Part shown: piece by piece, positions 1-64,000 of the stretch
Numbering within the stretch: position 1 is the stretch's first letter
Layout: every line of letters begins with the position of its first letter
NCBI GenBank assembly: GCA_964549305.1
Contig: CAZJVM010000003.1
Location: 1 to 64,000, forward strand
Direction of reading: 5' to 3'
Origin: an uncultured bacterium
GTDB taxonomy: Bacteria; Schekmanbacteria; GWA2-38-11; J061
DNA length: 64,000 bases
The notes under the pieces: model-generated
What the model was told of the DNA's origin: nothing
Seen by the model: the letters and a program-made list of their open reading frames with translations, nothing else
Database searches by the model: none
Translations under genes and position numbers: made by a program

Positions 1-1
1 A

Positions 2-268
2 GAAAAGGTTGATTTGATAGTTGAGGCAACGGGAAAAATTCTGGGTATGGGCTTTTTGATTTTTTATCCAACGTGCCTTAAAAGATCTCTTGTCCTTTAT
101 CATTTTTTAAGGAAAGCCGGGATTAATACAGTGATATACTTTGCCATAAGAAAGAAAAACGACGTTCTCGACGGGCATTGCTGGATTACGAAAAACGGAA
201 AAAGAATATACGATAACCTTGAAAGCGTGGATGATTTTACCGTTACATTTTCCTATCCGCCCGAATAA
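2..268 (+). CDS. Lasso peptide biosynthesis B2 / transglutaminase-like cysteine protease (5'-truncated by window edge)
   Basis: Frame is open from position 2. TCLKRSLVL...GHCWI...IYD gives the Cys-His-Asp arrangement typical of the lasso B2 (Transglut_core3) family. Confidence 0.75.
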   Translation, partial: EKVDLIVEATGKILGMGFLIFYPTCLKRSLVLYHFLRKAGINTVIYFAIRKKNDVLDGHCWITKNGKRIYDNLESVDDFTVTFSYPPE

Positions 269-283
269 GCGAAATTTTTTCGG

Positions 284-919
284 TCAGTCTTTTGAGCGTA
301 TTACGAGAAGAAGTCCTGAGTCTATTTTAATGGAAACCTTGTCTTGCGTCGCTTCGTTGCTTATTCCGTAAGGTCGGCCGATTTCCATACGCCCTTCGTC
401 AAGGGGATATTTAAGCCCTGTCGTTTTTATTCCCGTAACCATTTCGCTTAAAGGCAGGAGTGAGAAAATATCACCTTTCCCCGTTTCGAAATCCGAATAA
501 TCGTTTACCAGGGAAATGATATTGTTGGAATCGATTATCGATGCCTTTACCCCTTTTTGGGCGGTTTTTACGAGAAGATGCATATTTGCAAGCATATGGT
601 CGATTCTCGTTCCCGTACATCCCAGGAATATTATCTCCGGTACCTTGAGAGATAAAGCGATTTCCAAAGCCAATTCAGTGTCGGATTTGTCTTTTTCAGG
701 ACTGTGCCTGATGATTTTGCTTTTTTCAAATAGCGGATTTGCAAGAAGGTTTTTTTCTGCTGAATCAAAATCACCGATGATGTAGTCAGGAGTTAAATTA
801 CAATCCAGGCAGTAGGCGAGTCCACCGTCTGCGCAAATCACAACTGAATCAGACGAAATGTTTTCTTTAATCAATTCAGTGTCATTGATTGTGCCCGCGG
901 AAACGATAATCGCTTTCAT
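284..919 (-). CDS. thiN: Thiamine diphosphokinase
   Basis: CADGG, GDFDS, EKDKSDTELA, GTRIDH, GLKYPL and GISNE motifs; 211 aa. Confidence 0.95.
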   Translation of the reverse strand: MKAIIVSAGTINDTELIKENISSDSVVICADGGLAYCLDCNLTPDYIIGDFDSAEKNLLANPLFEKSKIIRHSPEKDKSDTELALEIALSLKVPEIIFLGCTGTRIDHMLANMHLLVKTAQKGVKASIIDSNNIISLVNDYSDFETGKGDIFSLLPLSEMVTGIKTTGLKYPLDEGRMEIGRPYGISNEATQDKVSIKIDSGLLLVIRSKD

Positions 920-925
920 ACTATT

Positions 926-3232
926 TCACATTCCTTCATTGTATATTTCTTCACGAATTTCGTTAAGGGATTTTTTCTTTTCGTAATCTTCCTTTGAAGG
1001 TTCCGTTCCTTTGATAAAAGAAATTTCAATTGATGACCTGCTCTTTCTCTCAAGGGGTTCGCCCGTTTTCGGGTCAACATTGACCATTACCACTCCCTCA
1101 GGTTTTTTAAAACTTCCCGGTGTTTTGTTCCTGTAATAGTTTTCCGTGAAGTTTTTCCATACAGGTCCCGCGACTGAACCTCCGGTCTGGCTTTTTCCCA
1201 ATGATATGCTGTTGTCGTCATAACCCACATAAACGCCTGCCGTAAATTCAGGCGTGAATCCCACGAACCACGCATCTTTAAAATCGTTTGTCGTTCCCGT
1301 CTTACCTGCTTCGGGGATTCCTCTTATTCTTACCCTTCTTGCCGTTCCCCTGTTCACGACAAAACTCAGCAGGTTTGTCATTGTATAGGCAACTTCGGCG
1401 CCGATTACCTGTTTTCTTTCCTGAACGCTTTTTTCAAGGGTTTCGCCTTCGTTGTTTTCAATTGAAGTCAGAGCGGTTGGTTCGATTTTTATTCCAAGAT
1501 TCGGGAATACGGTATAAGCGGAAACCACTTCGAGAAGACTTACCGATTCCGCTCCCAATGCAAGAGAAAGGTAAGGATTTAACAAGGTGGTGATTCCCAT
1601 TTTTCTTGCGACGGAAATTACCGGCTTTGTCCCCACTTTTTGAAGAAGTCTTATAGTGGCGAGATTGCGCGATTCCTGTAATGCCTGTTGAAGAGTTATG
1701 AGGCCTTTAAATTTTCCGTCATAATTTTCCGGTTTCCATAAAGTGCCGTCGGGAAGCTCGGAGGTGAAGGGGAGGTCAGGGAGTTTTGTAAGAGCGTTGA
1801 TTTTACGGGACATAATTGCCGCAGTATATATGAACGGTTTGAATGCCGAGCCCGGTTGTCTCCTTGCCTGAAATGCCCGGTTGAATTGGCTTATGAGAAA
1901 GTTTTTTCCCCCGACCATAGCTTTGATGTTACCCGTGGAATTGTCAATAACCATTATTGCGCCGTCAACTTCGTCAAAGTTTTCAATATTCAGTATGTAA
2001 TCACCCTGTTTTGTTATGGTTTTAAGACTCGTAAAAATATGATCGTTCGCGTTGAAATAATTTTTTGGGTCTTCAATTTTGGCCCATTTAAAAGCGGAAG
2101 GCGGCACCGTGCCGGAAACTTTGCCTATGCTTACGCGAAGCGTTCCGTCGTCTTCCACGCTTTCAATTTTTCCGCAGTAGAGAATATCCTTTTCAAGACG
2201 CCCGGTGTCTGAAAAAGCGCCTTCGTATTGCAATGATTTCTCTTCGGGGACTTTCGAGAATTTTTTTCTCCTTGAATATGCCATTAATCCTCTGTTTAGA
2301 GAATGTCTTGCGTAATCCTGCAATTCGAGGTCAAGAGTTGTGTTGATTTTTAATCCGCCCTTATAAAGCAATCTGCTTCCGTATTTTGAGCCGATGTAGT
2401 TTCTGATGTACTCAGAAAAATAGGGGGCTTTGCTTATATTTGAAACTCCCGGTTTCAGCTTTACGGGTATTTTTACAAGTTTTTCAAATTCATCCCTGCT
2501 GATCATTTTTTCTTCGAACATTCTTCGAAGCACATAGTCCCTTCGATTTTTGGAAAGCCCGATGTTGTTATAGGGCGAGTAACGGGTGGGCGCTTTCGGA
2601 AGTCCCGCAAGAAGAGCCGCCTCTTCAACACTGAGGTCTCTTACGTGTTTGTTGAAATAGATAAATGATGCTGTTTCCACGCCGTAGGCACCGCTGCCGA
2701 AATAAAGCTGATTCAGATAAAGCTCCAAAATTTCATTCTTTGTAAATTGCCGTTCTATCTGAAAGGCAATGAGGGCCTCCTTGATTTTCCTTGTAATTTT
2801 TCTTTCCGGAGAAAGGAAAAGCACCTTTGAAAGCTGTTGGGTAATTGTGCTTCCTCCCTGTCTCACTCTGCCTGCAAAGATGTTATAGAAGGCGGCGCGC
2901 GTTATTCCCTTGATATCCACTCCGAAGTGATTGTAGAAATTGCTGTCTTCCACGGCAATTACGGCGTTTATAAGTGATTGGGGAATTTCGTCGAAGTCGA
3001 TTACCATTCTGCGTTTAATGTAAAACTCGGCAAAAAGTTCACCTTTTGATGAATATAATTGGGCGACCTTATCGGGCTCGAATTGGCTAAGCTTGTCTAT
3101 GGCAGGAAGGTCGCGGAAATTAGACGCGATTACGCCGCCGAGGACTCCGAATGAAAGAGAAAAAAGCGTGCAGGCGATTATAAAAATAATTTTAAAAAAT
3201 GATTCCGGAGAAGTTTCTTTTTTCTTCTTCAA
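926..3232 (-). CDS. mrcA: Penicillin-binding protein 1A (bifunctional transglycosylase/transpeptidase)
   Basis: N-terminal TM; GT51 motifs EDSNFYNHFG and GGSTITQQL; transpeptidase motifs SAFK, SRN and KTGT. Confidence 0.95.
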   Translation of the reverse strand: MKKKKETSPESFFKIIFIIACTLFSLSFGVLGGVIASNFRDLPAIDKLSQFEPDKVAQLYSSKGELFAEFYIKRRMVIDFDEIPQSLINAVIAVEDSNFYNHFGVDIKGITRAAFYNIFAGRVRQGGSTITQQLSKVLFLSPERKITRKIKEALIAFQIERQFTKNEILELYLNQLYFGSGAYGVETASFIYFNKHVRDLSVEEAALLAGLPKAPTRYSPYNNIGLSKNRRDYVLRRMFEEKMISRDEFEKLVKIPVKLKPGVSNISKAPYFSEYIRNYIGSKYGSRLLYKGGLKINTTLDLELQDYARHSLNRGLMAYSRRKKFSKVPEEKSLQYEGAFSDTGRLEKDILYCGKIESVEDDGTLRVSIGKVSGTVPPSAFKWAKIEDPKNYFNANDHIFTSLKTITKQGDYILNIENFDEVDGAIMVIDNSTGNIKAMVGGKNFLISQFNRAFQARRQPGSAFKPFIYTAAIMSRKINALTKLPDLPFTSELPDGTLWKPENYDGKFKGLITLQQALQESRNLATIRLLQKVGTKPVISVARKMGITTLLNPYLSLALGAESVSLLEVVSAYTVFPNLGIKIEPTALTSIENNEGETLEKSVQERKQVIGAEVAYTMTNLLSFVVNRGTARRVRIRGIPEAGKTGTTNDFKDAWFVGFTPEFTAGVYVGYDDNSISLGKSQTGGSVAGPVWKNFTENYYRNKTPGSFKKPEGVVMVNVDPKTGEPLERKSRSSIEISFIKGTEPSKEDYEKKKSLNEIREEIYNEGM

Positions 3233-3418
3233 ATTATTCCAATTATTATGTTTGTTAAAGGAGCGGGAAAGACCCCACGAGATATAAATTAACAGTATTT
3301 TTGCAGAATTGCCACAGAGAAATATATCCGCTGCTATGGACGTAATTCAAGACCGAAGATAAAAAAACCCCAAAGAATGCCACTGCAAAAAGGTTTATAC
3401 AAAAAAGCTATTTGGAAT

Positions 3419-4582
3419 TTATCCTTCCCACAGCGGGGACATACTTCTGAGCTTTTCAACTATCGGAGGAAGAGTTTCGATTACATAATCTATGTCCTCT
3501 TCGGTGGTGTATCTTCCGAAGCTGAATCGAAGCGAACTTTGGGCAAATTCGATAGGGGTCTTTATGGCTTTCAACACGTGAGAGGGTTCCGTTGAGCCCG
3601 ATGAACACGCAGAGCCAGTTGATACGGCAATGCCTTTAAGGTCGAGATTTATCAGCATCGCTTCCCCCTCGATTCCGGAAAACCCCACATTCAGGGTTGT
3701 GGAGAGACAATTATTTTCAGGGTTGTTTATTCTGAGTTTCGGTATCCTTTTCCAAAGGCCCGACTTCAGTTTATCCTTTATTTTGTTGAGATGAGCGTTC
3801 TTGCTTTCCATATCGCGATGACTAATTTCACAGGCTTTGGCCAAAGCGACAATTCCGGCGATATTTTCGGTGCCCGCTCTTCTGGATGTTTCCTGATGCC
3901 CGCCGTGTATAATTCCTTCCATTTGGGTGCCTTTTTTGATGTATAGAACGCCGATTCCTTTGGGGGCATAGAGTTTGTGGGCAGACATTGAGAGAAGGTC
4001 AATATTGTCCTTTTCAACGTCTATTATAAGTTTTCCGATTGTCTGTACGGCGTCGGTGTGGAATACCACTCCTTTTTCGCGGGCTATTTCTCCGATTTTT
4101 CTTATGTCCTGAATGGTACCGATTTCATTATTGCCGTGCATAATGCTGATGATTGCCGTTTCATCGGTAATGCTTTTTTTAAGCTCTTCGAAATCAATCC
4201 TGCCGTCACCGTCAACTGAAAGATATGTAACCTTGTATCCCTTTGCCCCGAGATATTCACATGTTTCGAGAACTGAGGGGTGCTCTATGGATGAAGTGAT
4301 AATGTGTTTTTTGCCTTCCTTTTCGGATTTGCTTAAAACACCTTTCAGCGCGAAATTGTTGGATTCCGAACCGCAGCTTGTAAAAACTATTTCCCCGGGG
4401 GAAGCATTAATCGTTTTTGCGACCATATCTCTCGCGTTTTCAAGTGCTTCCCTCACAGGGCGTCCGAACGAATGAACACTTGAAGGATTGCCGAAAAAAT
4501 CTTTGTAAAAGGGAAGAAGCGCTTCAAGGACTTCTTCGTGGACAGGTGTCGTTGCGTTGTAATCAAGATAGATTTGCTTCAA
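3419..4582 (-). CDS. iscS: Cysteine desulfurase (NifS/IscS type)
   Basis: YLDYNATTP, HTDAVQ, SAHK (PLP Lys) and GSACSS (catalytic Cys). GGAGG Shine-Dalgarno upstream of the TTG start. Confidence 0.93.
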   Translation of the reverse strand: MKQIYLDYNATTPVHEEVLEALLPFYKDFFGNPSSVHSFGRPVREALENARDMVAKTINASPGEIVFTSCGSESNNFALKGVLSKSEKEGKKHIITSSIEHPSVLETCEYLGAKGYKVTYLSVDGDGRIDFEELKKSITDETAIISIMHGNNEIGTIQDIRKIGEIAREKGVVFHTDAVQTIGKLIIDVEKDNIDLLSMSAHKLYAPKGIGVLYIKKGTQMEGIIHGGHQETSRRAGTENIAGIVALAKACEISHRDMESKNAHLNKIKDKLKSGLWKRIPKLRINNPENNCLSTTLNVGFSGIEGEAMLINLDLKGIAVSTGSACSSGSTEPSHVLKAIKTPIEFAQSSLRFSFGRYTTEEDIDYVIETLPPIVEKLRSMSPLWEG

Positions 4583-4611
4583 TTGAAAATACCTCCGGAA
4601 TATATATTATT

Positions 4612-5079
4612 TTATATGTCAAAAATATAGTTGTGGTCCAGTTTTGTCTGTTTCCTGTTTCCTTCTGCCTCCTTGAGAAGGTCTGATATGCTGATTGAAT
4701 CAAGGAGGTTGTTTATAGTCAATCCCAGTTTCTTCCATAAAATGCGTGAGAGACATTCATCTGACATTGTGCAGTCTTTGGGCTTTCCTGCACCCGTTTC
4801 AAGGCATAAAACAGGAGCGAGAGATACTCCAAGTGACTGAATTATTTCTTTAATTGTTATTTTATCAGGGTCCTTTGCCAGCATATAACCGCCTTTTGGT
4901 CCTCTTATGCTCTTTACTATTCCGGCTTTTCGCATTTTGCCGAAAATCTGCTCAAGATAATTGAGAGGTATATTCTGCCTCTTTGATATTATTGAAAGAG
5001 GTATTGACACTCCTCTTGTCTGCTGTGCAAGGTCAAGCAGTGCCTTTACGGCGTAATATCCTTTTGAAGAAATTTTCAT
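4612..5079 (-). CDS. Rrf2-family transcriptional regulator (IscR-like); start moved to ATG 5079
   Basis: MKISSKGYYAV, YLEQIF, SIRGPKGGY; three C-terminal Cys (C-x10-C-x5-C); directly upstream of the cysteine desulfurase. Confidence 0.9.
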   Translation of the reverse strand: MKISSKGYYAVKALLDLAQQTRGVSIPLSIISKRQNIPLNYLEQIFGKMRKAGIVKSIRGPKGGYMLAKDPDKITIKEIIQSLGVSLAPVLCLETGAGKPKDCTMSDECLSRILWKKLGLTINNLLDSISISDLLKEAEGNRKQTKLDHNYIFDI

Positions 5080-5094
5080 AAGGGAGAAATAAGT

Positions 5095-5119
5095 ATATAT
5101 TATTAAATTTGTCAAGAAT
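5095..5119 (-). promoter_or_regulatory. Candidate Rrf2/IscR autoregulatory operator overlapping a TTGACA -35 element
   Basis: Minus strand ATTCTTGACAAATTTAATAATATAT matches 19/25 positions of the IscR type-1 consensus ATASYYGACTRWWWYAGTCRRSTAT as recalled; it ends ~15 bp before the Rrf2 ATG. AT-rich background weakens the match. Confidence 0.4.
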
Positions 5120-5306
5120 ATTCAGAAAGGGATATCACAAAAATTGCTATTTTGACGTATTGTAAAATGCTTATGCATTCACAGAGGAAAGAGGTGAAAT
5201 ATTTTAAAAAAAGTATAGTATTGCATCCTGTCTTTATAGTATTCTTATTGAATATATGCGTTTTTAGTGATAAATATTTTACAGCAGGACAAACAGGGTT
5301 TATTTA

Positions 5307-6869
5307 ATGGCTAGAAAAATATTAGGCATTGACATAGGGGATTCTTCAATCAAATTTGTACAGGTTGAGAAACCTTTGAGAGGTAATGCCACCATAAGGG
5401 CGATTGAGAAGAAAAATCCCATATCGGAGAATGGAAATAAACCTGAAATATCGTTGCTAATAAAAGAATCTCTTGAGGAATATCAGTTGTTTTCAGACGA
5501 TTACACCGTTTCCATCCCTTCCGGAAAAACCCTTGTAAGAGAAGTTAACCTTCCCTTCAGGGAAAGGTCAAAAATCGAAAAAATAATTAAATTCAATATT
5601 GAACAGAATATTCCTTTCCAACCTGATGAAATTATAGCCGATTTTGAGATAAAGAAGAGTTCTTCGGGAAAAAATAATGTAGTTGCCTACATAGTTAAGA
5701 AAAATGATATCAAAAAATATCTCGAGATTTTCGAAAGCGCGGGAATCGAACCGAAAGTGATCACCTTTTCTCCTTACTGCATCGGGAAAATATTAAAAAA
5801 TAAAGATATCAGCGATGATGAGGTTTTTGCAATTCTCCATATAGAAAGCCATTCCGCGTCGGTGACAGTTTACAATGAGGGGGTGCCCTGTTTTTTCAGG
5901 AAATTCGAGTCTGCGTTGAATTCTTCTATTGAGAAAATAGCGCAAAGTAAAAATATTTCTTTTGATGACGCGCAGAAACTGTTCTTGTCTTCGGAAAGCG
6001 CGGAATCTTCCGAATCCGAAGAGGTTGGGAAAATAGTTGAGCAGTTGGCTGAAAAAATTTCTTCAGATGTGCTTGTATCGCTCGCGTCTTATGAATCAAA
6101 ACATTCCGATCAAAAGATAAGCCGAATTTTTGTCTCCGGAGAGGGCGCTTCCGTGATGATGTTAAAGGAGAAAATTCGTGAGTTTACGGCAATCCCGGCA
6201 GAATTGGTTGACTGTCTTCCCGCATTTGAATATTCAAGTCCTGATGACAACCCGAAAAAACCGCTTTTCAATAACGCGATTGCCTCCGCGTTGGTAGAAC
6301 TCCCCTTTAGCAGGAGAAAACTGAATTTCAGGAAAGAGGAGTTCTCATATGAGTGGATTGACGAAAAATTTAAGAAGAGAATAAAAAATGTTCTCATATT
6401 GTCTGCAGTGATTTTCGTTCTCTTTTGCGTAAATTCGGCTTTTTCGCTTTTTCAGCATAAGAGTAAAAACACCGAGATTGAGAAAAAGGTTGAAACCCTT
6501 TATCGCTCCATGGTTCCTCAGGGGAAAGTTGTTAACGCGATAGTGCAGGCACGACAGCGTCTCGATGAGGTAAAGGAAAAGTCTGATAGCTTTAAAGATG
6601 TTTCGGACAAGGGAATATCTTCTCTTGAAGTGCTCAATGCCCTGAGTGTTAATATTGAAAAGGATTGGACCATAACGTTGGAAGGTTTGGAAATGCAGGG
6701 GAAAAGAATAGATTTGAAGGGAAGGGGAAGAAGCGTTGATGAGTTTGAAAAATACAAAAAGAACCTTCTTGAGTCAGAAATATTTGAAAGCGCGGAAATC
6801 AGAAAGATTGACAAGGATAATAGCGGTAAATTATCGAGTTTCAAAATGGAACTTAAATTAAATAAGTGA
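5307..6869 (+). CDS. Type II secretion GspL / fused PilM-PilN-like protein
   Basis: N-terminal actin-like LGIDIGDSSIK, later VSGEGA, then LNFRKEEF, a single TM and a periplasmic domain, as in GspL. Confidence 0.75.
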   Translation: MARKILGIDIGDSSIKFVQVEKPLRGNATIRAIEKKNPISENGNKPEISLLIKESLEEYQLFSDDYTVSIPSGKTLVREVNLPFRERSKIEKIIKFNIEQNIPFQPDEIIADFEIKKSSSGKNNVVAYIVKKNDIKKYLEIFESAGIEPKVITFSPYCIGKILKNKDISDDEVFAILHIESHSASVTVYNEGVPCFFRKFESALNSSIEKIAQSKNISFDDAQKLFLSSESAESSESEEVGKIVEQLAEKISSDVLVSLASYESKHSDQKISRIFVSGEGASVMMLKEKIREFTAIPAELVDCLPAFEYSSPDDNPKKPLFNNAIASALVELPFSRRKLNFRKEEFSYEWIDEKFKKRIKNVLILSAVIFVLFCVNSAFSLFQHKSKNTEIEKKVETLYRSMVPQGKVVNAIVQARQRLDEVKEKSDSFKDVSDKGISSLEVLNALSVNIEKDWTITLEGLEMQGKRIDLKGRGRSVDEFEKYKKNLLESEIFESAEIRKIDKDNSGKLSSFKMELKLNK

Positions 6870-6873
6870 GAAA

Positions 6874-7422
6874 ATGGATATCCTTAAGAAAATAAAGCCC
6901 GCGGAACTTTCCGAAAGGGATTCTCTTATTATTACCGTGGGCGCAATTACAATTTCTCTCATAGTGCTTTACCTGCTTCTTTCATTCTTTATTTTTTCGC
7001 CACTTGCACAGGAAAAAGTGAGATACAAAAAAAATGCAGAAACCCTTAACGAACTTGAAAAAATTAAGAGAGAGTTCGATGTGGAGAACGGGAAATATAT
7101 AAAATTTATTTCATCGCTTCCTCCCAGGGGTACTGACATCTCTTCAATGGTGTTGAGAGTTGCGCGCGGTGCTAAAATAGAAAACAATATAGGGAATATG
7201 AAACCTCTTTCAAGGAAGGTCGATGAGTTCAGGGAACTTTCATTAAAGTTTACCGTTGACGCAATAAATACGGAAGAATTGGTGGATTTTCTTTATAAGC
7301 TTGAGAATGACAGAAGGTTTATGTTCATAAGCAAAATTGACCTTGAACCGAGGTCTTCCGAAGGTTTGAGATTTTTAAAAGCGACATTAAACGTTAAAAC
7401 TTATACTGAGGAGAAAAACTAA
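6874..7422 (+). CDS. GspM/PilO-like inner-membrane platform protein
   Basis: LSERD, one TM, coiled coil and ELVDFLYKLE-type C-terminal domain; 4 bp after the GspL-like gene. Confidence 0.7.
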   Translation: MDILKKIKPAELSERDSLIITVGAITISLIVLYLLLSFFIFSPLAQEKVRYKKNAETLNELEKIKREFDVENGKYIKFISSLPPRGTDISSMVLRVARGAKIENNIGNMKPLSRKVDEFRELSLKFTVDAINTEELVDFLYKLENDRRFMFISKIDLEPRSSEGLRFLKATLNVKTYTEEKN

Positions 7423-8448
<1,026 letters not shown>

Positions 8449-8567
8449 TTTCATTTTCGGCAGATGCTTTGGTTGCGGATGTTCTTCTTATGCCTTAAAA
8501 CTGTTGAAAAAAAATGAAGACGGAAAAGCGATAAAAGTGTTTCATCAAAGAATTCTTTCCTGAGTTT

Positions 8568-9383
8568 ATGATTAATTTTTTTTTAAAATACAAAAAACTG
8601 TCACTTCTTTTAGCGCTTGTCCTCATTCTCTTTATGGCTAATTATTCAGGTGTAATCTCCTTCTCTTCGACTGCGGTAAAAATAGGATGGTTTACGAGGG
8701 GAGTATTCGGCTGGATATCATACGCCGGCAATTACATATACAAACTTCCTCAAAGTTACAGAGAGGATGAGACGGCTAAAATAAACGAAAACAGGGATGC
8801 GTTAAACAGAGCATATTACCAAAACGTGGCAGAGGAAAATGAGCGTTTAAGAGAAATACTCAAAATGCCCGTGCGCGAGTCGTTAAAGCCTATTGGTGCA
8901 AAGGTGCTTATGTCGGGCATAACATCTCACGCCCGCACGATATTTATTGACAGGGGGACAAGTGATGGTGTGAAAGAAGGTTTTCCGGTAGTTTTTGAAG
9001 ATAAAATCGTCGGTAAGATTAAAAAAGCGTCTTCATATACGTCTCTCGTTTATCTCATCACTCATCCCGATATTGCTGTTGATGTTACCATTGCAGGCAA
9101 AGATGTACGCGGAGTTTTCAGAGGAGGCATAAAACCAATCGTTGATTATGTCGATGTTGAAACTGAAGTGTCGCAAGGCGATTTGCTCTATTCTTCAGGG
9201 AAAGGCGGTATCTATCCCGAAGGATTCAAAGTTGGGGTCATAGAGAAGGTTGACAAGGAAAAGAAGAGTGTTTTTCACTCTATTACCGCGTCAGCCATTA
9301 TAATTCCTAAAAAGCTAAACTACGTATTTATCGTGCCTCCCGTCGGTTTGGATGAAATGAAAGAGGTTTTGGAAGAGAAATGA
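8568..9383 (+). CDS. mreC: Rod shape-determining protein MreC
   Basis: TM, EENERLREIL coiled coil, IDRGTSDGV and SSGKGGIYPEG; follows mreB. Confidence 0.9.
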   Translation: MINFFLKYKKLSLLLALVLILFMANYSGVISFSSTAVKIGWFTRGVFGWISYAGNYIYKLPQSYREDETAKINENRDALNRAYYQNVAEENERLREILKMPVRESLKPIGAKVLMSGITSHARTIFIDRGTSDGVKEGFPVVFEDKIVGKIKKASSYTSLVYLITHPDIAVDVTIAGKDVRGVFRGGIKPIVDYVDVETEVSQGDLLYSSGKGGIYPEGFKVGVIEKVDKEKKSVFHSITASAIIIPKKLNYVFIVPPVGLDEMKEVLEEK

Positions 9384-9892
9384 AATACCTGAAACTCTTT
9401 GCCATTTTGTTTTTTACTTTTATTTTGCAGGGTGCTGTTTTCGGCAATATTGCGGGAGGAGAATTCATCCCCGATTTCCTCTTAATCGTTGTAATTATTC
9501 TTCAGCAATGGCTTGGATGGAAAGAAGGAATTTTTTTTGGTTTTGCCGCAGGCGCGGTAGCAGATGTTTTTTCATTCGGCGAAATAGCTATTTATTCATT
9601 TGTTTATCTGATGGCGACTTTTATTATGCAGTCTGTGCGAGGTTATCTTCAAATTGAAAATATGCTCTTTCAAGCGGGATACTTGATTTTATTCACTTTT
9701 TCCGTTGTCATCGCAAATCTTTTTTATTCCGGATACTTTGCCGTGATTGACTGGGCATCGCTGATGTTTGCATCGAAATCCCTGGCGATTCAGCTTTTCA
9801 TCAACCTCATATCTTTTATCCTCCTCTACTTTCTTTTGATGAATATTTTTCCGGGAAGTTACGGGAAAAGGTCGAAGGCACAAGTAATATAA
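9380..9892 (+). CDS. mreD: Rod shape-determining protein MreD
   Basis: Polytopic hydrophobic 170 aa with PDFLLI and GAVAD; 4-bp overlap with mreC. Confidence 0.85.
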   Translation: MKYLKLFAILFFTFILQGAVFGNIAGGEFIPDFLLIVVIILQQWLGWKEGIFFGFAAGAVADVFSFGEIAIYSFVYLMATFIMQSVRGYLQIENMLFQAGYLILFTFSVVIANLFYSGYFAVIDWASLMFASKSLAIQLFINLISFILLYFLLMNIFPGSYGKRSKAQVI

Positions 9893-9901
9893 ATCCTGGC
9901 G

Positions 9902-11005
9902 CTAACAATCATTGCCTGTTATTTCCGAAATTTCTTTGCGAATATTGCAAAGCAGGGGAAGGTTAAGCAAGTCCTCTATATCATTGTTGTGGGGAAATTC
10001 AGGTTTCGGGAATGCTTTGGTTTTTTGCTTTATCCTTCCTATCCTTTCAAGTGACAAATCAATCGAAGATTCTTCAATTCTCTTTTTCGTTACCGCTTCT
10101 TCAAGGGATTCGATTGCTTCAATCTGTTTATCGCAACTGTGACAGATGAGAAGCATATCCACTCCCGCTTTTACGGAAAGCAGAGTGGATTCATTAATTG
10201 AAAAGTTATCGGAAATAGCTTTCATTTCAAGGTCGTCGGAGATGATAATTCCTTGAAAACCGAGCTTTCCTCTCAGGATTTGCGTGAGAATTTTTTCAGA
10301 GAAGGTCGCGGGTATCGCTTTTTCATCTATCTTTTCATATACGATATGGGCGGGCATTATGGCATCCACATCTGTATCAATCGCTGACACAAAAGGCATT
10401 ATTTCCCTTTTGAGAAGAAAATCGAGAGTGAGTGAAATCACAGGCAATTCTTCGTGAGAGTCTTCAAAGGTGTTTCCGTGTCCGGGAAAGTGCTTCCCTA
10501 CGGCAATTATTCCCGCCGAATGAAGTCCCCTGATTGATTCTGCGCCGAGTTTTGAAACAATTTCAGGATCGTCACCGAAAGCGCGGTCTCCTATGACTCT
10601 GTTTTCGGGATTTGTATTGATATCGAGTACGGGGTGAAAATCAAGGTCAAATCCCGTTGCGGCAAGCTCGAGTGCGATGAGCCGTGATTTCAGATATGCA
10701 AGTTTCCCCGATTTCAATCTGCCGGCAACTGCGTTTGAGGGAAGAGATGTAAAAGGTTTATCAAGCCTGAATACTCTTCCCCCTTCCTGGTCAACGCCGA
10801 TAAGAGGCGCTTCACCCCATTTTTTAAAGGAATAATCCTTGATATCATCAATCAGCTTTTTTAGCTGTCCTGAGCTTTTTATGTTTCTTTTGAAAATGAT
10901 TATTCCGCCGAGAGGGTAGTCTTTGAGCAGTCCTTCTATATCGGCGAAGGATTGTCCCTTGAAACCGGCAAATATCAACCGGCTTATTTTATGTTTCAGT
11001 TTCAT
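9902..11005 (-). CDS. nagZ: Beta-N-acetylhexosaminidase (GH3)
   Basis: VDQEGGRV, KHFPGHG, DSH and ISDDLEM motifs. Confidence 0.95.
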   Translation of the reverse strand: MKLKHKISRLIFAGFKGQSFADIEGLLKDYPLGGIIIFKRNIKSSGQLKKLIDDIKDYSFKKWGEAPLIGVDQEGGRVFRLDKPFTSLPSNAVAGRLKSGKLAYLKSRLIALELAATGFDLDFHPVLDINTNPENRVIGDRAFGDDPEIVSKLGAESIRGLHSAGIIAVGKHFPGHGNTFEDSHEELPVISLTLDFLLKREIMPFVSAIDTDVDAIMPAHIVYEKIDEKAIPATFSEKILTQILRGKLGFQGIIISDDLEMKAISDNFSINESTLLSVKAGVDMLLICHSCDKQIEAIESLEEAVTKKRIEESSIDLSLERIGRIKQKTKAFPKPEFPHNNDIEDLLNLPLLCNIRKEISEITGNDC

Positions 11006-11123
11006 CTCATTTGTCTTTGAATTTGTTTTTCTTGGATACTCTGTTTCTCTATTAGTTTTTGTGGTTATTTTTTAATTTTTTCTCCCCGTCGCCCTTTCAC
11101 CGCGTCTCCGCGTCCGGGAAACT

Positions 11124-11960
11124 TTACTTTTCTTTCCCGCGCGGGTCAAGTATGTCCCTCATTCCGTCGCCGAGAAAATTAAAACCCATTACAGCAATCA
11201 TTATGGCAAGTCCGGGAAAAGCCGTAAGATGAGGCGCGACGGAAAGATAGCGCTGTCCGTCATTGAGCATGCTTCCCCAACTGGGCATAGGCGCCTGCAC
11301 TCCGAGACCCAAAAAACTCAGCGATGCCTCTGCCACTATCGCTCCGGCAATTCCCAATGTTGCCTGCACGATAAGGGGGGAGAGAAGATTGGGAATTATG
11401 TAAAACAGAATCGTTCTTCCCGTGGATGCGCCCATCGCTTTTGCCGCAAGGACATATTCGTTTTCTCTTATTGAGAGAGTCTGCCCCCTTACAAGACGCG
11501 CGTAACCAACCCATCCCACAAGGCAAAGGGCAAATATTACATTATCTATTCCCGGGCCTACAATGGCTATTATGGCGATTGCGAGAAGTATTCCGGGAAA
11601 GGCAAGAAGTATGTCGATTATTCTCATTGTCAGTTCATCAACCTTGCCGCCGATGAATCCCGCTATGGTGCCTATGAAAAGACCAACTACTGATGATACA
11701 CCCACAGTTATTATTCCCACTTTGAGAGATATTCTTGACCCTGCGATTATGCGGCTTAGAATGTCGCGCCCAAGATCGTCAAGCCCGAGAAGATGCGAGG
11801 AGTCGGGAGAAAGAAGGCGCTCTTCCAGATTTTGCGAATAGATATTGTAAGGCGCCAGAAAAGGGGCAAAAAGCGCGGTCGCGAAAAAAATAAATACTAT
11901 TACAAAGCCCGTTGCAGCAAGGCGGTTTGTAAAAAGCGTTTTAAATGCTGTTTTAATCAT
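11124..11960 (-). CDS. Peptide/nickel ABC transporter permease (DppC/OppC family); start probably ATG 11960
   Basis: HLLGLDDLGRDILSR, EYVLAAKAMGA (EAA loop), LSFLGLG and FNFLGDGMRD. Confidence 0.93.
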   Translation of the reverse strand: MIKTAFKTLFTNRLAATGFVIVFIFFATALFAPFLAPYNIYSQNLEERLLSPDSSHLLGLDDLGRDILSRIIAGSRISLKVGIITVGVSSVVGLFIGTIAGFIGGKVDELTMRIIDILLAFPGILLAIAIIAIVGPGIDNVIFALCLVGWVGYARLVRGQTLSIRENEYVLAAKAMGASTGRTILFYIIPNLLSPLIVQATLGIAGAIVAEASLSFLGLGVQAPMPSWGSMLNDGQRYLSVAPHLTAFPGLAIMIAVMGFNFLGDGMRDILDPRGKEK

Positions 11961-12855
11961 ATCTGATTCTCGGGTCAAACAATCCGTACACGATGTCCGT
12001 GAGAAGGTTTACGAGGACATAGGATACAGCAATGAGAAGTATGCACCCCTGCACGAGAGGATAGTCGCGCCTGCTGATTGCCTCTATCGTAAGGAGTCCT
12101 ATTCCGGGCCAGGAAAAAACCGTTTCCACTATTATGGCACCTGAAAGAAGCGCGCCGAATTGAAGTCCGATTATGGTGATTACAGGTAAAAGAGCGTTTT
12201 TTAAAGCGTGCTTGGATATTACGACATAGTTTGAAAGCCCCTTAGAGCGCGCCGTGGTTATGTAGTTTTCGTTTATGACTTCAATGAGCGTTGACCTTAT
12301 CATACGCGTTACGAGCGCTGCCATTCCCGTGCCGAGAGTTATCGCGGGAAGCATAATTCCCGTGAGGGAAAAAATTTTAAGATTGATATAAAAGAGAATA
12401 ATCAGCATGGGTCCCAGCCAGAAATTCGGAATAGATATTCCCAGAAGCGAGAGTATTCTTGATAAGTTGTCTATGGCGGTGTTTTTTTTCCACGCCGATA
12501 TGATTCCCAGAGGAAGCGATATTACGAGGGCAATGGCAATCGCGACCAGCGCGAGAAGAAGCGTTTGGGGAAACCTTTCTGAAAGCAATTCCGCAACGGG
12601 GCGTTTTGTTATTATTGAAGTGCCAAGATTTCCCTGAAAGAGGTTTGAGATAAAATCCCTGAACTGAATGAAAAGAGGTTTGTTAAGCCCGAGGACATCA
12701 CGAAGTTGCTGCACATCGGCTTTGGAGGCATTGTCGCCTAACATCATCTGTACGGGGTCTCCGGGGACAAGGTGAATTACGAGGAAGACAATGACCGTTA
12801 CCCCTGCAACAACAGGAATGGTAAGCAGAAGTCTTCTCAGAAGGTATTTAGCCAT
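11953..12855 (-). CDS. Peptide/nickel ABC transporter permease (DppB/OppB family)
   Basis: PGDP, GNLGTS, ARSKGL, ETVFSWPGIG, RDYP and DPRIR. Confidence 0.93.
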   Translation of the reverse strand: MAKYLLRRLLLTIPVVAGVTVIVFLVIHLVPGDPVQMMLGDNASKADVQQLRDVLGLNKPLFIQFRDFISNLFQGNLGTSIITKRPVAELLSERFPQTLLLALVAIAIALVISLPLGIISAWKKNTAIDNLSRILSLLGISIPNFWLGPMLIILFYINLKIFSLTGIMLPAITLGTGMAALVTRMIRSTLIEVINENYITTARSKGLSNYVVISKHALKNALLPVITIIGLQFGALLSGAIIVETVFSWPGIGLLTIEAISRRDYPLVQGCILLIAVSYVLVNLLTDIVYGLFDPRIRYD

Positions 12856-12924
12856 TGTTAGTGAAATTCCCCGTAAATGCTTTAATGACGAAGGATGTAT
12901 AAAAATAAAATTTTAGCAGTCTTT

Positions 12925-12950
12925 ATCATACCTGTCCAAAACAAATTTTT
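12925..12950 (+). repeat. Copy 1 of a 26-bp intergenic direct repeat
   Basis: ATCATACCTGTCCAAAACAAATTTTT; 24/26 identical to 50101-50126. Confidence 0.7.
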
Positions 12951-13361
12951 AAAAAAGCATTTTCACTATGAAAAAAAGTAAGGGTATGAAGATTTTAAAA
13001 TCTAAAATATTTGATTTAACTCATATTCCGGATTTTTTCTGCTGTCATCACTTGGCTTCCAATGTTGTTATTAACTGGTGGCTTCAAAACACTAACTTAC
13101 CACTGGCATGGTAATCGGCGGGAAGGTCAGAAATACAAAAAATAGCAAAGTGGTTCAGGCAGTATTCATTAAAAAAGATAATTTAAGACGATACCCTATC
13201 CCTTCCCATAAAAATATTACAAAATCAGTAGGTTAACTCTCCGCGTTCCTTTACTTGACTTGGTTCCTCGTGATATATTTTATTAACTAATTTTTATTTT
13301 ACCGGCGCATAGTTCGATAGGGGAAATCTAACTTTATGTTAAAGACACAAATAAATGGGAT

Positions 13362-14141
13362 ATGAGGAGAAAAGGCAAAAATTCGATTCACTATTTTGAG
13401 CTTCTTGTGGCGCTTGCGAAGAAGGACCTGAAGGTGCGCTACAAAAGCGCGTCACTGGGTTTTATGTGGGCAATCCTCAATCCCCTCCTGATGATGGTCG
13501 TCCTTAGCGTGATATTCTCGCTCGTTTTCAAGGTTAAAACAGAGGCGCCTTATTCTGTCTTTGTGCTGTGCGGACTTATCCCCTGGACTTTTTTCAATTT
13601 CTCGCTTGCCTGCGCCACGAACTCCATTGTGGACAATTCGAACCTCGTTAAAAAAGTCTATTTCCCGAGAGAGATAATCCCGGTTTCGGTAATATTAGCG
13701 AATCTTTTTAATTTCTGCCTTTCACTCATAATACTTTTTATTTTTCTCATAATATTTAAAATCAAGATTACTCTGTTTTTCCTTCTGACGCCTTTTGCAG
13801 TTGTAATTCAGTTTTTCTTCATATGCGGAATGTGTCTTCTCACATCGGGACTAAATGTTTATTTCAGGGATGTTAAATATATAGTCGAGTCGGCGCTTTT
13901 ATTTCTCTTTTATCTTACTCCTGTGTTTTATCCCGTTACAATGGTGCCTGAAAGATTCAGAGAAGTCTTTCTGTTAAATCCCATGGCAGGAATTATAGTT
14001 TTCTACAGGGATATTTTTATTAACGCTCAAATGCCTTCTTTATATCTTACGGCAGTGACAACTCTTTCGTCGTTGCTCATATTTGCCGCGGGGCTTTTTG
14101 TTTTTAAGAAGTGTGAGCCCGCTTTTTCGGACCTCATTTAG
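13362..14141 (+). CDS. wzm: Polysaccharide ABC transporter permease (Wzm/TagG)
   Basis: DLKVRYKSASLGFMWAILNPL, KKVYFPR, YFRDV, TPVFYP and LNP. Confidence 0.93.
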   Translation: MRRKGKNSIHYFELLVALAKKDLKVRYKSASLGFMWAILNPLLMMVVLSVIFSLVFKVKTEAPYSVFVLCGLIPWTFFNFSLACATNSIVDNSNLVKKVYFPREIIPVSVILANLFNFCLSLIILFIFLIIFKIKITLFFLLTPFAVVIQFFFICGMCLLTSGLNVYFRDVKYIVESALLFLFYLTPVFYPVTMVPERFREVFLLNPMAGIIVFYRDIFINAQMPSLYLTAVTTLSSLLIFAAGLFVFKKCEPAFSDLI

Positions 14142-14161
14142 GATACTTTCGGGAAATAATT

Positions 14162-15556
14162 ATGAAAGTAATCGAAATAAAAGATGTAGCCAAGAAGTAC
14201 AAAATTTATCACGAGAGACCCATGCTCGTAAAGAGTCTCTTTGCAAGTCTCGGAAGAAAAAAAATAGAGGAATTCTGGGCTCTGAAAAACATAAATATGG
14301 AAGTAAACAAAGGTGAAGCGGCGGGAATAATCGGAGATAACGGCGCAGGGAAAAGCACGATGCTTAAAATATTGAGCGGCGTCACGGCGCCTTCTCAGGG
14401 GACGGTAGATGTGAGAGGCAGGATTGCCGGACTTCTTGAATTGGGCGCGGGATTCCATCCCGACCTTACGGGAAGGGAAAACGTCTTTCTAAACGGAGCA
14501 ATACTCGGTCTTACGAAAAAGGAGATAGAGGGGAAGTTTGATTCAATTGTAGAATATGCCGGAATAAAGGATTTCATCGACACGCCCCTTAGAAACTATT
14601 CATCGGGAATGTTTGTGCGTCTGGGGTTTGCCGTGGCAGTCCACGTTAATCCGGAAATCCTCCTTGTTGACGAAGTGCTTGCAGTGGGAGACCAATCTTT
14701 TCAGGCAAAATGCCTCAAGACCATAGAAAATTTCATACATGATGGCAATACTCTGGTTTTCGTTTCTCACGATTTGAACATTATCCGCCACGTATGTTCG
14801 AGAGTGGTGCTTCTCGAAAAAGGCCAAGTAGTGCTCGAGGGTGAACCGTCAAAGGTTATTTCCCGTTACTGGTTGTCCATAGGCGACAAGAAAGGAATCG
14901 GCAAGATAGAGAAGGACCGCCTGAAGGTAGTGCTTAACAACGGGCGTTTGATTCTGCTTTGGAATGATATTGAGTTAACTAAAGGCCTTTCGGGGTATAC
15001 ATCGATGCGCTCATTCGTAAAATGGTACGATTCGTCCGTTGCGCAGTGGCAAATATTGGAAGACCGCGATGATATGATTGTCGCTAAAGGAGAATGGTTT
15101 GGGCTTCCCGTTGCGCAAAAGTGGACAATAAAGTTTAATGAGGGTTTCGTTGAGTGGGACATTGATATGGAAGTGAAGTCACCGGTAGACATCCTGAAAC
15201 AGCAGGCAAATCTTATGCTTTCAGAAGATTACGGGAGATGGATTTGTGATGGTGATAACAGTGGGGGATTTCCAAAATTTCGGGAGGAAACCGATGATGA
15301 TTGGGACTGCATCTGGACTACCGAGGGCGCATCGCAGTGGATTGGCGCCTGTGGAGAAGACAATAAAAAAAATCCTATACCCACCCTTAAATTTTATCCT
15401 CAGGCAGTTACCGGTAATGAAAAAACCAACATAGTGAATTCCAATCTTTATTACAGGGGAAGGGTGCTTCAGCAGTTAAAAGAGAATGATGAAAGCAAAA
15501 AAAGATACGAGCCCGGAACTTATAAGTATTTCAGCGGAAAAATAAAGGTTGAATGA
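14162..15556 (+). CDS. wzt: Polysaccharide ABC transporter ATPase (Wzt/TagH) with ~225-aa C-terminal extension
   Basis: Walker A GDNGAGKST, YSSGM signature, DEVLAVGD and VSHD. Confidence 0.92.
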   Translation: MKVIEIKDVAKKYKIYHERPMLVKSLFASLGRKKIEEFWALKNINMEVNKGEAAGIIGDNGAGKSTMLKILSGVTAPSQGTVDVRGRIAGLLELGAGFHPDLTGRENVFLNGAILGLTKKEIEGKFDSIVEYAGIKDFIDTPLRNYSSGMFVRLGFAVAVHVNPEILLVDEVLAVGDQSFQAKCLKTIENFIHDGNTLVFVSHDLNIIRHVCSRVVLLEKGQVVLEGEPSKVISRYWLSIGDKKGIGKIEKDRLKVVLNNGRLILLWNDIELTKGLSGYTSMRSFVKWYDSSVAQWQILEDRDDMIVAKGEWFGLPVAQKWTIKFNEGFVEWDIDMEVKSPVDILKQQANLMLSEDYGRWICDGDNSGGFPKFREETDDDWDCIWTTEGASQWIGACGEDNKKNPIPTLKFYPQAVTGNEKTNIVNSNLYYRGRVLQQLKENDESKKRYEPGTYKYFSGKIKVE

Positions 15557-16685
15557 GAATATGAAAGCCGTTTTTATAGGAATAAACGGTTATGATTATC
15601 CCTATGTGAGAGTGCGATGCTATAATTTTGCAAAGGAAGTCAGCAAACACGGCATAGATGCTTCGGTGTTTTCATTCAGGGATAATTTAGCGCCGGAGTT
15701 GTCGGGAATCGAGATGCTGACGCTCGGTGATTTTAAAAAAATCACTCTCAACTTAAAAGCGGCTTTAAAGCTTGTTCAGGAAAAAAATTCTATCTTTTAT
15801 ATTCAGAAAGTCCATTATCATTCCGCCGCGCCTTACCGGTTAGCAAGAATTACGGGACGAAAATATATTCTTGACTATGATGACTGGGATCTTGACAGGT
15901 CGCCGCTTTTTAACCGTTCATATCTCAACAAGCTTTTTTTCGGCGCAGACGGCGCAGAGGTTGTAACGGGAAAAATCGCCTCAGATGCCTCTGCCTGCGT
16001 TGCATCGAGCAAATTTCTCTATGACTATCTTTCGCAGTACAACAAAAATGTTTTTTACATCCCCACGGGAGTCGATGCGGAGAGATTTAAAAGGAAAAGA
16101 GAAAGAAAAGATACAGGAGAGATAAAGATGATATGGACGGGGAATATCTGGGGAGATGTTATTTATGAGAATGTAATGTTTTTGCTAAGGTGTTTTTCAA
16201 AAGTCAAACCTTATGGCAAGAAACTCTTTTTGCGCATTGTGGCAACAGGAGAATTCTACGGAAAGGTAAAAAAAGACGCGTCGGCAATGGCATATCCGGG
16301 AGAAGTTGAATTTATAGACTGGGTTACTCCCGATGAGATGAATAAAATACTCGAAGATTCCCACATAGGACTTCTTCCTCTAATTACCGATTCTCAAAAT
16401 GAAACCTGGATGAAGAGTAAAAGTCCAACGAAGCTTTTTGAATATATGGCAATGGAAATGCCCGCCGTATCAACGAATTTCGGCGAAGCGCCTGTAATCG
16501 TAAACGACGGTGTCAACAATTTTTTAGCCGAAGATGAAGATGAATTTGTAGAAAAACTCAATATCCTTATAAAGAATGACAATTTGAGGGAAAAGATGGG
16601 GATGAATGCGAGAAGGGATGTAGAAGAGAAATACTCTCTTGCCGTTATGGGAAAAGAACTTTCCGATATTTTTAAGAAAGTGTGA
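15549..16685 (+). CDS. Glycosyltransferase family 4 (start may be ATG 15561)
   Basis: GT-B fold motifs IPTGVD, KSPTKLFEYMA and MGMNARRDVEEKYS. Confidence 0.88.
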   Translation: MNENMKAVFIGINGYDYPYVRVRCYNFAKEVSKHGIDASVFSFRDNLAPELSGIEMLTLGDFKKITLNLKAALKLVQEKNSIFYIQKVHYHSAAPYRLARITGRKYILDYDDWDLDRSPLFNRSYLNKLFFGADGAEVVTGKIASDASACVASSKFLYDYLSQYNKNVFYIPTGVDAERFKRKRERKDTGEIKMIWTGNIWGDVIYENVMFLLRCFSKVKPYGKKLFLRIVATGEFYGKVKKDASAMAYPGEVEFIDWVTPDEMNKILEDSHIGLLPLITDSQNETWMKSKSPTKLFEYMAMEMPAVSTNFGEAPVIVNDGVNNFLAEDEDEFVEKLNILIKNDNLREKMGMNARRDVEEKYSLAVMGKELSDIFKKV

Positions 16686-17857
16686 AAATGAAAATTATAT
16701 TTATAGGCCACAGCGGTTATAATTATCCTCACGTGAGGGTGCGCTGTTACAATTTTTCATCATCTCTCGCAAAGCTTGGAATGGACACTGAGGTTTTTTC
16801 CTATAAAGACCATCTGCTCTCTCCGGAATATGATGAAGAGATGATGTATTTGTTGAGCGATAAAAGAAAAATTCAGCTTAGCTTAAAGGGGATTTTTAAA
16901 CTTTTTCCCGAAAAAGATAATATTTTCTATATTCAAAAACTTCTCTTTCATTCCGTCGCGCCACTGATACTTTCAAGGATGGGGAGAAATCGCTATATTC
17001 TCGATTGTGACGACTGGGATGGTACTCACGGAGTTCTCTTTAAAACGGAATCGCTGAACCGCTTATTTTTCGGAATGGAGGGTAAAACCGATAAATACGG
17101 CAATATTGATAACGGCGATTATGAAAAAATTCTTCTTCATTACGCGAAATCAGCACTCTGCTGTGTAGCATCGAGTCATTCTCTCAAAGATATATTATCT
17201 TCCGTTAACAGCAGGACATATTATGTCCCAACGGGTGTAGATATTCAAAAATTTCATAATGACTCCCCTAAAAAAGACGATGGTACGATAACCTTTTGTT
17301 GGACAGGTGTTGTCTGGGGAGATGTCATATTTGACAACATGCTTTTTCTATTGCACTGTTTTTCAACTTTAAAACGAAAACATAAAAATATTCGTCTTAA
17401 ACTGCTCGGAGGCGGTCAGTATATGCACAGACTGAAGGAAATCGTGTCGTTGATTTACAGAGAGGATGATATTGAAATATTAGATCCTATTTCTCCCGAT
17501 GATGTCCCGAAGTTTTTAAATGAAGCGGATATCGGAGTTGTTCCCCTTGTTCAGAAAAATGACAAATGGATTAACTCTAAAAGTCCCACGAAACTTTTTG
17601 AGTTTATGTCCAGCGGGCTTCCCGTGGTGGCAAGCAGAAGCGGAGAAAACCGCTATGTGATAGAAGACGGCAGGGACGGGTTTCTCGCTTCGGGGAAAGA
17701 AGAATTTATTGAAAAAATGGAGATACTCATTACTGACTGTAAGCTTAGAAAACAGATGGGCATAAATGCGAGAGAAACTGTGATGAATAATTACTCATTG
17801 GATATTCTCGGAGAAAAATTATACGGTATAATAAACGATATTAAGGAAAATATATGA
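16682..17857 (+). CDS. Glycosyltransferase family 4, paralogue of the previous gene
   Basis: YPHVRVRCYNF, DCDDWD and KSPTKLFEFMSSGLPVV. Confidence 0.88.
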   Translation: MKMKIIFIGHSGYNYPHVRVRCYNFSSSLAKLGMDTEVFSYKDHLLSPEYDEEMMYLLSDKRKIQLSLKGIFKLFPEKDNIFYIQKLLFHSVAPLILSRMGRNRYILDCDDWDGTHGVLFKTESLNRLFFGMEGKTDKYGNIDNGDYEKILLHYAKSALCCVASSHSLKDILSSVNSRTYYVPTGVDIQKFHNDSPKKDDGTITFCWTGVVWGDVIFDNMLFLLHCFSTLKRKHKNIRLKLLGGGQYMHRLKEIVSLIYREDDIEILDPISPDDVPKFLNEADIGVVPLVQKNDKWINSKSPTKLFEFMSSGLPVVASRSGENRYVIEDGRDGFLASGKEEFIEKMEILITDCKLRKQMGINARETVMNNYSLDILGEKLYGIINDIKENI

Positions 17858-19563
17858 AAATACTTTTTATTCAGCCTCCCCTTCCGTGCAATGAAAGGCA
17901 CAAAAGGATTTTGCCACTGGGAATAGGTTATCTTTGCTCCTATTTAAGACAACAGCATCCTGAAGTTGAATTGAAAGTCCTCGACGCCCACGCCCTTAAT
18001 ATGAATTACTGTCAGGTGATAAGTGAAATTAACAAGGAAAAATGGGACATTATCGGATTTTCTTTCTGGACGGCGCAGGCACCTTTTGTCTACAACATAG
18101 TTCCTTCACTGAGAAACAGTCAGCCCGACGCATTGATTGCATTCGGAGGAGTTCATACATCTCTTTGCCCCGAAGAGTCATCTGAACATTGTGACTTTGC
18201 TGTTCTCCACGAAGGTGAAGTGACATTAGGCGAAGTTGTGGGAAAAATTCTCGGGGGGAATGACTACAAGGATGTTTCAGGAATAGCATACAGAGAAGAC
18301 GGGGAGTTTGTAAAAAATCCCATAAGGCCGCTTATTGATGTACTTGATTCACTTCCTTTTCCTGCGTGGGATTTGCTGCCCATGGAATGCTACGCAACTC
18401 CTCTTCACGTAGTTGGCGGAAAAAGGCTTCCGGTGGTCGGTTCAAGGGGATGCCCCTATAACTGCACATACTGCGTATCGCCCCTTATGTGGATGAGAAA
18501 GGTTAGATGGAGAAGCGCGGAAAATGTAATTGAGGAGATGAAAAAATCCATAACGGACCTTGGAATAAGCCAGTTTCATTTCTGGGACGACAACTTCCTT
18601 CTGAACAGAAAGTATGTAAATGAGCTTTGCGAGGGGATATTGAGGGAAAATCTGAATATTAAATGGACGGGACTCACTCGCGCCTCTCATATTCAGAAAA
18701 ACAAGGATGTTGTGGAACTTCTGGGAAGATCGGGGTGCATAGGGCTTGAAGTGGGAATCGAGAGCGCCAATCCCGAAACATTTTCTCAGATACAGAAGGA
18801 GGAGAGTCTCGTTACCATAGAGGAGATTGCAAAACTTCAGAAGGACTGCGGTATGTATCCTCTATTTACTTATATGGCTTTCAATCCCGGAGAAACGATT
18901 AACGGTTATTATATGCAGTCGCGCTTCATAGATAACCTTTTGTCAAATCTTCCGTGGCTCGAGCATTTTCATCCCCTGCCTTATCCGGTTTATATAGGAC
19001 AGTTTTCCACGGCATATCCCCGCACACAGCTAATGGAAGACGCTCCAAATCTCGGAATGGTGCTTGTAGAGAAGTGGGATGACTGTTTCCACCACAATAT
19101 AAATTTCATACCCAATTCGCTTCTCGATGATGTGCCCATTAAAACGAGAAGTCATTTAAAGCCAAACGATTATATTGTCGCCGTAAATTCTGCCTGGGCG
19201 GGTATATGGACATTCGCGTCCTATTCCCTTCCACGGTTTGAGCGCGCGCTGGAGCAATGGGAGTATGTAAAGTTTATCTCGTCCTTTTTTATAAGATGCG
19301 ACGGCAACAGCACTGTGAGAAAAATAGCCGAAGAAGTATCAGACTTCTACAATATGGATAAAAAGAAGAGTTTTCAATATGCCGCATTTTCTTCACTTGT
19401 ACTTGCCCAACTCGGACTTATCCGCTCATCACTGTACGATGAGGACCTTGAAGTCAACATAAAGGAAATAAGCGTACCAGCGGGAAAAGGGTACAAGAAA
19501 AAGATTAAAAAAGTGCTCTTTTTGATATTGATGAATATTTATTGTTTTCTTAAAAAAAGATAA
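17854..19563 (+). CDS. Cobalamin-binding radical SAM protein with C-terminal extension
   Basis: PLGIGYL, GGVH and HEGE (B12 domain); SRGCPYNCTYC, WDDNF and GIES. Confidence 0.9.
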   Translation: MKILFIQPPLPCNERHKRILPLGIGYLCSYLRQQHPEVELKVLDAHALNMNYCQVISEINKEKWDIIGFSFWTAQAPFVYNIVPSLRNSQPDALIAFGGVHTSLCPEESSEHCDFAVLHEGEVTLGEVVGKILGGNDYKDVSGIAYREDGEFVKNPIRPLIDVLDSLPFPAWDLLPMECYATPLHVVGGKRLPVVGSRGCPYNCTYCVSPLMWMRKVRWRSAENVIEEMKKSITDLGISQFHFWDDNFLLNRKYVNELCEGILRENLNIKWTGLTRASHIQKNKDVVELLGRSGCIGLEVGIESANPETFSQIQKEESLVTIEEIAKLQKDCGMYPLFTYMAFNPGETINGYYMQSRFIDNLLSNLPWLEHFHPLPYPVYIGQFSTAYPRTQLMEDAPNLGMVLVEKWDDCFHHNINFIPNSLLDDVPIKTRSHLKPNDYIVAVNSAWAGIWTFASYSLPRFERALEQWEYVKFISSFFIRCDGNSTVRKIAEEVSDFYNMDKKKSFQYAAFSSLVLAQLGLIRSSLYDEDLEVNIKEISVPAGKGYKKKIKKVLFLILMNIYCFLKKR

Positions 19564-19627
19564 AATTGCGTTTTAAATCTTCCATTGACGCCTTATATGC
19601 CGGTAAAAATCTTCTCTCGCAAGTTCA

Positions 19628-20905
19628 ATGAAAAGAATTGCATTTATAGATCTTATGTTCAGATGGCCTCCTTCGGGAGGGGCGACCACTGACCTTAAAG
19701 AAGTTATTTCCGCGCTTTCGCAGAGAGGTTATCCGCTCAAGCTTTTTATACCTGAATTTGAAGATTATCTGCCGAGAGGAAGAATTGACAAAGAGCTTTC
19801 CTTTGAAATAGAAAAAATCCCTTTCACAAAATACTCCTTTAACAGGCGTACTATGCCCGGAAGGTTTGCTTCCCGCGTTAAATCCTTTAAACCCGATATT
19901 GTTTTCATAGGCGACGGTTACAGCATCAAACCCTTTCTCCTCGGCGCTTTCAGCGACTATAAAACCATCCTGAGATTTTATGCCTATGAGGTTTTTTGCT
20001 ATACATACAATCTTATCAATGACAAAGAGGAAAACTGCGCCAACAATATTTTCCTCGATATTCACCGGTGCAAGAGATGTAAATTCCCCACCGCTCCCGC
20101 GATTAAGGGATTTTGCGATGTATATCTTAACCTTGACAGAAGCGGTGACTTTTTCAAGCTTCTGAATAATCAGGAGATTCTCGCAAGCAGAGCTTTTTCC
20201 TCTTCATATCCGGGAAAGGCAAAAAAACTCATTGGCAGGGCAACGCAGATAATAGTCTATAACGAAATGACGAAATCGCTTCTCCATGGAATAAACAGCA
20301 ATGTAAATGTCTTTCCTTCAGGTGTTGACACAAAAAAATTTGTGCCGGCGCAAAATCGGGAAGGGAAAAAGAAGAAGGTGATACTTATGCCGGGAAGGAT
20401 ATCCTTCAGGCCAAAGGGATTCCATATAATGGAGGAAGTATGTAAAATGCTTCTGGAGAAGAGAGATGATTTTATTTTTCTCTGTACAGCAGATGAAGAT
20501 ATGCAGATAAAAAAATATGATTCCCCTCTTGACAGCCACATAGTTTTTTTAAACTGGATGGATCAGTCAAACCTTCATCTCATCTATAATTCCTCTGACA
20601 TATGCGTTGTGCCCTCTACCTGGTACGAACCTTTCGGAATTACCGCCGTTGAGGCGATGTCCTGCGGAAAACCTGTAGTAGCGTCAAAAACGGGCGGACT
20701 TGCGGGCATAGTTGAGGACAATGTAACGGGATATCTTGTACCTCCCTGTGACGTGTCGGGGTTTTACGATGCTATTATGAAACTTCTCGATGATGATGAA
20801 AAGAGGGAAAATATGGGAAATGAAGGGAGAAAGCGCGCGGAGAGAATGTTTGACTGGTCGGTAATAATGGAAAACAATTATATTCCACTCATTGAAGGAA
20901 TGTAG
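19628..20905 (+). CDS. Glycosyltransferase family 4 with 4-Cys insertion
   Basis: PSGVD and PSTWYEPFGITAVEAMSCGKPVV; C-x12-C-x10-C-x2-C. Confidence 0.9.
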   Translation: MKRIAFIDLMFRWPPSGGATTDLKEVISALSQRGYPLKLFIPEFEDYLPRGRIDKELSFEIEKIPFTKYSFNRRTMPGRFASRVKSFKPDIVFIGDGYSIKPFLLGAFSDYKTILRFYAYEVFCYTYNLINDKEENCANNIFLDIHRCKRCKFPTAPAIKGFCDVYLNLDRSGDFFKLLNNQEILASRAFSSSYPGKAKKLIGRATQIIVYNEMTKSLLHGINSNVNVFPSGVDTKKFVPAQNREGKKKKVILMPGRISFRPKGFHIMEEVCKMLLEKRDDFIFLCTADEDMQIKKYDSPLDSHIVFLNWMDQSNLHLIYNSSDICVVPSTWYEPFGITAVEAMSCGKPVVASKTGGLAGIVEDNVTGYLVPPCDVSGFYDAIMKLLDDDEKRENMGNEGRKRAERMFDWSVIMENNYIPLIEGM

Positions 20906-20913
20906 CGGAGAAT

Positions 20914-22191
20914 ATGAAAAAGATAGCTTTTATAGATTTGCTTTTTCACTGGCCCGTAAGCGGAGGGTCGTGGAATGATTTCTACAATGTCGCATCGATG
21001 CTTCACAAAAGAGGGTATGGAGTAAAGCTTTTTGTACCCGATTTTCCGGATTATTTTCCGAGAGGACGGATTTTGGAAGATTTTCCTCTGGAGATAGAAC
21101 GAATTCCCTTCAGCAAATATTCCTTTAATTTTTTCAACATGCCTCGCGAGTTTTTGCGCCGCGTGGAAGAATATAATCCGGATTATGTTTTTATGGGAGA
21201 CGGATATTTCCTGAAACCCTATCTTATAAAAGCGCTTTCAAAATGGCCCCTGTTTCTGCGTTTCTACTCCTATGAACTTATATGCTTCAACAACAAGCTA
21301 TTTTTCGCTGACAGGGAAGTTTGCGCGAATACGGTTTTTAAGGATGCCGGCAAATGCATCTCCTGCAGATTCAGAAATGCGAATATGTTCAAACAGCTTA
21401 TAAAGATTATTCTTGATTATAAAGTCGATGAGTATCCTTTCAGCAGAGTGATGTTCCATTTTTCACAAGAATATCTTTCGGCAATGGCTTTCAGGGATTC
21501 CTACAGGAAAATTCTCGCGGAAAGCATATCTGAGGCATCTTCCGTCATAGTCTATAACGATTACATCAGGGATATTCTCGTAAAATACAATAATGATGTG
21601 AAGGTTATTCCTTCAGGTGTCGATACTGAAAAGTTCAGTCCACCGAAAAAAAGAAAAAAAGGGGATAAGAAGAAAATACTCATGTCCGGACGCGTCGCTG
21701 AATACGCAAAAGGTTTGACGGTGCTCGAAAATGCCTTCAAACTATTGCTTTCAAAACGGGACGATATAATTTTGGAGCTTACTACGGATGACTATTTCAG
21801 GAGTTTTGAAAACCGTTTTCAGGGTGAAAATTTCATCCTTAAAAAATGGGTTAATCAGGATAATCTTCCCTCCCTTTACAAGGATGCCGATATTGTCGTT
21901 GTGCCGTCAATATGGATGGAACCTTTCGGAATAGTCGCTTTGGAAGCAATGGCATCGGGAGTGCCCGTTATCGCGTCGCAAATCGGAGGATTGCAGAATA
22001 TTGTAATTGACGGGAAAACGGGATTTCTCTTTGAACCGGGAAACGTTAAAGAATTAATGGACAAAATGGAAAATCTTTTGGATAATCAATCACTTCGTGA
22101 GACTATGGGTGATAATGGCAGAAAAAGGGCGCTGGCCCTTTACAGCTGGGATAAAATCGTGGACAATTACTATGTTCCGCTCTTTTCATAG
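20914..22191 (+). CDS. Glycosyltransferase family 4 with 4-Cys insertion, paralogue of the previous gene
   Basis: PSIWMEPFGIVALEAMASGVPVI; same Cys spacing and MKKIAFIDL N-terminus. Confidence 0.9.
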   Translation: MKKIAFIDLLFHWPVSGGSWNDFYNVASMLHKRGYGVKLFVPDFPDYFPRGRILEDFPLEIERIPFSKYSFNFFNMPREFLRRVEEYNPDYVFMGDGYFLKPYLIKALSKWPLFLRFYSYELICFNNKLFFADREVCANTVFKDAGKCISCRFRNANMFKQLIKIILDYKVDEYPFSRVMFHFSQEYLSAMAFRDSYRKILAESISEASSVIVYNDYIRDILVKYNNDVKVIPSGVDTEKFSPPKKRKKGDKKKILMSGRVAEYAKGLTVLENAFKLLLSKRDDIILELTTDDYFRSFENRFQGENFILKKWVNQDNLPSLYKDADIVVVPSIWMEPFGIVALEAMASGVPVIASQIGGLQNIVIDGKTGFLFEPGNVKELMDKMENLLDNQSLRETMGDNGRKRALALYSWDKIVDNYYVPLFS

Positions 22192-22202
22192 GGAGAAATA
22201 AT

Positions 22203-23660
22203 TTGAAGGTTTTTATCGGAAATTCACCTTGGCGCAAAGAGGGCTTTTACGGCGTAAGGGCGGGAAGCCGCTGGCCCCACTTTGAGATGGATTGCTCCGA
22301 TTATATGCCTTTCCCGTTTTTTATGGCTTATGCAAGTGCGTTGCTCGAAAAAAACTCCATCAATGTAAAAGCCGTTGACGGTATTGCAGAAGGTGACGAT
22401 GATAACCAGTTTTTCAACAAACTCATAGATTACAACCCCAATATTGTCGTTTATGAAGTTTCTACCAATACCATAGAAATAGACCTTCGTTTCGCTAAGA
22501 TGACAAAGGAGGTTCTCGGGAGAAATGTTCAGATAGTGTTCTGTGGGCCTGATATGAATATGTATAAAACATCCTTTCTCGATGAAAACAAATGCGTTGA
22601 CGTAATCCTAAAGGGCGAATATGAATTTACCCTCCTTGAAATGGTCAAGAGTTTAAGTATGAATAACGGGCTTTCCGGGGTAAAGGGACTCTATTTCAGG
22701 GACTCGAAAGGAAATTCCGTGTTTACGGGAGAAAGACAGCTTGTATCCGATATCAATGTTTTCCCCTGGCCCGCGAGGCATCATTTTCCAATGGAAAAAT
22801 ATAACGATACTCCGGGAGGAATTCCGAAACCCAGTGTCCAAATGTGGGCAAGCCGCGGGTGCCCTTTCAAATGTGTATTCTGTTCCTGGCCTCAGATTAT
22901 GTATGGAAGCAGTTCATACAGGACAAGAGACCCAATCGATGTTGTTGATGAAATGCAGTGGCTCGTTGAGGAGAAGGGGTTCAAATCGGTTTATTTCGAC
23001 GATGACACTTTCAACATAGGAAAAGAAAGAATACTCAAGATTTGCGACGAGATTAAAAAGAGAGGCATTAAAATTCCCTGGGCTGTAATGGCCCGCGCGG
23101 ATACATCAGACAGGGAAATGCTCCAGGGAATGGTCGATGCGGGATTGTGCGCTTTAAAATACGGAATCGAATCCGGTGACCAGGAAATAGTGAAGAATTG
23201 CGGGAAGGACCTGGATCTTGAAAAGGCGCGGGAAAACATAAAAATTACCAAAGAGCTGGGAGTAAAAATACATCTTACATTTTCTTTAGGGCTTCCCGGC
23301 GAAACAACGGATTCCATAAAACGCACCGTGGCTTTTGCCATCGAACAGGATCCCGATTCTCTTCAGTTTTCCATAGTTACACCTTTCCCGGGCAGTAAGT
23401 ACTTTAACGAGCTCGATGAAAAAGGTTATGTGCTTTCCAAAAACTGGGAAGAGTATGACGGATACAACAAGGCTGTAATCAAAACCGATTATCTTGACAG
23501 TTGCGATCTCGAGAAGGGACTCGAGTATGCGAATACGGCGTGGAGGGCGCATCAGTTAAAGAAGGAAATAAAGGCAGCGCCTTTTGACTATATTAAAAAA
23601 TCCGTGTCAAACCCACTTCATTCCGCCAGACGCTTCTGGCAGCTTTTTGTTAGAAAATAA
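22203..23660 (+). CDS. Cobalamin-binding radical SAM protein (HpnJ-like N-terminus)
   Basis: RAGSRWPH, GEYE, SRGCPFKCVFC, FDDDTF, YGIESG and TPFPG. Confidence 0.9.
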   Translation: MKVFIGNSPWRKEGFYGVRAGSRWPHFEMDCSDYMPFPFFMAYASALLEKNSINVKAVDGIAEGDDDNQFFNKLIDYNPNIVVYEVSTNTIEIDLRFAKMTKEVLGRNVQIVFCGPDMNMYKTSFLDENKCVDVILKGEYEFTLLEMVKSLSMNNGLSGVKGLYFRDSKGNSVFTGERQLVSDINVFPWPARHHFPMEKYNDTPGGIPKPSVQMWASRGCPFKCVFCSWPQIMYGSSSYRTRDPIDVVDEMQWLVEEKGFKSVYFDDDTFNIGKERILKICDEIKKRGIKIPWAVMARADTSDREMLQGMVDAGLCALKYGIESGDQEIVKNCGKDLDLEKARENIKITKELGVKIHLTFSLGLPGETTDSIKRTVAFAIEQDPDSLQFSIVTPFPGSKYFNELDEKGYVLSKNWEEYDGYNKAVIKTDYLDSCDLEKGLEYANTAWRAHQLKKEIKAAPFDYIKKSVSNPLHSARRFWQLFVRK

Positions 23661-23664
23661 ATCT

Positions 23665-25167
23665 ATGGCCGGTTTATCAAACCGTATAAAAATATCCGCT
23701 ATAATCCTTATTGCGTTTGCCCTTCGTTTATACAGACTTGGAGAATACGACTACTGGTTTGATGAGATTCTATGTGTTTTCCAAAGAAACAATATTTCGG
23801 AAATTCTTTCGGGAAGAATCCTTGACAGCAACCCTCCTCTTTATTTTCTCATACTGAATTTTTGGGGAAGATTTTCAGAAAGTGAATTTTGGATGAGACT
23901 TCCTTCGGTGCTTTTTGCCATAATAACCATTCTGCTTGTCTACTCTTTTACTAAAAAGATAATTGGAGACAAATCGGCGCTTGCGGCATCATTCATCCTC
24001 GCTATTTCACCTTTTCATATTTATTACAGCCAGGAAGTGAAAATGTATTCCCTCTTTATTCTCTTGTCCTTCATTTCCTTTTCATCGCTTGTAATGGCGT
24101 TGGAGGAGGGGGATAAAAAATATTTTATAAGCTATTCCATTGCAACTGCTTTAGCTCTTTATACCCATTATTTTGCCATATATATGCTGTGTGTCGAGGC
24201 AGGCGCCGTAATTCTATTTTTAATATTCAGCAAGGCGGAGAAAAAGACTTTAAAGCGTCTCGCTCTTGCCCTTGCTTCTGTTGCCCTTATTTATATGCCA
24301 TGGTTGCCCATTATGCTGAGAGAGCATTTTTTCAACACTTCCGGTTTTGTAACCACGTGGATACCGAAGCCCGGAATTAAAACTTTCTTTTACACTCTCA
24401 AAAACTTTTCCGTCGGTTTCAGCTCGCCCCGGATAAATTATTTTCCGGCTTCAATCGCATATTTTTTCATGGCAACGGCAGGCATCATTCAATTTATCAA
24501 AAGCAGGGGAAGGGGCGCGTTGTTAATCATTGCTTTTGTGCTTTTGGCGCCTCTTGGCCTGTTTGTGGCATCCATTAAAAGCCCTGTTTATCTTGACAGA
24601 TATATCTCATTTACTCTTCCTTTTTTCATAATAATTCTTTCGGCAAGCTTCATTAATCTGAAAGGCAGGACAGTGGGGGCAATTTGTATCCTCCTGTCTC
24701 TTTTCTCTTTTTTCGGATACAGGGATATGTATGAAAAAATACCCTTTATCAATCAGGCGCCCGGAGAGCACGAGAGGGTATCGATGAAGGAACCTGTTGA
24801 GTATATCAAATCCCGATGGGAGAAGGGAGATATCGTGGGACATTCCTGCCGTTCCACACAGTTGTCCTTTGAATACTATTGGGGTGATGATTCTCCTGAG
24901 CAGAAACTGGTTGCCGTGGAAAAATTCGAAAAGTATCCACAGCCTGCTTACTGGCCTCATTCATCTCTTTTGCCTCAGGTTGTGCCCGATGCCCTGAAGG
25001 GCGGGGATAAAATATGGCTTGTCCTTTCGTGGTGGGACCCTATGGACAAACTTGATTATATTTCCGTGAAGTTGAAAAAATGGATGGATGAACATTTTTA
25101 TCTGAGCGGAGAAAAAAGATTTCCCGGTATATTTGTTTATGAATATGAAAGGAGTGCCGGCGCTTAA
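23665..25167 (+). CDS. GT-C membrane glycosyltransferase (ArnT/PMT-like); start moved to ATG 23665
   Basis: WFDE in the first loop, NPPLYF, RLPS, YSQEVKMY and YTHY; many TMs plus a C-terminal soluble domain. Confidence 0.85.
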   Translation: MAGLSNRIKISAIILIAFALRLYRLGEYDYWFDEILCVFQRNNISEILSGRILDSNPPLYFLILNFWGRFSESEFWMRLPSVLFAIITILLVYSFTKKIIGDKSALAASFILAISPFHIYYSQEVKMYSLFILLSFISFSSLVMALEEGDKKYFISYSIATALALYTHYFAIYMLCVEAGAVILFLIFSKAEKKTLKRLALALASVALIYMPWLPIMLREHFFNTSGFVTTWIPKPGIKTFFYTLKNFSVGFSSPRINYFPASIAYFFMATAGIIQFIKSRGRGALLIIAFVLLAPLGLFVASIKSPVYLDRYISFTLPFFIIILSASFINLKGRTVGAICILLSLFSFFGYRDMYEKIPFINQAPGEHERVSMKEPVEYIKSRWEKGDIVGHSCRSTQLSFEYYWGDDSPEQKLVAVEKFEKYPQPAYWPHSSLLPQVVPDALKGGDKIWLVLSWWDPMDKLDYISVKLKKWMDEHFYLSGEKRFPGIFVYEYERSAGA

Positions 25168-27467
25168 TGAAAAAAATATATAAAAGATTAGCGAAAGACT
25201 GGCCGGTGCTGCTTTTTTATTTTTTAGTCACTTTTCTTCTTACCTATCCCTGGATATTAAAGTTTGGCACTCACAAACTCGGAGATGATATTGACGGCTC
25301 GATGCTTGTATGGAATCTGTGGTGGTTTGCAAAATCGATATTTGACCCGAATGAAACCGTATTTTTTACAAACTATATCTTTTATCCCATTGGCACGGGG
25401 CTTGTTTTTCATACATTGACTATTTTAAACGGTATATTCGGAATTCTACTTACCCCTCTCGCGGGTCTTCTTGTATCATTCAATATTCTTACCTTTCTCA
25501 CGTTTCTTCTCTCCGGTTACGGAATGTTTCTTCTTGTGGAGTATCTTACCGGAAACAGGGCGGCAGCTGTCATAGCGGGATTTATCTATGCTTTCTGTCC
25601 ATTTAGAATGATGAGGGTTTCATTCATTAATTATCTCACAACGCAGTGGTTCCCCTTTTATTTCTTGTTTCTAATCAGGCTTTTAAAAGGAGACGGAAAA
25701 AAGTATACCAATATAATCTTCTGCTCCATATTCCTCCTCTTTAACGGGCTGATTTGTGAAATCTACGGTTTTTTTGCCGCTATATACACCATCCCCTTTT
25801 TTCTCTTTTACGCATTGGGGAAAAATTCAAATAATAAATTTTCCGATAACCTGCTAAGGGTTGTCTGCGTTTTTTTGATTTTTGCCATATTGTTTTCGCC
25901 TCTTCTTTTTCGAATGCTCGGTATTGTATTTACCGAAGGACAGTCCATTCTTTCCTCAACGATTGAAAATGCTCGGTATGAATCAGCGGATTCCCTTTCA
26001 TATTTTATTCCCAGTCCCTTGCATCCGCTTTGGGGAAACAGCGCGGCAAAGATTATGTCTTCATTTACCGGGATATTTCAGGAAACAGTGGTTTTTCCGG
26101 GATTTGTGAGTATTCTGCTCTGCCTCTGCTCGCTTTTTATATTACGGGGTAGGAGAGAAGTGATCTTCTTTTTCTGCCTGGCGATTTTTTCCGCCCTCAT
26201 GAGTTTTGGTCCCTATCTTCATTATTTGGGAAGAGACACTTTTTTCAGTGCGGGAATCAGGATTCCTATGCCCTATTATTTTACCTATTTCCTGCCTTTT
26301 TTCGGCGCTGTGAGAATTCCGGGAAGATACGGCATTATGGCAATGATATTTATTTCCCTATTGGCAGGTTACGGATATAAGTATTTGGCCCAAAAGGTCA
26401 AAAGGGAGAAGATACTTTTTAACGTTATAATAGTAACACTTTTGTTTGAATTCTGGACAGCGCCCTTCCCGCTGATTTCCAATATGAAAATCCCTGAAGC
26501 GTACAAGCAGATAAAGAATGACAAAGGGGATTTTTCCCTGCTTCACATTCCTATGGGATGGAGGGCGAAGGGTACATATCACTACGGGTATAATTTTACG
26601 AGATTCCAGTACTATCAGACTTATCACGAAAAAAGAATAATGGACGGAATGCTTGCCCGTACAAGACAGTTTAACACTGATTATTTTGCAAACCTTCCCA
26701 TTGTAAGTTCGCTGGTTAAACTCGAGTATGACGAGAAACTTTCAGATGAAGAAATACTGCGCGATAAAAGTTTAGTCGCCGATTTTGTTAATTTTTACAA
26801 TGTAAAATATATTGTAGTAGATGAAGTTTATGAAAGGGTTTTTTCCCATCTGACACCTGAGATTCTTCAAAATATAGATGATTATCTTCATACCCTTTTT
26901 GATCTTGAAGCAGTTTATGACAGGGGGACAAGGGGAGAAAAGCGCCTTAAGGATACATTTGCACGATATTCTGAATTTCTAAAGGGTAAAAATCCACCGC
27001 GTCTTGACCCTTTTTATCGTGAGATTACTTCACTTGATACGACATATAAAGTATACAGAATAATGGGAGAGAGAAAAAATATGGGCAACGCGGAGATAAC
27101 TCCTCTTTCTCCTGCGCGCCGTTTTTACCTTGCTGGATTTTGGAAAGAGACAGGTGAGGGGAATAATAAATTCTTCTCATTGCCTTCGGGCAAAAAAGGT
27201 ATTCTTCTTTTTCCTTCTTCCGGAGAGGGAAGGGTGAGGATAAGCTTAATTTTATCCCGGGAATCGAAAGATGAAGATACATTTTTAGATGTGAAAATAA
27301 ACAACAGGTTTGAAGAAAAGATAAATATCCGTCGAGAAGGCGATAATTTAATCGCCGTTATAGACGTTCCGGAAGTTGCGCGGAAAAAGGGTATAAACAG
27401 ATTGGAAATAGAAGTTGGTAAAAAAGAACTACTTTTGAATAAAATATTGATATCTCAGTCCCGATAA
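25167..27467 (+). CDS. Large polytopic membrane protein, probable GT-C (YfhO-like)
   Basis: GDDIDG..VWNLWW, IFYPIG and VRIPGRY; multiple TMs and a large C-terminal extracytoplasmic region. Confidence 0.65.
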   Translation: MKKIYKRLAKDWPVLLFYFLVTFLLTYPWILKFGTHKLGDDIDGSMLVWNLWWFAKSIFDPNETVFFTNYIFYPIGTGLVFHTLTILNGIFGILLTPLAGLLVSFNILTFLTFLLSGYGMFLLVEYLTGNRAAAVIAGFIYAFCPFRMMRVSFINYLTTQWFPFYFLFLIRLLKGDGKKYTNIIFCSIFLLFNGLICEIYGFFAAIYTIPFFLFYALGKNSNNKFSDNLLRVVCVFLIFAILFSPLLFRMLGIVFTEGQSILSSTIENARYESADSLSYFIPSPLHPLWGNSAAKIMSSFTGIFQETVVFPGFVSILLCLCSLFILRGRREVIFFFCLAIFSALMSFGPYLHYLGRDTFFSAGIRIPMPYYFTYFLPFFGAVRIPGRYGIMAMIFISLLAGYGYKYLAQKVKREKILFNVIIVTLLFEFWTAPFPLISNMKIPEAYKQIKNDKGDFSLLHIPMGWRAKGTYHYGYNFTRFQYYQTYHEKRIMDGMLARTRQFNTDYFANLPIVSSLVKLEYDEKLSDEEILRDKSLVADFVNFYNVKYIVVDEVYERVFSHLTPEILQNIDDYLHTLFDLEAVYDRGTRGEKRLKDTFARYSEFLKGKNPPRLDPFYREITSLDTTYKVYRIMGERKNMGNAEITPLSPARRFYLAGFWKETGEGNNKFFSLPSGKKGILLFPSSGEGRVRISLILSRESKDEDTFLDVKINNRFEEKINIRREGDNLIAVIDVPEVARKKGINRLEIEVGKKELLLNKILISQSR

Positions 27468-27493
27468 GGAAATTTTATTTTTAAATAATTTTT

Positions 27494-28885
27494 ATGAAAA
27501 TTTTACTTATAACCCCGATTAGCCATACCCATTATGTTGTCCCTCCCATAGGGTTGGGGTATCTTGCGTCTTCGCTGAGAAAAAACGGATTCAGTGATGT
27601 CTCCATACTTGACTGTATCAAGGAAGATATGAATCTCGATGAGTTTCGCGAATATGTGGAGGAAAATATGCCCCATATAGCGGGGTTTCAGATTTTCTCC
27701 TGCGATTTTGCAAACACCCTGAAACAGATTAAGGTGGTAAAAGAAGTAAACCCTTCTGCCGTAATAGTCATAGGTGGCGCCCACGTATCCACTACAAGGG
27801 AGAGAGTCCTTCGCGATGCCCCCGATGCAGACTTTGGATTCTGGGGAGAGGCAGAAACGACATTTCCCAAGCTTGTAAAAAAATTGTCCGGAGACGACAG
27901 CATCGGATTTGAGGATATTGAAGGCCTGATCAGGCGTGAAAACGGCAATACAGTTGTAAATGAAAGGATTTTTATAGAAAAGCTCGATGAGCTCGAGTTT
28001 CCGGCGTGGGATCTGATTGACCCGCGCACTTATCCGGAAAATCCCCAGGGCGCTTTTTTCGAAAAGTTTCCCATCGCGCCCATATCCACATCGAGGGGAT
28101 GCCCCTATCTTTGCACATTCTGCGCCTCCCATACGAATATGGGAAGGGCGGTGCGCTTAAGGTCTATAGAAAATGTCATAAAGGAGATGGAGCTTCTGTA
28201 TAATAAATTTTCAGTGAGGGAATTTCACATCATAGACGATGTTTTCAATCTTTACAGGGAAAGAGTCATTGAATTTTGCAATGCCCTCAAGGAAAAGAAA
28301 TGGGATATCAGCTATACTTTCCCAAACGGCATCAGGTTGAATACGCTCAATATGGAAGTTTTGAAGGCAATGAAAGAGACAGGCGCCTATTCCTTTACAG
28401 TGGGTATAGAATCGGGGTCACAGCGCATACTTGACAGTATGAAGAAGAGTCTTTCGTTAAAGGAAATCGAAGAGAAGGTAAATCTCATAAATGAAGCGGG
28501 TCTTTCTCCCAGCGGTTTTTTCATTGTGGGATATCCCGAGGAAACGGAAGAGGACATACTTGAAACAATCAGATTTGCAAAGAAGCTTAAAATCAAAAGA
28601 GCTCATTTCAGCAACTTCCTGCCTCTTCCCGGCACTGAAGCGACGGATATGCTTGTGAAGAACAATGAGATAGGCGAGATAGACTGGAGCCAGCTTTTTT
28701 ATTCAAAGGTGCCCTACAGTCCGCCGGGAATGAGCAAGGAAAAACTTAAGGCATTTCAGAGAAAAGCGTTTATTTCCTTTCATTTGAGGCCCTCCATTAT
28801 TGTACAATTATTATCTGAAATTAAATCGATGAGACATCTGAAATCGCTTTTGACGAGAATGAAGGATTACCTTTTTAAAAGTTAA
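27494..28885 (+). CDS. Cobalamin-binding radical SAM protein
   Basis: PPIGLGYLA, GGAH, GEAE, SRGCPYLCTFC, GIESGS and PLPGT. Confidence 0.92.
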   Translation: MKILLITPISHTHYVVPPIGLGYLASSLRKNGFSDVSILDCIKEDMNLDEFREYVEENMPHIAGFQIFSCDFANTLKQIKVVKEVNPSAVIVIGGAHVSTTRERVLRDAPDADFGFWGEAETTFPKLVKKLSGDDSIGFEDIEGLIRRENGNTVVNERIFIEKLDELEFPAWDLIDPRTYPENPQGAFFEKFPIAPISTSRGCPYLCTFCASHTNMGRAVRLRSIENVIKEMELLYNKFSVREFHIIDDVFNLYRERVIEFCNALKEKKWDISYTFPNGIRLNTLNMEVLKAMKETGAYSFTVGIESGSQRILDSMKKSLSLKEIEEKVNLINEAGLSPSGFFIVGYPEETEEDILETIRFAKKLKIKRAHFSNFLPLPGTEATDMLVKNNEIGEIDWSQLFYSKVPYSPPGMSKEKLKAFQRKAFISFHLRPSIIVQLLSEIKSMRHLKSLLTRMKDYLFKS

Positions 28886-28896
28886 GGCAGAAATAA

Positions 28897-30207
28897 ATGA
28901 AAGTCATAGTTATAGGCGGAGGAGTCGCGGGATTGTCTGCGGCATATGAACTGTCAAAAAAAGGCGTTGATGTAAGGATTGTGGAAAAAGCGTCTGTCCT
29001 TGGAGGGCTTGCAAGCTCTTTTCCTTTGGGAGAGAGATTTATAGAACGTTACTATCACTTTGTCTGCCGCAATGATTTCACACTTTTCAATCTTTTAAAA
29101 GAGCTCAACATCTATGGAGAGTTAAACTGGATAAACACCAAGATGGGGCTTTTTTACAAAAACAAGGTTTATCCCTTCAGCACGCCGCTTGATTTAATGA
29201 CATTTCCCTATTTAAGCTTTAGCGAGAAGATGAAATTCGGGCTTGGACTGATGGATATAAAAAGAAGAAATCCCGATGACTGGGAAGATATAGAAAATAT
29301 TACATCTGATAAATGGCTTAAAAACCAGTTTGGAGAAAACATTTACAAGATCCTGCACGAACCTTTGATACGGCATAAATTCGGTGATTACGCGGGAAAG
29401 ATTTCAGCGGCGTGGATGTGGGCAAGGATACACAGAATCGGAAAATCGAGAAGCAAGATTCTTCAGAAAGAGATTCTCGGCTATATAAACGGCGGTACAA
29501 AAACTCTCGTAGACGAACTTGAAAAAAGGATTGTTGCAAATGGGGGAACGATAAGCTTAAAGAGCGAGGTGGCAGAGATAATACACAACGATGGGAAAGT
29601 CCGTGCCGTAAAATGCGCAGATGAGGAAATTGCCTGCGATGCCGTAATATCCACTATTTCGGCTCCCGAGCTTGCTCAAATCATATCAGGAGCAAGGGGA
29701 CCTTACATTGACAAGGTAAGAAAGATTGAATCTATCGGTGTCGTTTGCGCGCTTTTGATTACGAAACAAGAACTTTCCGAGAATTTCTGGCTGAATATAA
29801 ACGACCCCGAAATTAACCTTGCGGGAATAATAGAATATTCCAACCTTAATCCCTGCTCTTTCCTCAAAGGTTCAAAAGTGCTCTATATGCCTCAGTACAT
29901 TCATTCAGGACATCCTATTTTCAAAACATCAAAAGAAGAGATAATAAGCATTTACACAAAATACCTGTCGAAGATAAACGGCTCATTTTCCGAAAGCAGC
30001 ATAGAAAAATCCTTTGTTTTTAAGGATAAATACGCGCAGCCCATTTGCGAAACCGGATTTACGAAAATGACGCCGGGAATAAAAACCTCAATTAAGGGTC
30101 TTTACATAACAGACTCCTGCCAGCTTCATCCTGATGACAGGACCATATCAAACAGCATAAATTTAGGGAAAACTGCTTCCGAAACGCTATCTGAAGATTT
30201 AATATAG
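28897..30207 (+). CDS. FAD-dependent oxidoreductase (protoporphyrinogen-oxidase/amine-oxidase fold)
   Basis: GGGVAGLSAA Rossmann motif, GGLA, ERYYH, SAAWMW and YAQP. Confidence 0.85.
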   Translation: MKVIVIGGGVAGLSAAYELSKKGVDVRIVEKASVLGGLASSFPLGERFIERYYHFVCRNDFTLFNLLKELNIYGELNWINTKMGLFYKNKVYPFSTPLDLMTFPYLSFSEKMKFGLGLMDIKRRNPDDWEDIENITSDKWLKNQFGENIYKILHEPLIRHKFGDYAGKISAAWMWARIHRIGKSRSKILQKEILGYINGGTKTLVDELEKRIVANGGTISLKSEVAEIIHNDGKVRAVKCADEEIACDAVISTISAPELAQIISGARGPYIDKVRKIESIGVVCALLITKQELSENFWLNINDPEINLAGIIEYSNLNPCSFLKGSKVLYMPQYIHSGHPIFKTSKEEIISIYTKYLSKINGSFSESSIEKSFVFKDKYAQPICETGFTKMTPGIKTSIKGLYITDSCQLHPDDRTISNSINLGKTASETLSEDLI

Positions 30208-30209
30208 CT

Positions 30210-32411
30210 TTAGGGATAGTGTACAAAGAGAAGCATAGGGGATGATTGTAATTCCGGCTTAGGCATCTCATAGAGCAAAGGGGATGTGTCTTCGTCATAA
30301 TATCGGTTTGCCGTAATAAGCGATTCATTGTAAACAAACCTGTATGCCTTCCTTTCAGGATAAAGTTTCATCAGTTTTAAATTTTCTTCGTCTCCGAAAT
30401 CCCTTGCATAGATAATGTCGTTTTTCAGTTCTATGTCGTTTTGGATAAATCCTGCTCCGTAGTAGTTGGGCGCCGCTTCTCCGTTTCTGTAATAGCCGGA
30501 GCGAATGAATACAAGGGCATCGTGAATCCCTGATTTTTTGACTGTATTTTCAAGGGTTTTGTCCATATTCCAGTAACGGCTTGAGTAAAAGGAAATTTTT
30601 TCGGGAAACGATGTACCCGCCGAATAAAAAAGAAGAATGAGAAGAAAAAAGGGCGTTATTAAATATGATGCTCTGTTCATATCAAAAGCGCTTACATTGT
30701 GGAGTGTTCTTTTTACGAATTCGTGCAGAATTAGAAAACCTCTTGCAATTAAGAACAATAGCATAAGTATTGTTTCAAAATAGTATCTTGGACCAAAAGC
30801 TATTCCGTTAAAGTAATAACAAAAATAGCCCGCCATATTGAGGATTATCGATGAGAGAAAGAGGTATTCCAATATGCCCGCTCTTGCAAAGACAAAGGGG
30901 ACAAGTGCCACAAGAAGGAATAATCTCGGGAATCCCAGAATATCCGATGATAATTCTTTCAGATTTGCGCGCGTGTTAACCCATCCGTCAGAAAAACTAT
31001 GTCCATATTCGGCAAGATAAGGAAGTCCTATATCTTCACCGAAACCAAGTCTGTCCGTCGGGCAGTATTTGTTAAAAGGGGTGAGCAGCATATCGCCCGT
31101 GAGCAGGGAGTTGTAGAGCAGGAAAAATCCCAGGAGCAGGGCAAAAGGAATTATAAACAGAATGACATTTTTGAGATTTATCTTTTTTCTGAGAAGAAGG
31201 ATAAATCCGTAGATGATAAAGGGCGCGGAAAAAGTAACTGCTGTCAGAGGCCTTATGTTAAAAGCGCAACCGAGGGCAACGCCTTCGATAAAAGACGAAA
31301 GATAAGTTTTGTTATTTACAGTCTTAAAAAAAGAATAAAGAAAAAGTGTGAGAAAAAAAAGACAGCTTGTATGAGATAGATAGGAAGCGTCGATGAATAT
31401 GAGAAAGGGCGAAAAAAGCGGCAGTATGAGCATTAACGATGAACTGTTGCCGTCAGTGTTTTCTTTTAAAAAGAGATAAAAAAGGAAAACGGCAATTGCG
31501 CCAAGCAATGGATTTATCAGCCATGGCACGTTGAAGAGTATTCCCGCAGCAAGAAGCAGTGATGAGCCTGCAAAGTATTTTCCATACCATTTAGCTCCGT
31601 CGGTTACTATGAATTCATAATCGAAAAACTTGGGTATGGGGGGAGACTGGGCGTAAAGTTTTCCCGATGCAAACACCTTTGCCTGAAAAAGGTAGGCGAC
31701 TTCATCCTGTATATGGGGCATTGCGTCAAGGGCGGTAAAAAATATTACAACAGGTATGAAAATATAAAGAATCACGAGAATAATTTTTATTCCTCTGCCT
31801 GAAAGTATTCGCCTGAATGATTCAGAAAGATTGATTTTTCCCGCTGAAAGAGCAGATGCAAGGAAGAGCGAAACCGAAAGGATTGCAAGAATGATTATCC
31901 CCTCGTCAACGCGGTTTCTCAAAAAAGTTGATTCGAGTTTTCCTATAAATCTCGCCGAAAGAGCGAATAGCGCTTCTGAAAGAAGAAGAATGATGCAGGG
32001 AAAATAGGCGGTTTTTCTCTTGCTCTTCTCTTTTTCGCCTTTCCCGGAAAAAATGACGGATGCCGCGAGAGATATAAACAAAAATATTATGAAATAGGAA
32101 AGGCACAGGGAAATCGGAATGTAGATTTTAAAGAAATAGAGAATCAGGGGTGAGAAAGAAAGAGGCGCTGAAATAAACAATATGTTCTTGATTTTTAAAA
32201 TTTCTGAGAGAGAGGAATATACGTTTAAAAACAATGCCGCTATTATTGGATAAAGAAAAACAAGAAGGGAGAATATGAAAGCAGCGGAATGTCCAGGCGG
32301 ATTCAGCCTTATTTTCTCTGAAATCAAAAAGCTTAAATAGAGGATGGGAATGTTAATTAAAAAAAATATGATTGATCCCGAAGGCAAAGATATCCGGTTT
32401 GTATTTTTCAT
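30210..32411 (-). CDS. GT-C-type membrane glycosyltransferase; start probably ATG 32411
   Basis: PHIQDEVAYLFQAKVFA, YGKY, NIRP and FGPRYYFE; many TMs. Confidence 0.7.
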   Translation of the reverse strand: MKNTNRISLPSGSIIFFLINIPILYLSFLISEKIRLNPPGHSAAFIFSLLVFLYPIIAALFLNVYSSLSEILKIKNILFISAPLSFSPLILYFFKIYIPISLCLSYFIIFLFISLAASVIFSGKGEKEKSKRKTAYFPCIILLLSEALFALSARFIGKLESTFLRNRVDEGIIILAILSVSLFLASALSAGKINLSESFRRILSGRGIKIILVILYIFIPVVIFFTALDAMPHIQDEVAYLFQAKVFASGKLYAQSPPIPKFFDYEFIVTDGAKWYGKYFAGSSLLLAAGILFNVPWLINPLLGAIAVFLFYLFLKENTDGNSSSLMLILPLFSPFLIFIDASYLSHTSCLFFLTLFLYSFFKTVNNKTYLSSFIEGVALGCAFNIRPLTAVTFSAPFIIYGFILLLRKKINLKNVILFIIPFALLLGFFLLYNSLLTGDMLLTPFNKYCPTDRLGFGEDIGLPYLAEYGHSFSDGWVNTRANLKELSSDILGFPRLFLLVALVPFVFARAGILEYLFLSSIILNMAGYFCYYFNGIAFGPRYYFETILMLLFLIARGFLILHEFVKRTLHNVSAFDMNRASYLITPFFLLILLFYSAGTSFPEKISFYSSRYWNMDKTLENTVKKSGIHDALVFIRSGYYRNGEAAPNYYGAGFIQNDIELKNDIIYARDFGDEENLKLMKLYPERKAYRFVYNESLITANRYYDEDTSPLLYEMPKPELQSSPMLLFVHYP

Positions 32412-32416
32412 ATTTA

Positions 32417-33529
32417 TCAATACTCCCTCAGACAACACCTGAGGCAGTCATTAAAAAGTCCCTTTTTCTTAATTTTGTTTCTGAAGTTTTTGTATTGCAT
32501 TGAATTCCACAATTGATGGAAAGGCGTACTGTTTATATTGCCGAGAGGAAAATGCACGCAGGGACCTATATCACCGGAAGGCGTTATCATCAATTTTTGC
32601 CACGGTGTATAACAGCGTTTTTCAAAAGGATATGAAATATCGTTGTAGTATTCATCAATCCTGTCTTCTGGCACAGAAGGATAAAAATATACTTTAAGCG
32701 GAGATTTGATTCTTTTTATTTCTTTCATCTCTGATATTACCGATTCCGCGGAGATGTCACCCTGAAACACATATCCGAGTATGTCTATGGACTTGTTATC
32801 TTCCTTTTTTATTTCATTGTTCCCTTTCTCTGTAGAAAACATGGGATGTTGAAATGAAAGCGCATCTGCGCCTATCTCCTCTGCCACGGGAACGACATCC
32901 TTTAAATTAGCGTAGTTGAAGGGGGTTATGAGGCAATTCACTCTGATAAGCGGAAAGACCGTATTCATCGATTTCTTTATTTCGTTGAGCTTTTTCACAC
33001 CGTTAATAATCTTCTGGTAAGTGTTGCCCCTGTTGCGGTTATGAATTTCTTCGGGTCCGTCAAGAGATATTACTAACCTGTCTGTGCCCGCCCTGACGGT
33101 TTCTTCGGCGAATTTTTCAAGTAGCGCGCCGTTTGTATTTACAAGAGAGTAAAGTTTGTTTTCCCGAAGAAAGGATAAAAGCTCTGTTATTCTGCTATAT
33201 AAGAAAGGTTCTCCGCCTGAAAGATATATTGTCGGAGAAAAATACTTTATATGGGAAAGAAACTGTTTTAGATTATCAAAATCTAGTTCCTCATTTTGTT
33301 TTGACCGGGAAAGTTCATCCGAACTTTTCCCGAATTCGAAACATAGCTTACAGCGAAGATTGCACTTGTATGTAAGGTCAATTCTTACCGTGTCGGGAAG
33401 AAAACTAAAGCCCTTTAGGAGGCGATAATCAAGTTTTGCTTTATCCTTTACGCGCGCAAGAAAACTCCGCAATCCGTAACGGGGATTTTTCAAAAGACTT
33501 CTGATGCGGTTTTCACTATTATTTGCCAT
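32417..33529 (-). CDS. Radical SAM protein with twitch/SPASM domain
   Basis: CNLRCKLC, GGEP and SLDG; C-terminal CYTPW...GPC...GNI...CLRCC. Confidence 0.9.
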   Translation of the reverse strand: MANNSENRIRSLLKNPRYGLRSFLARVKDKAKLDYRLLKGFSFLPDTVRIDLTYKCNLRCKLCFEFGKSSDELSRSKQNEELDFDNLKQFLSHIKYFSPTIYLSGGEPFLYSRITELLSFLRENKLYSLVNTNGALLEKFAEETVRAGTDRLVISLDGPEEIHNRNRGNTYQKIINGVKKLNEIKKSMNTVFPLIRVNCLITPFNYANLKDVVPVAEEIGADALSFQHPMFSTEKGNNEIKKEDNKSIDILGYVFQGDISAESVISEMKEIKRIKSPLKVYFYPSVPEDRIDEYYNDISYPFEKRCYTPWQKLMITPSGDIGPCVHFPLGNINSTPFHQLWNSMQYKNFRNKIKKKGLFNDCLRCCLREY

Positions 33530-33670
33530 GGAAAAATATTCGGCCTTTTTTGTCTGTCTTTACAAAATAGAATATTATACCTGTTTTTATTAAGTTAATT
33601 AAAAAAAACCTTTTTGTCTGAAATATTTTCGGGAAATTGTGCGGGATAAATATATAAAAACTGAATTTCT

Positions 33671-35635
33671 CTATTTTATATAGCCGAGTGCCTTGAGCTT
33701 TTCCTGCATTTCGCTGTCCAATTTTGGCCTGCTTCCCGGTATTACGGTTTTTTGGATATTGATTTTTTTATCCAAAAGAGCTTTTAACTTTTCCGCTTTT
33801 TCTTTTTCACTTGAAATAATATTTAGATTTTCTTCGGGGTCGTTTCTTCTGTTGTACAATTCCGAATCACCCTTTGATGAGGTTATCAGGGTGTTTTTGG
33901 AATTTCTCAGGGAAAAAAGATCCCGTTCGAATTTCAAAATATTTTGCGCATAGAGAGAATCTTCGTATATTTCACTGAGAGCATATTCCTTTCCCGATTC
34001 GACATTTTCACCGGTGGTAAAGAGTTTAAGACTGCGGTCGGGAATGTTGTCTCTATATTCAATTCCCGCGAAATCGAGTATAGTTTGATAAATGTCTGTT
34101 GACCCCACAATGGAATTCACAGTCAAACCTTTTTGTGTTTTTCCCGTAAAATGAATGATAAGCGGTATATGTGTCTGCTCTGTATAAAGACTATGTCCGT
34201 GATCCCACAGTCCGTGTTCACCAATACTTTCTCCATGATCTGAAGTTACTATTACAAGTGTATTATTCCATAAGCGCAACTCTTTCATTTTTTCAAAGAG
34301 CACTCCAATATAGTTGTCGAGGAAAAGGATTTCACCATCATAAAGATCGTTCAGATGTTGAAAATATTCCGGTGATATGTTCAGTTTTCCCGTTACGGAG
34401 TCTCTTCTTCCCGCAAGGTCTTTGAATTCCACTCTTTGAGGAAAATCGATTTTATTGTCTGAAAAAATGTTGAACCTGTCAGGAGGTTCATAAGGCGAAT
34501 GAACGTCATTGAAGTTTATAAATAGAAAAAATGGTTTGTCCTTTCTTATTTTTTCCAATTTTTTGGTTATCAGAGGTATTAACTCATCTGCTTTTCTGTA
34601 ACCGTTGGGAAAGACGAAGCGTTTGTAGGGTATGTAATTATCGTAACCCTTCTCGAGTATTTTTTTTGAAAGATTTAGGAATAAAAGAGGTGTTGTATTG
34701 TCGATAAATCCTAAACTGTCAACGTTTTCATCAAAGAATGAAAATCCCTGCGTAATTCCGACTTTTTTTGATAACCAGGCATTACCCGTAAAGCCAATTG
34801 TTTCCCATCCTTTTTCAGAAAGAATTTCCGCGATTGTTTGATTCGATTCATCAAGGTAGAGATGTTTGTATGTAGCACCGTGTGAAGAAGGATACAACCC
34901 CGTGAATATGGAAGAATGACTCGGGAAAGTCCACGATGACGCAGAAAAACAATTTGTGAATAAAACTCCCTTTGAGGCGAGTTTGTCGAGGTTTGGTGAT
35001 GTTTTCCTTGGATATCCGTAACAGGATAAATGGTCTGCCCTTGCTGTGTCCATTACGATTAAGATTATATTAGGTTTATCTGTTGTTCCCGGTGAAGTAT
35101 CTCCGGTGTCAAAAATTGGTTTAATGAACATGATTATTAAACCTGCAATGATGAAAAGTAATGCAGTTGCGGAAATTATTTTTTTATTTTTCCAAAATAA
35201 ATTTAGTATTTTAGAAAATGCCCAAGACAGTATAACCGTGCAGAGAATGATGCCCGCAAAAACAGCAAGTCTAACAATCAAGTTTTTTTCAAGAGGATTA
35301 ATGGATAGTGCAAAAAGTTTTATGTAGAAATAAACAATGAAAATTGCAGGCAGGAAGTTTTTAACATAATTTCTGATATTTTTTGGAAATACTTTAAAAA
35401 TGAGAAGAGAAAAAAAGGTTGATAACATTCCTGCGAAGAACCCGGTAATTCCGTAAAGGATGCCGGCATATGCGATTAAAGAATTGCCTGTCTGAAGGTT
35501 TGGGCTAATTAAAGAATTGCTTTTAGAGAGAAAGTAGAGTGATTCCGTTACTCCCGTTAGAAACGCAGTCAGGAATCCTGCAAAGCAATATATTATTAAA
35601 AAATCAAAATTTACGTATACTGATTTTTGTTTCAT
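33671..35635 (-). CDS. Membrane-anchored sulfatase-fold (alkaline phosphatase superfamily) protein, Thr nucleophile
   Basis: About 5 N-terminal TMs; PNIILIVMDTARADH, WTFPSH, HSPY, YDGEI and SDHGE. Confidence 0.85.
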   Translation of the reverse strand: MKQKSVYVNFDFLIIYCFAGFLTAFLTGVTESLYFLSKSNSLISPNLQTGNSLIAYAGILYGITGFFAGMLSTFFSLLIFKVFPKNIRNYVKNFLPAIFIVYFYIKLFALSINPLEKNLIVRLAVFAGIILCTVILSWAFSKILNLFWKNKKIISATALLFIIAGLIIMFIKPIFDTGDTSPGTTDKPNIILIVMDTARADHLSCYGYPRKTSPNLDKLASKGVLFTNCFSASSWTFPSHSSIFTGLYPSSHGATYKHLYLDESNQTIAEILSEKGWETIGFTGNAWLSKKVGITQGFSFFDENVDSLGFIDNTTPLLFLNLSKKILEKGYDNYIPYKRFVFPNGYRKADELIPLITKKLEKIRKDKPFFLFINFNDVHSPYEPPDRFNIFSDNKIDFPQRVEFKDLAGRRDSVTGKLNISPEYFQHLNDLYDGEILFLDNYIGVLFEKMKELRLWNNTLVIVTSDHGESIGEHGLWDHGHSLYTEQTHIPLIIHFTGKTQKGLTVNSIVGSTDIYQTILDFAGIEYRDNIPDRSLKLFTTGENVESGKEYALSEIYEDSLYAQNILKFERDLFSLRNSKNTLITSSKGDSELYNRRNDPEENLNIISSEKEKAEKLKALLDKKINIQKTVIPGSRPKLDSEMQEKLKALGYIK

Positions 35636-35673
35636 AAAGATGAGATCAAAGAGTGATTGAAAACTGATTCAGA

Positions 35674-37056
35674 TTAATTTATATAACCGAGAGTTTTTAA
35701 ACGTTGTTCCAGTTTTTTGGCTATATTATCTCTTAGTTTTTGCAGTGATTTGGGAACTTCTTTGCTGTAATCTTTTTCCATGTCTTTGTTCCATGAATAA
35801 TTTTTTTCCCAATTTAGTATTTTTTCTCTAAGATTATTTGACACTTCCGGATTAACCTTAGCGATATTTAAAGATTCATTTGGGTCTTCTTTTATATTAT
35901 AAAGTTCTTCCTTTTCATAAAAATACTCTAATTCTTTAAGAGGTTTTGGATGATAACCTGTGGGATTATAAATATATTTAAAATTATCTGTTCTTACAGA
36001 AACTATTTTATTTTGCCATTCGGAATAGGCATCATTTAATTTAATATCTTTACCTTCAATGAGAGGATACAAACTGGTCCCTTCAAAATTGCTTTGAGGA
36101 GAAATTTCCAACAAGTTTAATATAGTGGGGGCAATATCAATGCTTTCAACTGTTTTATCTATTTTTTTCCCCGATGAAATTATTCCGGGCATTTTAAATA
36201 ACAGGGGAATTTTAAGAGTGCTGTCGTGAATTGAGGCGCCATGTTGAAAATAAAAATTGTGTTGATATAAATCCTCGCCATGGTCAGCAGTAAAAACAAT
36301 TAATGTTTTATCTTCCAGTTTTAATTGCCTGAGAACATTAATCAGTTTTTTAATTTCATTATCAATGCTTGCTATTTCACCGTCATATAGTGAAATGATA
36401 TGGTTTAAATCATTTTTCCGTAGTCCAATTTTATTAAGTGTGATTTTATACAATTGTTCTCTGCTTCCATTTATGTTTCCTTTATAATCAGGATCAAAGA
36501 GAGTTTTGTATGGTTCAGGCGGGTCATATGGGTCATGTGGTGCAATATAGTGTATCCAGAGAAAGATTTTCTTTTTAGAATTATTTTTCAGCCACTTGAT
36601 TGCCATAGTGGTAATTTCATTATCTCTTCCATGTTCCTGATGTTCAAAACCTCTCCACTTTGCATAATAGGAATTTGCCAAAAATGAAGCGCATGAATAT
36701 CCGTTATCTCTCAATATTTCAGCCAAACTGATTTTGCCTTCAGCTAACATCATTCCGTTTTCTCTAACCCCATGGGAAACGGGGTATAAAGAAGTCATTA
36801 TTGATGTAAGTGAAGGCCATGTTTGTCCTCTTTGTGCGATTACATTAGTAAATAAGGAACCTTTACTGGCAATTTCGTCTATTGTGGGGGAAGTGTTTCT
36901 TGCATATCCGTAGCAACCCAGATGATCCGGTCTTAAAGTATCAACAGATATAAACACTACATTGTATCCACTTGTTTTTTGATTATAGAGAGTTAAGGAA
37001 ATAATAACGAATATTAATAAAAGGACGGGGAAAATAATAATAAATTTTTTTTGCAT
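35674..37056 (-). CDS. Sulfatase-fold protein with N-terminal anchor, Thr nucleophile
   Basis: NVVFISVDTLRPDH, QTWPSL, PHDPY, YDGEI, ADHGE and LKTLGYI. Confidence 0.85.
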   Translation of the reverse strand: MQKKFIIIFPVLLLIFVIISLTLYNQKTSGYNVVFISVDTLRPDHLGCYGYARNTSPTIDEIASKGSLFTNVIAQRGQTWPSLTSIMTSLYPVSHGVRENGMMLAEGKISLAEILRDNGYSCASFLANSYYAKWRGFEHQEHGRDNEITTMAIKWLKNNSKKKIFLWIHYIAPHDPYDPPEPYKTLFDPDYKGNINGSREQLYKITLNKIGLRKNDLNHIISLYDGEIASIDNEIKKLINVLRQLKLEDKTLIVFTADHGEDLYQHNFYFQHGASIHDSTLKIPLLFKMPGIISSGKKIDKTVESIDIAPTILNLLEISPQSNFEGTSLYPLIEGKDIKLNDAYSEWQNKIVSVRTDNFKYIYNPTGYHPKPLKELEYFYEKEELYNIKEDPNESLNIAKVNPEVSNNLREKILNWEKNYSWNKDMEKDYSKEVPKSLQKLRDNIAKKLEQRLKTLGYIN

Positions 37057-37364
37057 TAAACTAACCTGCCGGAGAAAATTAAAACGCTATCTATTTTACA
37101 AACCAATAATATTATTATCTTTTGTCGCATTAAATTATTACTATAACAATAAACATTGTAAAGCTTATTTAGAAATATCAGATTTTTATAGAGGTAAAAT
37201 TTCTTAATAAAAAGAATTATTGAGAAAATCGGTTATTTGCCAAACTCACAAATGTATACTTTAATAAAGTGTACACAGAAATTTATCGATGATGAATTTT
37301 CCGAAAATCAGCTAAGTTGCATTTTATATATTCCTTTAATTAGTGGCAAATATTTTGAGACAAA

Positions 37365-38801
37365 ATGTTATTTAACTCAATAGAATTTGCAATATTCCTT
37401 CCTGTGGTGTTCATCATCTACTGGTTTATCCTAAAAAAGAATTTTAAAGCTCAAAACTTCTTTCTCCTTGTTTCAAGTTACATATTCTACGGATGGTGGG
37501 ACTGGAGATTTTTATCATTGATAATATTCAGTTCATCTGTGGATTACTTTGTAGGAATTGCGTTGTCGCGTGAGGAGAAGGAAGCAAAACGGAAACTTTT
37601 TTTACTTATCAGCATTTTAGTGAACTTGGGGTTGCTCGGATTTTTTAAATACTGGAATTTTTTCGTGGAGAGTTTTTCCGAAGCATTTACGCTTTTCGGA
37701 AAACATATAGAACCGGACAGACTGAATATCATACTTCCTGTGGGAATAAGTTTTTACACATTTCAAACTCTGAGTTATTCGATAGACGTCTACAGAAAAA
37801 AGTTTCGTCCCACCAAAGATGTTCTGGCATTTTTTGCCTTTGTGAGTTTTTTCCCTCAATTGGTTGCCGGTCCAATAGAAAGGGCAGTAAATCTTTTGCC
37901 GCAATTCTCCAGGGAGCGTAAATTTGATTACGAAAAATCGGTTGACGGAATGCGTCAGATTCTTTGCGGATTGTTTAAAAAAATCGTTATAGCGGATAAT
38001 TGCGCAGTTTTAGTCAATGACATTTTTTTAAATTATGACAAATATTCGGGCAGTACTCTTTTGGCAGGTACGGTTTTTTTCGCTTTTCAGATATATTGCG
38101 ATTTTTCGGGCTATTCTGACATCGCAATAGGCACGGCAAGATTGTTTGGTTTTCAACTGATGAGAAATTTCGCGTTTCCCTATTTTTCAAGGGATATTGC
38201 TGAATTCTGGCGAAGATGGCATATTTCCCTTTCAACGTGGTTTCGTGATTATGTCTATATCCCCCTCGGAGGTAGCAGGGGAAGCACTTGGGAAAAAATA
38301 CGAAATACCTTTGTAATCTTTCTTGTAAGCGGATTCTGGCACGGGGCGAACTGGACATTTATAGTTTGGGGATTTATCAATGCCCTATATTTCCTTCCTC
38401 TGCTACTTCTTAAACGAAACAGAAAATTCACTGACAATGCGGCGGAAGGGAAAATATTTCCCGGAATCAGGGAATTTTTTCAGATTTGCTGCACTTTCGG
38501 ATTAACGGTTGTGGCGTGGATATTTTTTAGAGCGGAAAACATCAGCCAAGCTTTAAGTTATCTGTCTTCAATGTTTTCCGCTTCTTTATTTTCTCTTCCG
38601 AAAATAAAGTCGGGTAATTTAATTATTATTCTTTTGATCTTTATTTTTGTTGAATGGTTTCAGCGAGACAAGCAGCATGCCCTTCAGTTTGACAATGTAA
38701 AAATACCCGCTTTCATTCGCTGGGGCATTTATTATGCGATTATTCTAATGATTTTCGGATTAGGCGGAAATAAGCAGGAGTTCATCTATTTTCAGTTTTA
38801 G
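37365..38801 (+). CDS. MBOAT O-acyltransferase (AlgI/PatA family)
   Basis: LPVGISFYTFQ, FFPQLVAGPIER, DFSGYSD, FWRRWHISLS and SGFWHGA. Confidence 0.95.
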   Translation: MLFNSIEFAIFLPVVFIIYWFILKKNFKAQNFFLLVSSYIFYGWWDWRFLSLIIFSSSVDYFVGIALSREEKEAKRKLFLLISILVNLGLLGFFKYWNFFVESFSEAFTLFGKHIEPDRLNIILPVGISFYTFQTLSYSIDVYRKKFRPTKDVLAFFAFVSFFPQLVAGPIERAVNLLPQFSRERKFDYEKSVDGMRQILCGLFKKIVIADNCAVLVNDIFLNYDKYSGSTLLAGTVFFAFQIYCDFSGYSDIAIGTARLFGFQLMRNFAFPYFSRDIAEFWRRWHISLSTWFRDYVYIPLGGSRGSTWEKIRNTFVIFLVSGFWHGANWTFIVWGFINALYFLPLLLLKRNRKFTDNAAEGKIFPGIREFFQICCTFGLTVVAWIFFRAENISQALSYLSSMFSASLFSLPKIKSGNLIIILLIFIFVEWFQRDKQHALQFDNVKIPAFIRWGIYYAIILMIFGLGGNKQEFIYFQF

Positions 38802-38806
38802 GAACG

Positions 38807-39691
38807 ATGAAAAAATTTTTAGAGAAAATATCATTATTTGTGCTTATCTATTGCCTCATTATGACTGTCAATTTTCTTTTAAACTCCTACTTCATTCAAA
38901 CCAACAGTCCAAAAATAAATGCAGGGACTCTCGTGACAGGTGATTCATATACCGCCCTTGCAATCAATCCTGAAATAATGAGAGATTCGGCAAACATCAG
39001 CATATTTGCCGAACCGTATATCATCACTTATTTTAAAATGAGAAAAATACTTAAAACGAATTCATTAAGAACAATACTGATCGGTTATTCCTATCACAAC
39101 ATTTCCGCATTCAATGATACGAAATTCAAGGACCCCGTCTGGTCACACAGGTTTTTCGAGAAAAGTTATCCCATTTTATCTCTTTCGGATTTGGAAGGTC
39201 TGGATGTCAATTATCTGGAATATATTAAAGTAATAAACAAATATATGTGTTCATATCCTTCCTCGCGTCATTACAGTTATATAGGTTCTTTCCAAAGGGA
39301 TTTTGACAGGTCTGAAGAATTTAACAGTGAGGAAGCAATCGAGAGACATTTCTTTATTGATAGCGAAAATGCGGGAATATCGAAAATCTCGGAAAATTAT
39401 TTGGATATGCTGTTGGGACTGGCGAATGAACGGAATATAAAGGTAATTCTGCTTTCCACTCCCCTGCATAAATCTTATCTTGATAAAGTTCCCGTAAATT
39501 TCAAGGAAGAATATGATGAATTCAGAAAAAAAATATTGAAAAAATATGCAAATACGGCCTTTTGGGATTACAGCAAATTGTTTTCGGAAAATAAATATTT
39601 TAAAAACACCGACCATTTAAACATCGATGGGGCGAATAAATTTTCACAACTTCTGAGAGAACGCCTCCAGAAAAAAATAGACTTTAAATAG
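38807..39691 (+). CDS. SGNH-like extracytoplasmic partner of the MBOAT
   Basis: N-terminal TM, GDS block I and TDHLN catalytic His; 5 bp after the MBOAT gene. Confidence 0.7.
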   Translation: MKKFLEKISLFVLIYCLIMTVNFLLNSYFIQTNSPKINAGTLVTGDSYTALAINPEIMRDSANISIFAEPYIITYFKMRKILKTNSLRTILIGYSYHNISAFNDTKFKDPVWSHRFFEKSYPILSLSDLEGLDVNYLEYIKVINKYMCSYPSSRHYSYIGSFQRDFDRSEEFNSEEAIERHFFIDSENAGISKISENYLDMLLGLANERNIKVILLSTPLHKSYLDKVPVNFKEEYDEFRKKILKKYANTAFWDYSKLFSENKYFKNTDHLNIDGANKFSQLLRERLQKKIDFK

Positions 39692-39909
39692 CATTAATAA
39701 AAAATGCTTTGCGCCGTTATAATTGCTTTCTGTCCGCATATGTTATCTTAAAGGAGTTTTTGAGTTACTTTTGAGTGTGTTCGATTTACAATAAGAAAAT
39801 GTTTTCTCCGGGTCTCTGTACCCTTTGTGAGAAATGATTTAGTTTCATTTGTTTTTGAATATTCCTGTCATGCAGGAAGATAAAATGATGAACCGGAGGT
39901 TTTTCAAAT

Positions 39910-41841
39910 TTGAAATTTATAGAGAAATATAAACACGTAATATTTCTTTTATTAATTTTCATTATCTGTTTTTCCCTTTATGTCCCTGCCCTTTTCTCCG
40001 TTGACGATATGGGATATTACCTGATGGGCAAATCCTTTGCCGAAGAACAAACCTTTCGGGTTTGGACGGGATATGAGGAATTCAAGACTACTGCATTCGG
40101 AATATTTCAACCCGTATATTCACTTTCCGGTGATTCTCTTTATGTAAAGTATCCGCCCTTTTACGCATTCATATCAGCGCCTTTCTACAAACTCTTTCAT
40201 CTGCGGGGTCTTTTTATACTTAATATTCTGTCATTTGCAGGAACAATATATTTTCTCTATCTCCTGTCGCTATCTCTCTTTGACAGCAAAAAGATGGGCG
40301 AAAGAGTTGTGCTGGTTTATGTTTTTGCCACATTTTCCGTCGAATACGCGATTGGATTATGGCCACATATGCTGTCGGTCTTTTTAGTGGTTTCGGGCGC
40401 CTACTTCTTTATAAAATACTTAAAGAGCGAAGATGCAGGCATTTTCAATATTTCGGCAGCCATTGCTCTCTTTGGCCTGTCAATAGGTGTTCGTCTTCAG
40501 AATATAGTCTTTTTGGGAATCGCTTTCGCGGCGATGATATTGTTAAAAAAGGATCTTAAAGCTGTATTTACCGCAGCAGTTGCGGGAGGTTCTTTTTTAA
40601 TTATTGAGGGGGCAATAAACAAGGAGCGATTCGGATCCTTCGACCCTTTCAGCTACGGTCATTATAAGGGTAAAAATCTCGGATATTATTTGCAGTATCC
40701 GGAATACTTCGTGCTTTTTGGACTATTCGCGCTGTTATTCTTTTTATTCGCAAGAAAGAGAAAATTGTCTCCGAAAATCAAATATTCCATTATTGGGGTA
40801 TCTTTTCTGATTCTTGTCACTGCGTTTCTAAGCAACCGGGTAATCAGGGGAATATTTTATTATTGGGCATATACGCTTTACTGCAACCTTGTTGACCTTT
40901 CGGCGTTTTATAAAAAGAGCGGATTAATCATAGGAGATAGCGGCGCGATACTATATGGAGGAGTCGTGAAGAAATCTCTTTTGCAATCCTGTCCATATCT
41001 CATTTTGAGTTTTTTATCTCCCTTCATAATATTTAAAGAAAAGGGGAACAGAAGTGTTTCAATATTCCTGTCTTCTCTTTTGGTAATTCCCCTTGCATTT
41101 ATTTCGAGTTTTTTCTTTCACGGAGGTTACGCCTTCAATATCAGGTATGCTTTGGAATTTTTGCCATTTGCAGTTATTCTTTTTTGTTGGTTAATCAGAA
41201 ATATAAATTTTCAATTGAAAGAATTCCTCATTGCGGGACTTCTTTCATCTCCTTTTCCTTTTATTTTTTATTATCAGAGAGACGCAGGGTTGATAAAGGA
41301 AATGTTTATCCTGTATTGCCCTCTTCTTATGGCATCTCTGCTTCTGGTTGTTTTTGTCGTAAAAACCTTTAAAGGCAGAAGTATTTCAGTAGGAAGTTCA
41401 TCATTTGTAAATATCCTGATATTGATTTCACTTTTCTATTCCTTTTCCGCGGGATGGGCAGGTGACCTTACGGCATCGAGGAGATTGAGGTTGAATAACT
41501 ATTATTCCTATTCTTCCCTTTCCAAAGAGATAAAATCCGATTCACTTTTGATAATGCTTGAAGATATAGGTGTGGAGATTCTCCCTTTAAAGGAGTACGC
41601 GAAAATACGAATTGCTTATGTGCCGGTTGAAAAAATTGAAACTTATCTCGGAATGATAGGTTATTATCTCGAAAAGAATATTCCGGTGTCTTTCATTTCT
41701 ACAAAAACAAGCGCTGATGATATGAGGGGGGTATTGAGGGGATATTTTTCAATAAAAGAGAAAAAAATAGGAAAATTTGCTTTATTTGAAATAGTAAAAA
41801 GAAAAATCGATATGGATGTTTTTGAAAAGAAAGATGCGTAA
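39910..41841 (+). CDS. Polytopic membrane protein, probable GT-C glycosyltransferase
   Basis: SVDD in the first loop, KYPPFYAF, WPH and NIRY; many TMs; GGAGG upstream. Confidence 0.65.
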   Translation: MKFIEKYKHVIFLLLIFIICFSLYVPALFSVDDMGYYLMGKSFAEEQTFRVWTGYEEFKTTAFGIFQPVYSLSGDSLYVKYPPFYAFISAPFYKLFHLRGLFILNILSFAGTIYFLYLLSLSLFDSKKMGERVVLVYVFATFSVEYAIGLWPHMLSVFLVVSGAYFFIKYLKSEDAGIFNISAAIALFGLSIGVRLQNIVFLGIAFAAMILLKKDLKAVFTAAVAGGSFLIIEGAINKERFGSFDPFSYGHYKGKNLGYYLQYPEYFVLFGLFALLFFLFARKRKLSPKIKYSIIGVSFLILVTAFLSNRVIRGIFYYWAYTLYCNLVDLSAFYKKSGLIIGDSGAILYGGVVKKSLLQSCPYLILSFLSPFIIFKEKGNRSVSIFLSSLLVIPLAFISSFFFHGGYAFNIRYALEFLPFAVILFCWLIRNINFQLKEFLIAGLLSSPFPFIFYYQRDAGLIKEMFILYCPLLMASLLLVVFVVKTFKGRSISVGSSSFVNILILISLFYSFSAGWAGDLTASRRLRLNNYYSYSSLSKEIKSDSLLIMLEDIGVEILPLKEYAKIRIAYVPVEKIETYLGMIGYYLEKNIPVSFISTKTSADDMRGVLRGYFSIKEKKIGKFALFEIVKRKIDMDVFEKKDA

Positions 41842-41843
41842 AC

Positions 41844-43361
41844 ATGACGCGTGAACAACCTTCCTGCATTGACAGATTTGATTTTAAAAAAAGAAATCAT
41901 CTCCTGCTTTTTGTTTTCATTATTATCGCGTCGAGAATCCCTTTGCTCAATCTCGGTTTCGGTTATGACATTGACGGGTGGGTGGAAGCAAATTTTGGAT
42001 TCAATACCATAAAAAACCTTGTCTATCTTCCCTCGAGAGGATTGGGTCATCCTCTTTATGAACTCTTTTTGTCGGGCCTTATAAAAATTGCGGAATTATT
42101 GTCGCTTCAAACATGGATTGTAACGAATACATTTTCCTTATTTTACCTGTTCATCTCATTATTCCTTTTTTACAGAATTCTTTCTTTATGGAATGTGGAA
42201 GGAAAGAATATTATCATTCTGTTTTACCCCTTTATACCGGTAATCTGGAAAAACAGCGCTATGACGGTGGATTTCAGCTTTTCTCTGATGTTTATTCTTA
42301 TGGCCCATTACCTTTTGCTCAAGGGAAAATATGATTTGTCGGCTCTTATTCTTGGACTTGCCGCAGGATCAAGATTTCAGAATGGAATCATAATAGTTCC
42401 TTTTCTTTTCCTGATTTTTCAAAAATTCAATGGGCAATGGAAAAAAGCGGCGAGGTATATTGTCATATTCGGATTTGTAACATTCCTTTTTCTTATTCCC
42501 TTCTTGCTCAATTACGGCACATCAATTGCGGAGAGATATCATTCCGTTGCAAACCTGGAATCAACTCCTCTTATGTATTTTCTTAAAGCGGGTTTCAGGG
42601 GGATTTACCGTTTCATAGGGATAGATGCAGCGATAATTTTATGCGTTCTCCTTCTCTTTTCAAAGGAGGGGTTCAAAAAAGTAACTTCATTTGTCAAATC
42701 GAGGGATGAATCAACTGTTTTTTCACTTCTCACGGTATTGCTTTTTTTAGCCCTTTTTGCGAAATTCCCCTACAAGCAGGAGTATATGTTTCCCGTTGTA
42801 CCGTATTCTTTGATATTGTTTTATAACCTGCTCGGCAGAAGATTATTCCCCGTTATTGCCCTTATAGTAATTATAAACGGATTTGTGGTTCTACCTTCCG
42901 TAACTGTTGAATATACTCCCGAAGGAAAAATTTATCCCGTGATAAAGCCTGTGGGGAAGGGGACTCTTTTATCGGATATTGACAAAAGAAAAGCGCTTTT
43001 GAAAGTAGATGATTTCGTGAAATCAGGAAAGATTCAAAAACACTCCATAGTCATATGGCACAGATTTCAGATGCCTTATGTATTTTTAAACAGGCATAAA
43101 ATTTACGATGAGGGAAACTTCAGAATAGAGGATAAAAAACTTCTTCCACTGGAATCCGTTTATGACAAAGAGCAGGATATATATTTTACCGGAGGAGGGT
43201 TGATTAACGGAAAGAATGACGAGGAATTAAAACAGCTATATTCCGAAAGGAATGTTTATTACATACCATGCACTCTTAAAATAGTGTATAACAATACCGG
43301 AATCAATCTTCCCGATTACAATCCTATTCTTATAAAGGGTTTGAAACCTCACGAGTATTAG
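41844..43361 (+). CDS. Polytopic membrane protein, probable GT-C glycosyltransferase
   Basis: GYDID, SRGLGHPLYE and GSRF; many TMs plus a C-terminal soluble domain. Confidence 0.6.
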   Translation: MTREQPSCIDRFDFKKRNHLLLFVFIIIASRIPLLNLGFGYDIDGWVEANFGFNTIKNLVYLPSRGLGHPLYELFLSGLIKIAELLSLQTWIVTNTFSLFYLFISLFLFYRILSLWNVEGKNIIILFYPFIPVIWKNSAMTVDFSFSLMFILMAHYLLLKGKYDLSALILGLAAGSRFQNGIIIVPFLFLIFQKFNGQWKKAARYIVIFGFVTFLFLIPFLLNYGTSIAERYHSVANLESTPLMYFLKAGFRGIYRFIGIDAAIILCVLLLFSKEGFKKVTSFVKSRDESTVFSLLTVLLFLALFAKFPYKQEYMFPVVPYSLILFYNLLGRRLFPVIALIVIINGFVVLPSVTVEYTPEGKIYPVIKPVGKGTLLSDIDKRKALLKVDDFVKSGKIQKHSIVIWHRFQMPYVFLNRHKIYDEGNFRIEDKKLLPLESVYDKEQDIYFTGGGLINGKNDEELKQLYSERNVYYIPCTLKIVYNNTGINLPDYNPILIKGLKPHEY

Positions 43362-43388
43362 GCAGGCAAGGAAGTTTCAGAACAACTC

Positions 43389-44570
43389 TCAGAATGGCGG
43401 CAGGTAAGTCCAGATTCTTTCATTCAACGCGCAACAACGGCTGCATTTGGGAAAGAGCCTGTTTTTTTTAAGATTGACCCTGAACTGCCGGTATTTTTCA
43501 TTGTTCCAGATTTTTGCAAGTGTTTCAGTGCGAATATTGCCCATAGGCATATTCAGCGAGCAGGGATTTACCTCTCCGTAGGGATTTACTCTTACGTGGT
43601 ACCACGGATACAGACATTTGTCGGTGAATGTAAAATCTGAATCGTTAAAATAGGAATTAACTTCGCGTTTTTTCAGCGGCGGGCTCGATTTAACCTCTAT
43701 GCCGTATTTTCTACCTGTTTTCTTTGCCTCTGCAAGTTCCTTTATCAGCTCATCTGTATTTACATTCTTAAGTTGCTCGTCTATGTCCATATCACTGAAT
43801 TCCGATTTTCCCCCGGAAAAGATTCTGTCCGTTTTCTCGAGCATTTCTTCCGTAATGTAACTTACAAAGGTAAAAACGATATCCGTACCGATTTTTCCCG
43901 CAGTTTTGGCAACTTCGTTCAGATAACCTGCGTTTGCGCCTGAAACGGTGCAGTTAAAGCTCATATTCGGAAGATAAGTTCCTTTTTTTTCTTTTGCTCT
44001 TTGTATGAGTTGAACCGCATCGAGGAGCTTTTTGAATGCGTTTTTTTCATTTCTGATTTCGTTATGTATCTTTTCCGGACCGTCCAGGGAGAAGACTATG
44101 GAATCAACTCTCTTTTCCACGATTAGAGATGCTGTTTGCTCGTTTATGAGGGTCCCGTTGCTTCTGAGGGCAACAGTAAGTCCCTTACCCTTAACGGCGC
44201 TTATTATATCGAAGATGTCCTTCCTTAAAAAAGGCTCACCTCCGGAAATGGTGAATATATTAACTCCCAGACTTTTTGCCTGCGTCGCGAGTTTTTCAAT
44301 TTCCTCCAGTGAAAGTTCTCCTTTTTCTTTCCATTTTTCCCTGAGCTTAGAGTCCTTGTTTTTCAAATCACTCGCAAATGAGCACATAGCGCAACTTTGA
44401 TTGCAAAAAAATGTCGTCTCATAAACGAGTCTGTCAGGAGAGGGCGCGATGCCTTTTGAGAAACAATAATAAAACCAGTATGGAAGATAGAATTTTATCT
44501 TAAAAATAAATCTCAAAAAAGGGAGAATCCCTTTGGGAAGTTTTTCCTTTATTAAAAATCTGATATTCAT
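43389..44570 (-). CDS. Radical SAM protein with twitch/SPASM domain (paralogue of 32417-33529)
   Basis: CNQSCAMC, GGEPF, SLDGPEKIHN; CLYPW...NPC...GNI...CSRCC. Confidence 0.9.
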   Translation of the reverse strand: MNIRFLIKEKLPKGILPFLRFIFKIKFYLPYWFYYCFSKGIAPSPDRLVYETTFFCNQSCAMCSFASDLKNKDSKLREKWKEKGELSLEEIEKLATQAKSLGVNIFTISGGEPFLRKDIFDIISAVKGKGLTVALRSNGTLINEQTASLIVEKRVDSIVFSLDGPEKIHNEIRNEKNAFKKLLDAVQLIQRAKEKKGTYLPNMSFNCTVSGANAGYLNEVAKTAGKIGTDIVFTFVSYITEEMLEKTDRIFSGGKSEFSDMDIDEQLKNVNTDELIKELAEAKKTGRKYGIEVKSSPPLKKREVNSYFNDSDFTFTDKCLYPWYHVRVNPYGEVNPCSLNMPMGNIRTETLAKIWNNEKYRQFRVNLKKNRLFPKCSRCCALNERIWTYLPPF

Positions 44571-44606
44571 AAATCTGAATTCGTCCTCAGAAACACTTAA
44601 AACTTT

Positions 44607-46019
44607 TTAAAAGTGAATAAGTTCCTTTATTTTGTCAAAATCCTCTTTGCCCAGCTCTTTTGTTACAAAAAGGATTATAAAATATATGAGAAGAAGCAAA
44701 GGGCATTTTATAAAAATATAAAAGCCGGAAGGTGAAACATAGCTTGTCAGCAGGAAGAGAATCCCGCCGGCAAAAATAATTTTTATGAATGAGTTTATTT
44801 TGAGCGATACATGAAATTTTCGCTGAAGATAGATTAACATAATGATAATACCTATTAGAAATGTTGAGGTGGTTGCCATTGCCGCGCCTGAAATTCCAAA
44901 GGATTTGATGAATAATAAATTAAAAATAATATCAATGGGAAGAATTAAAAGCGCAATATACATCGATGCTTTTGGATTTCCGCTGCCAACTATTATTGCC
45001 GAAAGCAAGGCGAGTATGGATGAAAAAGCGAGTCCGAAACTTAGAAACATCAACGGAAGATAAGCGTCGGTATATTGGTTCGTATAGAGCAATTCCAGTA
45101 TTCCCGTTGCCGATGCGCTCATAATGACTGCAAGGGGAATGAGAAATATGAGCATATATCTCAGCGATTCGTTGAAGTACTTTTCTATCTTGTAAAAATT
45201 CTTTTCCGCGACTGCCTTTGAAATCGATGGCAGGACTACAGTTGGAAAGCTTACGAATAAAATTGCGGGGACCTTGGCAATGTTAACTGCCGCGGTATAA
45301 AGTCCCGTTTCCCTGTTGCTTCCGATAAGTGATTTTACGAAAAGAAGATCGATGCTCGAAATTGCCGTGATGCAAAAAACATATAGAATGACCGTTGACG
45401 CGAAAGATAATATTTTTTTTAATTCGAAATTTTCATCTGACTCGGGATGTTTGCAGATTGACCTTGACAAAAAAAGCTCGGCAATTGCCGCGAATATAAG
45501 AGCAATGACAATTCCTTTAATTTTATAGCCGCCATATATAGCTATGAATACGAAAATAATTTTTGTCACTCCCTGAAAGGTGATAGAAACCGAAAGTCTT
45601 CCGAATTCCCTGATGCCGTTCATTGATGCCTGATAAATACCATTAATCGCGGTGGGAAGAATAATGAGAGTTGTAAGAACGAGAAGGGGTGTAAGGGTCG
45701 TATCTTTCAGGAGGCGGGCTATTTGCGAACTGAATATTATTGCCGCTATTGTTACCACTCCCGCAAGAAGTGCCTGAACTTTCAACCCTGTTTTGAGAAT
45801 GGATTTTCCTATATTTGCAAACTCGGCGGTATACTTGGTTACTGCGGCATGCATCCCGGGCTGATAGGTCATATAGGTAATATTCAGAAAGGACATCAAA
45901 ACCCCGTATAAGCCATATTGTTCCACGCCGGCAAGTCTTGCAATGGCAATGTGTATTACGAAACTGCTCAATGCCAGAAAAATTCGGCTTACAGTGAGAT
46001 ATACTATTCCGCTTCCCAT
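44607..46019 (-). CDS. Wzx/MOP-family oligosaccharide flippase
   Basis: About 12-14 TMs; ARLAGVEQYG, DLLFV, TGLYTAA and GISGAAMAT. Confidence 0.88.
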   Translation of the reverse strand: MGSGIVYLTVSRIFLALSSFVIHIAIARLAGVEQYGLYGVLMSFLNITYMTYQPGMHAAVTKYTAEFANIGKSILKTGLKVQALLAGVVTIAAIIFSSQIARLLKDTTLTPLLVLTTLIILPTAINGIYQASMNGIREFGRLSVSITFQGVTKIIFVFIAIYGGYKIKGIVIALIFAAIAELFLSRSICKHPESDENFELKKILSFASTVILYVFCITAISSIDLLFVKSLIGSNRETGLYTAAVNIAKVPAILFVSFPTVVLPSISKAVAEKNFYKIEKYFNESLRYMLIFLIPLAVIMSASATGILELLYTNQYTDAYLPLMFLSFGLAFSSILALLSAIIVGSGNPKASMYIALLILPIDIIFNLLFIKSFGISGAAMATTSTFLIGIIIMLIYLQRKFHVSLKINSFIKIIFAGGILFLLTSYVSPSGFYIFIKCPLLLLIYFIILFVTKELGKEDFDKIKELIHF

Positions 46020-46035
46020 TTTTAATTGATTGCTT

Positions 46036-47025
46036 TCAGTTTGAACAGTATTTGCAAAGATCTATATTCTTCCTTCTCATTTTTTTCATTTCGTTTATTA
46101 TCTTCAGCCTTTCGGGAGAATTGTAAATTTCATATATACTGCACTCGTTAACATTTCCTATTGTCCCTCTTTGATTCAAATCCATACAACAGGGGCTTAC
46201 ATTTCCGTTCCAGTGTACGGCAAGTTGTCTTGTCACCGTATAACACAATCCTTTCCGCGCTTCTCCTTTTTCTGAAACTTCGATTTCTTCGCTTCCGTCC
46301 CACGAATGGAAACCGCGGGGAAGATATTTATCGGTTTTCCTGATTAATTGTTTGAAATCATCGGAAATGTTCTCGGGATCTTCTATTATGGATACGAGAC
46401 CTGTTTTTATATTCAGCCCTCGTTCCTTTATTTTATCAACAGTGTTATTTACATTCTGCAGAATATTTTCCCAGTTTGCCCCTCTTCTCCAATATTCAAA
46501 GGAATCCCTCGTTCCGCCGTCTATGCTCACAAGGACCATGTCGACAGCATTGCTTTCCAATATGGCATCGAGTTTTTTGCCTTTCAAAGAAACACCGTTT
46601 GTAAGGAGAGTTACATAGGGAAAAAGAATCTTTCTTTTTTTAAAGGAACCTATCATGGCGAGAAAATTTTCGAAATCGGGATGCAGAAGTGTTTCGCCTC
46701 CGTACCAAAGGGCGATATTGCTTACAGTAAGAAGTTTTGAGGAGACAATTTCATCCAATATTTTTTCAAGGGTCTTTTTTTCCATAAAACCCTGTGGCGC
46801 GTTTTGGTCAAGGGAGCACATCCTGCATTTAATGTTGCATAAGGAAGTGAACTCAATGTTAAGCCAGAGAAGACGAGCTTTTTTGGAGAATAACGATGAG
46901 AACTTAATGTAAGGAGAGCTGAAGAAAAACTTTTTATAAAGAGAACTGTTTAGAAATCTGCGGTATCGGTTTGTGAGAGTGTCGCTTTCTTTCCCTCTTT
47001 CATTTTTGCCGGTGCTTGAGCTCAT
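46036..47025 (-). CDS. Radical SAM protein with twitch/SPASM domain (BtrN-like)
   Basis: CNIKCRMC, GGETLLHP and SIDG; CYT...WNGNVSPCCMD...GNV...CKYC. Confidence 0.88.
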   Translation of the reverse strand: MSSSTGKNERGKESDTLTNRYRRFLNSSLYKKFFFSSPYIKFSSLFSKKARLLWLNIEFTSLCNIKCRMCSLDQNAPQGFMEKKTLEKILDEIVSSKLLTVSNIALWYGGETLLHPDFENFLAMIGSFKKRKILFPYVTLLTNGVSLKGKKLDAILESNAVDMVLVSIDGGTRDSFEYWRRGANWENILQNVNNTVDKIKERGLNIKTGLVSIIEDPENISDDFKQLIRKTDKYLPRGFHSWDGSEEIEVSEKGEARKGLCYTVTRQLAVHWNGNVSPCCMDLNQRGTIGNVNECSIYEIYNSPERLKIINEMKKMRRKNIDLCKYCSN

Positions 47026-47704
47026 AGATGCTTATAACCTCTGTTAAGGTGTCTTTATTCTCTACATTGACAATTTCGAGCTTATTCTCATCAATTTCTT
47101 CTTCAAGGCCGGGATAATCTGCTATCGTTGACCAAAGGAGATAGATTCTTCCCTTTTCGGAAAGATGTTTGGGTGCTTCTCTCAGAAATGTGTGGCACAC
47201 GTGGTCTTCGTAATCTCCGCCTCTGAATGCCCTTTCGTGCCAGCTTCTTGGGTTTCCGAGATAGAAAGGCGGGGTATAAAAAATCACGTCGAAAGTTTCA
47301 CCCTCTACCGGTTCGAACATACTTCCTTCTTTTACCGTGAGTCTGTCCTGCAAACCGTTAATCAATCCGTTAATAGTTGCGCATCTTACCGCACTGGGAT
47401 TGATGTCAGTTGCAGTCACGTTTTTTGAATACTGTGATGCAAAAACTCCTCCTATGCCCGAACCTGTGCCCAGGTCAAGCACGCGGTCAGTTTCCTTTAT
47501 GCCAAGCTTATTGATGGTGTCGGCAAAATGAGGGCTGGTGGTGTAAAGTCCGGGATGAAAAACATTGGGAAGAACCACAATGTACAGTCCCCGTATCATA
47601 TTCAGACTTGGTTTATTTTTTCTGAAATAAAGAAGTTTAAGAATCCTGTATTTTATGAACTTGTATATGCGTCTTACAAAACTGAGCTTCTTTCCTCCCT
47701 CCAT
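47000..47704 (-). CDS. Class I SAM-dependent methyltransferase (HemK-like)
   Basis: VLDLGTGSG, DINP and FDVIFYTPPF. Confidence 0.85.
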   Translation of the reverse strand: MEGGKKLSFVRRIYKFIKYRILKLLYFRKNKPSLNMIRGLYIVVLPNVFHPGLYTTSPHFADTINKLGIKETDRVLDLGTGSGIGGVFASQYSKNVTATDINPSAVRCATINGLINGLQDRLTVKEGSMFEPVEGETFDVIFYTPPFYLGNPRSWHERAFRGGDYEDHVCHTFLREAPKHLSEKGRIYLLWSTIADYPGLEEEIDENKLEIVNVENKDTLTEVISIYELKHRQK

Positions 47705-48850
47705 CTAATTCTCCCTGTTTAAGTTCATTTGTAAAAAATTTTCAAGTTCCCGTGAAAATGCATCCAAAGAGAGGTTTTTATTACTTTTTTTAATGTTTTC
47801 GGTGAATACTCCTTCGAGTTTTTCAGAGTAAAATTTAAGTATCTTTGAGGCAAGTTCTTCCGAATCTCCGGCTTCCGTAATAAAGCCATTTTCACCTTCT
47901 TTTATTATATCAGGAAAACAACCTTTGTTTGAAGCAATTATCGGTTTGTTGCACGATAATGCCACCTGAAGCGCTCCACTTCCCGTTGCGGAAAGATAAG
48001 GAAAAACGGCTATATCTGACGCAGACATATAAATGCCAATGCGGTTGCTCGATACAAATTTATCAACTATGATGACATTTTCTTTTAATCTCAGAGAGTC
48101 TATTTTTTGTTGTGCCGTTTCTCTTTCGTGCCAGAATTCTCCCACTATTAAAAGTTTGATATTGATTTTTTCCTTTATTGTCGCAAGGGCGTCGAGGAGA
48201 TTATTCAATCCTTTATAGTACCTGACAATTCCGAAAAAAATTATAATGTTTTCATTTTCTTCAATACCGAGGATTTTTCTTGCTTTTTTCTTTTCAACAT
48301 TCCATCCGTCATATTTGAAAACCGGAAGCCAGAGTTTTGCGGTTTTTGCCCTCGGTGAGATAGAAAGGAGTTTTTTCATCTCTTCTTCCGAATGGACTAC
48401 GATAAAATCCGCTTTTCTGAGGATTATTTTTGAAAGCAATTTTTTAAAAAAGTTTCTTTCGTGTTCAAATACATTGTGACAGACAATCAGGACTTTTATG
48501 GATGAAAAGATATGAATCAGTGAAATAACCGTATAGAAATGAGGAAACCAAAACACTACCCACCATGGAATTACCACCACATCAGCTTTAAAGCGTATGC
48601 ACTTCCATATACAATTAATCCATGAGAAAGGATTGATTGAATCAAATGCCGAGAGTGCCTCCTTTTCATAGATAAAGGTAAAATCCGGCTCTTTGTCGGA
48701 TTTGCCGGGAAAAAAAAGTTTCGGATATTGGCGTTTAAAGGTCAGAAAGAGTGTCTTGTTATTTTTTTTGAGCGCTTTGTAAAGGAGCGTTGTATTTAGT
48801 GAAATACCGCCTCTGTAAGGATAAGAGGGACCGATGAGCGCAATTCTCAT
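47705..48850 (-). CDS. Glycosyltransferase family 4
   Basis: YPYRGGI, CHNV, FFGIVRYYKG and PYLSATGSG. Confidence 0.9.
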   Translation of the reverse strand: MRIALIGPSYPYRGGISLNTTLLYKALKKNNKTLFLTFKRQYPKLFFPGKSDKEPDFTFIYEKEALSAFDSINPFSWINCIWKCIRFKADVVVIPWWVVFWFPHFYTVISLIHIFSSIKVLIVCHNVFEHERNFFKKLLSKIILRKADFIVVHSEEEMKKLLSISPRAKTAKLWLPVFKYDGWNVEKKKARKILGIEENENIIIFFGIVRYYKGLNNLLDALATIKEKINIKLLIVGEFWHERETAQQKIDSLRLKENVIIVDKFVSSNRIGIYMSASDIAVFPYLSATGSGALQVALSCNKPIIASNKGCFPDIIKEGENGFITEAGDSEELASKILKFYSEKLEGVFTENIKKSNKNLSLDAFSRELENFLQMNLNREN

Positions 48851-49824
48851 TTATCGGTCTCCGGACCTTTGTTTTTGTCGTTTTCCTTTAGCTCGATTTT
48901 TTTAACTCTGTATAGGGCTTCTTCGACAAGCTTTCTGTTTGCCGCTATGAGGTCGGCAATTACGCCTATTGTAACTATTATAAATCCGATTATAAGAAGC
49001 ACTGCCGAAATGATGAGGGACTGGATATGACCGTAAGGGCGGATGTTGAAAATGTAAAAATAGAGAAAGCGTATGAGCAGCAGAGAACCTACAAAGAAGA
49101 CGGTGCTTCCCGCATAAACAAAAATTTTAAGGGGTTCATAAACCGTGTATATTCGCAATATGGTGGACATCGATTTTTTCAGATAACTCCAAATGCTTCT
49201 GAAAAGCCGTGAATCCCGTGTAGCGGGATTGGTTCTGACTGGCACGTGATGCACAGCGAGATTTTTCTTCCCTGCCTGAATTATCGTTTCCAGTGTGTAG
49301 GTGAATCTCGATATAACATTGAGTTTTAAGGCAGATTCGCGGGAGAAAGCTCTGAATCCGCTTGTTGTATCAGGTACCGATGTGCCGGAAAGCTGACGCA
49401 CTGTCCAACTGCCCAGTCTTTGAAGAATTTTTTTGAGAAAAGAAAAATGTTCTATCTTCATTATTTCCCTGTCGCCAATGACAATGTCGGCTTTTCCCTC
49501 AAGAATGGGCGCTACTAACTTTTCTATATCTTCGGCGCAATATTGGTTGTCGGCATCGGTATTGACGATGATATGAGCGCCTTTTCTCAACGCCTCGTCT
49601 AATCCCGCCATAAAAGCCTCCGCAAGGCCCTTATGTTTTGTAAATCTTACTATGTGATGGGCCCCGCATTTTTTTGCGACTTGCGAAGTGTTATCACTGC
49701 TTCCGTCATCGACTATGAGAACCTCGATTTCGTCTATCCCTTCAATTTTCTTCGGAAGAGATTCAATAGTAGAGGGCAGTGTTTCCTCTTCGTTCAAGCA
49801 GGGTATCTGAATAATTAGTTTCAT
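48847..49824 (-). CDS. Glycosyltransferase family 2, polyprenol-phosphate sugar synthase type (DPM1/GtrB-like)
   Basis: IPCLNEE, VDDGSSD, DADNQY and DTTSGFRA; two C-terminal TMs. Confidence 0.92.
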   Translation of the reverse strand: MKLIIQIPCLNEEETLPSTIESLPKKIEGIDEIEVLIVDDGSSDNTSQVAKKCGAHHIVRFTKHKGLAEAFMAGLDEALRKGAHIIVNTDADNQYCAEDIEKLVAPILEGKADIVIGDREIMKIEHFSFLKKILQRLGSWTVRQLSGTSVPDTTSGFRAFSRESALKLNVISRFTYTLETIIQAGKKNLAVHHVPVRTNPATRDSRLFRSIWSYLKKSMSTILRIYTVYEPLKIFVYAGSTVFFVGSLLLIRFLYFYIFNIRPYGHIQSLIISAVLLIIGFIIVTIGVIADLIAANRKLVEEALYRVKKIELKENDKNKGPETDK

Positions 49825-49828
49825 TTGT

Positions 49829-49999
49829 TTATTTTTCCGAATCGTAACTTTTGTCAGACAGTTTATTTTCGACTATCACATTGAAATAATTTTTTGCCAC
49901 CGTTGAAGTTCCCAAATCGGTAAAATGCACCGAATCAGTAAAATAATTTACCGTTGTTTTATCCACTTTCTTCGAATATTCAAATTTAATGTAAGTCAT
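49829..49999 (-). pseudogene. 56-aa ORF resembling the C-terminal end of an SGNH/GDSL hydrolase (probable gene remnant)
   Basis: Hand translation MTYIKFEYSKKVDKTTVNYFTDSVHFTDLGTSTVAKNYFNVIVENKLSDKSYDSEK*. It has the block-V D-x-x-H motif but no GDS block; the stop is 4 bp before the GT2 start. Confidence 0.55.
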
Positions 50000-50100
50000 C
50001 TGAATTATTCCCGTAAAACCCTTTAACTTATTATACTGTATAAGAAACTATTATAAAGACTGTCAGGCAATAAATCGAATAAAGTTTCTTTTAATTCAAG

Positions 50101-50126
50101 ATCATGCCTGTCCAAAACAGATTTTT
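50101..50126 (+). repeat. Copy 2 of the 26-bp intergenic direct repeat
   Basis: ATCATGCCTGTCCAAAACAGATTTTT; 24/26 identical to 12925-12950. Confidence 0.7.
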
Positions 50127-50247
50127 CATAACTTATATTTAACAGAGTCCCCTGATAAAAATACTGCTTAACTACGGAAAACAATACCTACACGGACAAA
50201 AGAACTTTGTGATGATTAGATATTTTTTTTAAAGACAACCTCTTTTA

Positions 50248-51378
50248 TTAATTTGTTTCCATTGTTTTTCTGAAAACATTCAGAGTTTCTATGGCAGTCC
50301 TTCGCCACGAAAACTGTTTTACATGTTCAAGTCCCCCGGAAATCATTTTTTCCCTTAGCGGTTTGTCCTTCATAAGTGCCTTCATTTTTTCCGCAATGTC
50401 GGACACATTGTAAGGGTCCGCAAGCAGTGCGCACCCTCCGGCAACTTCGGGAAGCGCTGAGACCGTTGAAGTTACTACGGGTGCGCCGCAGGACATTGCT
50501 TCTATTACGGGTATTCCGAAAGACTCGTATTTTGACGCGAAAACAAAAAGGTCGGCATTGCGGTAAAGAGGCGGAAGTTCGTTGTTTGGAATAAATCCGG
50601 TAAATATAATGTCTTTTTCCCAGCGGGAAAATTGTGTGCCGAACCAGTCATTTTTTAAAAGAGGCCTTTTGTCTCCTACCAAAACAAGCTGATGCTCGAT
50701 TTTTTCGTTTTCTTTCAGCACCGCGAATGCCTCCACAAGGCCTTTTACATTTTTATGGCTTTTGGTACTTGCCACGGAAAGCACGAATTTTCCCCTGATT
50801 CCGTATTTTTTTCTGATGTCCTCCTTGTGGGGAGTTGATATATTGAAATTTTCCCCCACAGAATAAGGTATTACATCTATAAGAGAAGAGTCAGCTTTGA
50901 AATAGTCGATTAGCTCTTTCCTGGTATATTGGGAAACAGTGATAATTCTGTCGCTCTTTCTCGAACTTCTCGGAATGAAAAAGTCGAGAGTCTTCAGGGT
51001 TAAATTGTCAAAGTCCCGCGGATGATGAATATATTTTATGCAGTGGATTGTTGTGACGGTTTTACATTTAATATTAAGCGGAGTGATATAGGCGGGAGAG
51101 AAAAGCAAGTCAACTGCTCTTTTTTTTGCCTGAAGCGGCAGAATAAATTGTTCCCAAAGCGTTTTTGAGATGCTTAAACCTGATGATACAGGACATTGTA
51201 TTTTTTCAGCTTTCCAGTTTTTAGAAAGAAATATTTCAAAGTTTTCTTTGTTGCAGAAAATAAAATATTCGTTTTCATTATCGATGCGCAAAAGCTCTTC
51301 GAGGAGGTTTTCAAGATAAACCTGCATCCCTCCGTATCCTCCGCTCATTGAATATAGCGCGTTGATTCCAATTTTCAT
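50248..51378 (-). CDS. Glycosyltransferase family 4 (MtfB/WbaZ-like)
   Basis: MKIGINA, WEQ, IITVSQYT, HKN, YESFGIPVIEAMSCG and FSW. Confidence 0.92.
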   Translation of the reverse strand: MKIGINALYSMSGGYGGMQVYLENLLEELLRIDNENEYFIFCNKENFEIFLSKNWKAEKIQCPVSSGLSISKTLWEQFILPLQAKKRAVDLLFSPAYITPLNIKCKTVTTIHCIKYIHHPRDFDNLTLKTLDFFIPRSSRKSDRIITVSQYTRKELIDYFKADSSLIDVIPYSVGENFNISTPHKEDIRKKYGIRGKFVLSVASTKSHKNVKGLVEAFAVLKENEKIEHQLVLVGDKRPLLKNDWFGTQFSRWEKDIIFTGFIPNNELPPLYRNADLFVFASKYESFGIPVIEAMSCGAPVVTSTVSALPEVAGGCALLADPYNVSDIAEKMKALMKDKPLREKMISGGLEHVKQFSWRRTAIETLNVFRKTMETN

Positions 51379-51512
51379 AAACTTAAAAGTTCTTCCTCAT
51401 TAATGTTGAAGTTACTGAATTTTTTTATAATTAGTCCGATTAGCCCTGTTCGAAATTTAAATTTTTTAAAAATTGAGTATTCGACATAAATTTTAAATAA
51501 AATTATCCACAA

Positions 51513-52943
51513 ATGAAAATACTATTTATAAGCAATCAGCTTCTGGAGTTTACCAATTATGAACCACTGGGAATACTTTATCTTTCATCATATCTGAAAA
51601 AACACGGACATTTGACGGCTTTTGCAAATTCCCGAATCAAGGAAGTCATTTCCGTAATGGACACTTTCCAGCCCGACATAGTCGCCTACAGCGTGACAAC
51701 GGGAATGCACGGCGATTTGATTTCCTTTAACAGAGAGCTCAAGAAAAGATATGATTTCTTGTCCCTTTTCGGAGGACCGCACGCGACTTTTTTCCCTCAA
51801 ATGATAGAAGAAGAAGGAGTTGATGCTGTCTGCGTAGGGGAAGGCGAAGAGGCGATTGGCGAACTTGCCGACAAGATGTCCCGCAAGGAGGACATATCAT
51901 CGGTTGAAAATCTTCTCGTAAAAACGTCTTTGGGTATAAAGAAAAACGATGTACGCCATCTCGTTGATGACCTTGATGTCTATCCATTTCCCGACAGAGA
52001 ACTGATTTATTCGAAAAACAGCGAAATGAGGGATTCAAAAATAAAATTTTTTATTACAAACCGGGGATGCCCTTTCAAATGCACATACTGTTTTAACCAC
52101 TATTTTCATAAGATTTACGAAGGAAAGGGTAAAATTGTCAGATTAAGGTCCGTTGACAATGTAATAACGGAGATAGAAGAAGTGAGAGGAAAGTATCCCC
52201 TCGACTTTTTGAAGTTTGTGAACGATATTTTTGCCTTTACCGATGAATGGTTAGATGAATTTGCGGATAAGTACAGCAGAAAAATAGGACTTCCCTTTTA
52301 CAGCATAGTAAGGGCGAATATGATGACTCCTTACAGGGCGAAGAAACTTCGCGAAGCAGGGTGTGTATCAGTGGCAATGGGAGTGGAAAGCGGGAATGAT
52401 TCCATAAGAAACGACATTCTTAAAAGGTCGATGAAAAGAGAGGAAATAACCGAAGCGTGCAGGATGATCAAGGGAGAAGGGATAAAAATATTTACACAGA
52501 ATATACTGGGACTTCCCGGTGAAACTTATGACAATGTCCTCGAAACTCTAAAGCTCAATATTGAATGCGCGCCGGACTATGCCTGGGTGAGTCTTTACAC
52601 ACCATATCCGAATACGGAACTTGGTGAGAAGGCGCGCGAGATGGGGTTTTTTGACGGAAATATAGATGACTTTCCTGCTACATACCATATCGGGTCACCG
52701 ATGAAGATACCCGATAAAAAGAGAATCGAGAGACTGCAGAAACTCTTTGCCGTGGCAGTTGAGTTTAAAACATTCCGACCTCTACTTCCCTATCTTGTTA
52801 AAATGCCCGGCGGAAAAATTTATGAATTCATCAGGAAGGTGTGGAAAGGGTATGCATTCAAGAGCAGGATTTATCCCGTGAAAATGTCTTTTCCGGAACT
52901 TTTCAAACAGGCGATAATTTTTATCTTCAGCAAGGGTGGATAA
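51513..52943 (+). CDS. Cobalamin-binding radical SAM protein
   Basis: PLGILYLS, GGPHAT, GEGE, RGCPFKCTYC, GVESG and PYPNT. Confidence 0.92.
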   Translation: MKILFISNQLLEFTNYEPLGILYLSSYLKKHGHLTAFANSRIKEVISVMDTFQPDIVAYSVTTGMHGDLISFNRELKKRYDFLSLFGGPHATFFPQMIEEEGVDAVCVGEGEEAIGELADKMSRKEDISSVENLLVKTSLGIKKNDVRHLVDDLDVYPFPDRELIYSKNSEMRDSKIKFFITNRGCPFKCTYCFNHYFHKIYEGKGKIVRLRSVDNVITEIEEVRGKYPLDFLKFVNDIFAFTDEWLDEFADKYSRKIGLPFYSIVRANMMTPYRAKKLREAGCVSVAMGVESGNDSIRNDILKRSMKREEITEACRMIKGEGIKIFTQNILGLPGETYDNVLETLKLNIECAPDYAWVSLYTPYPNTELGEKAREMGFFDGNIDDFPATYHIGSPMKIPDKKRIERLQKLFAVAVEFKTFRPLLPYLVKMPGGKIYEFIRKVWKGYAFKSRIYPVKMSFPELFKQAIIFIFSKGG

Positions 52944-52949
52944 AACAGA

Positions 52950-54353
52950 TTATCCGAACCACTTTTTTTCCGTTGCCGTTCGAAGGTCTGATTTTTTTCC
53001 CTTGATTATATCCTCTGCCACATTGAGTCCCATTTCAACGGAATGGTCCATATTGTTGTATCTGAAAAGTGCGTTTCTTCCGAAATAGTGAAGATTGTCA
53101 AATCCCTCGAGATAGTCTTTTATTACCGTTACGTGTTGACGGTAGTATATGTCATAAATGGGATAGGCGTGTTTAAGCTTGCAGAGAAAATAGCTTTCCA
53201 CATCATTTTCACCTATCAGACCCATTTGCACAAGGTCTTCCGTTACTCTGTCAACGATTCTCTCATCATTCATATTCCAGATTCTGTCTCCGAAAAAGCA
53301 GGTGACTTCGGCGCATATAATTGTCTTTCTCGGGGGCGCGGAGTTTTCGTTGAAATTTTTGAACTCAGAAAACCGGTTGCTTATAAATTTTCTCTCGGGC
53401 ATATAAATCCAGTGATTTGCACTCAAACGCGGTCTGTTAACAACAAGATAGACAAAAACGATTGAGCGGAAAAAAAGCTCTGAGCAGGACTGTTTGATTT
53501 TCCCTTCGGGTTCGGGTGTTATGAGAGAAACAAGGTCTGTAAGGGGGATAGTTGAACAGAAATAATCGTATTCTTCCTTTTTAGGCGATGAGCCGTTTTC
53601 ATAAGAAATTGAGAGAATTCTATTCTTGTCTGTTTCAATCTCTTTCACTTCAGCGCCCGTAATAACCTTGTTTCCCATAGCAAGTATTTTCTCTCTGTAT
53701 TTTTCGCATATCGTCCCTATCCCGCCGTTTTCAGGATAGGAAAATTCAGAGACATAGGTGCGGGGAATATTTTTGGGTCTAAAAAGCGTTTTCATTATCA
53801 CATCTGTGAGATTGAGCAGAGTTATCCTCTGTGAGGCATAATCCGCGGATATTTCCGTACAGGCGAGTCCCCAGGTTTTTTCCGTATATTCCTTGAAAAA
53901 AATTTCATAAAGCTTGTTGCCGAATCTCTTGCTTACCCAGTTTTCAAATGAATTGTCGGGAATGGACTGTAATATTATTTTGGCATAAACATAGTCATAG
54001 AAAATTTTAAGAAGTGTAAAGAAGGGCATCTTGGAAATGACATCCATTGCGCTTAAAGGGTAGATGAAATATCTGTTTTTAAGATATATTTCACTTTTTC
54101 TGATTTTCTTGACGGTTTTGTCGTCAAGGACTTCTCTTATATGGTCAACAAGCTCTTTTTTTTCTGAATGAAACCTGTGGGGTCCAAGGTCGCAGGTGAA
54201 TTCGCCCTTTTTGAAACTTCGCGCGAGACCTCCCACATAATCTTCTTTTTCGATGACAGTAACGTCAAACCCCGCTTTGGAAAGTTCATACGCGCAGGTC
54301 AATCCCGCGAGCCCGGCGCCTAAAACAGCAACTTTTCTGTTTCTTTTATCCAT
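52950..54353 (-). CDS. FAD-dependent oxidoreductase, UDP-galactopyranose-mutase-like
   Basis: GAGLAGL, DLGPHRF, YTEKTWG, AYP and GRNALFRYNNMDHS. Confidence 0.8.
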   Translation of the reverse strand: MDKRNRKVAVLGAGLAGLTCAYELSKAGFDVTVIEKEDYVGGLARSFKKGEFTCDLGPHRFHSEKKELVDHIREVLDDKTVKKIRKSEIYLKNRYFIYPLSAMDVISKMPFFTLLKIFYDYVYAKIILQSIPDNSFENWVSKRFGNKLYEIFFKEYTEKTWGLACTEISADYASQRITLLNLTDVIMKTLFRPKNIPRTYVSEFSYPENGGIGTICEKYREKILAMGNKVITGAEVKEIETDKNRILSISYENGSSPKKEEYDYFCSTIPLTDLVSLITPEPEGKIKQSCSELFFRSIVFVYLVVNRPRLSANHWIYMPERKFISNRFSEFKNFNENSAPPRKTIICAEVTCFFGDRIWNMNDERIVDRVTEDLVQMGLIGENDVESYFLCKLKHAYPIYDIYYRQHVTVIKDYLEGFDNLHYFGRNALFRYNNMDHSVEMGLNVAEDIIKGKKSDLRTATEKKWFG

Positions 54354-54489
54354 TTTGAGTTAATATAACAGATATAATAACTTCAGCAAAACTTTACTTT
54401 TAGAAAAATTATTTCGACAATAATCACTAATTTTTCAATGATATTTTTAGTTTGCCGATTGTGTTGTTTTTTAAAAAGGTAAAATCCCA

Positions 54490-55242
54490 ATGGAAAAAGA
54501 TGTTTATTCCGAGTTTCTGAATCTCGAAAAAAATCACTGGTGGTTTCTTGGAAGAAGAAGCATTTTCTTTAGCCTTTTGGATAAATTTTTGGACGGCAGA
54601 AAAGATTTGAATATAATCGACGTGGGATGCGGTCCGGGGGAGATGATTGAACCCCTTGAAAAATACGGTAATGTAACTGCCTGTGATATCACATTCGATG
54701 CCCTTGATTTTTGTTCGGAAAGGGGTTTCAACCTGCTTATGCTTGCAGACGGAAGCAGACTTCCCGTTAAGGATGAAAGTTATGACCTTCTCTCCCTCTT
54801 CGATACACTTGAGCATATCGACGATGATGTGTCAGTCCTCAGGGACTCATACCGTGTGCTCAAAGACGGTGCATTCGTGATTATAACGCTTCCCGCGTAT
54901 AATTTTCTTTTCAGCAATAACGACCGCGCGGCACATCATAAAAGGCGTTACAGCGCCGGCGAGATAAGCAGAAAGGCGCAGGTTGCCGGATTTAATGTAA
55001 GAAAGGTTACCTATATCAATACATTTCTTTTCCCGGTGATTTTTTCTGCGCTAATTTTGATAAAAATAAAGGAAGCTATTTTTCCTGTTGCAAATCCGGA
55101 TAAAACGAATATTTCTTTTTCGGTTCCCCAAATAATTAACAGCATACTGGCATCTATTTTTTGTTTTGAAAGCAGGATTCTCAAGAATATATCATTTCCA
55201 TTCGGACATTCTCTCGTATGCATAGCGCAAAAGAAAAAATAA
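54490..55242 (+). CDS. Class I SAM-dependent methyltransferase
   Basis: HWWFLGRR, DVGCGPG, DTLEH and HHKRRY. Confidence 0.9.
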   Translation: MEKDVYSEFLNLEKNHWWFLGRRSIFFSLLDKFLDGRKDLNIIDVGCGPGEMIEPLEKYGNVTACDITFDALDFCSERGFNLLMLADGSRLPVKDESYDLLSLFDTLEHIDDDVSVLRDSYRVLKDGAFVIITLPAYNFLFSNNDRAAHHKRRYSAGEISRKAQVAGFNVRKVTYINTFLFPVIFSALILIKIKEAIFPVANPDKTNISFSVPQIINSILASIFCFESRILKNISFPFGHSLVCIAQKKK

Positions 55243-56729
55243 TACTTTTTCATCCTCGAACCGCTTTTTCCTCCACCGGTTCCATCGTGCCTCTTCATCT
55301 TCTTGCGGTGTGCAGGCATTTGGACAGCCAAAAATTCGATGTGCTCATAATAAACGGTGAAATGGAGCACGACTACAGGGAAAAGCTCAAAGAGCATTGC
55401 AAGGATGCCCTGTGCATCGGCATCGGATTTATGACCGGATATCAGATTAAACAGGCAATCGAGGCATCTAAGATTGCCCGTGATGTTAACCCGGGCATAA
55501 GGGTTATATGGGGCGGATGGCATCCCTCTGTTTCAACTGAGCAGACTCTCGAACATCCCCTCGCTGACATATTAGTGCGTGGACAGGGAGATGTTGTTTT
55601 CTCCGAACTTGTAAACGCGATTTCCGAAGGAAGGGATATTTCCGCCATAAAGGGACTTGCTTTCAGGAAAAACGGTGCGATAACAATAACCGATGATAAT
55701 TATCTCGAAGATTTAAAATCGTTCGATTCTCTGCCTTTCCAACTTCTTCCTCTCAACGATTATATCAGGGGGACGCGCCTCGGACTTAGAAATATTCATT
55801 ACTACTCAAGTCAGGGGTGTCCGTTCAGATGTTCGTTCTGTGCCGATTCCCTTGTTAACAAAAGAAGGTGGGTAAGCATCTCAAATGAACAGTTTATCGA
55901 AGATGTGAAATTTCTCAGGAAAGAATGCAATATAGATTCGGCAACGGTCATAGACAGTAATTTTTTCGTTGATATGAAAAGAATCAGAGGGCTTGCAGAC
56001 CTTCTTGTGAAAGAAAATCTTGGCGTAAAGTATGGCGGTTTGAACGGTCGCGCGGCACAGTTGAAAAAAATTGAAACTTCCGAATGGAAGCATTTTTCAG
56101 AAGCGGGATTCAAAGAACTTTTCGTCGGTGTGGAATCCGCTCTTCAGGAACAGCTGAATTTCATAAAAAAGGATACGAAGGCGACTGATGTACTCGAACT
56201 GGCAGACAACTTAAAGGGTGTTGATATAAGTCTCACTTTTTCTCTTATAATGGGACTGCCAGGGTCTTCAGAGAGAATGAATGATATATCCGCCGACCTT
56301 GACAGGGAACTTGAAAGCGCTTTATCTCTTACGAAAAAGGTATTCGAGGCAAACCCAGGCGCAACTGCCTGGTTTTTCCTCTATACTCCCTATCCCGGGA
56401 CTCCGCTTTTTGACAGAAGTGTTGAAAACGGTTTCAAAAAGCCCGTAAGTCTCGAAGAATGGGAGGGGATGGACCTTGGAAACATAAACATACCGTGGAT
56501 TTCAAAGACATTCGCAAACAAAGTTTCCTTCTTCACGGAATTCATTTTCTATTTTTTGCTGGAGGAAAGGTTGAATAATTTTCTGAAAAGCAAAGGTTCC
56601 GTCATGAAAAAAGTTATTTATATCATTTTGCATAACCTTGCCAGATTCAGATGGAAAACCGGTTTTTTCTCATTGCGATTTGAGAATTCCCTTGTTAAAT
56701 TCCTTAGAAAGTTGTCAGGGGGAGTTTAA
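55218..56729 (+). CDS. Cobalamin-binding radical SAM protein
   Basis: WGGWHPS, GQGD, SQGCPFRCSFC, DSNFF, GVES and PYPGT. Confidence 0.9.
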   Translation: MHSAKEKIILFHPRTAFSSTGSIVPLHLLAVCRHLDSQKFDVLIINGEMEHDYREKLKEHCKDALCIGIGFMTGYQIKQAIEASKIARDVNPGIRVIWGGWHPSVSTEQTLEHPLADILVRGQGDVVFSELVNAISEGRDISAIKGLAFRKNGAITITDDNYLEDLKSFDSLPFQLLPLNDYIRGTRLGLRNIHYYSSQGCPFRCSFCADSLVNKRRWVSISNEQFIEDVKFLRKECNIDSATVIDSNFFVDMKRIRGLADLLVKENLGVKYGGLNGRAAQLKKIETSEWKHFSEAGFKELFVGVESALQEQLNFIKKDTKATDVLELADNLKGVDISLTFSLIMGLPGSSERMNDISADLDRELESALSLTKKVFEANPGATAWFFLYTPYPGTPLFDRSVENGFKKPVSLEEWEGMDLGNINIPWISKTFANKVSFFTEFIFYFLLEERLNNFLKSKGSVMKKVIYIILHNLARFRWKTGFFSLRFENSLVKFLRKLSGGV

Positions 56730-56761
56730 AGGTTTCCGTTAAGAAAAGACATTTTTTTGTC

Positions 56762-57817
56762 TTACGCTTTATGCAAATAGCTTTTGTCGTATTCCATAAG
56801 AATATGAGCGGATGTTTTGATTTTTTCCGACAACGACATTTCCTCAGGTATGGACTTGCCCGTAAGTTTTCTCAGAAGTTTCGATGCTCTTTTCATCTCA
56901 TCACCGCCTTTTACGCAGTTTTTAAGGATTTCTTCTGCAGTTTCAAAAAAAAGCGATGTTGAATTAACGGCAAGATTTGCTCTTTTGCGGGTTTTTAAAT
57001 TGTAACTTACATACCTGATATAATCATTCACTTTAAAACCACGATTAATTTTTCCCGAGAGTAAATCAAGAAATTTTTCAGTTGTCTCTTTTGCTTCAGA
57101 AATCGGGTAATGCCCCGCGTAATCCCCTTCAAATCTTGAAGCAATTGCGTCGCGGAGAAATCGAGAAAATTCTGAGCTTATTTCCCTTTCATACTCTAAT
57201 GCCTTTTCAGAACATTTTTTAAGACTGTAAAAGTTTTTCCACTCTCCGTAGGAGGCATTGTTTTCTTTAAAGAATAAAAATGCCTGAAATGCCTGAATTG
57301 CCGATTTTTCAAAATAGGGCATTCCGGAGTCGCCTTCGCTTATTCCCTTGATTAAAAATTTATAGGCCCGTTTCAGGTTATTTACCGGTTCCGGAGTCTT
57401 CATCTTATCAAGCGTTCTGTCGAGACCGTTCTCTTTTTTTAAAGTTTTTCCCGCAAGTGTGGTGAGATGAAATTTCAGAGCTTTATCCCAAACAATGATA
57501 AATTCGATATCTCTGATAACATTTATCCTTGATTTTAATTGGGCAAGGAGATGGTTTTTCCGCGCGGAAATGCTTTGCCATAAGGAATCGAAGACAAGAA
57601 AGATATCTACATCGCTTGAAACTTCGCTTTTCCGGTTTTTCTCGATGGTTTTTCCCTCTGCGTAACAAAGACTTCCTCCGAGAATAATCGAGCATTTAGG
57701 GAATTCAGAGGATATTGATTCAACTAATGATTCAATTTCTTTCTTAATTTCATTGTTTAAGGGATTTTCTTTATCAATGAGAAATGTTTCGGATTGAATC
57801 AATTTGCTTTCAGTCAT
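56762..57817 (-). CDS. Hypothetical protein with pol-beta-type nucleotidyltransferase motif
   Basis: IILGGS...SDVDIFLV (hG[GS]...DhD) followed by a helical C-terminal region. Confidence 0.55.
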   Translation of the reverse strand: MTESKLIQSETFLIDKENPLNNEIKKEIESLVESISSEFPKCSIILGGSLCYAEGKTIEKNRKSEVSSDVDIFLVFDSLWQSISARKNHLLAQLKSRINVIRDIEFIIVWDKALKFHLTTLAGKTLKKENGLDRTLDKMKTPEPVNNLKRAYKFLIKGISEGDSGMPYFEKSAIQAFQAFLFFKENNASYGEWKNFYSLKKCSEKALEYEREISSEFSRFLRDAIASRFEGDYAGHYPISEAKETTEKFLDLLSGKINRGFKVNDYIRYVSYNLKTRKRANLAVNSTSLFFETAEEILKNCVKGGDEMKRASKLLRKLTGKSIPEEMSLSEKIKTSAHILMEYDKSYLHKA

Positions 57818-57917
57818 AAGGTAAATGCCTTGATAAAATATTATGCCTTTATTATAGAAATTATACCGTGTTAATGAAATAATAATGACAATAATAAATT
57901 AAAAAAGAGAGATAATT

Positions 57918-59066
57918 ATGTCTTCGAAAGTATCCCTTGTATCGTGTGCCGAATATGAAAAGGAAAAAGTTGATTCAGCGGTAAAGGAAGCAGTAGGCCT
58001 TTTAGGCGGAATCGAAAAATTCGTATCAGGCGGAAACAGGGTGCTTATCAAGCCGAATCTCCTTTCGGGAAAACCTCCGGAAAAAGCCGTAACAACCCAT
58101 CCTATGGTGCTTGCCGCGGTAATTGATTTGGTAAGGGAGGCGGGAGGCATTCCCGTAGTTGGAGACAGTCCGGCAACGGAAGGCAAGGGAAGTCTCGAGA
58201 AATTCAAAAAGGTTTGCGAAATCACCGGCATTCTCGATGTCGTTGAAAAGAAAGAGGTCGAACTTGCCCATTTCAGCTCATCGAGAATCGAAATCGAAAA
58301 CCCCGAAGGGAAAATATTTAAGAAATTTACTGTTACCGAAGAGATTAAAAAATGTGATGTCCTTATTAATCTTTGTAAGCTCAAGACGCACGGACTGACG
58401 CTTCTCACGGGGGCGGTGAAGAACCTTTTCGGATGCGTGCCGGGGCTTTTAAAGGGACAGCTTCATATGCGCGCCCCCCACAGGCCCGAGTTTTCACAGA
58501 TGCTCGTTGACCTTTATCAGGTTGTAAAGCCCTCGATTAATATAATGGACGCCGTTGTGGGAATGGACGGCAACGGTCCCGGAAACGGAAACCCGAGAAA
58601 AGTGGGGGCAGTCATAGCAAGTATCGATGCAGTCGCGCTGGATTCCGTTGCCTGCCAGATAATCGGAAAAAGCCCCTATGCCCTCGACACATGCAAAATT
58701 GGGGAATCACAGGGAATAGGTGTCGCGAATCCCCATGAGATAGAAGTGCTTGGAGACGATGTGGGAAAATTTTTAGTATCGGACTATGAAGTGCTTGTAG
58801 ATGATGTTACGGACAAACCACTTATGAGGTTTATTATCGCGCTTATGCGTGAGAGGACAACGGCTAAACCGGTAGTTGACAAGAAGAAATGTACAGGGTG
58901 TAAAACCTGCCACGTTGCCTGCGTGCCGGAGGCGATAACTATGGCCGATGGCTATCCGGTGATGGATTACGATAAATGTATAAAATGTTACTGTTGTCAC
59001 GAAGTTTGTCCCGAAGGAGCAATCAACCTTAAAAAAGGGCTTCTTTACAGGCTGCTTTCAAGATAA
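57918..59066 (+). CDS. DUF362-domain protein with C-terminal 2x[4Fe-4S] ferredoxin
   Basis: VLIKPN, TTHP, KLKTH and GAVKNLFG; CTGCKTC...C and CIKCYCC...CP. Confidence 0.88.
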   Translation: MSSKVSLVSCAEYEKEKVDSAVKEAVGLLGGIEKFVSGGNRVLIKPNLLSGKPPEKAVTTHPMVLAAVIDLVREAGGIPVVGDSPATEGKGSLEKFKKVCEITGILDVVEKKEVELAHFSSSRIEIENPEGKIFKKFTVTEEIKKCDVLINLCKLKTHGLTLLTGAVKNLFGCVPGLLKGQLHMRAPHRPEFSQMLVDLYQVVKPSINIMDAVVGMDGNGPGNGNPRKVGAVIASIDAVALDSVACQIIGKSPYALDTCKIGESQGIGVANPHEIEVLGDDVGKFLVSDYEVLVDDVTDKPLMRFIIALMRERTTAKPVVDKKKCTGCKTCHVACVPEAITMADGYPVMDYDKCIKCYCCHEVCPEGAINLKKGLLYRLLSR

Positions 59067-59081
59067 AGAGAGAGAAAAGAA

Positions 59082-60995
59082 TTGTCGTCTAAAGACAGCA
59101 GAGCGTATCTTGCCGCAATATTCCTCATCTTTGTTTTTCATTTTGTCTGTGCCGCCGGATTTTTTTCCAATGTGGATATAGATTCAGGATTTCCCGTATT
59201 GAATGACGATTACTCCATTCATTTCGGCCACGTGGACCCTGTAAAGGAATTCTTCAGGGACAGTTTCAGGTTGTGGGGATATGACCCTTTTTATATGGCG
59301 GGATTGCCTAAGTCCACGGTTTTTGACGCAGACGCAAAGTCGCCGGAAATAATAGGTGTTATCTTTTCTTTTGCCGATTCGGCAACGGTTTACAATATCT
59401 ATATCTTTCTGAATTACATTCTTGCTCCTCTGCTTTTTCTCTGGTCGATTTTCAATTTCGGATTAAGAAGATGGGGGCTTGCCACGGGATTTGCCGCAGG
59501 CGTATTTTACTGGTGGGCATATCCGGCATTCAGGTTCAATCTCGCGGGACAATTCGCATTCATCTTCGTATCTCATATTACATTGCTTATATTTTCTCTC
59601 TTTTACCGTTATGTGGATTCCGGTAAATTCCGCTTCATAGCGCTTTGCGGTGTAATCGGAGCTATTGCCCTTTCGGTACACATCCTTGCGCCCATAAACA
59701 TCGCGGTGGGGTCGCTCATCCTTTATGCAGTTGCCTTTAAAAAAATGAGCGGGAAACAACACGCGGGGCTTTTTGCCTGCCTTGCTTTTATTCTCATTGC
59801 GAACAGCCCCTGGGTGATACCTTTTATACGTTTCTACGGAATGAATAATCTTGCTGATATCGACTGGTTTTTCGGCGCCACCAATCCTTTCTTTTTTCTC
59901 GAAGCGTATTTTCCCGGAGGGGCAATCTACAGATATCTTCGCCTCGCTATTTTGATTGCCTCGATTGGCGGTTTTATGAAATGGAAAAAAGAAAAAAATA
60001 TCCTCTTTTATCCCGTGCTCGGCAACGCGCTCATACTTTTTATCTATTCATACTTCGGCGCCTATTCAACGCTTACATTTCTGCAAAATCCATGGCGCTA
60101 CGAATTTGAACTGAATCTTTTTCTCCTTGCCCCGGCGGCAGTTTATCTGAATTCACTTTTTGAAAAGAACGGTTTCAGCAGAAAAATTTTACCTCTTGCC
60201 GTTTCCCTCTTCCTCATTGTCTGCCTTTTTCCGCTAAATGCTTTTAAGTCAGCAAAACGTCTCATTCCCCGTTACAGAAATGAAAGAATTGTAAAATATG
60301 ACCGTCTCACCCCTTTGAAAAACGGAGAGGTGGAGTATTCATACGAGGAACTTCCTCACTCATCGCTTCCTCCTGCGGGGTATGAGTTTATTGAATGGAT
60401 TAAACGGAATACCACAAAAGATGCGCGGATAATGCTTGAAGATTCCTGCTGGCAGTCTCGTCACGCCTATTGGGGTTCGCATCTTCCGGCAATGCTTCCA
60501 ACGCTCACCGGAAGGGAATATATCGGCGGGCCAATCCCACAGTATTTTATGGTGCACCATTATGCGAGTTTTCAGGACGGTTTTTTCTGCGGCAAGTATC
60601 TCGATGAATACGACGAAGAAGAATTCCTTGAAAAGACAGATCTCTATAACATCAAGTGGATAGTTGCCTTTACGCCCTACTCGAGAAATTTTCTGGAAAA
60701 AATTCCGGAAAGAGTTCACCTTATTGACAGGGTTGATAAATTCTATCTTTACGAGATTACGCGAAAGCAGGATTTTTTCCTCGAGGGAAGGGGAGAGATA
60801 AAATCCGCTTACAATCACCTTTATCTTTCAGGGCTTTCCGAAGGCGAGGATATAATAATCAAATATCACTGGATAAAAACGCTTAAAACATCGCCTCCGA
60901 GAAAGTTAAGCGAATTTAAAATAAAGGATGACCCTGTGGGCTTTATAAAGGTTGAGAATGTTCCCTCTGAGATTGAAATCTATAACGGATATTAA
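59082..60995 (+). CDS. Polytopic membrane protein, probable GT-C/YfhO-like
   Basis: NDDY, WGYDPFYMAG, PW and PWRY; multiple TMs then a soluble domain. Confidence 0.55.
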   Translation: MSSKDSRAYLAAIFLIFVFHFVCAAGFFSNVDIDSGFPVLNDDYSIHFGHVDPVKEFFRDSFRLWGYDPFYMAGLPKSTVFDADAKSPEIIGVIFSFADSATVYNIYIFLNYILAPLLFLWSIFNFGLRRWGLATGFAAGVFYWWAYPAFRFNLAGQFAFIFVSHITLLIFSLFYRYVDSGKFRFIALCGVIGAIALSVHILAPINIAVGSLILYAVAFKKMSGKQHAGLFACLAFILIANSPWVIPFIRFYGMNNLADIDWFFGATNPFFFLEAYFPGGAIYRYLRLAILIASIGGFMKWKKEKNILFYPVLGNALILFIYSYFGAYSTLTFLQNPWRYEFELNLFLLAPAAVYLNSLFEKNGFSRKILPLAVSLFLIVCLFPLNAFKSAKRLIPRYRNERIVKYDRLTPLKNGEVEYSYEELPHSSLPPAGYEFIEWIKRNTTKDARIMLEDSCWQSRHAYWGSHLPAMLPTLTGREYIGGPIPQYFMVHHYASFQDGFFCGKYLDEYDEEEFLEKTDLYNIKWIVAFTPYSRNFLEKIPERVHLIDRVDKFYLYEITRKQDFFLEGRGEIKSAYNHLYLSGLSEGEDIIIKYHWIKTLKTSPPRKLSEFKIKDDPVGFIKVENVPSEIEIYNGY

Positions 60996-61010
60996 AGTAT
61001 TTTAAAGGAG

Positions 61011-62294
61011 ATGCCTGTGAATATTTTTGAAGAAGCGAGCAAACGTCTCGATAAGGCGCTTCAACATATCGATGTAAGCGATGATGTATTCGAAAAGCTG
61101 AGGCACCCCAAGGCATCCCTCGAGGTTTCCGTGCCTGTGAGAATGGATAACGGAGAGCTCAGGACATTCAGCGGTTTCAGGGTAATTTATGACGATACGC
61201 GAGGCCCCGCAAAAGGCGGAATCCGCTACCATCCTTCCGCGTCACTCGATGAGGTAAAGGCGCTTGCATTCTGGATGACATTCAAATGCGCCGCGGCAAA
61301 CATTCCTTATGGCGGCGCTAAGGGCGGTGTGGTAGTTGACCCTAAGAAACTTTCAAAGTTTGAACTTGAAAGACTCAGCCGGGGATATATCGACGCGATT
61401 GCCGATTTCATAGGTCCCAACAGGGACATTCCCGCCCCTGACGTTTATACCAATGCAATGATAATGGGCTGGATGGCTGACCAGTACAATATCATAAGGC
61501 GCGCAAAGGTGCCCTGTGTAATCACGGGAAAACCCCTCGAGCTGGGCGGAAGTTTAGGCAGGGATGAGGCAACGGGACGGGGCGCTTATTATATTACGAG
61601 AGAAATGATTAAAGATTCAGGCAGGACGCCTTCCGATGTAACGGTTGCAGTGCAGGGATTCGGCAACGCGGGATATAATGTGGCGCGTCTTCTGCATAAT
61701 GACGGATTCAGGATTGTTGCAATAAGTGATTCTCAGGGAGGAATTTTTTCAGGCGACGGACTTATTCCCGACGACATTAAAAGATTCAAGAATGAAACAA
61801 GAAAGCTTGAAGCGGTGTATTGTGAGGGTTCGGTTTGCCATATTCAAAAGCACGACAAGATAACAAACGAAGAATTGCTTTCTCTCAACGTGGATGTGCT
61901 TATCCCCGCGGCGCTTGAAAACCAGATTGATGCCGGAAATGCAGGCAATGTGAAGGCAAAGACAATAGTCGAGGTTGCAAACGGTCCTGTGACAAATGAA
62001 GCCGATAAAATTTTAAATGAAAAAGGTATTCCTGTTGTGCCCGATATTATCGCAAACTCCGGCGGAGTGATTGTAAGCTATTTTGAGTGGGTGCAGAACA
62101 GAAACGGCTACTACTGGACTTTGGATAAGGTAAACGCCACGCTTGAAGAGATGATAACTTCGGAATATAAAAAAATCGTCGATGTTTCCATATCAAAGAA
62201 AATAGATATCCGCACTGCCGCCTATGTTCACGCTCTCTCACGAATCGCCGGCGCCATAGAAGCAAAAGGAACCAAGGATTTCTTCAGGAAATAG
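61011..62294 (+). CDS. gdhA: Glutamate dehydrogenase (Glu/Leu/Phe/Val family)
   Basis: GPAKGGIRY, GGAKGG, DIPAPD, QGFGNAG and GGVIVSYFEW; AAGGAG SD. Confidence 0.95.
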   Translation: MPVNIFEEASKRLDKALQHIDVSDDVFEKLRHPKASLEVSVPVRMDNGELRTFSGFRVIYDDTRGPAKGGIRYHPSASLDEVKALAFWMTFKCAAANIPYGGAKGGVVVDPKKLSKFELERLSRGYIDAIADFIGPNRDIPAPDVYTNAMIMGWMADQYNIIRRAKVPCVITGKPLELGGSLGRDEATGRGAYYITREMIKDSGRTPSDVTVAVQGFGNAGYNVARLLHNDGFRIVAISDSQGGIFSGDGLIPDDIKRFKNETRKLEAVYCEGSVCHIQKHDKITNEELLSLNVDVLIPAALENQIDAGNAGNVKAKTIVEVANGPVTNEADKILNEKGIPVVPDIIANSGGVIVSYFEWVQNRNGYYWTLDKVNATLEEMITSEYKKIVDVSISKKIDIRTAAYVHALSRIAGAIEAKGTKDFFRK

Positions 62295-62334
62295 CCTGAC
62301 TTGTTGTTTGCTTTAGCGCAAGCTGACTGAAGAA

Positions 62335-63651
62335 TTATTTCCTTCCTCCTGCCGGCTTTTTACTGTGGACTTTATCTGCAGGTTTTCTTCTTTTTCTGGA
62401 AAAATTCCCTTTTCCCTGCGGCTTTCTTCTTGATCCCGTGTTGTGTGAAGTTTTTCCGCGAAAGGCGTGGGTTTTTTTAAATGCAGGTCTGGGCGGAATT
62501 TTGTAGTCGGTTTCTATAATATCATCGGTTACGGGGACTACTTCGATTTTAAGCTTTATATAATCTTCTATATCGGGAAGCGTATGAACATATTTTTCGC
62601 AGGCAAGAGTTATTGCCCGTCCTTCCGCGCCTGCCCTCGCAGTCCTTCCGATTCTGTGCACATAGTATTCCGGATCACCTGGAAGATCATAATTTATCAC
62701 GTGCGTCACACCATCAATATGAATTCCCCTGCTTGCAACATCTGTTGCAATGAGAATGTTTAGAGTGCCGTCTTTAAAATCAGAGAGGACTTTCATCCTT
62801 TTTTTCTGATTAAGGTCCCCGGTGATGGCGGCGGTTTTATGACCGTTAAAATTGAGAAGGCGGTCCAGTCTTTCCGCCGCGGCTTTTGTGTTGCAGAAAA
62901 CAAGAAATTTTCCATTCTCTTCCGATTTTATTATTCCTAAAAGCAATCCCGTTTTTTCCGAAAGTCCCACGTGATAGACTTCCTGTTTAATCTTTTCTAC
63001 CGTTACCTGTTCAGGTGAGAGAGAGATTTTTTTCTTTATATCCATATGCTCGTAACATAACTCAAGTACGCGTCTTGAAAGCGTTGCGGAAAAGAGCATT
63101 GACTGCCTTTTGTCATAAGGTGGCATCCGTCGAAGAATGAAACGAATGTCCTTTATAAATCCCATATCGAAAAGACGGTCTGCTTCATCGATAATAAGAA
63201 ACTGGGTTTTCGCGAGACTGTACACTCTCTGCTTGAGGTAATCTATAAGCCGTCCCGGTGTGCCTATTAGCATATCGACACCTTTTTCTATCTCTTTGCG
63301 CTGTTTGATGTAATCAATTCCCCCGTATACGGGAAGAATTTTAAAGTCCGTATGGCTTGCAAGAATTTTTGCCTCTGCGTCGATTTGTACTGCAAGCTCG
63401 CGAGTGGGCGCAATTATGAGCGAGCGCGGAGAAGGTCCCCGTCCCGGCGAGGGGATTTCAAGCATACGGGAGAATACGGCTATTAGAAAAGCGGCGGTTT
63501 TACCGGTGCCTGTCTGCGCCTGCGCGGCAATATCATTGCCCTGAAGCGCTTCAGGGAGGGTTTCCTCCTGTACGGGAGTGCATTCCTTAAAGCCTGCCGA
63601 TTTGATTCCTTCAAGTATCTGGGGCTGTATATTAAGTTCGTCGAATTTCAT
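62335..63651 (-). CDS. DEAD-box RNA helicase (RhlB-like)
   Basis: AQTGTGKT, PTRELA, TPGR, DEAD, SAT and HRIGRTAR; basic tail. Confidence 0.93.
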   Translation of the reverse strand: MKFDELNIQPQILEGIKSAGFKECTPVQEETLPEALQGNDIAAQAQTGTGKTAAFLIAVFSRMLEIPSPGRGPSPRSLIIAPTRELAVQIDAEAKILASHTDFKILPVYGGIDYIKQRKEIEKGVDMLIGTPGRLIDYLKQRVYSLAKTQFLIIDEADRLFDMGFIKDIRFILRRMPPYDKRQSMLFSATLSRRVLELCYEHMDIKKKISLSPEQVTVEKIKQEVYHVGLSEKTGLLLGIIKSEENGKFLVFCNTKAAAERLDRLLNFNGHKTAAITGDLNQKKRMKVLSDFKDGTLNILIATDVASRGIHIDGVTHVINYDLPGDPEYYVHRIGRTARAGAEGRAITLACEKYVHTLPDIEDYIKLKIEVVPVTDDIIETDYKIPPRPAFKKTHAFRGKTSHNTGSRRKPQGKGNFSRKRRKPADKVHSKKPAGGRK

Positions 63652-63850
63652 TTATTATTATCTTATACTATAAATAAGGGGGGAAAGGCAAACCTATTGA
63701 AGCGTTCCGTAATTTGACAATTTTACCCGGATATCTTTTTTAATTTATCTCGTTATATTTCATGTGAGACCATTGCTTTCCGGGATATTGGGAAAAGAGG
63801 TTTTGATACATCTTAACACGCTGATTATGACCGTCAGAATCGACCTATTC

Positions 63851-64000
63851 TTAAAACATCACAATCGGCGGAAGTGTCTGAAGAATCATCGCTTCAGGGG
63901 GAATGCCGATTTTAATTCCGGCAACGAATCCCTTATCCTCCACGAGGTTGAATTCAACCCATTGTCCGCGCGCAACAAGCATTGCCTCGCGGGCCTTTTT
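63851..64000 (-). CDS. 3' end of a coproporphyrinogen III oxidase (HemF)-like protein (truncated by window edge)
   Basis: Hand translation KKAREAMLVARGQWVEFNLVEDKGFVAGIKIGIPPEAMILQTLPPIVMF* resembles the HemF C-terminal RGRYVEFNL..DRG..FG...E.IL..LPP pattern. Confidence 0.65.
   Translation of the reverse strand, partial: KKAREAMLVARGQWVEFNLVEDKGFVAGIKIGIPPEAMILQTLPPIVMF

Follow-up and report, generated by a model that had tools for sequence, protein, structure and literature searches.

Export of O-antigens by ABC transporters involves a carbohydrate-binding domain of Wzt that reads a modified cap, as described for E. coli O9a, with WbdD, and for Aquifex WzmWzt (PMC9445017). Three-component periplasmic glycosylation uses a polyprenyl-phosphate sugar synthase, a flippase and a GT-C transferase, and the word "radical" is absent from the main text of the paper that describes it (PMC11127046). 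Cobalamin-dependent radical methylases acting on sugars are represented by GenK, MoeK5 and GenD1 (PMC9204698). AprD4 (PDB 6FD2) is a radical SAM (rSAM) 1,2-diol dehydratase that acts on paromamine and does not bind cobalamin; non-methylating enzymes have no clear distinguishing structural features, and the largest groups of B12-type rSAMs are unexplored (PMC12931638). In the reviews consulted, radical SAM chemistry on sugars is found in antibiotic pathways and in two glycolipids, those of HpnJ and calditol synthase. HpnJ (TIGR03471) is associated with a proposed sugar ring contraction giving bacteriohopanetetrol cyclitol ether, and BtrN-type twitch rSAMs are sugar or cyclitol dehydrogenases.

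The Schekmanbacteria locus analysed here resembles O-antigen ABC export in its wzm-wzt operon with glycosyltransferases (GTs), its extra Wzt C-terminal domain and the modifying enzymes encoded alongside. Unlike in those systems, the extra domain, here called X, is not Wzt_C (PF14524), can be repeated on Wzt elsewhere, with as many as five copies in tandem, and also occurs on the modifying enzymes, which are rSAMs and not an O-methyltransferase or kinase. A GT2, a flippase and up to six GT-C genes recall three-component glycosylation, but are interleaved with twitch and B12-type rSAMs. A literature search returned no description of such a system; papers naming radical SAM, wzm and wzt use them in unrelated places. 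The rSAMs in the export operon, together with fusions in other bacteria of one of them, RS2, to X, suggest that an exported sugar chain is chemically edited by a route not yet described.

Organization of the locus

The window (the whole 64,000-nucleotide stretch of DNA analysed) carries eight rSAM genes, all intact, each with a CxxxCxxC motif and a match to PF04055 (Radical_SAM), in agreement with the preliminary description. The genome, of 2.94 Mb, is rich in rSAM genes (67, including 20 of B12 type), yet eight in 47.6 kb still exceeds the 1.1 expected from the genome-wide density (Poisson P about 2e-5). Five had been called B12-binding; PF02310 is above cut-off in the genes at 17854 (RS1), 27494 (RS3), 51513 (RS4) and 55218 (RS5), and below it at 22203 (RS2). 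The three enzymes called twitch/SPASM, TW1 (32417), TW2 (43389) and TW3 (46036), indeed have a C-terminal PF13186. None of the eight reaches a curated NCBIfam cut-off: top scores for BchE, HpnP/HpnR-type, PhpK/Sden_1168, BzaD, MiaB/RimO and RiPP methylases are 120-254 bits against cut-offs of 481-578, HpnP itself not being among the listed matches. On these scores BchE or tRNA-modifier roles were rejected, and no curated non-glycan family includes any of the eight.

The locus opens with wzm/wzt, as first noted, and its 17-kb core operon, conserved in the Schekmanbacteria lineage, reads wzm-wzt-GT4-GT4-RS1-GT4-GT4-RS2-GT-C-GT-C-RS3-flavoprotein on the plus strand; wzm-wzt and GTs share one operon, as in ABC-transporter-dependent pathways. 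Wzm (13362-14141; ABC-2 permease, PF01061) and the Wzt ATPase (14162-15556; PF00005) have 60-83% and 57-79% identity, respectively, in 4/4 relatives, and the non-canonical C-terminus of Wzt is X (14894-15550). They are followed by the paralogous pair GT4a (15549-16685) and GT4b (16682-17857; PF00534/PF13692, order kept in 4/4 relatives), RS1 (17854-19563), a second paralogous pair with a common four-Cys insert, GT4c (19628-20905) and GT4d (20914-22191), RS2 (22203-23660), GT-C 1 (23665-25167, ATG at 23665), the GT-C 2 candidate (25167-27467), RS3 (27494-28885; 67-73% in G001 and G004) and FAD oxidoreductase 1 (FAD1, 28897-30207; PRK07233 family, NF005560 above cut-off).

Beyond the core, TW1 (32417-33529) overlaps GT-C 3 (30210-32438) on the minus strand, a pair also present in the sister genus, G004 (60% and 52%). 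A low-GC insert (33671-39691; GC 34.6% vs 41.4% for the genome) encodes two sulfatase-fold proteins on the minus strand, and an MBOAT protein with an unannotated partner on the plus strand. GT-C 4 (39910-41841) and the GT-C 5 candidate (41844-43361) lie on the plus strand (NF047440, GT87 below cut-off), before a minus-strand operon (43389-49824) ordered GT2 (48847), GT4e, methyltransferase, TW3, flippase (44607) and TW2. The minus-strand GT4f (50248-51378; 61% in G004) precedes a variable block of RS4 (51513-52943, plus), FAD2, a second FAD oxidoreductase (52950-54353, minus), a methyltransferase (54490-55242, plus) and RS5 (55218-56729, plus), and the right border (56762-60995) holds an unknown ORF (minus), a DUF362/ferredoxin gene (plus) and the GT-C 6 candidate (plus). 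The confirmed parts thus comprise Wzm/Wzt, six GT4, one GT2, one flippase, two methyltransferases, two FAD oxidoreductases, two sulfatase-fold proteins and one MBOAT. The 48 kb is divided into at least nine transcription units that converge or diverge; no tRNA was found in the window, and no initiating phosphoglycosyl transferase, final acceptor or ligase is annotated within it. The coupling to GT, GT-C, flippase or methyltransferase genes, first described as tight for most of the rSAMs, is unequal: RS5 is separated by some 5 kb from its closest Pfam GT match.

Conservation in Schekmanbacteria

The order wzm-wzt(X)-GT4a-GT4b-RS1 is found in all of the phylum's genomes (5/5, with G002 breaking off within RS1), and synteny extends through RS2-GT-C 1 in 4/5 (across two contigs in G003). 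RS3-FAD1 is present in the genome studied (G000), G004 and G001, while the RS2 copy of G002 (38%) lies away from its wzt. The G004 locus has the same borders, oppBC on the left and DUF362-GT-C 6-gdhA on the right, and keeps 5/8 rSAMs; TW2, RS4, RS5, FAD2 and the MBOAT were not found in it. Its GT2-to-flippase operon has the same order, with a different twitch gene in place of TW2, and G001 retains the core only. The 48 kb is a mosaic: RS1-RS3 belong to a conserved core, two twitch enzymes to a part kept at family level, and the remaining three rSAMs are those missing from the sister genus's locus. The rSAMs outside the core are add-ons, not one assembly line.

Domain X of Wzt

X has about 215 residues, is unannotated and mobile, and counts 678 representatives. 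It has no Pfam match, and PF14524 does not match any of 21 copies at E up to 1, although the same model does match another Wzt, in locus L097; a PDB sequence search gave nothing better than E 0.049. Elsewhere X is fused to RS2 orthologues, twitch rSAMs, GT-C transferases and a methyltransferase. The X-RS2 fusion is found in 7/80 metagenome loci and 11/20 Omnitrophota loci, two of 150 X representatives are single ABC-X-twitch rSAM proteins, and eight of the 150 carry X on GT-C proteins. In L180, L199 and L200, X is a gene of its own, placed between wzt and RS2. Given its position on GT-C C-termini, X would there be extracytoplasmic and, by the predicted topology, is probably present on both membrane sides, as suits a glycan binder. 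The gene context and ESM Atlas leads, whose families disagree among themselves, make X a putative glycan-binding domain. A predicted RS2 + X complex scored 0.01 and was counted neither for nor against. X is the strongest link between the rSAMs and a glycan.

RS2

RS2 shares with HpnJ the N-terminal motifs A-x-S-R-W-P, W-P-Q and F-D-D-D-T-F-N and a strongly supported clade (SH-aLRT 100, in a quick-search tree without bootstrap). Unlike HpnJ, to which it has ~30% identity, RS2 belongs to a separate subclade with wzm/wzt context. It scores 254.3 bits against TIGR03471, below the cut-off of 577.6; six RS2 homologues score 254-290 bits and ten true HpnJ proteins 740-770. Squalene-hopene cyclase (PF13243, with control matches in 2/14 genomes) gave no match in G000, whose 169 contigs are 100% complete as judged by markers, and on this absence of a hopanoid cyclase a hopanoid role for RS2 was rejected.

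AprD4 is the top fold and sequence match of RS2 (Z 35.6, rmsd 3.2, 427 aligned; OxsB, Z 28.7), and RS2 has the overall AprD4 fold, including the N-terminal Rossmann-like domain. Identity is 22%, however, AprD4 comes from an antibiotic pathway, and RS2 scores 120 bits against the AprD4-type model NF033070 (cut-off 500). No AprD3-type reductase adjoins RS2 here, whereas in related loci an RmlD-like reductase accompanies the rSAM. PF02310 gives 24.7 bits (cut-off 32.1), yet most homologues have a precomputed PF02310 match. The cobalamin motif is altered to V-x-E-x-S, with Glu85 in 40/40 sequences; one Gly and GE are kept. Since OxsB also has a single Gly at the GG site, the "CG" of RS2 is compatible with cobalamin.

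Because of the HpnJ grouping, the AprD4-like fold and the altered cobalamin motif, RS2 is probably a non-methylating enzyme, and a non-methylating sugar-radical reaction is its likely edit. If so, an AprD4-like dehydration to a keto-deoxy sugar is a tentative choice, an HpnJ-like ring contraction is possible at slightly lower odds, and some other reaction is unlikely. The C-methylation first suggested among the reactions of the locus is accordingly improbable for RS2, which looks more like AprD4/HpnJ than like a cobalamin methylase; RS1 keeps the cobalamin motifs.

RS2 orthologues include fusions to X, GT2 or GT4, and homologues fused to GT2 make up 6/120 among the matches listed. A GT or Wzm/Wzt gene lies within 5 kb in 28/33 informative RS2-orthologue loci vs 7/25 distant, mostly HpnJ, loci. 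In 201 Omnitrophota genomes, 26/27 RS2-positive genomes carry X; RS2 is present in 26/32 X-positive vs 1/169 X-negative genomes, and in 0/37 with canonical Wzt_C but without X, a co-occurrence inflated by the relatedness of these genomes and by the frequent fusion of X to RS2. RS2 thus appears to be the marker enzyme of the Wzt-X system. Among homologues of the window's rSAMs, both linkage and fusion to glycosyltransferases and Wzm/Wzt occur, so that the refuting outcome named in the preliminary description, no conserved linkage to glycosyltransferases, did not arise.

Other B12-type rSAMs

RS1, RS3, RS4 and RS5 have PF02310 above cut-off, the Rossmann domain and the GG motif of cobalamin-dependent rSAMs (PMC9204698), like GenK, MoeK5 and GenD1, from which they differ by reaching no curated family and by their envelope context. 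RS1, which has a C-terminal extension, also keeps GxSxW and GE. The downstream motif is AxSxT in RS4, the Ser is missing in RS3 (GxQxF) and RS5 (GxGxM), and RS5 has GQ in place of GE. We somewhat favour RS1 as a candidate cobalamin-dependent C-methylase, although by fold it is tied between OxsB, AprD4, TsrM and TokK. Its homologues gave 241 matches, with GT2 fusions in 2/120 among those listed. A profile search of genome contigs gave one true RS1 orthologue among 78 listed loci; the others are generic B12-type rSAMs (33/73 informative with a GT within 5 kb) and were excluded from the orthologue evidence. A search of the 201 Omnitrophota genomes, a set without a positive control, detected no RS1.

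The RS3-flavoprotein pair recurs in G009 and on contig C35 of G000, and some RS3 homologues are in rSAM arrays or loci without a GT match (L211, L213, L215, L216). RS4 homologues adjoin GT or GT-C genes or sit between wzm and wzt; no RS5 orthologue was found in relatives. Elsewhere in the genome, further GT clusters contain paralogues of RS4, RS3 and TW2, and outside the window 8/15 B12-type rSAMs have a GT within 3 kb, vs 3/32 other rSAMs and 16% of random positions.

Twitch enzymes and GT-C proteins

The best PDB match of TW3 is BtrN, in the twitch domain only (E 3e-10, about 70 residues); no close solved relative was found for TW1 and TW2. Longer forms of TW1 are only three multi-rSAM polyproteins, none fused to a GT, and TW2 at E 1e-45 is found in 1/201 genomes of the phylum to which G009 belongs, adjoining a GT4. 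TW1 scores 59.7 against TIGR03942 (anaerobic sulfatase maturase, cut-off 349.45), and its two membrane-anchored sulfatase-fold neighbours have T-x-P-S with Thr at the nucleophile position; this score and the lack of a Cys/Ser formylglycine motif in the neighbours rule out such a role.

Six genes are GT-C candidates: 23665 is above the cut-off of Pfam PMT_2 (PF13231), and 39910 and 30210 match GT-C models below cut-off. For 25167, 41844 and 59082, the first of which has no Pfam match, support comes solely from a home-built profile of this genome's PMT_2 matches (HHalign probability 91, 87 and 73%). The GT2 is polyprenyl-phosphate sugar synthase-like. At least two assembly routes are encoded, the ABC export proposed earlier and a GT2-flippase-GT-C periplasmic addition, which the earlier reading lacked.

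Proposed mechanism and alternatives

From the genes, motifs, synteny, fusions, co-occurrence and fold similarity, which are observed directly, we infer the substrate, every reaction and the glycan binding by X. Radical editing of a lipid-linked glycan that is read by X during export, with periplasmic GT-C decoration, is the preferred reading (probability about 0.6). Working at the cytoplasmic face, the four GT4 enzymes would build up a surface glycan linked to lipid, and the rSAMs would edit this glycan or its sugar donors, RS2 performing the signature edit and RS3 acting together with its flavoprotein. Wzm/Wzt would then export the edited glycan, with X binding the edited form, by analogy with O-antigen exporters, in which a methyl cap is read by the carbohydrate-binding domain. 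Side sugars would be attached outside the membrane through the GT2, flippase and GT-C genes, and the twitch enzymes, RS4 and RS5 may be interchangeable modules that tailor those donors or other glycans of the envelope.

The preliminary description, partly supported as a whole, saw one 48-kb system, its eight rSAMs all serving to tailor the same ABC-exported glycan. The borders and five rSAMs shared with G004 agree with it, but the many opposed transcription units, the low-GC insert, the genes missing from G004, the bare core of G001 and the paralogues in other GT clusters make it very improbable. It is hardly credible that the rSAMs lack a glycan substrate and were gathered, in an anaerobe rich in such enzymes, in a variable envelope island: the 67 rSAM genes and the orphan RS5 fit this, but B12-type rSAMs are near GTs outside the window too, and rSAMs occur fused to GT2, GT4, X and Wzt, so that fusions and synteny largely refute it for RS1-RS4, though not for RS5 and TW2.

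The rSAMs could instead act on a lipid or small aglycone, such as an HpnJ- or calditol-like head group, with X as an enzyme-docking scaffold on the exporter. HpnJ, the nearest characterised kin of RS2, works on a glycolipid (PMC13459092), a polyprenyl synthetase adjoins the RS2 locus L097, and the standalone X genes are compatible with docking. This is nevertheless improbable, given the absent hopanoid cyclase, the probably extracytoplasmic X on GT-C proteins, away from Wzt, and the four GT4s encoded with Wzm/Wzt in the same operon. Somewhat less probable still, the rSAMs might form polymer linkages themselves by radical C-C or ether coupling, giving a partly glycosidic product. We know of no precedent for this, which counts against it. 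Twenty Omnitrophota Wzt-X loci have 126 rSAM domains vs 39 GT2/GT4 domains, and in five of them the 20 kb examined contain 8-12 rSAM domains but lack any GT2/GT4; against this, the stretches span 20 kb only, the GT profiles are home-built, and the window core has four GT4 to three rSAMs.

The Schekmanbacteria locus is a GT-rich, single-X subtype of the Wzt-X/RS2 system. A broader proposal is speculative and rather unlikely: Wzt-X/RS2 would mark a distinct class of envelope-polymer pathway of anaerobic bacteria in which rSAMs, far from being occasional decorators, write the export signal, the rSAMs of those Omnitrophota versions that have at least ten twitch enzymes and few GTs would form carbocyclic units or non-glycosidic linkages of the polymer, and X would be a new carbohydrate-binding module family selecting the radical-edited unit.

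The findings provide two delimited enzyme families, RS1 and RS2, and the new domain X with a class of substrates that can be tested, namely sugars linked to nucleotides or lipids and destined for ABC export, and the Schekmanbacteria core, with three rSAMs, four GTs and one X, is the simplest version seen and hence the best to reconstitute. If the mechanism is true, anaerobes of several uncultured phyla would bear C-methylated, deoxygenated or ring-contracted surface sugars, which standard glycan analysis would misread, and their enzymes would be new site-selective sugar catalysts.

Core operon and mosaic structure of the locus

The core of the locus is a co-directional run of genes at 13362-30207, with gaps of at most 64 bp, which comprises in order wzm, wzt, the glycosyltransferases GT4a and GT4b, the radical SAM (rSAM) enzyme RS1 (17854), GT4c, GT4d, RS2 (22203), GT-C1, GT-C2, RS3 (27494) and an FAD oxidoreductase. 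The order wzm-wzt-GT4a-GT4b-RS1 is found in all five library genomes of the phylum used for comparison, the contig of G002 stopping 61 residues into RS1. It extends to RS2-GT-C1 in three of the genomes, G001, G004 and G003, the last with the run split over two contigs, and RS3-FAD1 comes next in G004 and G001; the RS2 copy of G002 (38% identity) adjoins a GT4 gene on a different contig. GT4c and GT4d (19628-22191), immediately upstream of RS2, have in common a four-cysteine insert (C-x12-C-x10-C-x2-C), a possible metal or Fe-S site.

The preliminary description treated the region as a single surface-glycan locus of ~48 kb. Its borders are both shared with G004, a genome of the sister genus, over ~75 kb, and the G004 locus retains the twitch enzyme TW1 (32417) with GT-C3 and the operon GT2-GT4e-methyltransferase-TW3 (46036)-flippase. 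No orthologues of TW2 (43389), RS4 (51513), RS5 (55218), FAD2 or the MBOAT gene were found in the G004 locus (best 26-27% or none), where other rSAM, epimerase and aminotransferase genes take their place. The window locus is a mosaic. A low-GC insert lies at 33671-39700 (34.6% against 41.4% for the genome). The MBOAT gene (37365-38801) is within this insert, and contig C44 carries a paralogue with 78% identity to it, which suggests recent duplication or acquisition.

A soluble 351-aa ORF (56762-57817), 39% identical to the gene at the equivalent place in G004, has no convincing family match. A short intergenic element at ~50100-50256 recurs, in copies of 78-86% identity, on eight further contigs (C33, C31, C12, C36, C70, C38, C30 and C29). 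The mreBCD operon has at its head a PilM/GspL fusion together with a GspM-like gene (5307-9892), in an order kept in G004.

rSAM enzymes and their density in the genome

All eight rSAM genes reported in the preliminary description are intact ORFs with a CxxxCxxC motif, and none of the eight products reaches an NCBIfam cut-off. Five of them had been called B12-binding; of these five, RS2 scores below the Pfam B12-binding cut-off. Among the matches listed, two of the enzymes have their nearest named homologues in Candidatus Schekmanbacteria (73% and 86% identity).

Richness in rSAM and glycosyltransferase (GT) genes is a property of the whole 2.94 Mb genome, since it has 67 rSAM, 43 GT4, 35 GT2 and 30 PMT_2 matches, and the density in the window is still above expectation, with eight rSAMs in 47.6 kb against 1.1 expected from the genome-wide density. 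A GT lies within 3 kb of 12 of the 20 B12-type rSAMs (8 of 15 outside the window), of 7 of 15 SPASM/twitch rSAMs, of 3 of 32 other rSAMs and of 16% of random positions. Elsewhere in the genome, a B12-type rSAM comes straight after a second wzm-wzt pair (C40, ~8900-12400), five rSAMs lie amid GT2, GT-C and sulfatase-fold genes (C26, 2700-33900), and FAD2-like, RS3-like and FAD1-like genes precede membrane and GT-C genes (C35, 10700-14900).

Domain X of Wzt

Residues 245-463 of the window Wzt form a C-terminal domain, here called X, which has no Pfam family and no PDB sequence match; none of 21 X copies matches the canonical Wzt_C domain in Pfam. Its alignment has the conserved aromatic residues W44, W52, W77 and Y113. 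ESM Atlas features lead to unnamed clusters and, after these, to apionate lactonase and GH123 (N-terminal domain of each), a kinship that is a lead only. Each of the five phylum genomes has one X, in a Wzt-sized ORF. By iterated search of the fetched loci, Wzt carries up to five tandem copies, and X is fused to RS2 orthologues in seven loci, two with identical layout. One X-methyltransferase fusion is encoded after a Wzt-X. A profile search found 678 representatives among 1.84 billion; the best 150 of these, a selection that favours multi-copy proteins, comprise 90 ABC+X, 42 X alone, 8 GT-C+X, 5 X+twitch rSAM, 2 single chains of ABC-X-twitch, 1 RS2-X-twitch-X and 2 other B12-type fusions. Two very long ORFs have 14 and 10 listed tandem copies (4452 aa, G171:C60:3492-13859; 2746 aa, G159:C178:30244-37620).

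In a sample of 201 genomes of Omnitrophota, X is present in 32 genomes, RS2 in 27 and both in 26; the relatedness of the sampled genomes, and the frequent presence of X within RS2 itself, leave the P value of this overlap without weight. RS2 is absent from all 37 genomes that have canonical Wzt_C and no X. The X loci on long contigs (20 of 32) were fetched: Wzt-X is encoded in 20/20, RS2 in 17/20 and an X-RS2 fusion in 11/20, and two of the three loci lacking RS2 terminate at a contig edge. These 20 loci contain 126 rSAM domains (89 twitch-like and 37 B12-type; motif intact in 122) against 39 GT2/GT4 domains. RS1 was not found in the 201 genomes. By comparison, the window is a GT-rich, single-X subtype. 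In L182, L183, L188, L199, L200 and L114, the genes after Wzt-X encode polyproteins that combine three or four rSAM domains, and an FAD oxidoreductase (~430 aa) often precedes wzm.

Gene neighbourhoods of rSAM homologues

The linkage of these rSAM families to glycosyltransferases, proposed in the preliminary description, is borne out for RS1, RS2 and RS4; four fetched RS3-homologue loci have no GT match. Among the matches listed, GT2 fusions occur in 6 of 120 RS2 homologues and 2 of 120 RS1 homologues. Among 80 metagenomic RS2 loci, with GTs detected by profiles built from the Pfam matches of the source genome, 44 have an orthologue at at least 41% identity; 11 with a flank below 3 kb were left out, and 28 of the 33 counted have a GT (22) or Wzm/Wzt (10) within 5 kb. 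Pfam models were also run on 68 selected neighbours, which brought to light a flippase, an O-antigen ligase domain, a DegT aminotransferase and nucleotide-sugar epimerases. Loci of distant RS2 homologues (30; 25 informative) have a GT within 5 kb in 7/25 and Wzm/Wzt in none, and 10 of 14 tested are true HpnJ.

RS4 homologues are present in 8 of 201 genomes of the phylum of G009, a genome outside the comparison set, and all eight fetched regions have a GT2, GT-C or Wzm gene nearby; in two (L230:4606-8100 and L235:2-2500, 38-39% identity) the homologue sits between wzm and wzt. Seven of the same 201 genomes have RS3 homologues, and the RS3-FAD1 pair is found again in G009 (56% and 37%) and on contig C35. 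For RS5, no orthologue in the five phylum genomes exceeds 33% identity. RS1 and RS2 orthologues co-occur beyond the five Schekmanbacteria genomes covered, in L100, with GT4a/d-like genes, and in L104, with a GT2 fusion.

Putative chemistry of the rSAM enzymes

RS2 has motifs in common with HpnJ, and in a tree of 86 rows, built by the quick method, its orthologues form a clade (SH-aLRT 95) nested in a 42-row clade with HpnJ (SH-aLRT 100), with RS1, RS3, RS4 and RS5 outside; squalene-hopene cyclase was not found in the genome. For HpnJ and calditol synthase, a contraction of sugar rings on lipids has been proposed (PMC13459092). The RS2 model (pLDDT 92.7) matches AprD4 with Z 35.6, well above OxsB (28.7), CysS and MgmA, and the RS1 model (pLDDT 93.1) matches OxsB, AprD4, TsrM and TokK in a tie at Z 25-27. 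Cobalamin motifs are defined as G-x-S-x-(N/R/Y), GG and GE (PMC9204698). RS1 carries G-x-S-x, GG and GE, with Trp72 in 39/40 sequences aligned with OxsB Asn186 and TsrM Arg69; in RS2 the first motif reads V-x-E-x-S, Glu85, Ser87 and Thr88 being invariant, and CG replaces GG. According to PMC12931638, AprD4 binds no cobalamin and radical methylation is linked with a lower face that is hydrophobic; the paper cautions that no clear feature sets the non-methylases apart.

A compact cassette (L132:444-5034 and L138:2-4496; similar lengths in L141) encodes a flippase or Wzt, a GT (PF13524), an RS2-related rSAM (34-36%) and an RmlD-like reductase. AprD4 works with the reductase AprD3, and the pairing in L132 and L138 recalls it; being small, the cassette is a tractable system in which to test for the formation of deoxysugars by radical chemistry.

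The best PDB match of TW3 is BtrN. TW1 is ruled out as a maturase of the two neighbouring sulfatase-fold proteins, because both have Thr where the formylglycine Cys/Ser is expected; LtaS/EptA-type phosphotransferases have Thr at that position.

Proposed mechanism

Gene content, order, fusions, co-occurrence and folds are direct observations, from which substrates are assigned putatively. By family and operon, GT4a-d would lengthen a lipid-linked glycan in the cytoplasm. On this glycan or its sugar donors, RS1 may carry out a C-methylation and RS2 a non-methylating radical edit; the RS3 reaction would be coupled to the flavoprotein. Domain X would bind the edited unit and license export, a checkpoint modelled on O-antigen export, where recognition of a methyl cap falls to a carbohydrate-binding domain (PMC9445017). 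Side sugars may be added outside the membrane by GT2, the flippase (44607) and the GT-C proteins (compare PMC11127046). The probability of this whole model, from GT4 extension and radical editing to X-read export and periplasmic side sugars, is put at roughly 0.62. There is good confidence in an action of RS2 on the exported glycan or on the donors for it.

No description of a Wzt-X/rSAM system was found in the open literature, a search that took in few subscription journals, and the passages covered of an Omnitrophota preprint do not contain 'Wzt' or 'SPASM'. The system is rated as a new form of ABC-dependent glycan assembly, and is unlikely to represent a new class of envelope polymer built by radical chemistry.
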